DNA from: Nitrososphaera viennensis EN76 | GTDB lineage: Archaea > Thermoproteota > Nitrososphaeria > Nitrososphaerales > Nitrososphaeraceae | Direction: 5' to 3' | Length of the DNA stretch: 32,000 nt | NCBI RefSeq assembly: GCF_000698785.1 | Contig: NZ_CP007536.1 | Span: 1,620,001 to 1,652,000 of the forward strand | In this document: in pieces, positions 1 through 32,000 of the stretch | How positions within the stretch are numbered: position 1 is the first letter of the stretch | Layout: each line of letters begins with the position of its first letter | The notes under the pieces: model-generated | Seen by the model: only the letters and a program-made list of their open reading frames with translations | Database searches by the model: none | Told to the model about the DNA's origin: nothing | Translations under genes and position numbers: made by a program

Positions 1-259
1 TTCGTCATTTCAAGAAGACATAATTTTAAAAAATTTACAATCCTGCAAAAATTGCCTATGTCGGCTTTTGCCAAGCCGCTTCATAACTCTTTAAGCATAC
101 TCCTTATCTTGTTTCTTCCCTCTTGCGGACGACGACGTAACTTGGAAAAATAAAAAGATATTTTGCAGAGTTTCTTTTCGCTCTTATTGCTCCTCTCAAG
201 CGCATCAACTTGCTCGCCTGTGAGAAAAGGAGCTTATACTGATGGCCGCGGCAGCATCT

Positions 260-520
260 GAAATAGACAAGTCTGCAGTGCAGACATCATGACTCCAATA
301 TCGCGACCAAGAAATAGAATTAGAAAAGTCGCAGTCTCTGCAAACACCGAGAAACGAGCATTATCTTGAAATGCAGTAAAGCAGAGTCTGCACATGCATG
401 CACTTTATTGCAGGGATTTGCATGGAAATGCATGTTTTTGCAAAGAATGCCTATCGATATTATAAATCATTATTGCTCATCCTGAACAACATATAATTTC
501 TATAATAACTAGCTCTTGTC
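260..520 (+). promoter_or_regulatory. amoC upstream control region: TGCA-core motif array plus TATA-like AT boxes
   Basis: Perfect 15-bp palindrome gtctgcaGtgcagac at 271-285. AGTCTGCA at 270-277 and 385-392, with variant AGTCTCTGCA at 333-342. Direct repeat gaaataga at 260-267 and 311-318. ttgcatgg / atgcatgt / tttgcaaag at 418-446. AT boxes tattataaat (458-467) and ttctataataac (498-509) lie upstream of the ATG at 637. Function is inferred from position only. Confidence 0.35.
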
Positions 521-636
521 AGTGTGACTAATAGCACAGTATCCAATGCATGTCTGTAAAATGTATATCATTACTTGTAGATTTTGCAACACAAGTAATT
601 AGAATTACGATTTTCTATAAATGGCGAGGAACTAAA

Positions 637-1200
637 ATGGCACAAATGCCTGCACTGATACCAAAAGAAGTCGAAATACAGAGGCTGAAAAAGATCTACA
701 TCTTTGTCATATGCCTTGGTTCTATCGCAGCCTCCGTCGAAGTCGACAACTTCGTCGATGGCTCGCTGCACCAGACTGCAATCAGAGACTCGGCCTTCAC
801 GCCGGCCCACTGGTGGCTGTACAGCCACTTCGTGGCCCTTCCAATCGGCTGGGGCATGGTGGCCATGTACGATAGAAGGGTCCCGGTACTCAGAGGTCCA
901 GGCAACTCGATGAACACGGGCTTGAAGATAACCATCATTGGCTATCTGGCAACCATGTTCACCATAGGTGTGAATGAACTCTGGCACTTCTGGTTCGTGG
1001 AAGAAATCTTCTCCGTTCCGAACCACTGGATGTTCAACATGGGTGTCGTAGTGGCATTCATGGGCGCTCTGGCCTATGTCGTCAGAGTGTACGCCAGACT
1101 GGTGGAACTGGGTGCAGAAACACCAGCAAAGAACCCGTATGTAGCAGAGTTGTACAAGCTAGCGCTGGAAGGCAAGCTGTACAGCAGGTCGATACCGTAG
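637..1200 (+). CDS. amoC: ammonia monooxygenase subunit C (archaeal AmoC), solitary copy
   Basis: The 187-aa product from ATG 637 reads MAQMPALIPKEVEIQRLKK...SIRDSAFTPAHWW...VPVLRGPGNSMNTGLK...NELWHFWFVEEIF...NHWMFNMGVVVAF. By recall this matches the strongly conserved archaeal AmoC sequence along nearly its whole length. The track ORF start at 550 adds 29 non-conserved residues. No amoA, amoB or amoX is adjacent. Confidence 0.93.
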   Translation: MAQMPALIPKEVEIQRLKKIYIFVICLGSIAASVEVDNFVDGSLHQTAIRDSAFTPAHWWLYSHFVALPIGWGMVAMYDRRVPVLRGPGNSMNTGLKITIIGYLATMFTIGVNELWHFWFVEEIFSVPNHWMFNMGVVVAFMGALAYVVRVYARLVELGAETPAKNPYVAELYKLALEGKLYSRSIP

Positions 1201-1225
1201 GAAAGAACAAACGAACAAAAAAGAG

Positions 1226-1241
1226 ACATACATACACACAC
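1226..1241. repeat. alternating purine-pyrimidine tract, 16 nt
   Basis: acatacatacacacac is strictly R-Y alternating and starts 26 nt after the amoC stop. Confidence 0.8.
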
Positions 1242-1275
1242 CGAGATAGAGGGAGAGAATATACGCATCTGTGCT

Positions 1276-1325
1276 GAGGACAGGGAGGGACTGTGCTGGT
1301 TTCCCTGTCCTCATTTTCTTTTCTT
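1276..1325 (+). terminator. hairpin plus T-rich tail downstream of amoC
   Basis: Perfect 11-bp stem gaggacaggga (1276-1286) / tccctgtcctc (1302-1312) with a 15-nt loop, followed by attttcttttctt (1313-1325). It lies between convergent amoC and the gene at 1343-1900. Confidence 0.55.
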
Positions 1326-1342
1326 AAAACAAATAGAGAAGG

Positions 1343-1900
1343 TCAGTTTTTGTATTCGAGCGATACAAGCGAGTCGCTTATGAAAAAAACTGGCGCTTTT
1401 CCAAACGCCTCCAGCGTAGACTCGAGCATTATCTTCAGGTAGAGGGACCAGTTCTTTCCCAGATCGTGTTTTATGATTATGTTATGGCCGCCGTCTTCTC
1501 GCGTGCGGTGCGCGACTTCGCAGCCCGAATTCTTCATCCTCATCTCGATCCATGAAATGAATGCATCAGAATTGAATCTGCCCTGTACAAAGATTGACAT
1601 ATCGATGGCGGTACTCTTTCCAATTCCATTTGCAAGCTTTTCGACCTCGTCCTGGTTCATACTTGCAAATATGCTTGCCAGCACCGGTTTTGGAAACGGC
1701 ATCATTCCAATCTTGGATTCAAACAGGTCCCATTCAACATGCTGGCGCAATACCTGGTTAATGTATGCGTTAAGGCTTGTCTGCCTTTTTTCTGATTCTG
1801 CGCGCAGTTTCTTCATTACGGCCGAACTGACACGAAAAGTTGCATTGACAGAGTCTTCATGAAACGTGCTACTATCTTCTTTGAAATCAGCTTCATGCAT
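1343..1900 (-). CDS. RHH-domain putative transcription regulator with uncharacterised C-terminal domain (paralog 1 of 3)
   Basis: ATG start, 185 aa. Ribbon-helix-helix pattern ATFRVSSAVMKKLRAESEKRQTSLNAYINQVLRQHV. C-terminal motifs IGMMPFP and HDLGKNWSLY are shared with 7477-8061 and 11918-12646. Confidence 0.75.
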   Translation of the reverse strand: MHEADFKEDSSTFHEDSVNATFRVSSAVMKKLRAESEKRQTSLNAYINQVLRQHVEWDLFESKIGMMPFPKPVLASIFASMNQDEVEKLANGIGKSTAIDMSIFVQGRFNSDAFISWIEMRMKNSGCEVAHRTREDGGHNIIIKHDLGKNWSLYLKIMLESTLEAFGKAPVFFISDSLVSLEYKN

Positions 1901-1921
1901 ATGTGTATGTGCATATGTACA
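1894..1921. repeat. alternating purine-pyrimidine tract, 28 nt
   Basis: catgcatatgtgtatgtgcatatgtaca is strictly alternating. It overlaps the start codon and 5' flank of the 1343-1900 gene. Confidence 0.85.
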
Positions 1922-2380
1922 ATCTATGGTCTGTAATTATAGTCTAGGTTAACCATGTTAACTGTCTGAAGCAGCGCCGCGCGATGCAGGCCCGGCAAAA
2001 ACATGATCAAAAAGTAACTCCCGGAAACTCTTCTCTTCCTCCTGCTCAGGCAGGGTCCTACTCGCCCATCTCGGGCTTTCGGACCTTGTGTCTGAACTTG
2101 GCGTGAACTATCGTTCCGTGGTTGGATGTCCGTCCCGCGGATTATAGCAATTCATTATCGTATAACCTTCTATTAAGCGAGTTCGAATGACATTCTGTAG
2201 TTTTGTAATATAGGCTTGAATTGGATAAAATATCTGTTGAAAATAAAGATGGCAAGAATTGGATTCACATGGGGCCGGTCTGAGCCGGATGTAGTTTACT
2301 CTAGTGTGAGTGTGCGACTGTCATGACGCTACTGGAAGCATCAAAGGCTTCCTGAGAAACAAAGAAGGTTAGAAAAGAAG

Positions 2381-2929
2381 TCAGGTCAATGCCTTCTTTA
2401 TTGCGTCAGCGTATATCTTGTATACTCTCTCTTCAAGTCCAGAATCAATATCTTGATTTGAGTGTTCCTTTGCAGCATGAACCAAGGCACGGGATATCTT
2501 TTCTGAAAGCACATTCATTGCTTCTTGCGTTGGAGGAATCGGAAAACGTGAGTCCTTGAGAAGGATGGTGGAAACGATTCCCCTGGTCCGTTCCAAGCTG
2601 ACGGGATAAAAATAACGCGCAATGTTCTTGGGGAGAGCATCCAGATCATAGACGAAAAGATAAGCTGCTGGCGCAAAGAACTTTTGTATAACTCTGTGTC
2701 TTTCCGTCTCCCTCTTTACCATGACAACCAATTTCTTTGATCTGAGGACTTTCATGTGGTGGTTAAGTGAAGGGGTGGCCAAGCCAAGCTCGCTTGCCAG
2801 CTTTGCTTGAGTCATTGGTCTAGTTCTCAGCAATTCAAGTATCGCCCTTCTCATGGGGTCTATCAGTATTTTGGCGATGACGGGATTGTCCACCACATAT
2901 ACAACTCTCATATACGCAGATTCGTTCAT
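2381..2929 (-). CDS. ArsR/SmtB-type winged-helix transcriptional regulator
   Basis: ATG start, 182 aa. DPMRRAILELLRTRPMTQAKLASELGLATPSLNHHMKVLRSKKLV fits the ArsR-family HTH pattern. It has an extra ~90-aa C-terminal part. Confidence 0.8.
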   Translation of the reverse strand: MNESAYMRVVYVVDNPVIAKILIDPMRRAILELLRTRPMTQAKLASELGLATPSLNHHMKVLRSKKLVVMVKRETERHRVIQKFFAPAAYLFVYDLDALPKNIARYFYPVSLERTRGIVSTILLKDSRFPIPPTQEAMNVLSEKISRALVHAAKEHSNQDIDSGLEERVYKIYADAIKKALT

Positions 2930-2996
2930 AAGGGCCGGTTAAAAGGGATTTTGGAAGACTTGCTGGAGGCGTTATAATATAAGATACATCGAACCG

Positions 2997-3010
2997 TTAG
3001 ATTTATCTAA
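2997..3010. promoter_or_regulatory. candidate operator palindrome in the divergent ArsR / secreted-protein intergenic region
   Basis: ttagat-tt-atctaa (6-bp inverted repeat) lies between the divergent starts at 2929 and 3078. The nearby AT box gttataatataag is TATA-like. Its role is an inference. Confidence 0.25.
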
Positions 3011-3077
3011 TGTTAATTTCAAGAGGTAGTATGAGGTAAGGGGTTTGAGATTCTACTTTCCACAGCGGAGGATAAAG

Positions 3078-4565
3078 ATGAGACAAAGTAATCACTTTGG
3101 AATTGACAAGAACATCAACATAAAGAAGACATTCTTAATTATTGCAACCCTCCTTGTCGCTGGCACCCTTGCACAGATATCTGCTTCTCCAAAAGCCTTT
3201 GCAGACGGCCTCACGCAGGAAAATCTTCCTCCTGCAACATTTGGCAACCGGGAGGCAGCGCTTTTTGTCAAGATTAATCCGCCGATTCTGACGACAGAAT
3301 CGCAGCAGGATGCGTACCTGCAGTTCAGGCTGTTTGACGTCAAGACCAACGAGACGATAAAGTTCCCGACGCTCAACATCGCCGTGTACAAGGGCACGGA
3401 CCCGAAAGCCAAGCCCCTCATGCAGGATTTCTTCCAGAGTGAAAACGGCCTCTTGACGCTAAAGATAAAGCCGCAGGAAGGCCCTGTCCAGATCCAGGGC
3501 AGCCGGGAGCCGTTCCTTAGCGCATTGCAGGCAGACCCTGGCGGAACGGTGAACGTCAGCGGGCCGGTATTGCTGGACGGCGGGCTGTACCGCATCGATG
3601 TAGAGGTATTTGGCATCGATTTTCCTACTAACATCTTCAAGGACGAGGACGTCAAGACGTTCGAGACCGCCCTCTCTGTGGGCGATGTCTATAGCCAGAA
3701 CGTCCAGTCTGCAGACGGCAAGACCTACCCGATGTCTATAATCTCGTACTACGACAAGGTTGAGGACTTTAACTTTAACGCAGAATCCAAGACCTATTCC
3801 TGGGCCATGCCCTTTGACTGGAATGTAGAGAGGATACAGAACGCACAAATGTTTCGTGCATGAAGAGGTGAAGGTGCCCAAGTCGTTGCAGGCGTGGGGC
3901 GACGCGTCTGCCTTGAGCAAGGTCAACGGCAAGCCCAATGCGGGCCGCATGCTGGCAGTCGACCCGTTCGCAGACGAGAACAACCTCATACTGCACTTCT
4001 GATAAACAAGAACGACATACTGGACATGGCCAGGAACGATCCTCCGGCTGATGGAAAGATGTCGTTCTCCTTCTCTCCAGCCGGCGCCGCAGGGGAGCAG
4101 ACATCAGGCGAGATATCCACAGACACGGGCGGCATCCATGTCCTCATGAACTGGACTCCAAGCCAGCTCAAGGCAGGCACCGATACGAAACTCAACATGC
4201 GGTTTGTCGACGCGTTTGCCGGCGCCAGCATCACCGACGACGTCAAGTACGACATCAAGATATTTGACAAGGCCGGCAAGGAGGTATTTGCAAAGGCGGA
4301 CCAGATTGCCAAGGGCGGCGCAGGCGAGCAGACGGGATTGAACTTCCCTGCCGACGAGAACTACCGCGTCGAGGTGACGGTCAAGGGGCTAGTCAAGGAA
4401 GGGCAGGCGCCTGACCTCACGAGAAACGGGATTGCAAGAGGAACGGTGGTTGTGCCGGAATTTCCTGCGTCTGCCAGCATGCTCGTGGCCGTAAGCGCCA
4501 TTGTTGGACTTGTAATATTGATCCAAAGGACCCGGAAATTCACCGGAGGGAGAGGTTATCCATAG
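3078..4565 (+). pseudogene. secreted protein with PEF(G)-CTERM-like archaeosortase sorting tail, interrupted by two compensating frameshifts
   Basis: ATG 3078 gives a signal peptide (KKTFLIIATLLVAGTLAQISASPKAFA). Frame 0 stops at 3861-3863. The sequence continues sensibly in the +1 frame from 3859 (HEEVKVPKSLQAWGDASALSKVNGKPNAGRMLAVDPFADENNLILHF), stops at about 4000, then returns to frame 0 (LINKNDILDMA...). The C-terminus VVVPEFPASASMLVAVSAIVGLVILIQRTRKF is a motif plus TM helix plus basic tail, as in thaumarchaeal PEFG-CTERM proteins. Confidence 0.7.
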
Positions 4566-4826
4566 AGAAAGTGATCTGCAAATTGGAAGCGGATGCCAGT
4601 GACAATGGTGGCGGTAGTGATGGGAAGACAGCCAGTGAGATCTAAGAGACGGCGGCGACCAAGACACAAGTCTTCTACAAGAAGCAACATAAGGAAGTAT
4701 GCTTGCGGATGTATTATTCAATCAAGCAACCGCTGCAACGCATTCTTTGTATCTTTGTGCGATTACCATAGAGGGGAAACAAATACCACTTCTGCCACGT
4801 TAGAACAGCTGGAAGACAAGATGCAG

Positions 4827-4848
4827 GGTTCTGTCAAGTCTTAGGTTG
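4827..4848. repeat. terminal inverted repeat at the tnpB 3' end
   Basis: 22/22 match to the reverse complement of 6129-6150. It overlaps the last codons of tnpB (HQPKT*). Confidence 0.9.
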
Positions 4849-6085
4849 GTGAACAACCCTGTCAACTTTCGGTTGTTGACAGTGACTCAACTTCGCAGCA
4901 TCGACTCTGAGGATTACCGGCATCGCTTCTCCCGGGTTCCCCTTCATTGCTTCACATGCTGCGCCTTTTGAACTGGCGAACCTTGCCAGCCCTTTGAATG
5001 AAAGGTTCATGGCCGCTACCACGTCCCTGTCCATCCATCTCTTGCATTCTGCACACCACAACTGCCTTGCCTTCCTGTCCTTTTGGGTCATCTTCTTCCC
5101 GCATCTAGGACAGAGCTGCGATGTGCCTCTCGTTTCCTTGACGGACAACTGAATTACGCGTACTCCTTCCCAAGCTGCTTTGTACGTGATAAGCCGCTTT
5201 ATTTCTGCAAAAGACCAGCCGTTCAATGTTGAGCGATAGTTCCTGCCCTGTCCATTACCTCGTTGATATAGCCGGCGTATGTAGGTAATGTCCTCAAATG
5301 CTATCGCTGCTTTGTCATTCTTGGCCTTGTTTGCAACTGCTTTTGATACGTGGTGTAGGAGCTGGTTTACTCTATTCCTGCGGCGCTTGCCGTACTTGTT
5401 AGCTATCTTCTTTCTTACCCTCACATCGTTGCGCTTGAACGACCGGATAATTGACCACGTGTTCTCTGTAATATCAACTGCTTTTGATAGGTCGTATTGC
5501 ATCACGTTCTCGTAATTTCCGACAGTAAGATTGCGGAGGTTCCTGTCTACGCCTTCTATGCTGGTGCATTCAACTTCTTCTGTGACCTCTTTTGAGATGC
5601 AGATGCTGACCGTGTTGCTAGCAGTCAACGTGATAGAACGCACTTTCACCGAAGGGTCTGATAGGATTCCACTTACGTGGTTATTCAGGGGAATGTCGAA
5701 GTACTGTCTGTCGCCAAGGGGCACTTTCAAAAATACTACCATCATCCACAATCTTGAACCCCGTGTATGTTGCCAGCAATGGTCTTTTGGCGTATGGTTG
5801 CCTTGGCTCAAACCCTCTCCTTATCGACGTTTTCCTGTTGGCAAGTATGCCTGCGGCGTGCGAGATTGCACAGATTTTGTAAATGCTATAAACATCGTAC
5901 CTACTAAGCTCGTGATAGCATAACTTGGTTAACTTGATTCTAGTTGATACGTTGTTTTCAAGACCGATCCTAATGCAGTCATTAACCATCTGCCTGAACG
6001 TTTCCATGAGAGGCAGCAGAGGTTCAGTTGAGCATGACTGTACAGTACTCTTGACTGCTAGCAACAGAACTAGAATTATAGTCAC
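4834..6085 (-). pseudogene. tnpB: TnpB (IS605 OrfB / IS1341-type RuvC-like nuclease), split by one frameshift
   Basis: The N-terminal ORF 5681-6085 ends ...YTGFKIVDDG. The C-terminal ORF 4834-5811 resumes VVFLKVPLGDRQYFDIPL in another frame, with the shift within about 5734-5749. Hallmarks: GVDRN (RuvC-I Asp), AIAFEDI (RuvC-II Glu), CPRCG...CAEC zinc ribbon, DRDVVAAMNL (RuvC-III Asp). Confidence 0.85.
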
Positions 6086-6128
6086 CTATTTAAGATTTGA
6101 TCAACCGATTTTTGACAGGCATTTCCAT

Positions 6129-6150
6129 CAACCTAAGACTTGACAGAACC
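6129..6150. repeat. terminal inverted repeat at the tnpB 5' end
   Basis: caacctaagacttgacagaacc is the exact reverse complement of 4827-4848. Confidence 0.9.
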
Positions 6151-6448
6151 AGATGCAAAAAGACAGAATAAATGCCACCCACAATTTCAACGCCCCGGTC
6201 GTTTAAAATTCTCCCCAGCTTGTCTCTCTCTAGCCACATCCCCCAAGTACTGCTAAGCATTTTAGAAAGAAAATCATCATCACCTACGCCAGTTATAACT
6301 CTGCGTCTGGTGATACTTTCCTATCTTGTGTTGCGGCTCAACAAGCAAGATCTCCTCCCAAGTGCATAAACCATGTGCCCCGGTAGCGTTCTCCTGCCCG
6401 CAAGTCGTTTATAGTAGCCCGCCGAATGCTGTGGTGGAGTTGTAACCT

Positions 6449-7033
6449 TTGGCAAGAACGCCGGCAATAGCAGGAAAGACGTCTGATCCGCTTCATCATA
6501 ACCCAAACCTGAATCCCTACTTTCGTTTTGACAACGAGTCCAAGCACATAAAAGATTCTGTTTTCAGCTGCAGAGGGATAATAATCAACGAGAGGTTCTG
6601 GAACCGGATCCACAAGGAACTGATGGATCTGTCAAAAGACTCTGGTCCTGTCATACTATACCAGCTTGGGCTGAACTATGGATGGGAAGTAGGCGGTCAA
6701 GGCAAAGATCTCATAAAGGACCCTCTTGCCGCTGTTAATTTCCTAGAGTATTACGGCTTGCTGGCCGGCTGGGGGCGTTTTGAGGCATCGGAACTGCAAC
6801 TGACACAGGGACGCTTGGCAAAGCCCATCGTCGTGAAGGTATTCGATAATTTCTTTGCGCGCGCTGCTGGAAGAAGTGAGACGGGCAACCCTGGCTGCTT
6901 TTTCCTTTCGGGACTCATCGCAGGTGTGGTGGATGCATTGTTTGGTGCCCATCATAACTGCCTTGAGGACAAGTGCATTTCTGCAGGCTCGGAATGCTGC
7001 GAGTTTGTCGTTGCAAGGATGACTATGGACTAA
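6449..7033 (+). CDS. V4R (4-vinyl reductase) domain small-molecule-binding protein
   Basis: GIIINERFWNRIHKEL...ILYQLGLNYGWEVG...CFFLSGLIAGVVDALFG...CLEDKCISAGSECCEFVV matches the V4R pattern, including the C-terminal Cys cluster. The start is uncertain: TTG at 6449, with no upstream in-frame ATG. Confidence 0.72.
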   Translation: MARTPAIAGKTSDPLHHNPNLNPYFRFDNESKHIKDSVFSCRGIIINERFWNRIHKELMDLSKDSGPVILYQLGLNYGWEVGGQGKDLIKDPLAAVNFLEYYGLLAGWGRFEASELQLTQGRLAKPIVVKVFDNFFARAAGRSETGNPGCFFLSGLIAGVVDALFGAHHNCLEDKCISAGSECCEFVVARMTMD

Positions 7034-7048
7034 CTAGAGATGAAAAGA

Positions 7049-7093
7049 ATACACGCACACATACGCGCATATACTGTACGAGTATGTGCATGC
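7049..7093. repeat. alternating purine-pyrimidine tract (26-nt perfect run plus 6- and 12-nt continuations)
   Basis: atacacgcacacatacgcgcatatac (7049-7074) is strictly alternating. It is followed by tgtacg and gtatgtgcatgc, and starts 16 nt after the V4R stop. Confidence 0.85.
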
Positions 7094-7476
7094 CTAACGG
7101 GTCCGTTAACTATTCGTAGGCCACGAGTTTCCCTCAATGAACTTCGACCGATGACAAGTTAACAGTACTTAATGGCAGCAGTATATGGCAAGCGAGATTT
7201 AGTGTATTGCACTGCAAGTAAACATCCGGAGCAGTCTCGGATAATATGTGGGGACCGTACGCCAAGGCAGCAATCAGCTCGAAGGTCATTTGAGATAGGG
7301 CTCTGCTCAGGGCAGTAATGCTAAAGCCATTTCGAACAAGAATATAGCATCAAGAGAAAGAACCGAGGCTCCCTATGTTCTGCGCAAAGAGACAATCATT
7401 GAAAAACATTTGTAAACATCTTCCAAAATCCTATTAGTGAGGCACACTTTCTTATTATTATGGGGCACACGAAGGA

Positions 7477-8061
7477 ATGACAACCACCAGCATTACATTT
7501 CGCATTGATGATAACCAGATAGAACGTTTAAGAAAATTGGCAGACGAACAGAGGATATCTCTCAATACTCTAATAACTCATATTCTCGACTCATATCTAG
7601 AATTTGAATTCATTGCTCCAAAAGTAGGATTTGCTCCAATGCAGAAATCTGTTCTGAAAGACTTGTTTGAAGCAGTACCTGATGAAGAAAAGATAAAGCA
7701 AATAGCAATCAAGGCTGCAGACGATCTCATAGATTCAATTCTTATTATATACGGTAAGGTTGACTTGGACTCGGTTCTTTCTTTAATATCGAGCAGGGTC
7801 AGGAGGTCAGGCTTTACATTAAGAGAGTTTGAAAATGGCAAAAGTCAGGAGATGACCCGTGTGACAAGAAAATTGGTTATGCAACATGACGTAGGCTATC
7901 ACTGGTCGCTTTTCTCCAAGACACATATCGAAAGACTAATCAACAATGCAGGTTATGCTGCAAAGATAGAGATGACTGAGAACTCTTTGATAATCGAGAT
8001 CCTGGAACGAGGAGAAGAGACAGGGGCTGACAGTAGGGGCCAACTTCGTACGCAATTCTGA
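7477..8061 (+). CDS. RHH-domain putative regulator with uncharacterised C-terminal domain (paralog 2 of 3)
   Basis: ATG start with the AT box cttattattat about 20 nt upstream. RHH pattern ITFRIDDNQIERLRKLADEQRISLNTLITHILDSYL. Shared motifs VGFAPM and HDVGYHWSLF. Confidence 0.75.
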   Translation: MTTTSITFRIDDNQIERLRKLADEQRISLNTLITHILDSYLEFEFIAPKVGFAPMQKSVLKDLFEAVPDEEKIKQIAIKAADDLIDSILIIYGKVDLDSVLSLISSRVRRSGFTLREFENGKSQEMTRVTRKLVMQHDVGYHWSLFSKTHIERLINNAGYAAKIEMTENSLIIEILERGEETGADSRGQLRTQF

Positions 8062-8308
8062 CCGTAGTTGTTCTCATGCCGGAAACTGGTCTCATTCTGC
8101 TGTCAGTCCTTTTCCTCCATAATCTGGTGTAGGATGAAAAGGTTCTCTACTTGCTTGCTAAACCCCAAGCTTTCAGGCCATATGCCAAAACAATCTCTAG
8201 AGGTCAAAGAGATCTATATCCTCAGCCCGAAAGACCTGACAAAAGAAAAAGTAGTGGGCGAACAGGGCTTTTTTGATAACCTGAAAAAATCCTGGATGTT
8301 GGGGGATT

Positions 8309-8343
8309 TGCATGCATGTATGTGTGTATGTGTGTGCGCGTGC
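8309..8343. repeat. alternating purine-pyrimidine tract, 35 nt (longest in the window)
   Basis: tgcatgcatgtatgtgtgtatgtgtgtgcgcgtgc is strictly alternating. It lies 20 nt beyond the stop of the minus-strand gene 8363-8542. Confidence 0.9.
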
Positions 8344-8362
8344 TTTTGGTCCACTGTTGATC

Positions 8363-8542
8363 TTACGAAGGGATCTCGTACCCCGCGTTTGGCAAGCACT
8401 TGTCGCAATACTTTTGGATTAGCAGGCAATCTTCCAGCTGGAAGAATACATCTGTTGTCGCTTTTTCGTTGCAGAATGAGCATTGTGTTGAAATCTTGTG
8501 TTTGTCAGGCTGGGTGGGTCTTGTTTCAAATGGTCTAATCAT
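8363..8542 (-). CDS. small Cys4 zinc-ribbon protein, family member 1 of 3
   Basis: The internal ATG at 8542 gives a 59-aa product, MIRPFETRPTQPDKHKISTQCSFCNEKATTDVFFQLEDCLLIQKYCDKCLPNAGYEIPS. It is colinear with 19132-19314 and 30620-30802. Confidence 0.7.
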   Translation of the reverse strand: MIRPFETRPTQPDKHKISTQCSFCNEKATTDVFFQLEDCLLIQKYCDKCLPNAGYEIPS

Positions 8543-8895
8543 AGTTTCACATTGGAGTTCTAAAGATAAAAGGGACGTGAGTACAATGCATCTTTCCTGT
8601 CGCGACTGCCAAAGAATAATTGCGGAGTACACCGGACTCTTTTATTGGATTAATCCAAAATAATGTTAAAGGCGTGATTCACCTTTGCCCCTCAATGAAT
8701 CAAGCCGGGGTCAGAAATAGGCTGAGTGGCCTTGAAAAGCACCAGCACTCTCTGACCTTCGGTTCTACCATGCTGGCGTTACTAGCAGCAGTTAGCTGTA
8801 GTAAATATGACCGGCCTGTAGAAGACAATTAATGAATCATATATTCATTAAAGTGTAACAAACGCGAATATCCTGTCAGAAATCTAGAAGACATC

Positions 8896-9453
8896 ATGTG
8901 TCTTTTATATGATGATTACTTAGTATACATATTGACTACTACAAAAGCCGCAGCCAATTCGCCTGAGGAATTTAACCCTGAGAAAGCCGCTGAAGCCGTA
9001 AAGGAAGTTGCAAAGAAAATCAAAGATACTTCCAAAGCTGTCCGTGATACGGTGAGCACATTTACTGCAAGTGGCGCAATCACTGAAATGGCAGAAGCTT
9101 CGAGAGATGCTGCAGTAGCAGCCAGAGATACGACGCGCAATATTACAGATACAACGAGAGAGATGCAGAAAAGCGGCGTCATTGCAGAAACTGCAAAGGC
9201 CATGGATGAAACTATAGGTGAAGCGTCCAAGGCAGCTGATGAAGCGATAAAGATGCCGAAGCAGGTTGAAAAATCTGCGCCGGAAACAACGAAAGCAGCA
9301 AAGAAAGGTGCAAAGGCGATAGCAAAGACAAGTAAGAAAGTTCAGAATCAAGCAAGAAAAGCAGTAAAGAAAGAGAGCACAAAAGCGAAGAAATATGCCC
9401 ACAGAAAAATGAAACAGGCAAAGTCCGCCTCAAAAAGGTGGGGCTCAAGATAA
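8896..9453 (+). CDS. Ala/Lys/Thr-rich low-complexity, predicted helical protein (LEA/phasin-like composition), function unknown
   Basis: 185-aa ORF with repetitive A/K/E/T-rich helical-looking sequence and a basic tail. A TATA-like catatattcattaaag lies about 45-60 nt upstream (8837-8852). The antisense ORFs here are shadows of the biased composition. Confidence 0.55.
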   Translation: MCLLYDDYLVYILTTTKAAANSPEEFNPEKAAEAVKEVAKKIKDTSKAVRDTVSTFTASGAITEMAEASRDAAVAARDTTRNITDTTREMQKSGVIAETAKAMDETIGEASKAADEAIKMPKQVEKSAPETTKAAKKGAKAIAKTSKKVQNQARKAVKKESTKAKKYAHRKMKQAKSASKRWGSR

Positions 9454-10173
9454 ATCGCGCTACGACGGCCGCGAGGAAAAACAAGAAAACCAAGTGAAAC
9501 CTACAGAGTCTTGATGATTGTTTACCAAGAAAAGGGTAAAATTCCAAGTCAACATGGGAGGATGGGCAAGAGCTGACTGTCTCTTGTGCTCTACGCCCAT
9601 CCGCCGCGATTCTTTATAACTTGAACCGCATCTCCGATCGTGACAGGACTTTGCCGCAGTTGTATTAATAAGATATGTAAAGCAATGAAATGAAGGTGCA
9701 ATCTGGTTATCCGGGTGACGAAGAGGCTGTCAAACGTCGGGTTATGGTGAGAAAAACAATACTTGTGGCATTGGACATTTCTGCTCATATCCCTTATCTA
9801 TTCGAGCGCATCTAGCCCAGCGCGAAGGATGGTATACGCTCTGGAAACTGATTTTTCTTGTCGAACGCCTTTTTCTTTGGTGCAATTTCGATAAGCAGAG
9901 CCTGTTAATGCCGCGGGGTGATTCCTTGGCACCTAGTCTGTGGCTTGACCCGTCATCTTGATAATAGGATTGCACTTGTCGGATACGTACCGCTCGGTTA
10001 ATCGCAGGTGGCTGGCCATCCTATTTTCTACGTCTATGGACATGGAGCTTGGAGCTCCGGGAAGCCATTGATAATCTAGCTGGCACCTTTGGGAGAGGAA
10101 GAGTTGACGCCCATGGCAAACCCACAAGTCACAAACTCGTTAATATTTCTCGGTCGTAGAATTCTACTGTAAG

Positions 10174-10455
10174 ATGCAAGGCAAAATGCAAGTAATTTCC
10201 CTACAAGAACTCGAAAGAATGGAGAAGCTAATCCGCCTTCTCGAAATTATCTTCACCATTTTCAAGTACTTGCCTCTCATAATCGGGGTCCTTGCGGGCA
10301 TATCTCTGATACTTGCCACTCTCAACTTCATTGAGAAGAGCTATGGGTGGGCCATTGTCAATCTTATACTTGGCTTAGCAGGGGTGCTTTTCGTGATGAG
10401 GGCGAACAGGCGTCATCCGGAGCATTTCAATGGACCATCCGATTTGACGCACTAG
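10174..10455 (+). CDS. small membrane protein, two predicted TM helices
   Basis: ATG start, 93 aa. Hydrophobic stretches LPLIIGVLAGISLILATL and WAIVNLILGLAGVLFVM. Confidence 0.5.
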   Translation: MQGKMQVISLQELERMEKLIRLLEIIFTIFKYLPLIIGVLAGISLILATLNFIEKSYGWAIVNLILGLAGVLFVMRANRRHPEHFNGPSDLTH

Positions 10456-10551
10456 ATGGTTTTGATATGCCTTGCAGCCATCTTGTCGTACCTAAACCAC
10501 GGCGAAAGAAAGATGATCATAAAAAAACAAAATTGACTTCGATAATGTGAG

Positions 10552-10716
10552 TTACTTTACTTCTTCTTGCTTTAGAGAAAGATACCCTTTGACTCCGCAT
10601 GTTGGACATTCTCTCTCGAGTGCCTCTTCACGCAGCTTCCCCTTATCAACTTGGACGGGGCCGCTCGATTTACACTGGGCGCATTCTACCATTACCAGAT
10701 AGTAATCATTATCCAT
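10552..10716 (-). CDS. 54-aa zinc-ribbon mini-protein (below the ORF-track cutoff)
   Basis: Manual translation: MDNDYYLVMVECAQCKSSGPVQVDKGKLREEALERECPTCGVKGYLSLKQEEVK. It has a CxxC...CxxC arrangement, ATG start and TAA stop. Confidence 0.5.
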   Translation of the reverse strand: MDNDYYLVMVECAQCKSSGPVQVDKGKLREEALERECPTCGVKGYLSLKQEEVK

Positions 10717-11019
10717 AGAATGGATCGTGAAAAATCATATTAATGAGTTTACGAATTTGGCATTTTCACAATCCGTACATGAAGGGATACTTGACTGTCT
10801 GCATAAAGGAATTGAACCCTGACCCGATACTTGACAGCCTCTTCGTGACCCGGATAACCAGACAATACCGAAATGAAGGCCTAGTATGAAAGGCAATTGA
10901 TCATAACATAGTAAAGGTAGACTTGGCTGCAGAGAAGATGCGTGCGTGCCAGAAAGTGATGGGGGACATGCTAGAGCAAGCATGTCCGCTCCTTCTCTCT
11001 CTATATACAGCAGTCTATG

Positions 11020-11226
11020 TTAGAATTTCTTGCTGCATGCCATGCAGTATGTCTTTAGAAACCTGCCTTCCAGCCTGCCGTTTGTCAGGTATCCTATGAG
11101 GGCGCCACAATTTTCGCACTTTAATGCTGTCACGCAACTTGTGTGGTACCACTTGTCGTCCACTGTTATCCCTGTGCTTGACTCTGCAATCTTGAGCCCG
11201 CACACCGAACAGTTGTTGGTGGGCAT
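11020..11226 (-). CDS. 68-aa multi-CxxC zinc-ribbon protein (cassette A, downstream gene)
   Basis: MPTNNCSVCGLK...WYHTSC...KCENCGALIGY...KTYCMACSKKF from the ATG at 11226 (the track start at 11229 is TTG). The Cys pattern parallels 20136-20384. Confidence 0.65.
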   Translation of the reverse strand: MPTNNCSVCGLKIAESSTGITVDDKWYHTSCVTALKCENCGALIGYLTNGRLEGRFLKTYCMACSKKF

Positions 11227-11318
11227 CAAAGAAATTGACGTATCCTAATCTATAAAGAATTTTGCAAACGTTGTGTGATGTATAGTGAGAAGAGGCGCCC
11301 GCTTCTTTTTTCCGCGTC

Positions 11319-11462
11319 CTACAAAAGACCTCCGTACACCTGCATTCTGTGCGCGCGCAGCCCATCCTTCAACATTGCAGTATCCGCAATGGCACAATCC
11401 TCTCCAAACAATTCACACTTGCTTTCCTCAATTGCGGTGTAGAACTTGTCTTCTTGTTCCAT
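11319..11462 (-). pseudogene. Cys-rich micropeptide gene, copy A; apparently frameshifted relative to copy B at 20560-20664
   Basis: MEQEDKFYTAIEESKCELFGED... compares with copy B MEKEKAAASYILEESRCEAFGES.... About 75 nt are roughly 75% identical, including the identical 16-mer ttgcagtatccgcaat (plus strand). One 1-nt indel lies at about 11391-11400. In the copy-B frame, copy A would read CHCGYCNVEG against CDCGYCNIDG. Confidence 0.4.
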
Positions 11463-11917
11463 AAGCGTAGTTCTACTGATAACACCGGCAGCTTCTATAG
11501 CAGTAGAGACTGCTGGGATGAGAGCAAGGTCAAGGAACGGCAGGAGGTGCAGCATAGCCGTTTAGACCACAGCTGGAAAAAGCGAAAAGTAGAGATTTCT
11601 GCGCATGACAGCAAGCAAGCGTGCAAGACAATCATCAGATTGCGCTTGCAATTTTCTGTACACGCGACACTTAAAGGGTTCAACAATGCAACTTGCTGTT
11701 AGGTAAATATTGGGTTTACCGGCCCTGTCCCGGTATGAGAGCAAGACCTAGGGGCGGGGCCTTGCATACACCCAACGTCAATTCTATCCTTCTCTATTCG
11801 GTTGGTGGACTGGTTGAGCGATTAGGAGATAGAAAATTTAACAACGGAGCAGAACGAGATGATGATGTTACGCCACTACTACTGCTACCAATAAAATAAT
11901 CAGCAGTAGAGCAACTA

Positions 11918-12646
11918 CTATCCATCTATACTAACTCCCGCAAGATGCATACTAAATGAGGCTTTGTTCGTGTTGAAAATTATCTCATCATAGCTTCCAT
12001 CTGGCAATAATTCCTGCAAAACAGCAGAAAACATTCCCTTGTAATAGAGCGACCAGTTCTGGCCCATGTCGTGGTGAATCATGACAAAGATAGAGTTCGG
12101 ATTGGCCTCTTGCTTGAGCAGCAACTCAAAGCCTAAAACTCTGCATCTCAACTCAATCCACTGGATAAAACTCTCTATATTGTAGCCTGACTTGAACAGC
12201 AAGAAATCCCTTATGGTTTGATCCTTCTGCATCTGTCCTATTTCCTCAATCTCTTCTGGAGTCATTTTGCTGAGCATGATCCTGATCATGCTTTTGTGCA
12301 TGGGCATGAATCCCAGTCTTTCCTGGAAGCGCCCCCAAGAAATGTACTTTTTCAAGACCGTGATTATGAATGAGTTGACACTTGCGTCATCCTTGGCGGC
12401 TTCGTCTCTCAAGGATTCCAAAAGGTTGCTAGGAATGCGCAGCATCAGAGGCCTGCTTTTTCTGGCTGCTTTTTCTTTCTTGGTGGCAGTTACTGCTGCA
12501 ATTCGTTGTTGTTGTTGCCGCTGCTCCTGATGGTGTCTGGTGGAATTCTTGCTGTTGCCGCCGCTACTTCTGCTATTGTTTTTGTCGTCGTCGCCATCAT
12601 CTCTCCATCGAGGAGAGATGGCTCCTGCCCCTTCCCTTGTCGTCAC
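11918..12646 (-). CDS. RHH-domain putative regulator with uncharacterised C-terminal domain (paralog 3 of 3)
   Basis: RHH pattern LMLRIPSNLLESLRDEAAKDDASVNSFIITVLKKYI. Shared motifs LGFMPM and HDMGQNWSLY. The start is uncertain: GTG at 12646 gives a Q/R/S-rich low-complexity 67-aa extension, while the ATG at 12445 starts right at the RHH strand. Confidence 0.75.
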   Translation of the reverse strand: MTTREGAGAISPRWRDDGDDDKNNSRSSGGNSKNSTRHHQEQRQQQQRIAAVTATKKEKAARKSRPLMLRIPSNLLESLRDEAAKDDASVNSFIITVLKKYISWGRFQERLGFMPMHKSMIRIMLSKMTPEEIEEIGQMQKDQTIRDFLLFKSGYNIESFIQWIELRCRVLGFELLLKQEANPNSIFVMIHHDMGQNWSLYYKGMFSAVLQELLPDGSYDEIIFNTNKASFSMHLAGVSIDG

Positions 12647-12793
12647 AACTCTTGGAGGGCTTTATGCGGTGTGATAACGCTTGTGAGTACAGAGCAAGCG
12701 TGCGCAATTGAACTGCACCATGCAAAGGCACGACAAGGTTTTCTGTTGTTTTCCATCTCAATAAATGAAGGGAAGGGCGTCAAGGGAGTAAGT

Positions 12794-12804
12794 AAAAAAC
12801 AAAA
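12794..12804 (-). terminator. oligo-T tract downstream of the multicopper oxidase gene
   Basis: The minus strand reads ggttttgttttttac about 80 nt after the stop at 12884, preceded by a pyrimidine-rich stretch. This resembles an archaeal oligo-T terminator. Confidence 0.3.
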
Positions 12805-12883
12805 CCATTCATTCTATTGAAAGTGATAAAAGAAAAGAGGAGGAGATAGAAGAAGGATAGAAGGGAGTAAAATCGCCTTCTCT

Positions 12884-14290
12884 CTACTTTACCATCACCG
12901 TCCCTGTCATCCACGGATGCAGCGAACAATAGTAATCGTACGATCCTGGTTCCGCGAACGTGTGTTCGAACGTCTTTTTCTGGGAGATGAGATCTGAAGC
13001 AAAGATCCCTTCTGTTTTACTGGCGACTAGGTGGAACGAACTGTCGTCGTTCTTCCAAGTCACGGTGGTTCCTGCATTTACGGTTATGCTGGCCGGCTCG
13101 AAAGTTTTGTTCTGATCTACCGCCACATTCTTGGGCATGACAACCACGTTGGTTTGTACTGGTGCACCGTCATCAACTTTGATCGTGCTGTCATTAGCAT
13201 CGCTCGTCTGGTGCGCGGTATCGTGTGACTTCGAAGGTGATGATATTGTTGGTGCTTGTACGCTTGTCGCTCCGGAAGGATCTTGCTTTTGTAGCTCTTT
13301 GGCAAGTTTCTCCTGCCATCCGATCATGCTAATCGATTTTGTCCTGGCAATGTCTACGCCGTCTACTGCGCCAGCAGGAGCGTCTGTCACGTTAAAGTAT
13401 GCCATTGTGCCTTTTTCCTCCGGCAACCCGTGGAGATGGAACAGGTACCTTCCCTCCCAGGGCCATCTGGCCTCAAATATCGCGCCATTGCCTGCCGCTA
13501 CCTCCCATGTCTGCACTTTCATCGGGTCGTTATCCCAGATTCCTGACAGATATGCGTCAAAGATGGTGCCGTGGATGTGAAAGCCATAGGCCGGCGATCC
13601 GCCCATGTTGACATAGTATACTCGTACGGTCTCGTTTGTCCTTACTTCTAGGGGGTGATCCCAGTACTGGTCGACATAGCCGTTAAAGAAGACGTATTCT
13701 GGGTTGTTTGTCATCTGGTCTTTGGTGTCGTATTCGCCTGCCACCAGCACGTATTCTCTTGCCGGCGAGAGGCCTTCCTTGGGATCAACTATCAAGGCGC
13801 CGTACAGCCCCATCCTTACGTGCTGCGTCACAGGCATCACATGACAATGGTACATCAACGCGCCAGGCGGTCCTGCAATAAAGTCATACGTGTATGTTTC
13901 GCCGGGCTTGACTACCTGAAAGACTCCGTCGTCTTTTTCATCGTGGTCGCCATGAAGATGTACTGTATGAGGCATCGGGGTTCTGTTTATGAAGTGAAGG
14001 ACGACCCTGTCTCCCTCGGTAGCTCTGAGAATGGGTCCCGGTATGGTTCCGTTGTAGGTCCAGGCCTCGACCCTGATTCCTGATGCTATTTCAAGCGTCG
14101 TATTCTCTCCAATTAGCGTATATTCGACAGTGCGCTGCGCCCCTCCCTGCAAGGCGCCTGCTCCCTCTTGTACAGAATTCTGCTGGATTTCTGAACTGCT
14201 TGGCTGCAGCACGAAATACCCGCCGATACCGGTTAGTGCGACGGATGCCGATATTGCAACGGCAAGAATCGCCATAGATATGCCTACCAT
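12884..14290 (-). CDS. multicopper oxidase (two-domain type) with N-terminal membrane anchor/signal and fused C-terminal plastocyanin-like cupredoxin domain
   Basis: Copper-ligand motifs HTVHLHG, MYHCHVMPVTQHVRMG (HCH flanking the T1 Cys), FHIHG and FHLHG. C-terminal blue-copper motif YDYYCSLHPWMTGTVMV. The N-terminus is hydrophobic (ISMAILAVAISASVALTGIGGYF). I take the ATG at 14290; the track start at 14293 is TTG. Confidence 0.9.
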   Translation of the reverse strand: MVGISMAILAVAISASVALTGIGGYFVLQPSSSEIQQNSVQEGAGALQGGAQRTVEYTLIGENTTLEIASGIRVEAWTYNGTIPGPILRATEGDRVVLHFINRTPMPHTVHLHGDHDEKDDGVFQVVKPGETYTYDFIAGPPGALMYHCHVMPVTQHVRMGLYGALIVDPKEGLSPAREYVLVAGEYDTKDQMTNNPEYVFFNGYVDQYWDHPLEVRTNETVRVYYVNMGGSPAYGFHIHGTIFDAYLSGIWDNDPMKVQTWEVAAGNGAIFEARWPWEGRYLFHLHGLPEEKGTMAYFNVTDAPAGAVDGVDIARTKSISMIGWQEKLAKELQKQDPSGATSVQAPTISSPSKSHDTAHQTSDANDSTIKVDDGAPVQTNVVVMPKNVAVDQNKTFEPASITVNAGTTVTWKNDDSSFHLVASKTEGIFASDLISQKKTFEHTFAEPGSYDYYCSLHPWMTGTVMVK

Positions 14291-15109
14291 CAAGAAGGAA
14301 AGTGCCGGCCATTGCCATTTAGCGAGGACGTTTACTCTGCAAGTAGAACCGATGCACTGATTTCATCTGATATCAGGCTGGACAAATGCGTTTCAAATGT
14401 ATACGTCAATATGAGCATCGGTAGCTGCAAGCATATATACTTCTCACATATTTGCGTCATTTCCTAGAGGCGTGGCAAAGCCGTAATTGTTGTCATTTTG
14501 CAAGTTGGCAAACCTTTTTGCATGTGAGCACAGTCGCCGTTAGGTAACCCATTATTATTTTGCTGTGGAAGATATAGTGATCGACCATGGACACCTATAT
14601 TAATTAGGCAAGTGGCATGGCCGGTCCGTCTAATCCTCTGCCTGCGTCAGCCGAAGGATTGGCGCGGGCAGAGTTTTCTACATTCTATGTGTTGGTTGCC
14701 CCGGTATATTTGTGATTTTAGAATGTGTTACATAACGACCGCTACAGTACAATGCACCGTACTCTGACTCTGGAACCAGCGACTTTTCCACGACGTGTTT
14801 TTGTTTGCCATTCCTGTTGCTGTTACTGTTTTTTTTGTCGCCGTTGCGTCTGCAAATAAAAGCCTTATTCCTGATCCCTTGTGATTATCGCAATGAGCAA
14901 TCCCGGGGCTTTGCCGGATACAAACGCAGTTGTAATTCAATGATACATCTCACCGATTACTGCAGCTAGCTCCAACTAGAATATCATTCTAGCGTATCAT
15001 GTTCGATAATCGCTTCGTACTGGAAAAGATTCTTTTTTTGCATAACGCCATTTTTCTCATGCGAGAATCAAATTGCAATTTATATTGTTTTCAGACAAAC
15101 TTTGTTTTC

Positions 15110-15562
15110 ATGAATAATAAAAGAAAAAATAGTAGTAGCATTGGCAGGCTCGCCTTGAGTCTGGCATTCGCCGCGGTCCTGGTATTTTCCGCAGCGTCCA
15201 TGGGCAAGTCGGTATCTGCGCAAGGCAATGCGACTGGCACCGAAGGAGCAACGACGACGACAACTCCGCTCCAGTACATAGCCAATATCAAGCAACTCTT
15301 GGGCGAGCTCCAGAATGAGTACAACACTGGAAATTATACGCAGGCCGAGAAACTTGCAGAACAGGCCTATCTGGACAACTTTGAGCATGTAGAAGATCCG
15401 CTTGCTAACGCAGGCCAGAAAGAGCTGATGGAACAGACAGAACATATGCTGAGAGAAGAATTGAGGCAAAAGATCCGTGACAAGATCCCAGCTGACGAAT
15501 TGGCGGCGTTCATCTCAACCATAAACGCCAAGCTTGCAGAAGCGGAAAAAGTGTTTAGCTGA
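15110..15562 (+). CDS. secreted all-helical protein, function unknown
   Basis: The ATG at 15110 gives 150 aa with a signal peptide (GRLALSLAFAAVLVFSAASMGKSVSA), a Thr-rich linker, and amphipathic helices (AEQAYLDNFEHVEDPLANAGQKELMEQTEHMLREEL). Confidence 0.65.
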   Translation: MNNKRKNSSSIGRLALSLAFAAVLVFSAASMGKSVSAQGNATGTEGATTTTTPLQYIANIKQLLGELQNEYNTGNYTQAEKLAEQAYLDNFEHVEDPLANAGQKELMEQTEHMLREELRQKIRDKIPADELAAFISTINAKLAEAEKVFS

Positions 15563-15586
15563 GATACAGCAATAATTGACGCTGCT

Positions 15587-15628
15587 ACAGCCGGGCGGGA
15601 GAAGATTCCGCCAGCTGTCTTTTTTCTT
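15587..15628 (+). terminator. interrupted hairpin plus T-tract after 15110-15562
   Basis: acagc/gctgt and ggcgg/ccgcc stems (5+5 bp with an internal loop) and a 9-nt loop, followed by cttttttctt (15619-15628), 25 nt after the stop. Confidence 0.5.
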
Positions 15629-15716
15629 CAGCAGATATCTCTCGCAATTTTTAGAGATGTGCAAACAGACAATGCGTTTTGTGCTAGCCGTTTGTTTTTT
15701 CTTGACAACAAATCCA

Positions 15717-16082
15717 CTACGCTATGGCAGTAGTGGTATACAAGCCTGCGGGGATGAAGGCAAGGCTATTTCCTGCAACTGCTCCTGTTCCTTCCTTCTT
15801 CTTCTTTTTCTCCCTCTCCCACATCGCCATGATTGCCGCCTTGTATTCGGGGTCTCTGTACAGCTTTCTCAGGGCCTTGTTCTTTATGCAGGAGGGGCAT
15901 ATCAGCCTGTGCATCTTGGCACTAGTGGGGTGGGCAAGGCTACGGCGGTTTCCAAACCTGTGCCGGCACACAAGGCATACGATCGCAAAATCCTGTACTG
16001 GCCTTGCAGAGTGGTAGCTGTGCATGGCAGCAGCATCTCCTTTCTCCTCCACCCTCATCATATTGTGGGCCTCTTTCTGCAT
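15717..16082 (-). CDS. Cys/His zinc-finger protein with Lys-rich tail, possible DNA-binding protein
   Basis: 121 aa, ATG start. CLVCRHRFGNRRSLAHPTSAKMH (C2H2-like spacing CxxC-x11-H-x6-H), then CPSC, then REKKKKKE. It is divergent from the P450 gene. Confidence 0.5.
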   Translation of the reverse strand: MQKEAHNMMRVEEKGDAAAMHSYHSARPVQDFAIVCLVCRHRFGNRRSLAHPTSAKMHRLICPSCIKNKALRKLYRDPEYKAAIMAMWEREKKKKKEGTGAVAGNSLAFIPAGLYTTTAIA

Positions 16083-16367
16083 AACTAGTGCCGGCCTGAC
16101 TAATTAGCACCCTGTCCATTTGTCAAGCGCAAAATGCCCTGTTCGTGGCGCACAAGCAGCTTTTTCGCAGTACGCTGGCGGGCTGGCGTAACTGTTATGG
16201 TCATTTTCTTGGCGCCGGCCCTCGCGCGGCAGCAGCTCCACCGCGAACTGACAACACTGACCCTTTTTGTTGGCCAAAAAACAAATGAAATTACCTTACT
16301 TGTGCATCTAAGGTCGTTGCAGGTTGGGCATAACCCGTAAATGTTTTTTGTGCGAATCTTGGTCTAG

Positions 16368-17624
16368 ATGCAAAAAAGTGCGAGCTCGCCGTTCAACGGA
16401 AAATTAAATCCATTTCCTTTCTATTCAAACATGAGAAAGAGCAATCCAGTTGAATACAATGACAAAGCTGACCTGTGGAATGCCTACAGGTATGATGACG
16501 TAAAGAAAATTCTTACCAACCATGTGGACTTTTCCTCCGACTTTACAAAAGCATCGCCGCCACTACCGCCCTCGTCATCATCATCGTCGTCATCGGCGCC
16601 GCGGCCAACGCAATCCCAAGAAGGGCCCTTCAGGCGCACTCTGATATCGACCGATCCCCCGTTGCACAGGTATCTGCGCGGTACGATTTCATCGGCATTT
16701 AGCGCCACCACCATTGAAAGGCTGGAGCCCCGAATCAGAGACATTGCAAACGACATGATAGACAAGGTGATTGAGAAGGGCTCGATGGACCTTGTACGGG
16801 ACTTTTCGTACCCCTTGCCCGTGACTGTGATAGCAGAGCTGCTGGGCATACCCTCCAAAGACAGGGACCTTTTCAAGAGATGGGCTGACGAACTGCTAAA
16901 ATCCATAGACGAAGCGGTCGAAACAGGCGGCCGCAGAAATAATGACAAGATGCAGCAGCTGCAGAAGGAAATGGACGATTATTTTCTAAATGTTATTGCT
17001 GAAAAGAGGAAAAAACCGGGGCAGGACCTCGTAACGCAACTGATCAATGCAGAAACCGACAAGATAAAACTCTCCCAAGACGATATTCTGAGCTTCTGCG
17101 CCTTGCTCCTGCAGGCAGGGCACCTGACGACCGTGAACCTCATAAACAATTGCATGTGGTCGCTGCTGGAACATCCCCAGCAACTGGTCAAGTTAAAAAA
17201 CAACCTTTCGTCTTTGTTAACGTCTGCAATTGAGGAGACCTTGCGCTACCGCTCTCCAGTTCAAGCCCTGGTCCGGTTTGCCACAAAAGACGTACAGGTT
17301 GGAGGCAGGACCATAAAATCCGGTCAGAGAATTATCCCGTGGATAGGCTCGGCAAACCGTGACGAGGCTGTCTTTGGAAATCCGGAGGAATTTGACATCA
17401 CGCGCGGCCCAAATCCGCACATCGCATTTGGAGCCGGCATTCATCTGTGCCTGGGCGCCCCACTGGCGCGGTTGGAGTCGCACGTAGCCATGGAAATACT
17501 GCTGAGCCGCCTGCAGGACCTTGAGTTTGGCGACGATCCAAGAAATTTTGAACCCATTGACGGCAGCCTGTTCTTGTACGGCGTAAAGAGCCTGCCGTTA
17601 CTGTTCAAAGCTCGACAGCACTAG
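16368..17624 (+). CDS. cytochrome P450 monooxygenase
   Basis: 418 aa. Heme-thiolate loop FGAGIHLCLGAPLARLE, I-helix LLQAGHLTTVN, K-helix EETLRY. It also has an unusual Ser8 insertion (PPSSSSSSSSAP, codons 16572-16595). Confidence 0.92.
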   Translation: MQKSASSPFNGKLNPFPFYSNMRKSNPVEYNDKADLWNAYRYDDVKKILTNHVDFSSDFTKASPPLPPSSSSSSSSAPRPTQSQEGPFRRTLISTDPPLHRYLRGTISSAFSATTIERLEPRIRDIANDMIDKVIEKGSMDLVRDFSYPLPVTVIAELLGIPSKDRDLFKRWADELLKSIDEAVETGGRRNNDKMQQLQKEMDDYFLNVIAEKRKKPGQDLVTQLINAETDKIKLSQDDILSFCALLLQAGHLTTVNLINNCMWSLLEHPQQLVKLKNNLSSLLTSAIEETLRYRSPVQALVRFATKDVQVGGRTIKSGQRIIPWIGSANRDEAVFGNPEEFDITRGPNPHIAFGAGIHLCLGAPLARLESHVAMEILLSRLQDLEFGDDPRNFEPIDGSLFLYGVKSLPLLFKARQH

Positions 17625-17660
17625 GAAATTGTTGTTATTATTAGTATAGATGCTCTTCTG

Positions 17661-18062
17661 CTACTTCCATTCCCACGCCTTCTCGGTAGAGTTGCCCTCT
17701 GCATCCACATCGTATTCAAAGACCAGTACCGCGTTGTTGAGTGGGGCAAGCTTGCCTTGCGATGTGGTCTGGTAAAAAACTGCACCGCGCCAAGACATCC
17801 TGCCTCCCTGCCCGCTTTTACCAATCCCGCTGCCGGCCCACGAAGCCACTTCTCCGTCCCTTGACATTATCACTCCGTTTCCTTTTCCGATCATTGCGCC
17901 GCCAGGCTTGGGGACTGCCGTAAAGGTTCCTACCTCATCGACTGCAATATCCTTGTACTTCCCTTGGGACTCGAACGATATTTCCATCATTGGACCTTCT
18001 GCAGACAGCACTCTCTTTCCCGTGGTCTTTCCCTTTTGTTCAAACAATAGATCTCCTAGCAT
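17661..18062 (-). CDS. conserved-looking hypothetical protein, 133 aa, beta-rich, Gly-rich
   Basis: ATG start, clean ORF between the P450 and ferredoxin genes. I recognise no motif (…GKGNGVIMSRDGEVASWAGSGIGKSGQGGRMSWRGAVFYQT…WEWK). Confidence 0.6.
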   Translation of the reverse strand: MLGDLLFEQKGKTTGKRVLSAEGPMMEISFESQGKYKDIAVDEVGTFTAVPKPGGAMIGKGNGVIMSRDGEVASWAGSGIGKSGQGGRMSWRGAVFYQTTSQGKLAPLNNAVLVFEYDVDAEGNSTEKAWEWK

Positions 18063-18227
18063 CTTGTGCTCAACAAATGATACTCCTGCCTATTGTTAAA
18101 CAAGTATTATGACTTTTTCCAGCGGTATATTTCGGTACAATATTCTGTTTAAAGTTCTATTGCTAACTGAATCAGGTTATTCACTACAGTATATGACACT
18201 GTCAACAATTCGTCGTCGAAAGAATAA

Positions 18228-18247
18228 ACACACATACATACACATGT
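18228..18247. repeat. alternating purine-pyrimidine tract, 20 nt
   Basis: acacacatacatacacatgt is strictly alternating and lies about 65 nt beyond the ferredoxin stop. Confidence 0.85.
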
Positions 18248-18259
18248 CCAGCCGGTTTC

Positions 18260-18266
18260 AAAAAAA
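18260..18266 (-). terminator. oligo-T (T7) tract downstream of the ferredoxin gene
   Basis: The minus strand reads gctttttttg about 45 nt after the stop at 18312. Confidence 0.35.
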
Positions 18267-18311
18267 GCGGGGTGGTGGCGTGGGAGGGACAAAAAGATTG
18301 TTTTGTTGCTG

Positions 18312-18851
18312 TTAGTGTGCATGTGGCGGAGGTGCGCTACCTTTTGCCAGCTCCTCATTGAAGGTGCCCGCCGCCTTTTCATGGTACTCTAGGTTCGCCT
18401 GGTCGACCTTTACCGCCTGAGGAGGACATACCGAGACGCAGGCCATGCACCAGATGCAGTCGTGTTCCCTTATCGGATCCGACTTGTCGGTGTAATCCAT
18501 GCGCCCGTCTCTTGAATGATCTTCGCCTTTGCCAGAGGTGGTTGCGTTCTGCATCTCTGTCGCAGGCACGTCTTGCTCTGTTCTGTACCACTGGTAAACC
18601 TGTACGGGACACGCCTCTATGCAGGCGCCGTCGGCTATGCAAGAATCCCAGTCGATAGCGACCATGGTGCCGTGAACGCCTAGCGGGGCAATCTGCTCGC
18701 CTCTTGCCTCGTACGCTTTCTTGACCTCTTCGTTTTCCGCCGCTTCGGCTGCCCTTCCCGGCCCCCACACAAAATGAAAGTGCTCTCCGTCTGCATGCTT
18801 GTGCTTTCCTATCACCTGATGGTTTTTAGGAAACTCTGGGTCTATTGGCAT
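18312..18851 (-). CDS. zinc-type 7Fe ferredoxin ([3Fe-4S][4Fe-4S]), Sulfolobus zfx-like, with extra insertions
   Basis: CIADGACIEACP (CxxDxxCxxxCP, the 3Fe cluster type) and CIWCMACVSVCP (CxxCxxCxxxCP). The His-rich N-terminal extension IDPEFPKNHQVIGKHKHADGEHFHF, and LGVHGTMVAIDWDSC...CPVQVYQWY, parallel the Sulfolobus Zn-ferredoxin layout by recall. Confidence 0.88.
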   Translation of the reverse strand: MPIDPEFPKNHQVIGKHKHADGEHFHFVWGPGRAAEAAENEEVKKAYEARGEQIAPLGVHGTMVAIDWDSCIADGACIEACPVQVYQWYRTEQDVPATEMQNATTSGKGEDHSRDGRMDYTDKSDPIREHDCIWCMACVSVCPPQAVKVDQANLEYHEKAAGTFNEELAKGSAPPPHAH

Positions 18852-19131
18852 CTTGTACTCTAGGCCGCCAATTCTTTTAACTCTTTAGGAATCGTCTGCA
18901 ATTTATCCTAATATTATCTATAATTACATGATAGTTTTCATCAAGATAAAATAAACGTACAAAATAAATATAATAAAAGTGCGCCGTGAGCTCTCGCAAG
19001 CCAAGGACTCGCAAAATTTTTCCACATGGTTATGTGGCGGCAGCAATGGCATATGCAGGCACGCAAATTCCTTATTTGAGGAACAAAGTTACTCAGCGGT
19101 TATATCATTGACAGCCTGCTATTGACATTAA

Positions 19132-19314
19132 ATGCAAAAGCCCTTCGAGACAAGACCCTTGCTGCCGATAAAGTACAAACCGCCCCAGTATTGCGGAACC
19201 TGCTCAAAAGAAGCGACAACTGAAGCGTTATTCAAGTTGGAAAATTGCATAGTGATTCGGAGATATTGCGACAGCTGCGTGTCCACGGCTGAATACGAAA
19301 TCACTCCCTGCTAG
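19132..19314 (+). CDS. small Cys4 zinc-ribbon protein, family member 2 of 3
   Basis: MQKPFETRPLLPIKYKPPQYCGTCSKEATTEALFKLENCIVIRRYCDSCVSTAEYEITPC. A TATA-like gttatatcatt lies about 25-30 nt upstream of the ATG, a leaderless-type spacing. Confidence 0.7.
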   Translation: MQKPFETRPLLPIKYKPPQYCGTCSKEATTEALFKLENCIVIRRYCDSCVSTAEYEITPC

Positions 19315-19451
19315 AGAATGAAATAGAGCCGTCCGCGTGGCAGCAGGATGTACGGCGCTAGCCGCCGTTCTGATTCGCCAATCAAAATACATTATCATGT
19401 GCCTCTGCAGCCGGAAGCACTTTAATTTGATCAAATTTCTACGAGATCGAA

Positions 19452-19685
19452 TTGATTCCAATCGGCTTCATGTTTATCGAGTGTGTTGAAGGTAGCCAGG
19501 ATGAGCTATTGCAGAGGATAAAGGAGATTCCGGGAGTAGCATATGCTTACAAACTTGACAAGACGTACAATCTAGTCGTCAAGATAGAGTCGGATTCGGT
19601 CGAAAAATTCACGTTGGCGATAGCACAGATCAGGAAATCGGGAAATCTCTTGAACACTGATACAATGGTAGGTTTCAAGAGCTAG
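19452..19685 (+). CDS. stand-alone Lrp/AsnC ligand-binding (RAM) domain protein
   Basis: 77 aa. FMFIECVEGSQDELLQRIKEIPGVAYAYKLDKTYNLVVKIESDSVEKFTLAIAQIRKSGNLLNTDTMV fits the beta-alpha-beta-beta-alpha-beta RAM pattern. The start is TTG at 19452 or ATG at 19470. Confidence 0.7.
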   Translation: MIPIGFMFIECVEGSQDELLQRIKEIPGVAYAYKLDKTYNLVVKIESDSVEKFTLAIAQIRKSGNLLNTDTMVGFKS

Positions 19686-19868
19686 TGATAGTAGTAGTAA
19701 AATATGATCTCTTTCCGCAGGCCTGCGCAAGATCTTTTCATTCGTGTGCCTGCCAAGTCAAGACAGGATCAAGTTGCCATCACGTGTATCAACATAAAAA
19801 ATATGGGACACTCTTAAGTCTCATCAATGCGCAATATCTAGCTGCATCTTGCAGGTTGACAGAATTTT

Positions 19869-19988
19869 ATGGAAGAAGAAAAATTTCCTCCATGCGACAA
19901 TTGCGGCAACAATTCCGCAGAGATATTCCAGGCAGAGGGAAATTTCTGTCTTTTCTGCTGGCAGAAACTGACTGAAAGCAGGATATAG
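19869..19988 (+). CDS. 39-aa zinc-ribbon mini-protein (below the ORF-track cutoff)
   Basis: Manual translation: MEEEKFPPCDNCGNNSAEIFQAEGNFCLFCWQKLTESRI (CxxC...CxxC). It is in a different frame from the track ORF 19685-19975. Confidence 0.4.
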   Translation: MEEEKFPPCDNCGNNSAEIFQAEGNFCLFCWQKLTESRI

Positions 19989-20135
19989 TTTTTTCTGCTG
20001 TTGTGCCTAGTACATGCGGCTCTTTTGCCGCAAAGGACGGGATTTGCTTTGCGACATCGTGTACCTGCTGCATACGTACATGCATCCCGCCTTCTCCAAA
20101 TACGATATAGCTGTGTATGTGGTCTCTTGGTGGCG

Positions 20136-20384
20136 CTACTGCTGCTTCTTTTGAAAGCCGAAATAGCAGGAATAGCAATATTGCTTTCCATATATTACGC
20201 CCTGCGCGCCGCAGCCTGCACACTGCTTCTCGTGCTCTATGGTCGAATTGAGCGACTTTGCCTTTTGCAAGCACTTGCCACAGATGGGCGCTTCCAGGTG
20301 GTAGCTGGACAGAAAGCCTTCTCCACACTGACCGCATCTCAAACTATACATCTTGCCCTTTGGTTTCCAGCCAAATAGTCTCAT
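20136..20384 (-). CDS. multi-CxxC zinc-ribbon protein (cassette B, downstream gene)
   Basis: MRLFGWKPKGKMYSLRCGQCGEGF...ICGKC...QCAGCGAQGVIYGKQYCYSCYFGFQKKQQ has four CxxC pairs. An alternative ATG lies at 20351. A decayed copy of the C-terminal part is at 23079-23157. Confidence 0.65.
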   Translation of the reverse strand: MRLFGWKPKGKMYSLRCGQCGEGFLSSYHLEAPICGKCLQKAKSLNSTIEHEKQCAGCGAQGVIYGKQYCYSCYFGFQKKQQ

Positions 20385-20559
20385 GTCTAAAAGATGTCGG
20401 TACTGTATTGACGCTTCCTACTTAAAAATAAATGGTAACACAGTTCCTCGATAATCCTGTGCGTGCGTACAAGTGCAGATCCAGCCAATCCGGCTGTTCA
20501 AATGCCGCGATTTATTTGCGCGTTGCTGTGCGCCTCGTTTTATCAAAAAGATAGTTGAA

Positions 20560-20664
20560 TTATCCATCGATGTTGCAGTATCCGCAATCGCACCTGGATT
20601 CTCCAAACGCTTCGCACCTGCTTTCTTCCAAGATATACGATGCTGCCGCCTTTTCTTTTTCCAT
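20560..20664 (-). CDS. 34-aa acidic, 4-Cys micropeptide, copy B (below the ORF-track cutoff)
   Basis: Manual translation: MEKEKAAASYILEESRCEAFGESRCDCGYCNIDG. It is paralogous at DNA and protein level to 11319-11462, and has the same position upstream of a multi-CxxC gene. Confidence 0.45.
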   Translation of the reverse strand: MEKEKAAASYILEESRCEAFGESRCDCGYCNIDG

Positions 20665-20877
20665 GATACTGTTAGCCAGAATTCCGTTTAATTACTTGCT
20701 AGCATAAAGTTTTGAAATTTCAGATACAGGTTTGATTTGTCAGCAGCCGCCAGGCTAGCGTCGAACCGTTTATGATTACTTTAACCGCGTTTTGAATGGT
20801 AATAACCGGGAGCTAGGATCCTTAATCACTGATCCCTACATATTTTAGTCTGCAATGAACCTGTTTGAATCTATTTC

Positions 20878-21156
20878 ATGGATAGCCCTTGGCTTTGCGC
20901 CTACATTTGCAGCTATGGAAGCGGCATGGAGTATGGCCAAGTGGAGGCAGGCAAAGCTGCTTGGAGCAACGCAGGTGAGGCTGTAAGGGATATGGAACCT
21001 GTGGGCCTCGTATCTGTTGTACTTGGATCTGCAGTCCTGACGGCGATGGCAGCCTCGATAGCTGTTGATGGAATAAGAAGAAAATCGACAGGCAGGCAAG
21101 CTATTCATGCCATAGACAGCCGATGGAAAAAGCTAAAGGTAGAAATTCCTGCCTGA
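20878..21156 (+). CDS. possible small membrane protein
   Basis: The ORF has one hydrophobic segment (VGLVSVVLGSAVLTAMAASIAV). The true start may be an internal ATG (MEPVGL...). An overlapping antisense ORF exists, so coding status is uncertain. Confidence 0.3.
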   Translation: MDSPWLCAYICSYGSGMEYGQVEAGKAAWSNAGEAVRDMEPVGLVSVVLGSAVLTAMAASIAVDGIRRKSTGRQAIHAIDSRWKKLKVEIPA

Positions 21157-21201
21157 CAGCCACGCTCGATCTTTACAAAAAACAATACGCGGACTTGGCA
21201 G

Positions 21202-21230
21202 GCACACGCACATGCGTGCGTGTGTACATG
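21202..21230. repeat. alternating purine-pyrimidine tract, 29 nt
   Basis: gcacacgcacatgcgtgcgtgtgtacatg is strictly alternating and lies about 60 nt beyond the stop of 21290-21763. Confidence 0.9.
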
Positions 21231-21289
21231 ATGGCAGGAGAAATTATTTTTGGCCCCTTCCAATAAAAAATAATACGTCTGACGTCTGG

Positions 21290-21763
21290 TTAACTACTAC
21301 TATTATTATTGCTGCCGGACGGGCTTTCCTTCCAGCTTTGTTCTGCGCGTTGCTTTAGCGCCATGTTCATGCTTTCAAGCTGCTTGGCCAGCAGCGGGTG
21401 CAGGTTCCTCGCAATGAGCGAAACAATGTCTCCCCCAAACCGCGCAGTCTGAAGGAACGTCACACGGTTGTGCGCAAGAGGCTGTATTGTAAGCCGGTGC
21501 TCCACACCAAAGAGGTTTCCTCCGTTTTTTCCGCCCCAGGCTATTTCGCGCTCTGTCTCTGCGTCTAACACTACGAATTCGTCATGCACAATCTTTTCGT
21601 TGGCTAGCTTGATCTCCATTTCAAGTCTGGAGTTGATTTTTAGTTCGCCATTTATCTTCAGGATGAACGGGTTCCATTCAGGGTACTTTGGAAAATCTGC
21701 AATTATGTTCCATACTACAAACGCCGGAGCGTCAATGACGACAGTTGTGTGGAGTTCTTCCAC
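21290..21763 (-). CDS. SRPBCC (START/polyketide-cyclase-like) ligand-binding protein
   Basis: 157 aa, GTG start. TTVVIDAPAFVVWNIIADFPKYPEWNPFI... is a typical SRPBCC N-terminal pattern. It ends in a low-complexity tail, SGSNNNSSS. Confidence 0.8.
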   Translation of the reverse strand: MEELHTTVVIDAPAFVVWNIIADFPKYPEWNPFILKINGELKINSRLEMEIKLANEKIVHDEFVVLDAETEREIAWGGKNGGNLFGVEHRLTIQPLAHNRVTFLQTARFGGDIVSLIARNLHPLLAKQLESMNMALKQRAEQSWKESPSGSNNNSSS

Positions 21764-21806
21764 GACAAAATTAGATGGCCGTGATGCTATTAAATTAAAC
21801 TGAACA

Positions 21807-21830
21807 ATGTGCGCGTGTGTGCGTGCATGT
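21807..21830. repeat. alternating purine-pyrimidine tract, 24 nt
   Basis: atgtgcgcgtgtgtgcgtgcatgt is strictly alternating and lies 44 nt upstream of the SRPBCC start. That gene is therefore bracketed by two such tracts. Confidence 0.9.
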
Positions 21831-21989
21831 TAAACAAGGACTGCTTCATTATCACTACTACGAAAGACGACATCTTACACCTCTCAACAACATTCTTTTC
21901 TCATTCGCTAAAAATGTGCTAATTAGCTTGTACAGTAAAGTCCTACTAGGAGGTTAGAATTATCTCACCTAATCCTTAACATAGGAAAC

Positions 21990-22349
21990 ATGACTCCTGA
22001 AGATATGTTTGGTTGTGGGAAAGCGCATTTGCAATGCGGGGATAACCACTCGAAAGTTGGGTACAGCCTTATGATGATGATTCGCAATAATGACGTAGAT
22101 GAGGGAGTCACTGCTTTTAGCATATGGCTGAACTCGCGCGACAAGAGCCCTTCTGCACTCTTGATATCTCTTGAGAAATTGGTACCTGACCGTCTTGTAT
22201 TGTTACACGACCATGTTGTGCAAAAAGATGTTTCTGTCGAGGTCTCTGGTGGTGTCCCGTTCTGCATGGAATGCAACTCGAATGATTGTGCACATGTAGG
22301 CTTTGCCATCTGCGCAGAGCAGATGCACAAGCACTCGGCCCTGAAATAA
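21990..22349 (+). CDS. Cys/His-rich hypothetical protein with SWIM-like CxxC-x4-CxH motif
   Basis: 119 aa, ATG start. N-terminal GCGKAHLQCGDNH and C-terminal FCMECNSNDCAHVGFAICAE. Confidence 0.5.
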   Translation: MTPEDMFGCGKAHLQCGDNHSKVGYSLMMMIRNNDVDEGVTAFSIWLNSRDKSPSALLISLEKLVPDRLVLLHDHVVQKDVSVEVSGGVPFCMECNSNDCAHVGFAICAEQMHKHSALK

Positions 22350-22476
22350 CAGCACACTCCACATTTAACAACAAGCTCAATTCATTCTTGCTGTCTCATC
22401 GTGGACATCCTTCCATTTATGGTCACCAGTTTTCTTCGATCCTGTTTCTGGCAATCATAAATGCATGGCCATTCTC

Positions 22477-22608
22477 TTACATAATTTCTTTATCCAGAAA
22501 TGGTTCAAGTAGGTCATAGTCTTCAAGGCCAAAATAATCCATCAGTGCATCTACCTGGTCTCTGGTAAAGAACGGGTGCGCATATCTTTGCAAGAGCTCG
22601 TTTTCCAT
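22477..22608 (-). CDS. possible 43-aa acidic mini-protein
   Basis: Manual translation: MENELLQRYAHPFFTRDQVDALMDYFGLEDYDLLEPFLDKEIM. The only support is an intact ORF with natural-looking sequence. Confidence 0.25.
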   Translation of the reverse strand: MENELLQRYAHPFFTRDQVDALMDYFGLEDYDLLEPFLDKEIM

Positions 22609-22771
22609 ACAGCTCTATCGATGAGTAAGCTAGATCACCTGTGGGTCCAAAAAACTCAATATAGAGAATAGATGCATCATTTAATACTGGCACGCGACGC
22701 GTTCATGTGAGAGCCGTTGTTACGTGAGATAAAAGGAGCTTTCTAGGACGAATAATTAACAAACACTCGGG

Positions 22772-22921
22772 CTACACTGTGACATCAGGATGCATTCTTC
22801 TCCGGTGTTCTTCGGCGGCTTCGAATGTGACGAATCGCTGACTGCAAACATCGCATAGCTTTCCTTCCTTGATCTTTCGTTTGGCCATCACACGAGCAAA
22901 CGCCATACGGATGGAGGTCAT
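22772..22921 (-). CDS. 49-aa classical C2H2 zinc-finger mini-protein (below the ORF-track cutoff)
   Basis: Manual translation: MTSIRMAFARVMAKRKIKEGKLCDVCSQRFVTFEAAEEHRRRMHPDVTV. The spacing C-x2-C-x12-H-x4-H is the canonical C2H2 pattern. Confidence 0.55.
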   Translation of the reverse strand: MTSIRMAFARVMAKRKIKEGKLCDVCSQRFVTFEAAEEHRRRMHPDVTV

Positions 22922-23078
22922 TATTCCAAAGATACGTATCACATTATCAAATTAGAAACCTGTTATTAAAAAGACTTTAGAACAAATTCTCGGATGACAC
23001 AGGTTTGATGCAAGATATTATAGGAGTTGATCGGTCGTGGGCAGAAGGGCTCATGAGTTGTGTATTACACTAGTGTTA

Positions 23079-23260
23079 CTATTGCTGCTCCTTGTTTCTA
23101 AATCCAAAGTAGCAGGAATAGCAATGCTGCTTTCCATATAATCACACCCTGCGCGCCTTTATTGGATTGATTGGTCCGCTAGAGGGAAAGTTTCTTGCAG
23201 ACTTTTGTGGGATTGTACAATCAGACCTTGACCTCAACGATTCTGCAATCTATTCAAAGA
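23079..23260 (-). pseudogene. decayed paralog fragment of the 20136-20384 zinc-ribbon gene
   Basis: 23079-23157 aligns with 20136-20210. Shared blocks include the identical 16-mer tagcaggaatagcaat (23110-23125 and 20164-20179), gctttccatata and ccctgcgcgcc. It would encode YGKQHCYSCYFGFRNKEQQ* but has a TGA two codons upstream. Only weak similarity and more stops lie further up. Confidence 0.5.
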
Positions 23261-23364
23261 CTGGCAACTTTGCAAAAAATATCACGGTAGTGAGTCGTGC
23301 CTAAGAGGAGCTTACTGACAGACCTCTCATAGTCAGATAGAAAGAGAATGGCAAGGAGAGTGTT

Positions 23365-23562
23365 TTATGCATAGCCGTCTTGCTTTTTGATAATGAGATA
23401 GAGCAAGCCCTTTAGCAGCTCCCGGGCTTGCTCATCGTCCATGAATTTCAGAAACCCGGGAGCTACGCCCAACTCGATCAACTTGTGACGGTCGTACATC
23501 GAGCCATCCTTTTCTGCCAGTACTTTTGCAGATACGTTGTTTTCACTATCTACTAATGACAT
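23365..23562 (-). CDS. hypothetical 65-aa protein
   Basis: Intact ATG-initiated ORF (MSLVDSENNVSAKVLAEKDGSMYDRHKLIELGVAPGFLKFMDDEQARELLKGLLYLIIKKQDGYA). No recognised motif. Confidence 0.4.
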   Translation of the reverse strand: MSLVDSENNVSAKVLAEKDGSMYDRHKLIELGVAPGFLKFMDDEQARELLKGLLYLIIKKQDGYA

Positions 23563-23812
23563 ATTTCCAGTATCTGCTTATAAGCGTAAAGAATAGCTGA
23601 ATCTAGCAGCAAAAAGGGGTATCAATCACGTCTATCTATGCCTTTATCGAATCATTTTCTGTGCACTTAGCGCATGATTTCTCTATATGATAAGCATCTG
23701 ACACATAGTTACATTATTATTAGATTTTGTGACTTATTGCATCATATGCACGCGATGAAGACAAAGGTTGGAAAAGTTACAAGGAGTAAGGAAGGGAGAG
23801 AGGAGGGGAAGG

Positions 23813-24163
23813 ATGCCAATGAAATTTAGAAGTAGGGCAGACATAGCAGCAGAGATGCTTGAAGTGGCGAAAAATGGTGAGAAAAAGACCAGAATAATGT
23901 ACGGATCGCATACTTCAGTTAAACAACTCAATACATACCTAGACCTTCTCATTGAAAATGAAATGTTAGAGTATCTTCCCGAGAAGAGGATCTACCGAAC
24001 GACTGAAAAGGGCATCCTCTTTCTTGACAGCTACCAAAAAGCTTGGGGCATCCTCTTTCGTGCAAGAAACAAGAAACACCTACTGCAACACCAACAGGAC
24101 GAGAAGGGGGCGGCAGCGGCTCCAGTCGTCAGCAGCGATAATAGCGCTCCCATCATTGCCTAG
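23813..24163 (+). CDS. archaeal winged-helix DNA-binding protein (HTH_45-like)
   Basis: The ATG at 23813 follows a purine-rich ggaggggaagg. RSRADIAAEMLEVAKNGEKKTRIMYGSHTSVKQLNTYLDLLIENEMLEY...YRTTEKGILFL fits the small archaeal wHTH family pattern. Confidence 0.75.
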   Translation: MPMKFRSRADIAAEMLEVAKNGEKKTRIMYGSHTSVKQLNTYLDLLIENEMLEYLPEKRIYRTTEKGILFLDSYQKAWGILFRARNKKHLLQHQQDEKGAAAAPVVSSDNSAPIIA

Positions 24164-24170
24164 CAAGTGC

Positions 24171-24176
24171 TTTTTT
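24171..24176 (+). terminator. oligo-T (T6) tract after the wHTH gene
   Basis: gcttttttg lies 8 nt after the TAG at 24161-24163. Confidence 0.35.
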
Positions 24177-24486
24177 GAAAAATGGCAAGGCATCAAGACC
24201 CTATGAACTAGAATGAATGAAGCAGCGGCCGCCTTGCCGGCCAAAGCAGCCGGGCGTATCGGGGAGAATGCTGACTTGCACAGGCATATGTTCGGTCACG
24301 CCTGACAGAAATACAGGCGAGCCAGTGCTGCACAGCGTGAAGAAACTGAGCTCCTCCCTGACGTCCTGTAACTAGGGGTCCCCATGCATTGGCTCCCTAC
24401 CGTTCAACACCATCATATTTTATCTCATCACAGACGTAGGTAAGGAAAACTGACTAGCTGCAGAATAATCATCTAGAGCATACTTT

Positions 24487-24924
24487 TCAAATAGGATAAC
24501 CAAATCTTCTCAATTCAGATAGTATTTTTTCTGCGCTCTTGTATTGGTCTTCGTTCTCTGTTTCCACGATGACCTCGGGTTTTTCTGGTTCTTCGTAGGG
24601 ATCCTTGGATAGATCTCCATCTTTATGATGGGGTTATCATTGTACAAGATGGCATTGTCTTCAATACGATAAGAGTGCCCCTTTTTTCTCCAAGTATTTG
24701 CCAATTTCTTCCATCGTCGGCTTGACGACGTCTACTTTTATCCGTTCGAATCTTGCCAAGAATTCTTGTACTTGTTCCTCATTGACTGCAGCTGCATATT
24801 GCTTCTCTGCTTCAGCAGTAGTACCATACGAATCCAAGATCGCATCCAATTCGTGTGCAATACTACTACCGCTGCTGCCACCATCAGCAGCATCATTGTT
24901 ATTGTCGTCGTCATTTCCAGCCAT
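24487..24924 (-). pseudogene. hypothetical acidic protein broken by two frameshifts
   Basis: ORF 24661-24924 (...MEEIGKYLEKKG) continues as HSYRIEDNAILYNDNPIIKMEIY in the frame of ORF 24510-24704, with the shift in the A6G4 tract at 24678-24687. A third frame then reads DPYEEPEKPEVIVETENEDQYKSAEKILSELRRFGYPI* ending at 24487, with the shift near 24595-24612. Confidence 0.55.
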
Positions 24925-25029
24925 TAGTTACTTACTATGCAAAGCATCCTTTATAGCTCTTGTTCGTAAATAGAAAAGTGATGAAGAAATCAGGTAGAAT
25001 GCTCTCGCTTCTATCCTGCGATTACAGTT

Positions 25030-25656
25030 CTACACAGTGTCGTGAACGATGGCTCCAAGCCTTATTATAGTGTGTTCACCATCAATCAGTTTCGGGATTT
25101 CAGGGCAGCCAGCGTCTTTGAGCATAATCATCGATGCCACAGTATCAACCTCATCTGCAGTAACGCTTGCTTTTGAGCTGTTAACATTAATGGTCATTGA
25201 TTTTTCACCTAGTGCCACGCCGCCTTCTGCAGTCGAGAGACCATCGATGAAGGCTTCGACGCAGTATGTGGACGTAGTGGTGCCTTTGCCAAGAACTACA
25301 GGATGCATGTGCCAGTGGTCAGGATTCTTTGTTGAATCTCTAAAATTTGGATGGATAGTAGCTGCAAGCCCCTTTCCGGTGTTTGTATCGACCCATCCGT
25401 ACGCATATACTAAATTCGATTTGATGAATGCGTCTGGCTGTTGTGGTATTTTTGCTTCAGTATATACAGTCGACTTCAACAACTTGGGTTCCTGTGCTTT
25501 GGTTACTGAGACTAGGTTCGCGTAGTTTGGAAATCCATTATACGCTTCTGATATTATAGGGGTGGTCATCAATGCCGCAGCGGCTATTGCTGCAACAAAA
25601 GACATTGCAACCCCTGAGAACAGCAGCTTTTTTCTGCGATTGTTGCTCGAGTGCAT
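25030..25656 (-). CDS. secreted or membrane-anchored hypothetical protein
   Basis: 208 aa, ATG start. N-terminal RRKKLLFSGVAMSFVAAIAAAALM signal/anchor. No recognised domain. Confidence 0.7.
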   Translation of the reverse strand: MHSSNNRRKKLLFSGVAMSFVAAIAAAALMTTPIISEAYNGFPNYANLVSVTKAQEPKLLKSTVYTEAKIPQQPDAFIKSNLVYAYGWVDTNTGKGLAATIHPNFRDSTKNPDHWHMHPVVLGKGTTTSTYCVEAFIDGLSTAEGGVALGEKSMTINVNSSKASVTADEVDTVASMIMLKDAGCPEIPKLIDGEHTIIRLGAIVHDTV

Positions 25657-26023
25657 ACGGTGTCATGATTTGGGAACTTTGGCCTTCATTTAAAACACAA
25701 TGACGTTTCTTACAAGATGTTCTGAAAATTGATAATCAGATCAGAGAATCAAGATCCTTGACTCATCTATGCTGCGTCTTTATCGGCATACAGTAGGCCA
25801 CCACTACCCGTTCATGGGGAGGACCGGCCAAGATTTCAATATCACAGAATAGCATCTGTTTGCTCTGTATACCTGATAGTTTTATTCATGGCAGATAATA
25901 TCAAGATACTCGAACCGTGGCAGGCTCCGCCGGGTATCTTCACTTGGCATGGTGTGTCCGGCGGAGTCTTTTAGTTTTCAAATGATGGGATTCTACAGTT
26001 GTGGCCGCAATAGTTGTCGGAAA

Positions 26024-26167
26024 CTAAGATTTACCTTGTGCGCATGTCTTTGCGCCTGTAAAGTCTATCGCTACGAAAGGTTCGTTTCCAACCACCCATG
26101 CATCATCTCTGGGAGGCACTATTCCCGTATCGCCTCCCGAAAATTCTTGCTCGCTTTCATCGCCCAT
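26024..26167 (-). CDS. possible 47-aa ORF immediately downstream of the large surface protein gene
   Basis: The ATG lies 22 nt after the stop of 26190-28766. MGDESEQEFSGGDTGIVPPRDDAWVVGNEPFVAIDFTGAKTCAQGKS looks natural, but there is no further support. Confidence 0.25.
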   Translation of the reverse strand: MGDESEQEFSGGDTGIVPPRDDAWVVGNEPFVAIDFTGAKTCAQGKS

Positions 26168-26189
26168 CCTGGCTTTCAGCTTGAATATC

Positions 26190-28766
26190 TCATATCTGCG
26201 GCAATGCAAATTGTTGTGGGACAGAAATTCTGGATTCGCCCACGTCCGACAATGCAATTGGAGACCCGCTCAGCTTGTCCCATACAAAGACCTTGATTGT
26301 ATAGTCGCCAGGCTCTTCAGGCATCCAAGACCGCGATGCTGTTTCCGTCTGTCCGGCATTTACTGCTCCTGTCGCCCAGTTAACGCTGTACGTGACCCCA
26401 TCCTTCTCAACCTGTGTTATGTACACATAGTCCTGCGCGCTGTTCTGGTAGTTCTTGAATGTGGCCGAGATGTTTACTTGCTGTCCCGGCTTGACAGAAG
26501 TCAAGACGATGTTCTGCATGTTCATAGTGCCATAGCTTACAAACTTGATACGGTCCAAGGGGTGCTGTACAAAATGCGAATCTGCATAGGTAAAGACTTG
26601 ACCATCAGTAGTGAAACTACCGCCAGAGGAGCTTCCTCCACCACCCCCTCCTCCACCGCCGCCACCAACAAAGCCGCCACCTCCGCTGCCACTGCTACCA
26701 CTACTACCTGTGCTGTGATTGATGACATATTCTTCTATGACGACAGGGCTGATGTTACCAGCGTTATCTTTTGCAATGAACTTCAGCATGGTCGTGGTGG
26801 CTATAGGTATTGGTGCAGAGTAAACAGTACCCGACGTTGTCGTGGGGTCAGAGCCATCAGTGGTGTAGTAGATAGTAGCGGTAGATTCACTAGGCGCGAG
26901 CGTGACAGATTGGACCGACGTGTACGTGCCGCCGGCAGGCGAAGCTGACACAGTTGGAGCAGTTGCGTCTATGCTGTAGGTATGAGTGATCACAGCGCTG
27001 GCGGTACCGCTGCTGGTATCCTGGGCAAAGAACTTCAAAACCGTATCCGAAGAGACGAGTACCGGCTCTGAATAGGCAGCGCTAGACGTCGTAGGTGTAG
27101 AGCCGTCGGTGGTGTAGTAGATGACGACGGCAGTACCAGTCGAGCTGGGCGGCGAGGCTGTCAGAGTGACTAGCAGTGGAGGCCCGTACGTGCCGCCTGG
27201 AGGCGAGGCTGTCACCGCGATACCATTACTACTACTGCTGCTGTTGCTGCCGCCAACTGTGAACGTATACACATCGCTGTACGGGCTCTCGTTTCCAGAT
27301 GAATCAGATGCTCTCACTTTCCAGTAGTATGTCCCGCCTGGCAGTGGTTCCGATCCGTTAGCCGTGTATGTAGATTCCACGAGTCCTGTTTGCGATATAG
27401 CGACAGGAGCATCAAAGTCGGGATTGTCTGCGACTAGCAAATCATAAGTCACCGTCTGAGAAGCCAAGTCGGTTGCTTCTGTCCACTCAAACGTCGTTTC
27501 GCTGCTTTCGACGTTGGAATCGTCCTCCGGCGATAGCGGCGTTGGAATTGAAGGGGCCGTCGTATCGGTTATGGTAACGTTCTGCGTTGCACTGGCAGAG
27601 TTGCCGGAATCATCAGTTGCAGTCCACGTGACGGTGGTGGTTCCAACAGGGAAGCCCCCCTCTTCTTCTGACTCGGACGCACCGCCCGGCGCGTTGTTGG
27701 ATACATGTGGGGAGGAGTCGCGGTTATCGCGCACCGTCGGCGATCCCAGTGAAACTGGCGTTCTTACGCCGGTCGCCTCTGTTGTGATATCGGGCGGCGC
27801 GGTTATCTGAGGAGCTGCCGTATCCTCAGACGAGGGTTCCTCGGGCGCAGAAGAAGAACCTATTGCTTCCGAGTAGGTCTTTATCGAATACCCTCTCGAT
27901 TGAATATTCTCAATGAGCGTATCCAGATCTGCCAGCTCGCTGCTTGAAATCTGGTTTGTGGGGTTCTGGCTTGAATCCTTGACGGCAAAGTCCTGGGGAT
28001 GCAAGGTCACCACTGCATACCCGTAGGAGGATATTGCCTCGTCGATTCTGCTTGTCATCGTGTTCATGGAAGTCTTGGTCGGCGGTTCAGAGTCATACGT
28101 GTAGAATCCTATCACCTGCGGGAGGTGGTAGATGCCATGCGAGTCTGAAATGTCAGAGTCAGGTATCGCCTTGTAGACCTTGTTGTCCGGGCTGGCTGGC
28201 TCGTCGGGGTTGTATATGCTTGGAAGTTCCTGATCGAATTCCGCGCTTATGATCTTCATGTCGAGCGCTTCAAGTGCTGCAAGAGTATTGTCATCATAGG
28301 CATTGAACGGCGGGATGAACGCCACCGCACTGCTTCCCCAAAGCGAGGTCATCTTTTGGTTGGCCTGCTGCAGCGTATCGTGTTGCTCTTGAGGGGTTAG
28401 CGTTCTATGGTCGACGTGGTTCCATGCGTGGCTTACAAGTTCAAATGTGCCAGAGTTGAGGCCTTCTCCAACCTTGTCCACTACCGAAGGGTCGTTTCCA
28501 ATAAAGTTCATTATTACTCCAACGCCAAGTCTTTCGCCTTTGGCGATAAAGTGGTTCATGAGCGCAATTTGGACGGTATTGAGCCAGAAATCCTGAATGT
28601 CATCAAGCCTAAAGATGACGCAATTGCATGCACCCGGGATAGTAGCTGCTCGGACAGAAATTGGCGCAGAAATCATGCCAAACACAAGCATGAATGCAGC
28701 CGCTACTGCCCATACTGCAGAGATGTTTCCATGCCGCGGTCGAGTCCTGCCTTGGCCGGCAGGCAT
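26190..28766 (-). CDS. large secreted multidomain protein: CE4/NodB-like polysaccharide deacetylase + HYR + Fn3-like + 2x chitobiase/hexosaminidase-C-like domains + Gly/Ser linker + C-terminal beta-sandwich
   Basis: Signal/anchor AVWAVAAAFMLVFGMISAPISVRA. Deacetylase motifs FRLDD, HAWNH, IPPFNAYD, TLHPQDF. HYR-like GTTTVTWTATDDSGNSASATQNVTITD. Two repeats, (V)IYYTTDGS(T/D)PTT...YS.P......LKF.A.D. Linker GSSGSSGSGGGGFVGGGGGGGGGGGSSSGGS. I take the ATG at 28766; the track start at 28784 is GTG. Confidence 0.9.
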   Translation of the reverse strand: MPAGQGRTRPRHGNISAVWAVAAAFMLVFGMISAPISVRAATIPGACNCVIFRLDDIQDFWLNTVQIALMNHFIAKGERLGVGVIMNFIGNDPSVVDKVGEGLNSGTFELVSHAWNHVDHRTLTPQEQHDTLQQANQKMTSLWGSSAVAFIPPFNAYDDNTLAALEALDMKIISAEFDQELPSIYNPDEPASPDNKVYKAIPDSDISDSHGIYHLPQVIGFYTYDSEPPTKTSMNTMTSRIDEAISSYGYAVVTLHPQDFAVKDSSQNPTNQISSSELADLDTLIENIQSRGYSIKTYSEAIGSSSAPEEPSSEDTAAPQITAPPDITTEATGVRTPVSLGSPTVRDNRDSSPHVSNNAPGGASESEEEGGFPVGTTTVTWTATDDSGNSASATQNVTITDTTAPSIPTPLSPEDDSNVESSETTFEWTEATDLASQTVTYDLLVADNPDFDAPVAISQTGLVESTYTANGSEPLPGGTYYWKVRASDSSGNESPYSDVYTFTVGGSNSSSSSNGIAVTASPPGGTYGPPLLVTLTASPPSSTGTAVVIYYTTDGSTPTTSSAAYSEPVLVSSDTVLKFFAQDTSSGTASAVITHTYSIDATAPTVSASPAGGTYTSVQSVTLAPSESTATIYYTTDGSDPTTTSGTVYSAPIPIATTTMLKFIAKDNAGNISPVVIEEYVINHSTGSSGSSGSGGGGFVGGGGGGGGGGGSSSGGSFTTDGQVFTYADSHFVQHPLDRIKFVSYGTMNMQNIVLTSVKPGQQVNISATFKNYQNSAQDYVYITQVEKDGVTYSVNWATGAVNAGQTETASRSWMPEEPGDYTIKVFVWDKLSGSPIALSDVGESRISVPQQFALPQI

Positions 28767-29238
28767 CCAATGAATAATATCCACATAACAATGTCCTTGG
28801 GATTTTGTATATACAAGAAAAGTTCACCTTCTTGCTCCCTTTCGACTGGTCTTCAATACGGATTGATGTCGGAATAGATTCGATGCTGAAACATCCGCAT
28901 GATTTTTGATGTCAAAAGTCAGGACGCAGCGAAATCAGCGTACTCTATATTGAGCATTCATAAAAAATTGCTATTTGCGGATACTTGCAAAAGTAACCTG
29001 CTATACATACAACTGATGATTGTTGAAGGATCATCGTTGGGAACGTGCAGACAAGTCTCTACGGCAGGTGTTGAGGTCTGTCGTTAAAGTTTAGTGCATC
29101 AGGCCGAAATTGATGTCGAAGCTAGAAACAGGAGACTGAAAATATATGCACCGTAAAGAAAATTTTACGTTAATGCAAAACTAGTATGAGAAAAAACATG
29201 GAGGAAGAAAAAAATGAGAAGGGTCGTGGCAGCGCCTC

Positions 29239-29844
29239 TCAGGCGTTCATGCTCTCTGTTAAAGAGGATCCGCTACCGCTATTCGACGACGACGATGACG
29301 AAGGAACCCTGTCGCCCCAGTTCATGCCATAGTGATGTCCAAAGGAGTGACCGCGAGCGCACCCATAGCCTCCTCCAAATCCGCCAAAGTGCAGCGGCAT
29401 GTCAGCAGAGGTGTACAGGACAGATCCGTTTCCTGCATCCACTATGACTATTTTGCTTGTGCCAGCGTCAAAGTCGGCGACCTTGAATGCATATACAAGG
29501 TAGCCCTGGACCACTGTGAGTTGTCCGCCAATCACCGTGCCGTTAGAGACTGCTTCCTGTGCCGTGTCAAGAGCACTGCTAAACGGCACCTTTGCATTGT
29601 CGCGCAAGAATGCTTTTGCAGCGTCTCGTACGTTCACTGAGCCGTTAAGCTGGGGCACAGCCTGCTGCTGACCGTCACTGTTGTTGCTGCCGGATTGCGT
29701 ACTATTGGTTCCCTGCTGTGCCAGTGCAGGCTGCGTCATAAAGACTGCCGCGGTAGCTAGAACTGCAGCCATGACGCCGGCCATCACTATCATCTGTGTT
29801 TTTCTGCTGTTGCTATTTCCTATTCCTTCCATAGCCGTATGCAT
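29239..29844 (-). CDS. secreted PepSY-domain protein with Gly/His-rich and poly-Ser C-terminal tail
   Basis: Signal/anchor MIVMAGVMAAVLATAAVFMTQPALA. PepSY-like ALDTAQEAVSNGTVIGGQLTVVQGYLVYAFKVADFDAGTSKIVIVDAGNGSVL. Tail HFGGFGGGYGCARGHSFGHHYGMNWG...SSSSSSNSGSGSS. Confidence 0.75.
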   Translation of the reverse strand: MHTAMEGIGNSNSRKTQMIVMAGVMAAVLATAAVFMTQPALAQQGTNSTQSGSNNSDGQQQAVPQLNGSVNVRDAAKAFLRDNAKVPFSSALDTAQEAVSNGTVIGGQLTVVQGYLVYAFKVADFDAGTSKIVIVDAGNGSVLYTSADMPLHFGGFGGGYGCARGHSFGHHYGMNWGDRVPSSSSSSNSGSGSSLTESMNA

Positions 29845-30055
29845 TTGCAGTAACCAAAATTTTGTATTAATGATTGCGTATCATTTGCGAGTAACAAAGT
29901 TACCCTATTGCATGCAGGCTAATCGCACGTAATGGCCTACAGGCAGCATTTTCTCTCTTATAGGGTGCAAGAGAAACAAAGAAAAATTCTCCTTTGACAG
30001 GCTTGCCAAAATATGAGATCAAAAACCGACCAGCCGGCCGTCTGAGCTTGACTAA

Positions 30056-30211
30056 CTAAAGGGCTTCATCCATGTTCAGTTGCCGCCATTCGCCTCTCCT
30101 TCTGCATTTGATGCAGAGTTTTCGTTGCATCAATAGATCAATTGACTGTCCATCAGGAGGCCGGACGAAATCCTTTGTACCACAATGGCACTTGATGCAG
30201 CTGTACGACAT
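30056..30211 (-). CDS. 51-aa zinc-ribbon mini-protein (below the ORF-track cutoff)
   Basis: Manual translation: MSYSCIKCHCGTKDFVRPPDGQSIDLLMQRKLCIKCRRRGEWRQLNMDEAL (CxxC...CxxC). The frame is closed by TAA upstream. Confidence 0.45.
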   Translation of the reverse strand: MSYSCIKCHCGTKDFVRPPDGQSIDLLMQRKLCIKCRRRGEWRQLNMDEAL

Positions 30212-30619
30212 ACCGCCATACCGCCTGCCATGTATATACGAGGAAATGCCAAAACTGCATGAATTCTTGCATTACATGCACCTAATCGACTAGATGAATG
30301 ACCTGTAAACGCAGCCCACTAATCTTATTAGATATACTTTCGTACTATAAGATACGGAGGGAGAATATACCACATACCTGCGTCCCGCCCCCTGTTAGAC
30401 TTGACATCAAAGCATCAGGCAGGGCGCAGGTATATCTTTTTCACACCTCTTGCTACAACACTAAAAACTCCTCCCCTCTTCTATTATTAAAAACAGCGGT
30501 CAAGCGTTAAAGATTTCAGCACAGTTTCCGTCATGCTCGGAGATGACAACTAAGAAGTCCAGTTAACACTCCACTGAACTAAATTAAGTCGTGGCTATAT
30601 ACTCGTTAAATAACAGATA

Positions 30620-30802
30620 ATGATGTCAAGACCTTTTAGAACAACACCGATACAAATTAAGAAGAACAACTCACCGGGAGACTGTGGCATATGTTCAGCA
30701 ACAGCGACGACAGAAGCCCTATTCGAGTTGGGAGGCTGCATAGTAGTTCGGAAATATTGTGACAAGTGCCTGCCAAATGCAGAGTACGAGGTCCCTTTGT
30801 AG
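30620..30802 (+). CDS. small Cys4 zinc-ribbon protein, family member 3 of 3
   Basis: MMSRPFRTTPIQIKKNNSPGDCGICSATATTEALFELGGCIVVRKYCDKCLPNAEYEVPL. A TATA-like ctatatac lies about 20-25 nt upstream. T-rich tracts follow the stop. Confidence 0.7.
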   Translation: MMSRPFRTTPIQIKKNNSPGDCGICSATATTEALFELGGCIVVRKYCDKCLPNAEYEVPL

Positions 30803-30887
30803 TAAAGAAGTATTTTTCCCTCCTTTTGAGATTTTTCTGAACCTGATGAATGCAAGTTCTTACCTGTGCATCATCCTGGATTGCACA

Positions 30888-31070
30888 TCAATTAGCTTTG
30901 CCGTACCAATCCCCATGTTTGTCCATTAAGGACATGACTCTAAGGTAAAAGTCCCCAAGTTCGTATAACGATAAATTCAAATTCTTTATAGAGTAAACGT
31001 CTAGTCCGAGCGCTTTGAGGTTGTTGTAAAGTTCATTTTTTATTCTCTCTTCATCATCGTTTGTTTGCAT
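30888..31070 (-). CDS. hypothetical 60-aa protein
   Basis: Intact ATG ORF (MQTNDDEERIKNELYNNLKALGLDVYSIKNLNLSLYELGDFYLRVMSLMDKHGDWYGKAN). No motif recognised. Confidence 0.4.
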   Translation of the reverse strand: MQTNDDEERIKNELYNNLKALGLDVYSIKNLNLSLYELGDFYLRVMSLMDKHGDWYGKAN

Positions 31071-31196
31071 TGCATACTCAACTTGCCCCCATTCTGATGG
31101 CTACAATCAATACTATTCAACAATAGTCAGTTGCCGCAGTAGTTAAACTTGCGGAGTGATTGGGCTTTCCGACTCCGGATCATCTATCTCTCTAAT

Positions 31197-31715
31197 TCAC
31201 ATCCCTCCAAACAATCTTGTTGCGACCAAACCGATGAAGTACACTGTGGCGAGAGCTTTAACGATTTTGCCAGCCGTCATTGCTATTGTAAACTTGCGAA
31301 AATCATAGCTCTTTGCTCCTGCAATCATGATGATGATATCGCCAAAGACGGGAACCCATGGAGCCGCAACCAAAGCAAGCCATCCATACTTTGCTAACAT
31401 TTCATGACTCTTTTTCTGCTCCTTCTCTTGGTGTTTGGGTTTTAAGAAGCGAAATACCTTAGCTCCGGACTTGCCGATGAAGTAGCTGAGAAATCCTCCA
31501 GCAACAGTACCCGCAGCCAGAGTTAAGAAAACTAGGAGTTTGTCTTGGCCTGCCGCCAGAAGAGCCGATACTGCGATCTCTGTCGGTAGAGGTAAAGCAG
31601 TGGATGCAAGCACGCTATTGACAAAAAGCCCTGCAAGGCCAAACTCTGCAAAGATGGAATTAGCTGCAAGCTTGGTAATTATTTCCTGCGCATATTGGAG
31701 GTATTGTTCAATCAT
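31197..31715 (-). CDS. DedA/YqaA-family (VTT/SNARE-associated domain) membrane protein
   Basis: 172 aa. GLAGLFVNSVLASTALPLPTEIAVSAL...GGFLSYFIGKSG...KYGWLALVAAPWVPVFGDIIIMIAGA fits the DedA/YqaA pattern. Confidence 0.85.
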   Translation of the reverse strand: MIEQYLQYAQEIITKLAANSIFAEFGLAGLFVNSVLASTALPLPTEIAVSALLAAGQDKLLVFLTLAAGTVAGGFLSYFIGKSGAKVFRFLKPKHQEKEQKKSHEMLAKYGWLALVAAPWVPVFGDIIIMIAGAKSYDFRKFTIAMTAGKIVKALATVYFIGLVATRLFGGM

Positions 31716-31895
31716 TTCTTATTCGCTTTCAATTCTGTGGCAGGTCTCACAGTCTGTTCTTCTGGGGATATATGATCCTCGTGAGTAGTTAATTGCGGCA
31801 GCTCATTCACTAGTATAGCACCGGCGATTCTTTCCTCTATTGCATTTTGAGATTAAATGGAGGATTATAGCGACTTGCAGAGAGCCGACTGATAC

Positions 31896-31925
31896 CATGG
31901 GAGAAGATATCATGGGAGAAGATAT
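31896..31925. repeat. 15-bp tandem duplication, two full units
   Basis: catgggagaagatat occurs at 31896-31910 and 31911-31925, followed by a partial catg. It is intergenic. Confidence 0.9.
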
Positions 31926-32000
31926 CATGATAGTCAATCCTATCTGAACCTACCCTCTTTTGGTCTAAGAACCTGCGCCACCTCATCGTACACTTTGCGA

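Follow-up and report, generated by a model that had tools for sequence, protein, structure and literature searches.

The closest described counterparts of the tracts reported here are the degenerate (TG)n/(CA)n microsatellites, or "cryptic simplicity", of eukaryotic non-coding DNA. There, as here, purine-pyrimidine (R-Y) runs built from TG, CA, TA and CG steps are restricted to non-coding sequence, the locus stays in place between species as its length and content shift by indels, and each tract is biased toward TG or CA. The present case differs in its archaeal host, in the shortness of the tracts (14–35 nt, with pure arrays of at most four units) and in that no length polymorphism was seen between strains, a comparison of very low power. 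Among the archaea, Yang, Kim and DasSarma reportedly described in 1996 an alternating purine-pyrimidine RY box in the Halobacterium bop promoter and proposed that it adopts a non-B structure under supercoiling. That element likewise stands beside a promoter, but it consists of one 11-bp box whose location in its one promoter is fixed, whereas here dozens of tracts of 14–35 nt lie near the 5' as well as the 3' ends of genes, at distances that vary (0–247 nt from starts), and are often missing at the promoters of sister species. REP elements and MITEs are also short, abundant and found between genes only, but the tracts have no terminal inverted repeats, common consensus or copy-like relationship; their sequences all differ and do not align as copies, which bears out the view of the preliminary description that they do not represent one sequence or a mobile repeat. 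Z-DNA "flipons" share the strict alternation, the length of 14–35 bp and the proximity to gene boundaries, but the local excess of long runs here is more than 100-fold, and the composition has not moved toward good Z-formers. In published surveys, predicted Z-DNA motifs are ~1.7-fold enriched over shuffles in archaea, as judged across the tree of life (bioRxiv 10.64898/2025.12.30.697008), RY patterns are generally suppressed across prokaryotes (PMC4060949), and archaeal genomes show, on average, no enrichment of STRs (PMC12699852). These Z-DNA, RY and STR surveys do not mention Nitrososphaera, and the literature searched holds no description of such tracts for the genus, as the preliminary description had supposed for these archaea.

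The window analysed is a stretch of 32,000 nt from Nitrososphaera viennensis EN76. Ten runs had been listed in it, and all were verified as strictly alternating at the coordinates and lengths claimed (35, 29, 28, 26, 24, 20, 16, 15, 14 and 12 nt). Further runs were found at 20069–20085 (17 nt) and, as 13-mers that are both intragenic, at 13885–13897 and 25398–25410, together with several 12-mers. Ten runs in the window span 14–35 nt, and 51 kb of N. viennensis DNA contains 18, all exceeding the alternation of at least ~12 bp looked for in Z-DNA. The tracts, none of which is assigned to a strand, are as follows.

389..403: 15-nt alternating R-Y tract TGCACATGCATGCAC, 233 nt upstream of the AmoC start (637)
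1226..1241: 16-nt CA-type tract where AmoC (stop at 1200) and RHH-like gene A (stop at 1343) converge, with a second run of 10 nt nearby at 1259–1268
1894..1921: 28-nt tract mixing TG, CA and TA at RHH-like gene A (1343–1900, minus strand), whose 5' end, at the annotated ATG, it overlaps by 7 nt
7049..7093: 26-nt CA-type tract (7049–7074) and 12-nt TG-type run (7082–7093), 15 nt past the stop of a V4R gene, with RHH-like gene B ~400 nt downstream of the tract
8309..8343: 35-nt TG-type tract, the longest of all, 247 nt downstream of RHH-like gene B and within a mechanical ORF (8068–8538) that public gene calls omit
10938..10949: 12-nt run of a length within chance, in a 1477-bp segment missing from two newer N. 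viennensis assemblies
18228..18247: 20-nt CA-type tract, 64 nt downstream of a ferredoxin gene (minus strand) and immediately preceded by a conserved T-run beyond that gene
20069..20085: 17-nt tract TGCATACGTACATGCAT within a called 156-aa ORF
20458..20471: 14-nt tract in a divergent spacer
21202..21230: 29-nt quasi-palindromic tract, half CA-type and half TG-type, lying between a 76-aa gene and an SRPBCC gene whose stops converge on it
21807..21830: 24-nt TG-type tract on the upstream side of the SRPBCC start, 43 nt away from it, adjoining a promoter-like (TATA-like) block kept in four species

Winged-helix genes (ArsR, HTH_45) are also encoded near the tracts.

The spacers of N. viennensis and its closest relatives contain perfect alternating tracts far beyond chance. 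Dinucleotide-preserving shuffles of the window (300) gave 0.023 runs of at least 20 nt against the six observed, upholding the earlier claim for these six, 0.41 of at least 16 nt against eight, and 1.6 of at least 14 nt against ten; for runs of 20 nt or more, Markov models of order 2–5 gave no more than 0.05. Runs of at least 12 nt arise ~6 times per window in shuffles, so the run at 10938–10949 is no evidence by itself. Only R/Y alternation is affected, as strong/weak and keto/amino alternation showed no excess. Coding and intergenic DNA were also counted apart, as had been proposed, using the gene calls of public assemblies for 51 kb of the N. viennensis genome. Within this stretch, the 20 kb of spacer yielded 16 runs of 14 nt or more (1.1–1.4 expected), ten of 16 nt or more (0.3 expected) and six of 20 nt or more (at most 0.03 expected), and coding DNA had alternating runs at the expected level. 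The statement that the tracts occur only in intergenic DNA essentially stands for runs of at least 14 nt, 16 of 18 of which fall in the non-coding 39% of the 51 kb. The exceptions are 20069–20085, which lies in a called ORF, 33601–33616 (outside the window), which falls within eIF-1A under one of its two start calls only, the longer, and the few overlapping nucleotides of 1894–1921. It is doubtful that the 156-aa ORF around 20069–20085, which has no Pfam hit on record, is a real gene. The excess was also present in N. evergladensis and four uncultured relatives and was not found in 1.07 Mb around amoC from 80 other Nitrososphaeraceae loci or in 0.49 Mb of unrelated contigs; it is specific to the N. 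viennensis / N. evergladensis clade.

The tracts were then compared with orthologous loci, foremost L091, an N. evergladensis-like locus that forms with L094 an N. evergladensis pair of 99.2% identity. Four tract positions are common to N. viennensis and L091, with gaps of 4, 1, 8 and 8 nt, which is the retained locus and changing length expected of a microsatellite. Within the spacers, conservation is lowest in the orthologous tracts themselves (48–69% identity, with indels). Changes between sister species are mainly indels, mostly even in length, and tracts confined to a single lineage align as gaps of 10–20 nt in the other. The counterpart of 1226–1241 occupies the same position in L091 (14212–14231) with a different length and content; the orthologues of 1894–1921 (14882–14908 in L091, 598–614 in L094, one transition apart) have conserved flanks and diverged interiors; that of 20458–20471 (L091 11337–11358) is 8 nt longer; and the place of 21202–21230 is taken in L091 by a different 21-nt tract, with shorter runs lying downstream of the gene in L092 and L093. 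The tract at 389–403 has no tract counterpart in L091, where homology starts 4 nt past it. At 21807–21830, the N. viennensis tract includes a 10-nt insertion relative to three orthologous loci, which have at most a short run (10 nt ACATGCATAT, in L091). Beyond the ferredoxin gene, where N. viennensis has 18228–18247, L091 carries a separate 16-nt insertion right after the stop codon, so placement there is not conserved. The positional conservation in relatives raised earlier is seen at the four shared positions, where length and content differ; several other tracts are insertions made in one lineage.

The L091/L094 pair differs by 25 transitions and 5 transversions, the sole within-tract change being a transition, and its indels are located in other simple sequence. 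The two tracts common to this 99.2% identical pair show no indel, and N. viennensis contigs and assemblies show no tract length difference, both comparisons being of very low power. Flanking spacer of N. viennensis and N. evergladensis has diverged by ~8.7% in transversions. At that rate each lineage should have gained ~3.8 transversions across the four shared tracts (87–90 nt), and essentially none were seen. Given this shortfall, alternation must be restored by either slippage or selection.

We put at roughly one half the probability that the tracts are cryptically simple sequence, peculiar to this lineage and driven by slippage within unusually long spacers, with alternation kept by even-length indels and a transition bias. 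In this view, brief stretches of alternation in the long spacers of the clade, which are under weak constraint, would act as seeds, growing and shrinking by slipped-strand mispairing in units of 2, 4, 8 or 10 nt. Because misalignment by an even offset in an alternating tract would create purine-pyrimidine (wobble-type) mispairs only, a degenerate tract would remain slippage-prone and keep its phase. Transition-biased substitution would shuffle which purine or pyrimidine stands at each site and leave alternation unbroken, and purifying selection would purge coding DNA of tracts. The spacer-only excess and the restriction to R/Y alternation favour slippage, as does base make-up, which is that of background DNA conditioned on alternation: GC is 43.1% in tracts and 42.8% in spacers, and the YR steps of 43 tracts are 62% CA+TG, 26% TA and 12% CG against 58/26/16 in the spacer background. 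Also in its favour, single tracts lean toward TG or CA (heterogeneity p = 1.4e-4; 8309–8343 has 11 TG, 2 CA, 2 TA and 2 CG steps) and contain internal units, with TRF reporting 2.4 copies of a perfect 8-nt unit TGTATGTG in 8309–8343 and 2.6 copies of period 10 with 75% matches in 7049–7093. Indel turnover, the transition bias, neutral placement and scarcity where spacers are short, tracts being shorter and rarer in gene-dense regions (L099, L096), count on the same side. Several observations count against slippage. No young arrays were found: pure dinucleotide runs reach at most (TG)4 or (CA)4 (8 nt), none having, e.g., at least five perfect units, and active dinucleotide slippage should leave some longer ones. 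Length polymorphism was not seen among strains (low power), transversions are too few for plain decay, and the tracts have a weak closeness to gene ends (P = 0.03). Slippage also does not account for the clade limit; the amounts of non-ORF DNA are similar in other Nitrososphaeraceae.

A less probable alternative is that the tracts are selected non-B-DNA elements, that is, Z-DNA "flipons". These would switch conformation under the negative supercoiling that transcription generates, and would buffer torsion or insulate neighbouring transcription units from each other. Alternation alone would then be selected and base identity would drift, in keeping with 20–35 nt of perfect alternation despite near-random base identity, and with four positions that persist across species and essentially lack transversions as their sequence turns over. 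An RY excess is also unusual, since such patterns are usually suppressed in prokaryotes (PMC4060949). If the tracts were tuned as Z-DNA switches, a shift toward Z-favouring steps might be expected, but across the 43 tracts CG steps, which favour Z-DNA, are no commoner than in spacers, and TA steps, which disfavour it, are no rarer; nothing indicates such tuning, and this composition test speaks against it, if indirectly. A rough calculation from dinucleotide energies put the B-to-Z threshold at about 0.04–0.08 (|sigma| 0.042–0.077). The longest tracts, at ~0.042–0.052, would suit a flipon, but most tracts are of 14–18 nt, with estimates of 0.055–0.077. Judged by their sequence, the tracts could form Z-DNA only under strong negative superhelical stress.

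Placement bears on the same question. Two genes, 1343–1900 (RHH-like gene A, by 1226–1241 and 1894–1921) and 21290–21763, are bracketed by tracts on both sides, as had been correctly noted, and tracts lie nearer to gene ends than random placement would put them (median 57 against 114 nt, P = 0.03). Both points would fit flipons. Neither 5' nor 3' ends are preferred, nor is any type of spacer: the nearest gene end of the 16 intergenic tracts is 5' for nine and 3' for six, one overlaps a start, and tandem, divergent and convergent spacers hold tracts in proportion to their length. Most tracts had been said to sit 15–90 nt beyond a stop codon, which is true of only four of the ten (1226, 7049, 18228 and 21202). 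Transcription punctuation beyond stops, one of the options named earlier, is not supported by these counts or by orthologous promoters and terminators in sister species, which often lack a tract. The same variable presence, upstream of SRPBCC and 3' of ferredoxin, argues against flipons, as do the even spread over gene ends and spacer types and the near absence of tracts from gene-dense regions.

It is improbable that the tracts are fossils, left by pure (TG)n/(CA)n microsatellites that appeared in a burst in the clade ancestor and have decayed passively by transitions with no ongoing process. The four-unit ceiling on pure arrays, the TG or CA bias of each tract and the 5:1 ratio of transitions to transversions over a short divergence would all follow from such decay, and adjacent runs (e.g. 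7049–7074 with 7082–7093, and a pair of 16-mers upstream of the window with 14 nt between them) resemble tracts split by one change. But several tracts are lineage-specific insertions postdating the split of N. viennensis and N. evergladensis, length differences of 4–13 nt separate orthologous tracts, and passive decay should have left the expected transversions in the shared tracts.

Sequence-specific cis-elements, either sites of a lineage-specific regulator (e.g. the nearby RHH-like or wHTH paralogs) or parts of core promoters or terminators, are highly improbable. Some tracts do adjoin promoter-like sequence, as at 21807–21830 with its conserved TATA-like block, a few short AT-rich tracts lie ~30–50 nt upstream of starts, and RHH-like gene A is flanked on either side. 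The absence of a shared consensus and the poor conservation of orthologous tracts within their spacers are at odds with binding sites, and the SRPBCC promoter, conserved in four species, is tract-free in three of them, the upstream tract being found in N. viennensis only. A role in RNA or as cruciforms, with hairpins serving as terminators, stability elements or parts of small RNAs, is more doubtful still. Hairpins of 10–12 bp are possible at 21202–21230, 21807–21830 and 8309–8343, the first with an energy of -17.3 kcal/mol where alternation-preserving shuffles gave -12.2 (p = 0.06), but folding was no better than in such shuffles for 17 of 18 tracts (p < 0.05 in one), seven had no predicted structure, the window had no match to Rfam families, and the TG or CA strand type relative to the upstream gene is not conserved among orthologues. 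Sequencing or assembly artefacts can be dismissed as next to impossible, as six contigs, each from a different sample, agree at 100% identity over 6368–27624 of the window, two complete NCBI assemblies carry the flanking tracts unchanged, and like tracts occur in independent genomes of related species.

Taken as a whole, the earlier interpretation is partly supported. Simple-sequence dynamics, which it does not mention, with slippage by even lengths and transition-biased substitution, would fit the comparative data at least as well as the structural reading (Z-DNA or chromatin) does, and for the tracts in the spacers of this clade no function would need to be assumed.

A direct scan of the window for perfectly alternating purine-pyrimidine (R-Y) runs returned, at identical coordinates and lengths, all ten runs listed in a preliminary description of this DNA, together with a 17-nt run and some 12-13-mers absent from that list.

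Alternating R-Y runs in the window, by direct scan (coordinates, length)
8309-8343, 35 nt
21202-21230, 29 nt
1894-1921, 28 nt
7049-7074, 26 nt
21807-21830, 24 nt
18228-18247, 20 nt
20069-20085, 17 nt, newly listed here
1226-1241, 16 nt
389-403, 15 nt
20458-20471, 14 nt
10938-10949, 12 nt

The claim that such runs exceed chance was borne out. Six runs of at least 20 nt were observed, compared with a mean of 0.023 in 300 dinucleotide-preserving shuffles; the same shuffles gave means of 0.41 for runs of at least 16 nt (8 observed) and 1.6 for runs of at least 14 nt (10 observed), and under Markov models of order 2-5 no more than 0.05 runs reaching 20 nt are predicted for the window. Runs of 12 nt arose about six times per shuffled window, so the run at 10938-10949 carries no evidential weight alone. 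The alternating-step fraction of the whole window is ordinary (0.488), and the excess therefore sits in discrete tracts rather than in a general bias. A general dinucleotide bias of the spacers was also rejected, as this fraction, 0.495 for spacers, compares with 0.485 for genes, and the runs are not reproduced by Markov models of any order from 1 to 5. Only R/Y alternation is in excess; strong/weak and keto/amino alternation are not. Polypurine/polypyrimidine runs of up to 33 nt (15788-15820, 23788-23813, 12828-12846, and others beyond the window) also exceed expectation in N. viennensis, by about 8-fold in spacers. Since they are found within called genes too and are equally common in 80 control Nitrososphaeraceae loci, these runs were treated as a separate, family-wide feature, and general R/Y-level low complexity was rejected as a cause of the alternating tracts. 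The segment 6368-27624 is 100% identical in six contigs and independent assemblies agree, so the tracts are not assembly artefacts; no tract length variation was seen among those six contigs. The excess of alternating tracts is confirmed as real and statistically strong.

By public gene calls about 61% of the surrounding region is coding, which makes it unusually gene-poor, and its GC is low (46.9% for the window). Exact protein matches assign the window to N. viennensis, and proteins encoded just beyond it are named N. viennensis EN76; the region also recurs in two complete records, CP103305.1 and CP104300.1, as well as in contigs from several samples. Its ORFs encode AmoC, a multicopper oxidase with a cupredoxin tail, a cytochrome P450, a ferredoxin, an SRPBCC protein, a TnpB fragment, and three paralogs of an RHH-like protein, and many called ORFs of 43-120 aa have no Pfam hit on record. 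Contiguous N. viennensis DNA assembled from flanking look-ups came to 51.2 kb. Runs of at least 14, 16, and 20 nt numbered 16, 10, and 6 in 20.2 kb of intergenic DNA, where Markov models of order 1-3 predict 1.1-1.4, 0.3, and at most 0.03; in 31.0 kb of coding DNA they numbered 1-2, 1, and 0, against predictions of 0.9-1.4, 0.2-0.3, and 0.01. At the 14-nt threshold the intergenic count amounts to roughly 0.8 tracts per kb of spacer. The earlier statement that the tracts are confined to intergenic DNA stands for the 51.2 kb, as 16 runs of at least 14 nt lie in spacers and both in-gene runs of that length are doubtful cases: one (20069-20085) lies in a called 156-aa ORF (19867-20337) without a Pfam hit on record, and the other is in a gene only if the longer of two alternative eIF-1A start calls is used. 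The 35-nt tract falls in a mechanical 156-aa ORF (8068-8538) that is absent from the public gene calls. Both tract-containing ORFs, the mechanical and the called one, are probably spurious.

Several other features of the window were recorded alongside the tracts.

Genes and other features of the window (coordinates, strand where assigned, description)
1343-1900, minus strand, RHH-like gene A
3045-3863 and 3894-4565, two "peptidase" ORFs
4834-5811, TnpB ORF
7477-8061, plus strand, RHH-like gene B
9702-9748 and 10816-10862, 47-nt inverted repeat
10000-11476, segment of 1477 bp with several small called genes
11918-12646, minus strand, third RHH-like paralog
21290-21763, SRPBCC gene
21764-21806, minus strand, promoter-like block TTGTTCAGTTTAATTTAATAGCATCA
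31891-31929, tandem repeat of the 15-nt unit GATATCATGGGAGAA

The three paralogs lie within 11 kb and belong to one uncharacterised family, with a conserved HDxGxxWSL motif and, at the N-terminus, a weak RHH/CopG/HicB-like match. Orthologues occur in N. evergladensis, a Nitrososphaera sp. MAG, and metagenome contigs, with a 28%-identical match in a Nitrosopumilaceae MAG; the homology search returned orthologues only and no further N. viennensis paralogs. Some tracts adjoin members of this family. The 1477-bp segment is missing from CP103305.1 and CP104300.1, where position 9999 is joined directly to 11477, and is present in three ENA/Logan contigs (L001-L003). No direct repeat was found at the 9999/11477 junction, and the inverted repeat (87% complementary) spans one edge of the segment. 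At its start, CP103305.1 encodes a 479-aa "peptidase", of which the two "peptidase" ORFs are possibly a copy broken by a frameshift; clustering with it at 90% identity or more was shown for the first of them only. The adjoining TnpB ORF (about 303-325 aa) may be truncated; only its Cas12f1-like TNB domain was matched. The top-scoring tandem repeat of the window (2.6 copies, 95% matches) lies upstream of a VTT-domain gene.

An amoC-centred genome scan returned no N. viennensis locus and was therefore used as a family-wide control, comprising 80 loci from other Nitrososphaeraceae (1.07 Mb, of which about 270 kb lies outside ORFs of at least 100 aa). Over the full length of these loci, three runs reach 16 nt and one reaches 20 nt; outside ORFs, ten reach 14 nt and one reaches 16 nt. 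With the same crude ORF mask, N. viennensis has 12 and 7 such runs in 17 kb, which per kb outside ORFs is about 19-fold and about 110-fold the control density. Unrelated metagenome contigs (0.49 Mb), which came from an SRPBCC-alignment scan that yielded almost only distant homologues (33-44% identity) and thus serve only as a second negative control, contain 8, 1, and 0 runs of at least 14, 16, and 20 nt. Tract-bearing loci of relatives were obtained via orthologues of the proteins encoded in the window.

Runs of at least 14 nt in loci of relatives
L091 (N. evergladensis-like; 99.2% identical to N. evergladensis over the 6.2 kb common with L094), 9 runs in 20 kb
L094 (N. evergladensis, CP007174), 5 runs
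L092, 7 runs in 13 kb
L093, 5 runs in 20 kb
L182, 2 runs in 14 kb

Because the tracts are present in these loci and scarce in the controls, the feature is specific to the N. viennensis/N. evergladensis clade. A gene-dense N. evergladensis locus (L096) lacks runs of 14 nt or longer, and the spacers of L099, 11.4 kb of gene-dense N. viennensis DNA from another part of the genome, hold one 15-mer and one 13-mer; tract density tracks the amount of spacer DNA in the regions examined.

Among the 16 intergenic tracts, nine are nearest to a 5' end, six are nearest to a 3' end, and one overlaps a start. They are distributed over tandem (8), divergent (6), and convergent (2) spacers roughly in proportion to spacer length, and they lie a median of 57 nt from the closest gene end, compared with 114 nt for random placement within spacers (P = 0.03). 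The preliminary description had placed most tracts 15-90 nt beyond a stop codon, which is true of four of its ten, and the counts support no link to stop codons or to one spacer type. It was correct that the genes at 1343-1900 and 21290-21763 are bracketed on both sides by tracts, and its view that the tracts are not copies of one mobile repeat also holds, as they do not form a repeat family.

Composition was examined in the 43 clade tracts of at least 14 nt. Their GC content is 43.1% (spacer background, 42.8%), their CA+TG, TA, and CG steps make up 62%, 26%, and 12% of YR steps (58%, 26%, and 16% in spacers), and their AT, AC, GC, and GT steps make up 34%, 26%, 21%, and 19% of RY steps (33%, 22%, 23%, and 22% in spacers). 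The tracts thus look like spacer DNA with alternation imposed. No tuning toward Z-DNA was detected relative to spacers, as the good Z-former CG is not enriched and the poor one, TA, is not depleted; the tracts count as potential Z-DNA by sequence but not by composition. Judged by sequence, they would form Z-DNA only under strong negative superhelical stress, and a Z-DNA function is unproven. The B-to-Z transition was estimated, using dinucleotide and junction energies attributed to Ho et al. 1986, to require roughly |sigma| 0.042-0.052 for the longest tracts and 0.055-0.077 for 14-18-mers, values that would plausibly be reached only transiently, behind a transcribing polymerase. Single tracts are biased to TG or to CA (heterogeneity p = 1.4e-4), and two have visible internal units, one TGTATGTG (2.4 copies) and the other a 10-nt unit (2.6 copies), which points to repeat ancestry; no pure dinucleotide run exceeds four units. 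Hairpins or cruciforms as a general property were rejected, as predicted energies are no better than those of alternation-preserving shuffles (p < 0.05 in 1 of 18 tracts). Seven of the 18 tracts have no predicted hairpin structure, and no known RNA family was matched in the window by Rfam.

Spacers of N. viennensis and L091 align at 73-78% identity, and four tracts are shared in position: at the AmoC 3' end, the 5' end of RHH-like gene A, the spacer at 20458, and the SRPBCC 3' end. Their flanks can be aligned; inside, the tracts differ in both content and length, the gaps being 4, 1, 8, and 8 nt. The tract at 21807-21830, upstream of SRPBCC, contains a 10-nt insertion relative to three other species, which have at most a short run at this site (10 nt in L091, ACATGCATAT) beside the conserved promoter-like block. 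This block, about 20 nt upstream of the SRPBCC GTG start, is kept in four species (counterparts at about 9953-10000 in L091, L092, and L093), which suggests that the SRPBCC leader is short or absent. L091 carries two insertions (16-18 nt) that N. viennensis lacks, one following the ferredoxin stop and the other upstream of a NapD-like gene. Over the 99.2%-identical stretch of L091 (14295-20474) and L094 (1-6168), 25 transitions and 5 transversions have occurred; the sole change within a tract is a transition that preserves alternation, and the two indels (15 nt, in a purine-rich repeat, and 3 nt) are both in other simple sequence. Spacers of N. viennensis and L091 differ by about 8.7% transversions, so that if the tracts were passive fossils about 3.8 transversions per lineage would be expected in the four shared ones, but essentially none was observed. 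Something must therefore restore alternation, either continuing even-length slippage or selection. The block carrying AmoC and RHH-like gene A differs between N. viennensis (389-1960 and 18228-18311) and L091 (13177-14930) in its placement and orientation relative to the ferredoxin and P450 genes. Its homology ends lie about 4-80 nt from the tracts at 389-403, 1894-1921, and 18228-18247, which could be coincidence given the tract density in spacers.

The best-supported reading, to which we assign a probability of about 0.5, is that the tracts are cryptically simple sequence turning over by slippage in long, weakly constrained spacers, much as degenerate (TG)n-type simple sequence does in eukaryotic non-coding DNA. 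Tracts would arise and turn over through slipped-strand expansion and contraction. Misalignment at even offsets inside an alternating tract would yield purine-pyrimidine mispairs only, so that degenerate tracts could keep slipping and keep their phase, transition bias would scramble base identity while leaving alternation intact, and selection would clear such tracts from genes. Slippage explains a composition like that of the background, a lean to TG or CA in single tracts, indels mostly of even length, insertions limited to one lineage, and the lack of preference for a gene end or spacer type. The restriction of the excess to one clade is not explained by it, and slippage sits uneasily with the missing young pure arrays and strain-level length variation; with no array of five or more perfect units, the tracts are not microsatellites in the strict sense. 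The main rival reading, that alternation itself is selected for a role as Z-DNA or other non-B DNA, would explain both the missing transversions and the positional persistence of tracts, but we consider it unlikely, as composition is untuned, most tracts are short, and presence at orthologous promoters and 3' ends is patchy. Slightly less probable is the proposal that spacer alternation is selected in this clade and that the tracts are non-B-DNA elements which respond to supercoiling at the boundaries of transcription units and, as flipons do in eukaryotes, come and go. The tracts do not qualify as RY boxes of the type in the Halobacterium bop promoter. Passive fossils, protein-binding sites, RNA hairpins, and artefact jointly take the probability left by slippage and by selection on alternation.

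Poly(dT-dG) was reportedly absent from archaebacteria, according to a 1986 report. Surveys find RY patterns generally suppressed in prokaryotes (PMC4060949), STRs not enriched in archaea (PMC12699852), and predicted Z-DNA motifs only about 1.7-fold enriched in archaea (bioRxiv 10.64898/2025.12.30.697008). None of these three mentions Nitrososphaera, and no literature linking Nitrososphaera with Z-DNA or simple sequence repeats was found, nor any under the assembly accessions. Set against such suppressed or chance-level frequencies, a cultivated archaeon with a more than 100-fold local spacer excess, missing from its close family members, is an outlier, and the novelty lies in simple, Z-prone alternating tracts in an unexpected host. 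Neutral or selected, the tracts matter for annotation, as at ORFs 8068-8538 and 19867-20337. Neutral tracts would give information on slippage, on repair, and on weak selection where spacers are unusually long, as in this lineage, and would also supply hypervariable markers for Nitrososphaera populations. Selected tracts would put non-B DNA to use at gene boundaries, something rare among prokaryotes. The finding would be considerably more interesting if selection on alternation or non-B structure in vivo were demonstrated, and supercoil-responsive elements, if that is what the tracts are, would give archaea their first genome-wide system of this kind, in a host that is a cultivated model ammonia oxidiser.

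Follow-up and report, generated by a model that had tools for sequence, protein, structure and literature searches.

A tnpB unit with IS6-like inverted ends and a predicted omega-RNA overlapping its right end in Nitrososphaera viennensis

A tnpB-only unit of 1324 bp, bounded by two inverted repeats, is present in the stretch of 32,000 nucleotides from Nitrososphaera viennensis EN76 that was analysed here (the window). In the best explanation, it belongs to an archaeal family of IS6-like transposons with terminal inverted repeats (TIRs), is non-autonomous, and has a TnpB/omega-RNA module as its sole cargo; we give this reading about three chances in four. Usually, tnpB is carried by elements without inverted ends or target duplications, which is why IS6-like ends around this gene matter, and TnpB/omega-RNA modules are seen as companions of transposases of the scarless Y1 or serine type. 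An association of TnpB with DDE transposases has been called rare and mechanistically puzzling in a 2026 review (PMC13565253). DDE-linked TnpB is already known, and the new aspect is the IS6-like form, of which no account was found in the literature on IS6 with TnpB, on Nitrososphaera with TnpB, and on ISMhu11.

The unit is delimited by the following features, none of which is assigned to a strand:
4819..4826, copy of the target-site duplication (TSD) beside the tnpB 3' end, agatgcag
4827..4875, right-end inverted repeat, IS6-like, with tip GGTTCTGTCAAGTCTTAGGTTG and inner motif CCTGTCAAC..TCGGTTG
6102..6150, left-end inverted repeat, IS6-like, upstream of tnpB, from repeat search and inverted-repeat consensus
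6151..6158, TSD copy beside the tnpB 5' end, agatgcaa

Two copies of GGTTCTGTCAAGTCTTAGGTTG, and no more, are present in the 32-kb window, one at 4827-4848 (+) and the other at 6129-6150 (-). The perfect 22-bp TIRs reported in a first-pass annotation of this DNA are therefore exact, and the homology is longer, since 4827-4875 and 6102-6150 form an inverted repeat of 49 nt with 84% complementarity. The right-end repeat fits a consensus of about 50 nt derived from 39 ends of diverse archaea. Directly outside the repeats, agatgcag and agatgcaa are identical at 7/8 positions; by chance, an agreement of 7/8 or better would arise at a given site with a probability of about 4e-4. Their suspected origin as an 8-bp target duplication is matched by 8-bp TSDs in homologous elements. 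In the N. viennensis genome, the element appears to occur once and its tnpB is frameshifted, as might be expected if repeats and flank match were a coincidence in a degenerate tnpB pseudogene. This explanation is refuted: the 22-mer was matched in 0/100 shuffles with three mismatches tolerated, and the same ends and duplications are found at many independent loci.

A 20-nt tip was detected at 14 genome loci and 23 metagenome loci, which belong to Methanoperedens, Methanocellaceae, Methanotrichaceae, Thermoplasmata, Aenigmatarchaeota, Nitrososphaeraceae, and Nitrosomirales, and the ends of these loci have a common inverted-repeat consensus of about 50 nt. Elements with this tip that carry a DDE transposase gene are 5.2-5.7 kb long and contain cargo. 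The window ends are identical to their ends at 22/22 nt, and the inner repeat motif is also present. Two of them, L014 (128-5367) and L015 (1129-6853), have both ends, a gene for a 368-aa transposase, and perfect 8-bp TSDs (ACTCTTGG and CTATTTGG, respectively); the transposase is also encoded by the sibling elements L011 and L033, and L031 has a DDE remnant and a TSD of 7/8. Both the L014 and the L015 element sit in the 8 bp next to a small resident element whose ends are the same, which may hint, though only indirectly, at IS6-type movement by cointegrate formation (replicative or targeted conservative). Ends of this kind are also found on small MITEs, namely L002 (88 bp), L014 46-119, and L015 6862-7038. 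The 368-aa transposase matches Pfam DDE_Tnp_IS240 with 47 bits, over the gathering score, and its top NCBIfam family is IS6 (E = 2.5e-31), with 109 bits against a cut-off of 125 bits. As it stays under this cut-off and has an IS1/IS1595-type zinc domain at its N-terminus, the protein is designated only as IS6-like.

The comparison of TIRs proposed for finding a cognate DDE transposase thus led to an IS6-like family, and a non-autonomous TIR element carrying tnpB with a DDE footprint, as suggested by the first-pass annotation, agrees with the same ends on DDE elements and with the recurrence of TIRs and TSDs. An undescribed IS type, suggested as an option, need not be invoked. Cut-and-paste transposition, also proposed, is not established because IS6-family elements are classically replicative and cointegrate-forming (PMC7986276). 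A DDE transposase gene was found neither within the element nor elsewhere in the 32-kb window, and mobilisation in trans is therefore what we infer. A DDE homologue labelled Nitrosocosmicus, P0142, is located on the 2.9-kb contig L062 with no recognisable TIR around it, and for this reason does not prove directly that Nitrososphaerales encode a cognate transposase.

Between the repeats, the gene and its surroundings are arranged as follows:
4834..5811, minus strand, tnpB C-terminal frame (RuvC, zinc ribbon, tail), from open reading frames, profile matches and protein alignment
5681..6064, minus strand, tnpB N-terminal frame, with TTG at 6064 as likely start and a product, MLAVKST..., like P0001
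5731..5747, minus strand, lesion that shifts the frame, the window copy having a net 7 nt more than L048, L049, and L056
6087..6093, minus strand, TTAAATA, resembling a TATA box, 22 nt before the TTG start, read from the sequence

On the minus strand, tnpB is split into two open reading frames (6085..5681 and 5811..4834). The TTG start was picked by alignment with P0001 and by its spacing to the TATA-like box, which is interpreted by archaeal promoter logic and whose position just inside the left repeat is, judged by eye, kept in relatives. A scan for bacterial promoters and terminators was uninformative, the host being archaeal. The protein matches Pfam Cas12f1-like_TNB with 60 bits, its top NCBIfam family is guided_TnpB with E = 5.7e-25, under the family cut-off, and the D/E/D catalytic residues and zinc-ribbon cysteines are invariant in the TnpB protein alignment. 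The stop codon at 4834-4836 lies inside the right-end repeat, as had been noticed. The single frameshift that had been recognised is real as well: alignment of tnpB copies places a net 7-nt insertion at about 5733-5745, which separates the window copy from L048, L049, and L056. Programmed frameshifting was ruled out by the nature of the lesion, a 7-nt insertion relative to relatives, and by the lack of a slippery site. The split reading frames are present in 10/10 public assemblies of the locus examined, and the identical TnpB protein is encoded at one locus only in every public assembly. The window copy is a relic, apparently without a second copy in its genome, with tnpB broken by the 7-nt insertion and with one mismatch in its TSD.

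Eleven related Nitrososphaerales tnpB elements, with TnpB proteins of 47-82% amino acid identity, were examined as DNA, and all eleven end in ..GACTTGACAGAACC or a near variant. Including the window, seven independent insertions with 8-bp duplications were detected, with identities of 8/8 in L049 and L056, 7/8 in the window, L048, L059, and L061, and 6/8 in L060. The sequences of the duplications vary among the seven, and their length is the same as in the DDE-bearing elements. No TSD was found at the TIR pairs of L051, L055, L006, L009, L010, and others, which is expected under IS6-type cointegrate or recombination histories and compatible with other histories too. A DDE gene was detected in or beside none of the 12 tnpB elements, nor was TnpA beside any of them. 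Viral collections, searched with the right-end pattern and by a TnpB protein scan, yielded no match.

Related copies thus keep boundaries, TIR, and TSD, the loss of which would have spoken against a TIR transposon. These data also bear on the idea that an ordinary IS200/IS605 (IS1341-type) tnpB unit resides inside an older IS6-like MITE, repeats and duplication belonging to the outer element only. Such MITEs do exist (see above), and the right end of the window subclade has a complete inverted repeat of about 50 nt. On the other hand, inner boundaries were not found, nucleotide homology of the window to L048 (81.6%) and L056 (78.6%) runs from tip to tip and leaves no room for an older outer element, and both the tnpB reading frame and the RNA fold described below reach into the tip itself. 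Since the architecture is common to 12 elements of such divergence in TnpB, any nesting must be ancient, with the composite mobile as one unit since then, and the idea shrinks to a statement on the evolutionary origin of the non-autonomous IS6-like element. For the present-day unit, nesting is very improbable and largely refuted.

Three further features are associated with the right end:
4827..5007, minus strand, predicted omega-RNA-like scaffold overlapping the tnpB 3' end, from fold and covariance model
4859..4882, no strand assigned, 8-bp hairpin ctgtcaac / gttgacag with arms 4859-4866 and 4875-4882, from the inner repeat motif
4807..4826, minus strand, predicted guide-encoding flank, CTGCATCTTGTCTTCCAGCT outward from the right end, its first 8 nt being the TSD copy

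The predicted omega-RNA fold is backed by covariation, overlaps the 3' end of tnpB, and uses the right-end tip in two helices: the tip provides the 3' strands of helix 5 (GUUGAGUC:GACUUGAC) and helix 1 (GUUC:GAAC). The consensus fold of the 12 elements (RNAalifold and pair counts) comprises 30 pairs with 98.3% of cells paired, versus 26-41% in slid controls. Compensatory changes are present at 7 pairs, and neither the observed paired fraction nor the covariation score was attained by any of 500 shuffles. Helix 1 is invariant and changes in helix 5 are one-sided only, so that neither tip helix has compensatory double changes; the changes in the tip of L050 leave helix 5 paired. The window scaffold scores 167 bits with the covariance model and has a minimum free energy of -63.3 kcal/mol (z = -4.05). 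A search of 4500-6500 against Rfam in E-value mode gave chance-level matches only and no described omega-RNA family. In L009, a 343-bp MITE, the whole predicted RNA is kept without tnpB.

The hairpin at 4859-4882 had been noted at the place expected for an omega-RNA scaffold. It is present and paired in the predicted fold, but it is a variable insertion within the helix 5 loop and not the scaffold itself. It was detected in the window, L048, L049, L054, and L056, with a change from U-A to C-G in the L054 stem, and is absent from L051, L059, and L006. The guides of TnpB/omega-RNA systems are derived from the DNA just beyond the right end, and the flank 4807..4826 is predicted to encode the guide for this reason.

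The tip is exact at the right end in 10/12 elements and at the left end in about 5/12, in agreement with a part of the right-end tip in the predicted omega-RNA. Better conservation of the tip that is part of the RNA fold, together with 12 tnpB elements all devoid of an adjacent DDE gene, would fit a situation in which the inverted tips owe their existence to the RNA or to TnpB, movement is of a non-DDE kind (Y1 TnpA in trans, repair of TnpB breaks), and the likeness to IS6 is convergent. This appears improbable in view of the 22/22 nt identity to DDE-element ends including the inner motif, of the full inverted repeat at the left end, where a role in the RNA is not apparent, and of variable 8-bp duplications in seven insertions as in DDE-bearing elements; elements with Y1 and serine TnpA make no duplications (PMC13565253).

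One additional feature was noted outside the left end:
6159..6162, minus strand, CTTT, candidate target-adjacent motif (TAM), directly 5' of the TSD on the tnpB strand

In the window, L048, L049, and L056, the four closest insertions, CTTT occupies the identical position on the tnpB-upstream side of the TSD, at a background frequency of about 0.009 per position, and this is the site where the target-adjacent motif of the nuclease would have to be located. T-runs are found there in two further elements, and CTTT is absent from three more distant tnpB relatives. A general preference of the transposase was rejected as a simple account of the motif: it is one-sided, with no AAAG after the right TSD copy, and it is missing in L014 and L031, in transposase orientation, as well as in the three distant tnpB elements.

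For an IS6-like element with this cargo, the following course of events may be envisaged. An IS6-like zinc-finger DDE transposase encoded elsewhere would recognise both ends and would have brought the unit to its present site. Expression of tnpB would depend on an archaeal promoter just within the left repeat, and the omega-RNA would continue through the right repeat into the flank, giving a guide whose first 8 nt are the duplication. If a TAM, probably CTTT, immediately precedes the duplication on its 5' side, the nuclease would recognise the uninserted allele and would not recognise the occupied one. Such discrimination would permit TnpB-type homing or retention of a transposon that makes duplications. 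The usual rationale for TnpB is repair of excision; IS6-type replicative movement keeps the donor intact, and this rationale is therefore not obviously applicable.

Tentatively, and with some doubt, the arrangement can be viewed as an archaeal OMEGA module fused structurally and functionally to a DDE transposon end: the tip would be both transposase site and part of the closing omega-RNA helices, the guide would begin at the 8-bp duplication, persisting copies would have a CTTT TAM immediately before the duplication, and TnpB could cut the uninserted allele, composed of TAM, duplication, and flank, while sparing the occupied allele. Should this be true, the elements would be a prokaryotic non-autonomous counterpart of Fanzors in TIR transposons, RNA-guided homing of a duplication-making DDE element would be explained, and RNA-only MITEs such as L009 would borrow TnpB in trans.

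Soil ammonia-oxidising archaea harbor a whole tnpB clade with IS6-like ends, 8-bp duplications, and a predicted guide RNA built on the transposon end. Several questions become testable with it: how a guide RNA and a transposase-binding repeat coexist, whether TAM choice and target duplication co-evolve, and whether a DDE transposase moves RNA-guided nucleases in trans. The clade is also a source of compact archaeal TnpB/omega-RNA pairs with defined boundaries.

Among known systems, IS200/IS605 elements have subterminal hairpins as ends. They are without terminal inverted repeats and target duplications (PMC13565253). As in their IS1341-type members, tnpB (RuvC and zinc ribbon) is the sole gene of a non-autonomous unit and the predicted omega-RNA lies over the tnpB 3' end and stops at the element's right end; what sets the window element apart are TIRs of 22-49 nt and an 8-bp TSD. 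Hallmarks that define the IS6 family are 8-bp repeats, GG tips, and the repeat motifs cTGTt and caaa; classical members have 700-900 bp, inverted repeats of 15-20 bp, and one transposase gene, and only one passenger-carrying member is listed (PMC7986276). The elements described here resemble IS6/IS26 in the 8-bp TSD and in the tip GGTTCTGTCAAG with GG, CTGTC (cTGTt-like), and CAAG (caaa-like), and the DDE_Tnp_IS240-type transposase of the siblings, with its N-terminal zinc finger, resembles the zinc-finger-extended clades. Unlike IS6/IS26, the inverted repeats are about 50 nt long, transposase-bearing relatives carry cargo and are 5-6 kb in size, a transposase gene is missing from the window element, and the transposase of the siblings scores under the NCBIfam IS6 cut-off.

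In the IS630-linked 'DDE-6' branch of TnpB, symmetrical ends and a DDE transposase plus an HTH protein in cis are described in the accessible part of Altae-Tran et al. 2023 (PMC10691335), a part in which IS6, IS26, and IS240 are not mentioned. Common to both is a prokaryotic TnpB within a DDE-family transposon having symmetrical ends; here, the DDE gene is missing in 12/12 tnpB elements and the ends are IS6-like. In Fanzors, nuclease and guide RNA are found between the TIRs of TSD-making DDE transposons (PMC13565253). An RNA-guided nuclease with a predicted guide RNA inside TIR/TSD transposon ends is likewise seen here, in elements that are archaeal, far smaller, and non-autonomous, and for which the connection of TAM with TSD is no more than a suggestion. 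With MITEs, finally, the elements share TIRs and TSD, the absence of a transposase, and presumably the dependence on a transposase in trans; unlike MITEs, the type represented by the window element is a complete protein-plus-RNA module, of which the smaller L009 has the RNA only.

Within the window, the 22-mer GGTTCTGTCAAGTCTTAGGTTG is present exactly twice, at 4827-4848 on the plus strand and at 6129-6150 on the minus strand, and was matched in none of 100 shuffles. The perfect 22-bp terminal inverted repeats (TIRs) described in the first-pass annotation were thus confirmed, and the inverted repeat (IR) reaches 49 nt at 84% complementarity. The 8-bp sequences flanking the tips, agatgcag and agatgcaa, are also as described there. 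Between the tips, tnpB is represented by two ORFs on the minus strand with a Cas12f1-like_TNB domain (Pfam) and guided_TnpB as the best NCBIfam match, and its stop codon falls within the right-hand repeat, in agreement with the earlier assignment.

An exact-match scan with the 20-nt tip revealed 14 genome loci and 23 metagenome loci, distributed over Methanoperedens, Methanocellaceae, Methanotrichaceae, Thermoplasmata, Aenigmatarchaeota, Nitrososphaeraceae, and Nitrosomirales. From the tip inward, the ends follow a consensus of about 50 nt, GGTTCTGTCAAGTCTTAGGTTGAT followed by 8-10 variable nucleotides and CCTGTCAAAAnTCGGTTGAT, which both ends of the window element fit. A comparison of the TIRs had been proposed as a way to a cognate DDE transposase, and the same tips indeed bound two elements encoding a 368-aa DDE transposase, in loci L014 (128-5367) and L015 (1129-6853), each with both ends and a perfect 8-bp duplication (ACTCTTGG and CTATTTGG, respectively). 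This transposase exceeds the Pfam gathering threshold for DDE_Tnp_IS240 and has an IS1/IS1595-type N-terminal zinc domain; among NCBIfam families it matches IS6 best (E = 2.5e-31), though under the cut-off of that model. In L011 and L033, this tip is adjoined by full-length homologues (about 60% identity), and transposase remnants were detected in L001, L004, L013, and L031, the last with a 7/8 duplication. Since 8-bp target repeats, GG tips, and cTGTt/caaa motifs in the IRs are the defining features of the IS6 family (PMC7986276), the window-type ends are, by sequence, IS6-like, with IS6 as the best, sub-threshold match of the transposase. Clades with zinc-finger-extended transposases are included in this family (PMC7986276).

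The large DDE elements hold cargo, in L014 an 849-aa fused restriction-modification methylase and a proteasome-like ORF. Exactly 8 bp, the large element's own duplication, lie between each of them and a small MITE that shares its ends (46-119 in L014, 6862-7038 in L015). This arrangement suggests insertion of the large elements into the 8 bp bordering an end already in place, and it recalls the insertion of IS26 beside another copy. In L007, from a Nitrososphaeraceae MAG, an exact 22-nt tip (1746-1767) and a partial IR lie beside a metallo-beta-lactamase-fold ORF, and no tnpB, DDE gene or partner end was found there; the locus holds either a solitary end or a cargo-carrying element, and its archaeal family is that of the window's relatives.

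More than 1700 homologues of the repaired window TnpB were found. Identity is at least 60% in the best 120, and every organism-labelled one among these is from Nitrososphaera or Nitrososphaerales. Eleven related elements were examined at the DNA level (L006, L048, L049, L050, L051, L054, L055, L056, L059, L060, and L061). All terminate in GACTTGACAGAACC or a near variant, and most start with GGTTCTGTCAAG or a decayed version. Duplications were absent at L051, L055, and L006; those detected are listed below.

Duplications flanking tnpB elements, in tnpB orientation (left copy / right copy, identical positions)
Window: TTGCATCT / CTGCATCT, 7/8
L048: CTGCGAGA / CTGCGAGG, 7/8
L049: TCAACTTA / TCAACTTA, 8/8
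L056: TGGCCGAG / TGGCCGAG, 8/8, provided that the left end lost its terminal GG
L059: TGGATCTA / TGGACCTA, 7/8
L060: CGCTAGAA / CGCTAGGC, 6/8
L061: AACATGCG / AACATACG, 7/8

The repeats could also belong to an older element into which an ordinary tnpB unit was nested, the arrangement named in advance as speaking against a TIR element. Nesting would leave inner boundaries, but none were found: the window element is homologous at the nucleotide level to L048 (81.6%) and L056 (78.6%) from its first to its last base. Because position 1 through the last base is covered, the mobile unit is, judged from these alignments, tip to tip, and the reading as a TIR element survives. In L050, a second, different tnpB (4224-5384, minus strand; OrfB_IS605 and Cas12f1-like_TNB) is found some 500 bp away from the TIR-type element and gave no match to the omega-RNA model described below; two TnpB lineages are side by side in this locus.

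The frameshift noted in the window tnpB is real. Compared with relatives, a net of 7 nt has been inserted at about 5733-5745, and tnpB is split in all ten public assemblies listed. Apart from this lesion, the alignment shows conservation of the catalytic residues and zinc-ribbon cysteines. The following start signals were recognized:

6087-6093, minus strand: TATA-like TTAAATA, just inside the left IR and 22 nt upstream of the TTG
6064, minus strand: TTG, candidate tnpB start, aligning with the start of P0001, an intact TnpB relative

The identical C-terminal ORF leads to only one locus in each public assembly holding it, and no DDE gene was found within the 32-kb window. Most plausibly, the window element is an old relic of its family that no longer moves.

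Perfect 16-nt complementarity exists between 6051-6066, the tnpB start region including the TTG, and 5613-5628, some 430 nt further downstream in the coding sequence. L048 and L056 keep it at 15/16, and in L051 and L059 a different sequence (GTTGGCAGTAA/TTGCTGCCAAC) provides complementarity at the equivalent positions. Long-range mRNA pairing may mask the start codon. Outside the element, most independent public assemblies of the locus end at about 4315-4425, within ORF 3894-4565 and about 410-520 nt past the tnpB stop, which hints at a repeat or a gene family there. Neither this ORF nor ORF 3045-3863 has a Pfam match.

Alignment of the last 140-190 nt of 12 elements yielded a consensus omega-RNA fold of 30 pairs in five helices. 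Paired cells amount to 98.3%, versus 26-41% with partners slid, compensatory changes occur in seven pairs, and neither the paired fraction nor the covariation score was attained by any of 500 shuffles. Pair counts thus lend strong support to the predicted fold, which the window sequence alone also adopts (MFE -63.3 kcal/mol, z = -4.05). No Rfam family matched the region. An additional 5' hairpin, read from the sequences, covaries:

Window: CTGGC/GCCAG
L056: CGCTCG/CGAGCG
L051: CGCTG/CAGCG
L059: CGGTG/CACCG

The repeat tip takes part in helices 5 and 1. The K-L-S codons of tnpB, GUUGAGUC, are the partner of GACUUGAC in helix 5, and helix 1 is formed by GUUC and the terminal GAAC. The two helices are either invariant or changed on one side only; in L050, however, two tip substitutions and one upstream leave all eight helix 5 pairs intact. 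The hairpin at 4859-4882, previously regarded as the site of an omega-RNA scaffold, is present, but it is a variable insert in the helix 5 loop, built from the inner IR motif and restricted to the subclade whose right end retains the full IR. Of the 12 elements, 10 have an exact right-end tip and about five an exact left-end tip, consistent with an additional constraint on the right end.

With a covariance model derived from the above alignment, whose E-values are rough, the window scored 167 bits. A 343-bp TIR element lacking tnpB (L009 1498-1840, Nitrosomirales MAG) holds a complete copy at 90 bits, and a weaker copy (L035 475-615) reached 42 bits. The 343-bp element keeps the left IR and a TATA-like box beside its omega-RNA; possibly it is a guide-RNA-only MITE that would rely on TnpB and transposase in trans.

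CTTT is located directly 5' of the left duplication copy (tnpB strand) in the window and in the three relatives closest to it (L048, L049, and L056; 77-82% amino acid identity). Its local background is about 0.009 per position. The chance of any shared 4-mer at one fixed offset is about 7e-7, or near 5e-4 after accounting for about 20 offsets or sides and the choice of four out of seven insertions. L054 and L050, whose boundaries are blurred, have C and then a T-run at this position; three more distant relatives lack CTTT and have GTTA, GATG, and ATTA instead. CTTT occurs on one side only, an asymmetry that a transpososome with two-fold symmetry should not sense, and in transposase orientation neither L014 nor L031 has it. 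In the uninserted allele the order would be target-adjacent motif (TAM), duplication, flank, matching a guide that starts at the right end, and the occupied allele would depart from the guide match after 8 nt. This is the geometry needed by TnpB, and CTTT is tentatively considered a candidate TAM, with the odds slightly against it.

DDE-linked TnpB branches are known, including IS630-linked ones with symmetrical ends (PMC10691335); IS6, IS26, and IS240 are not mentioned in the available text of that paper. Literature searches retrieved no report of IS6-like ends with tnpB or of Nitrososphaera tnpB. Within the literature searched, the non-autonomous form, IS6-like ends on a tnpB element, a guide RNA predicted to be built on the repeat, and a motif beside the duplication all appear to be undescribed. 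IS200/IS605 and IS607 elements are without TIRs and make no duplications (PMC13565253). The window element carries the same cargo but has both TIRs and a duplication, and on these two features it falls outside the IS200/IS605 and IS607 families.
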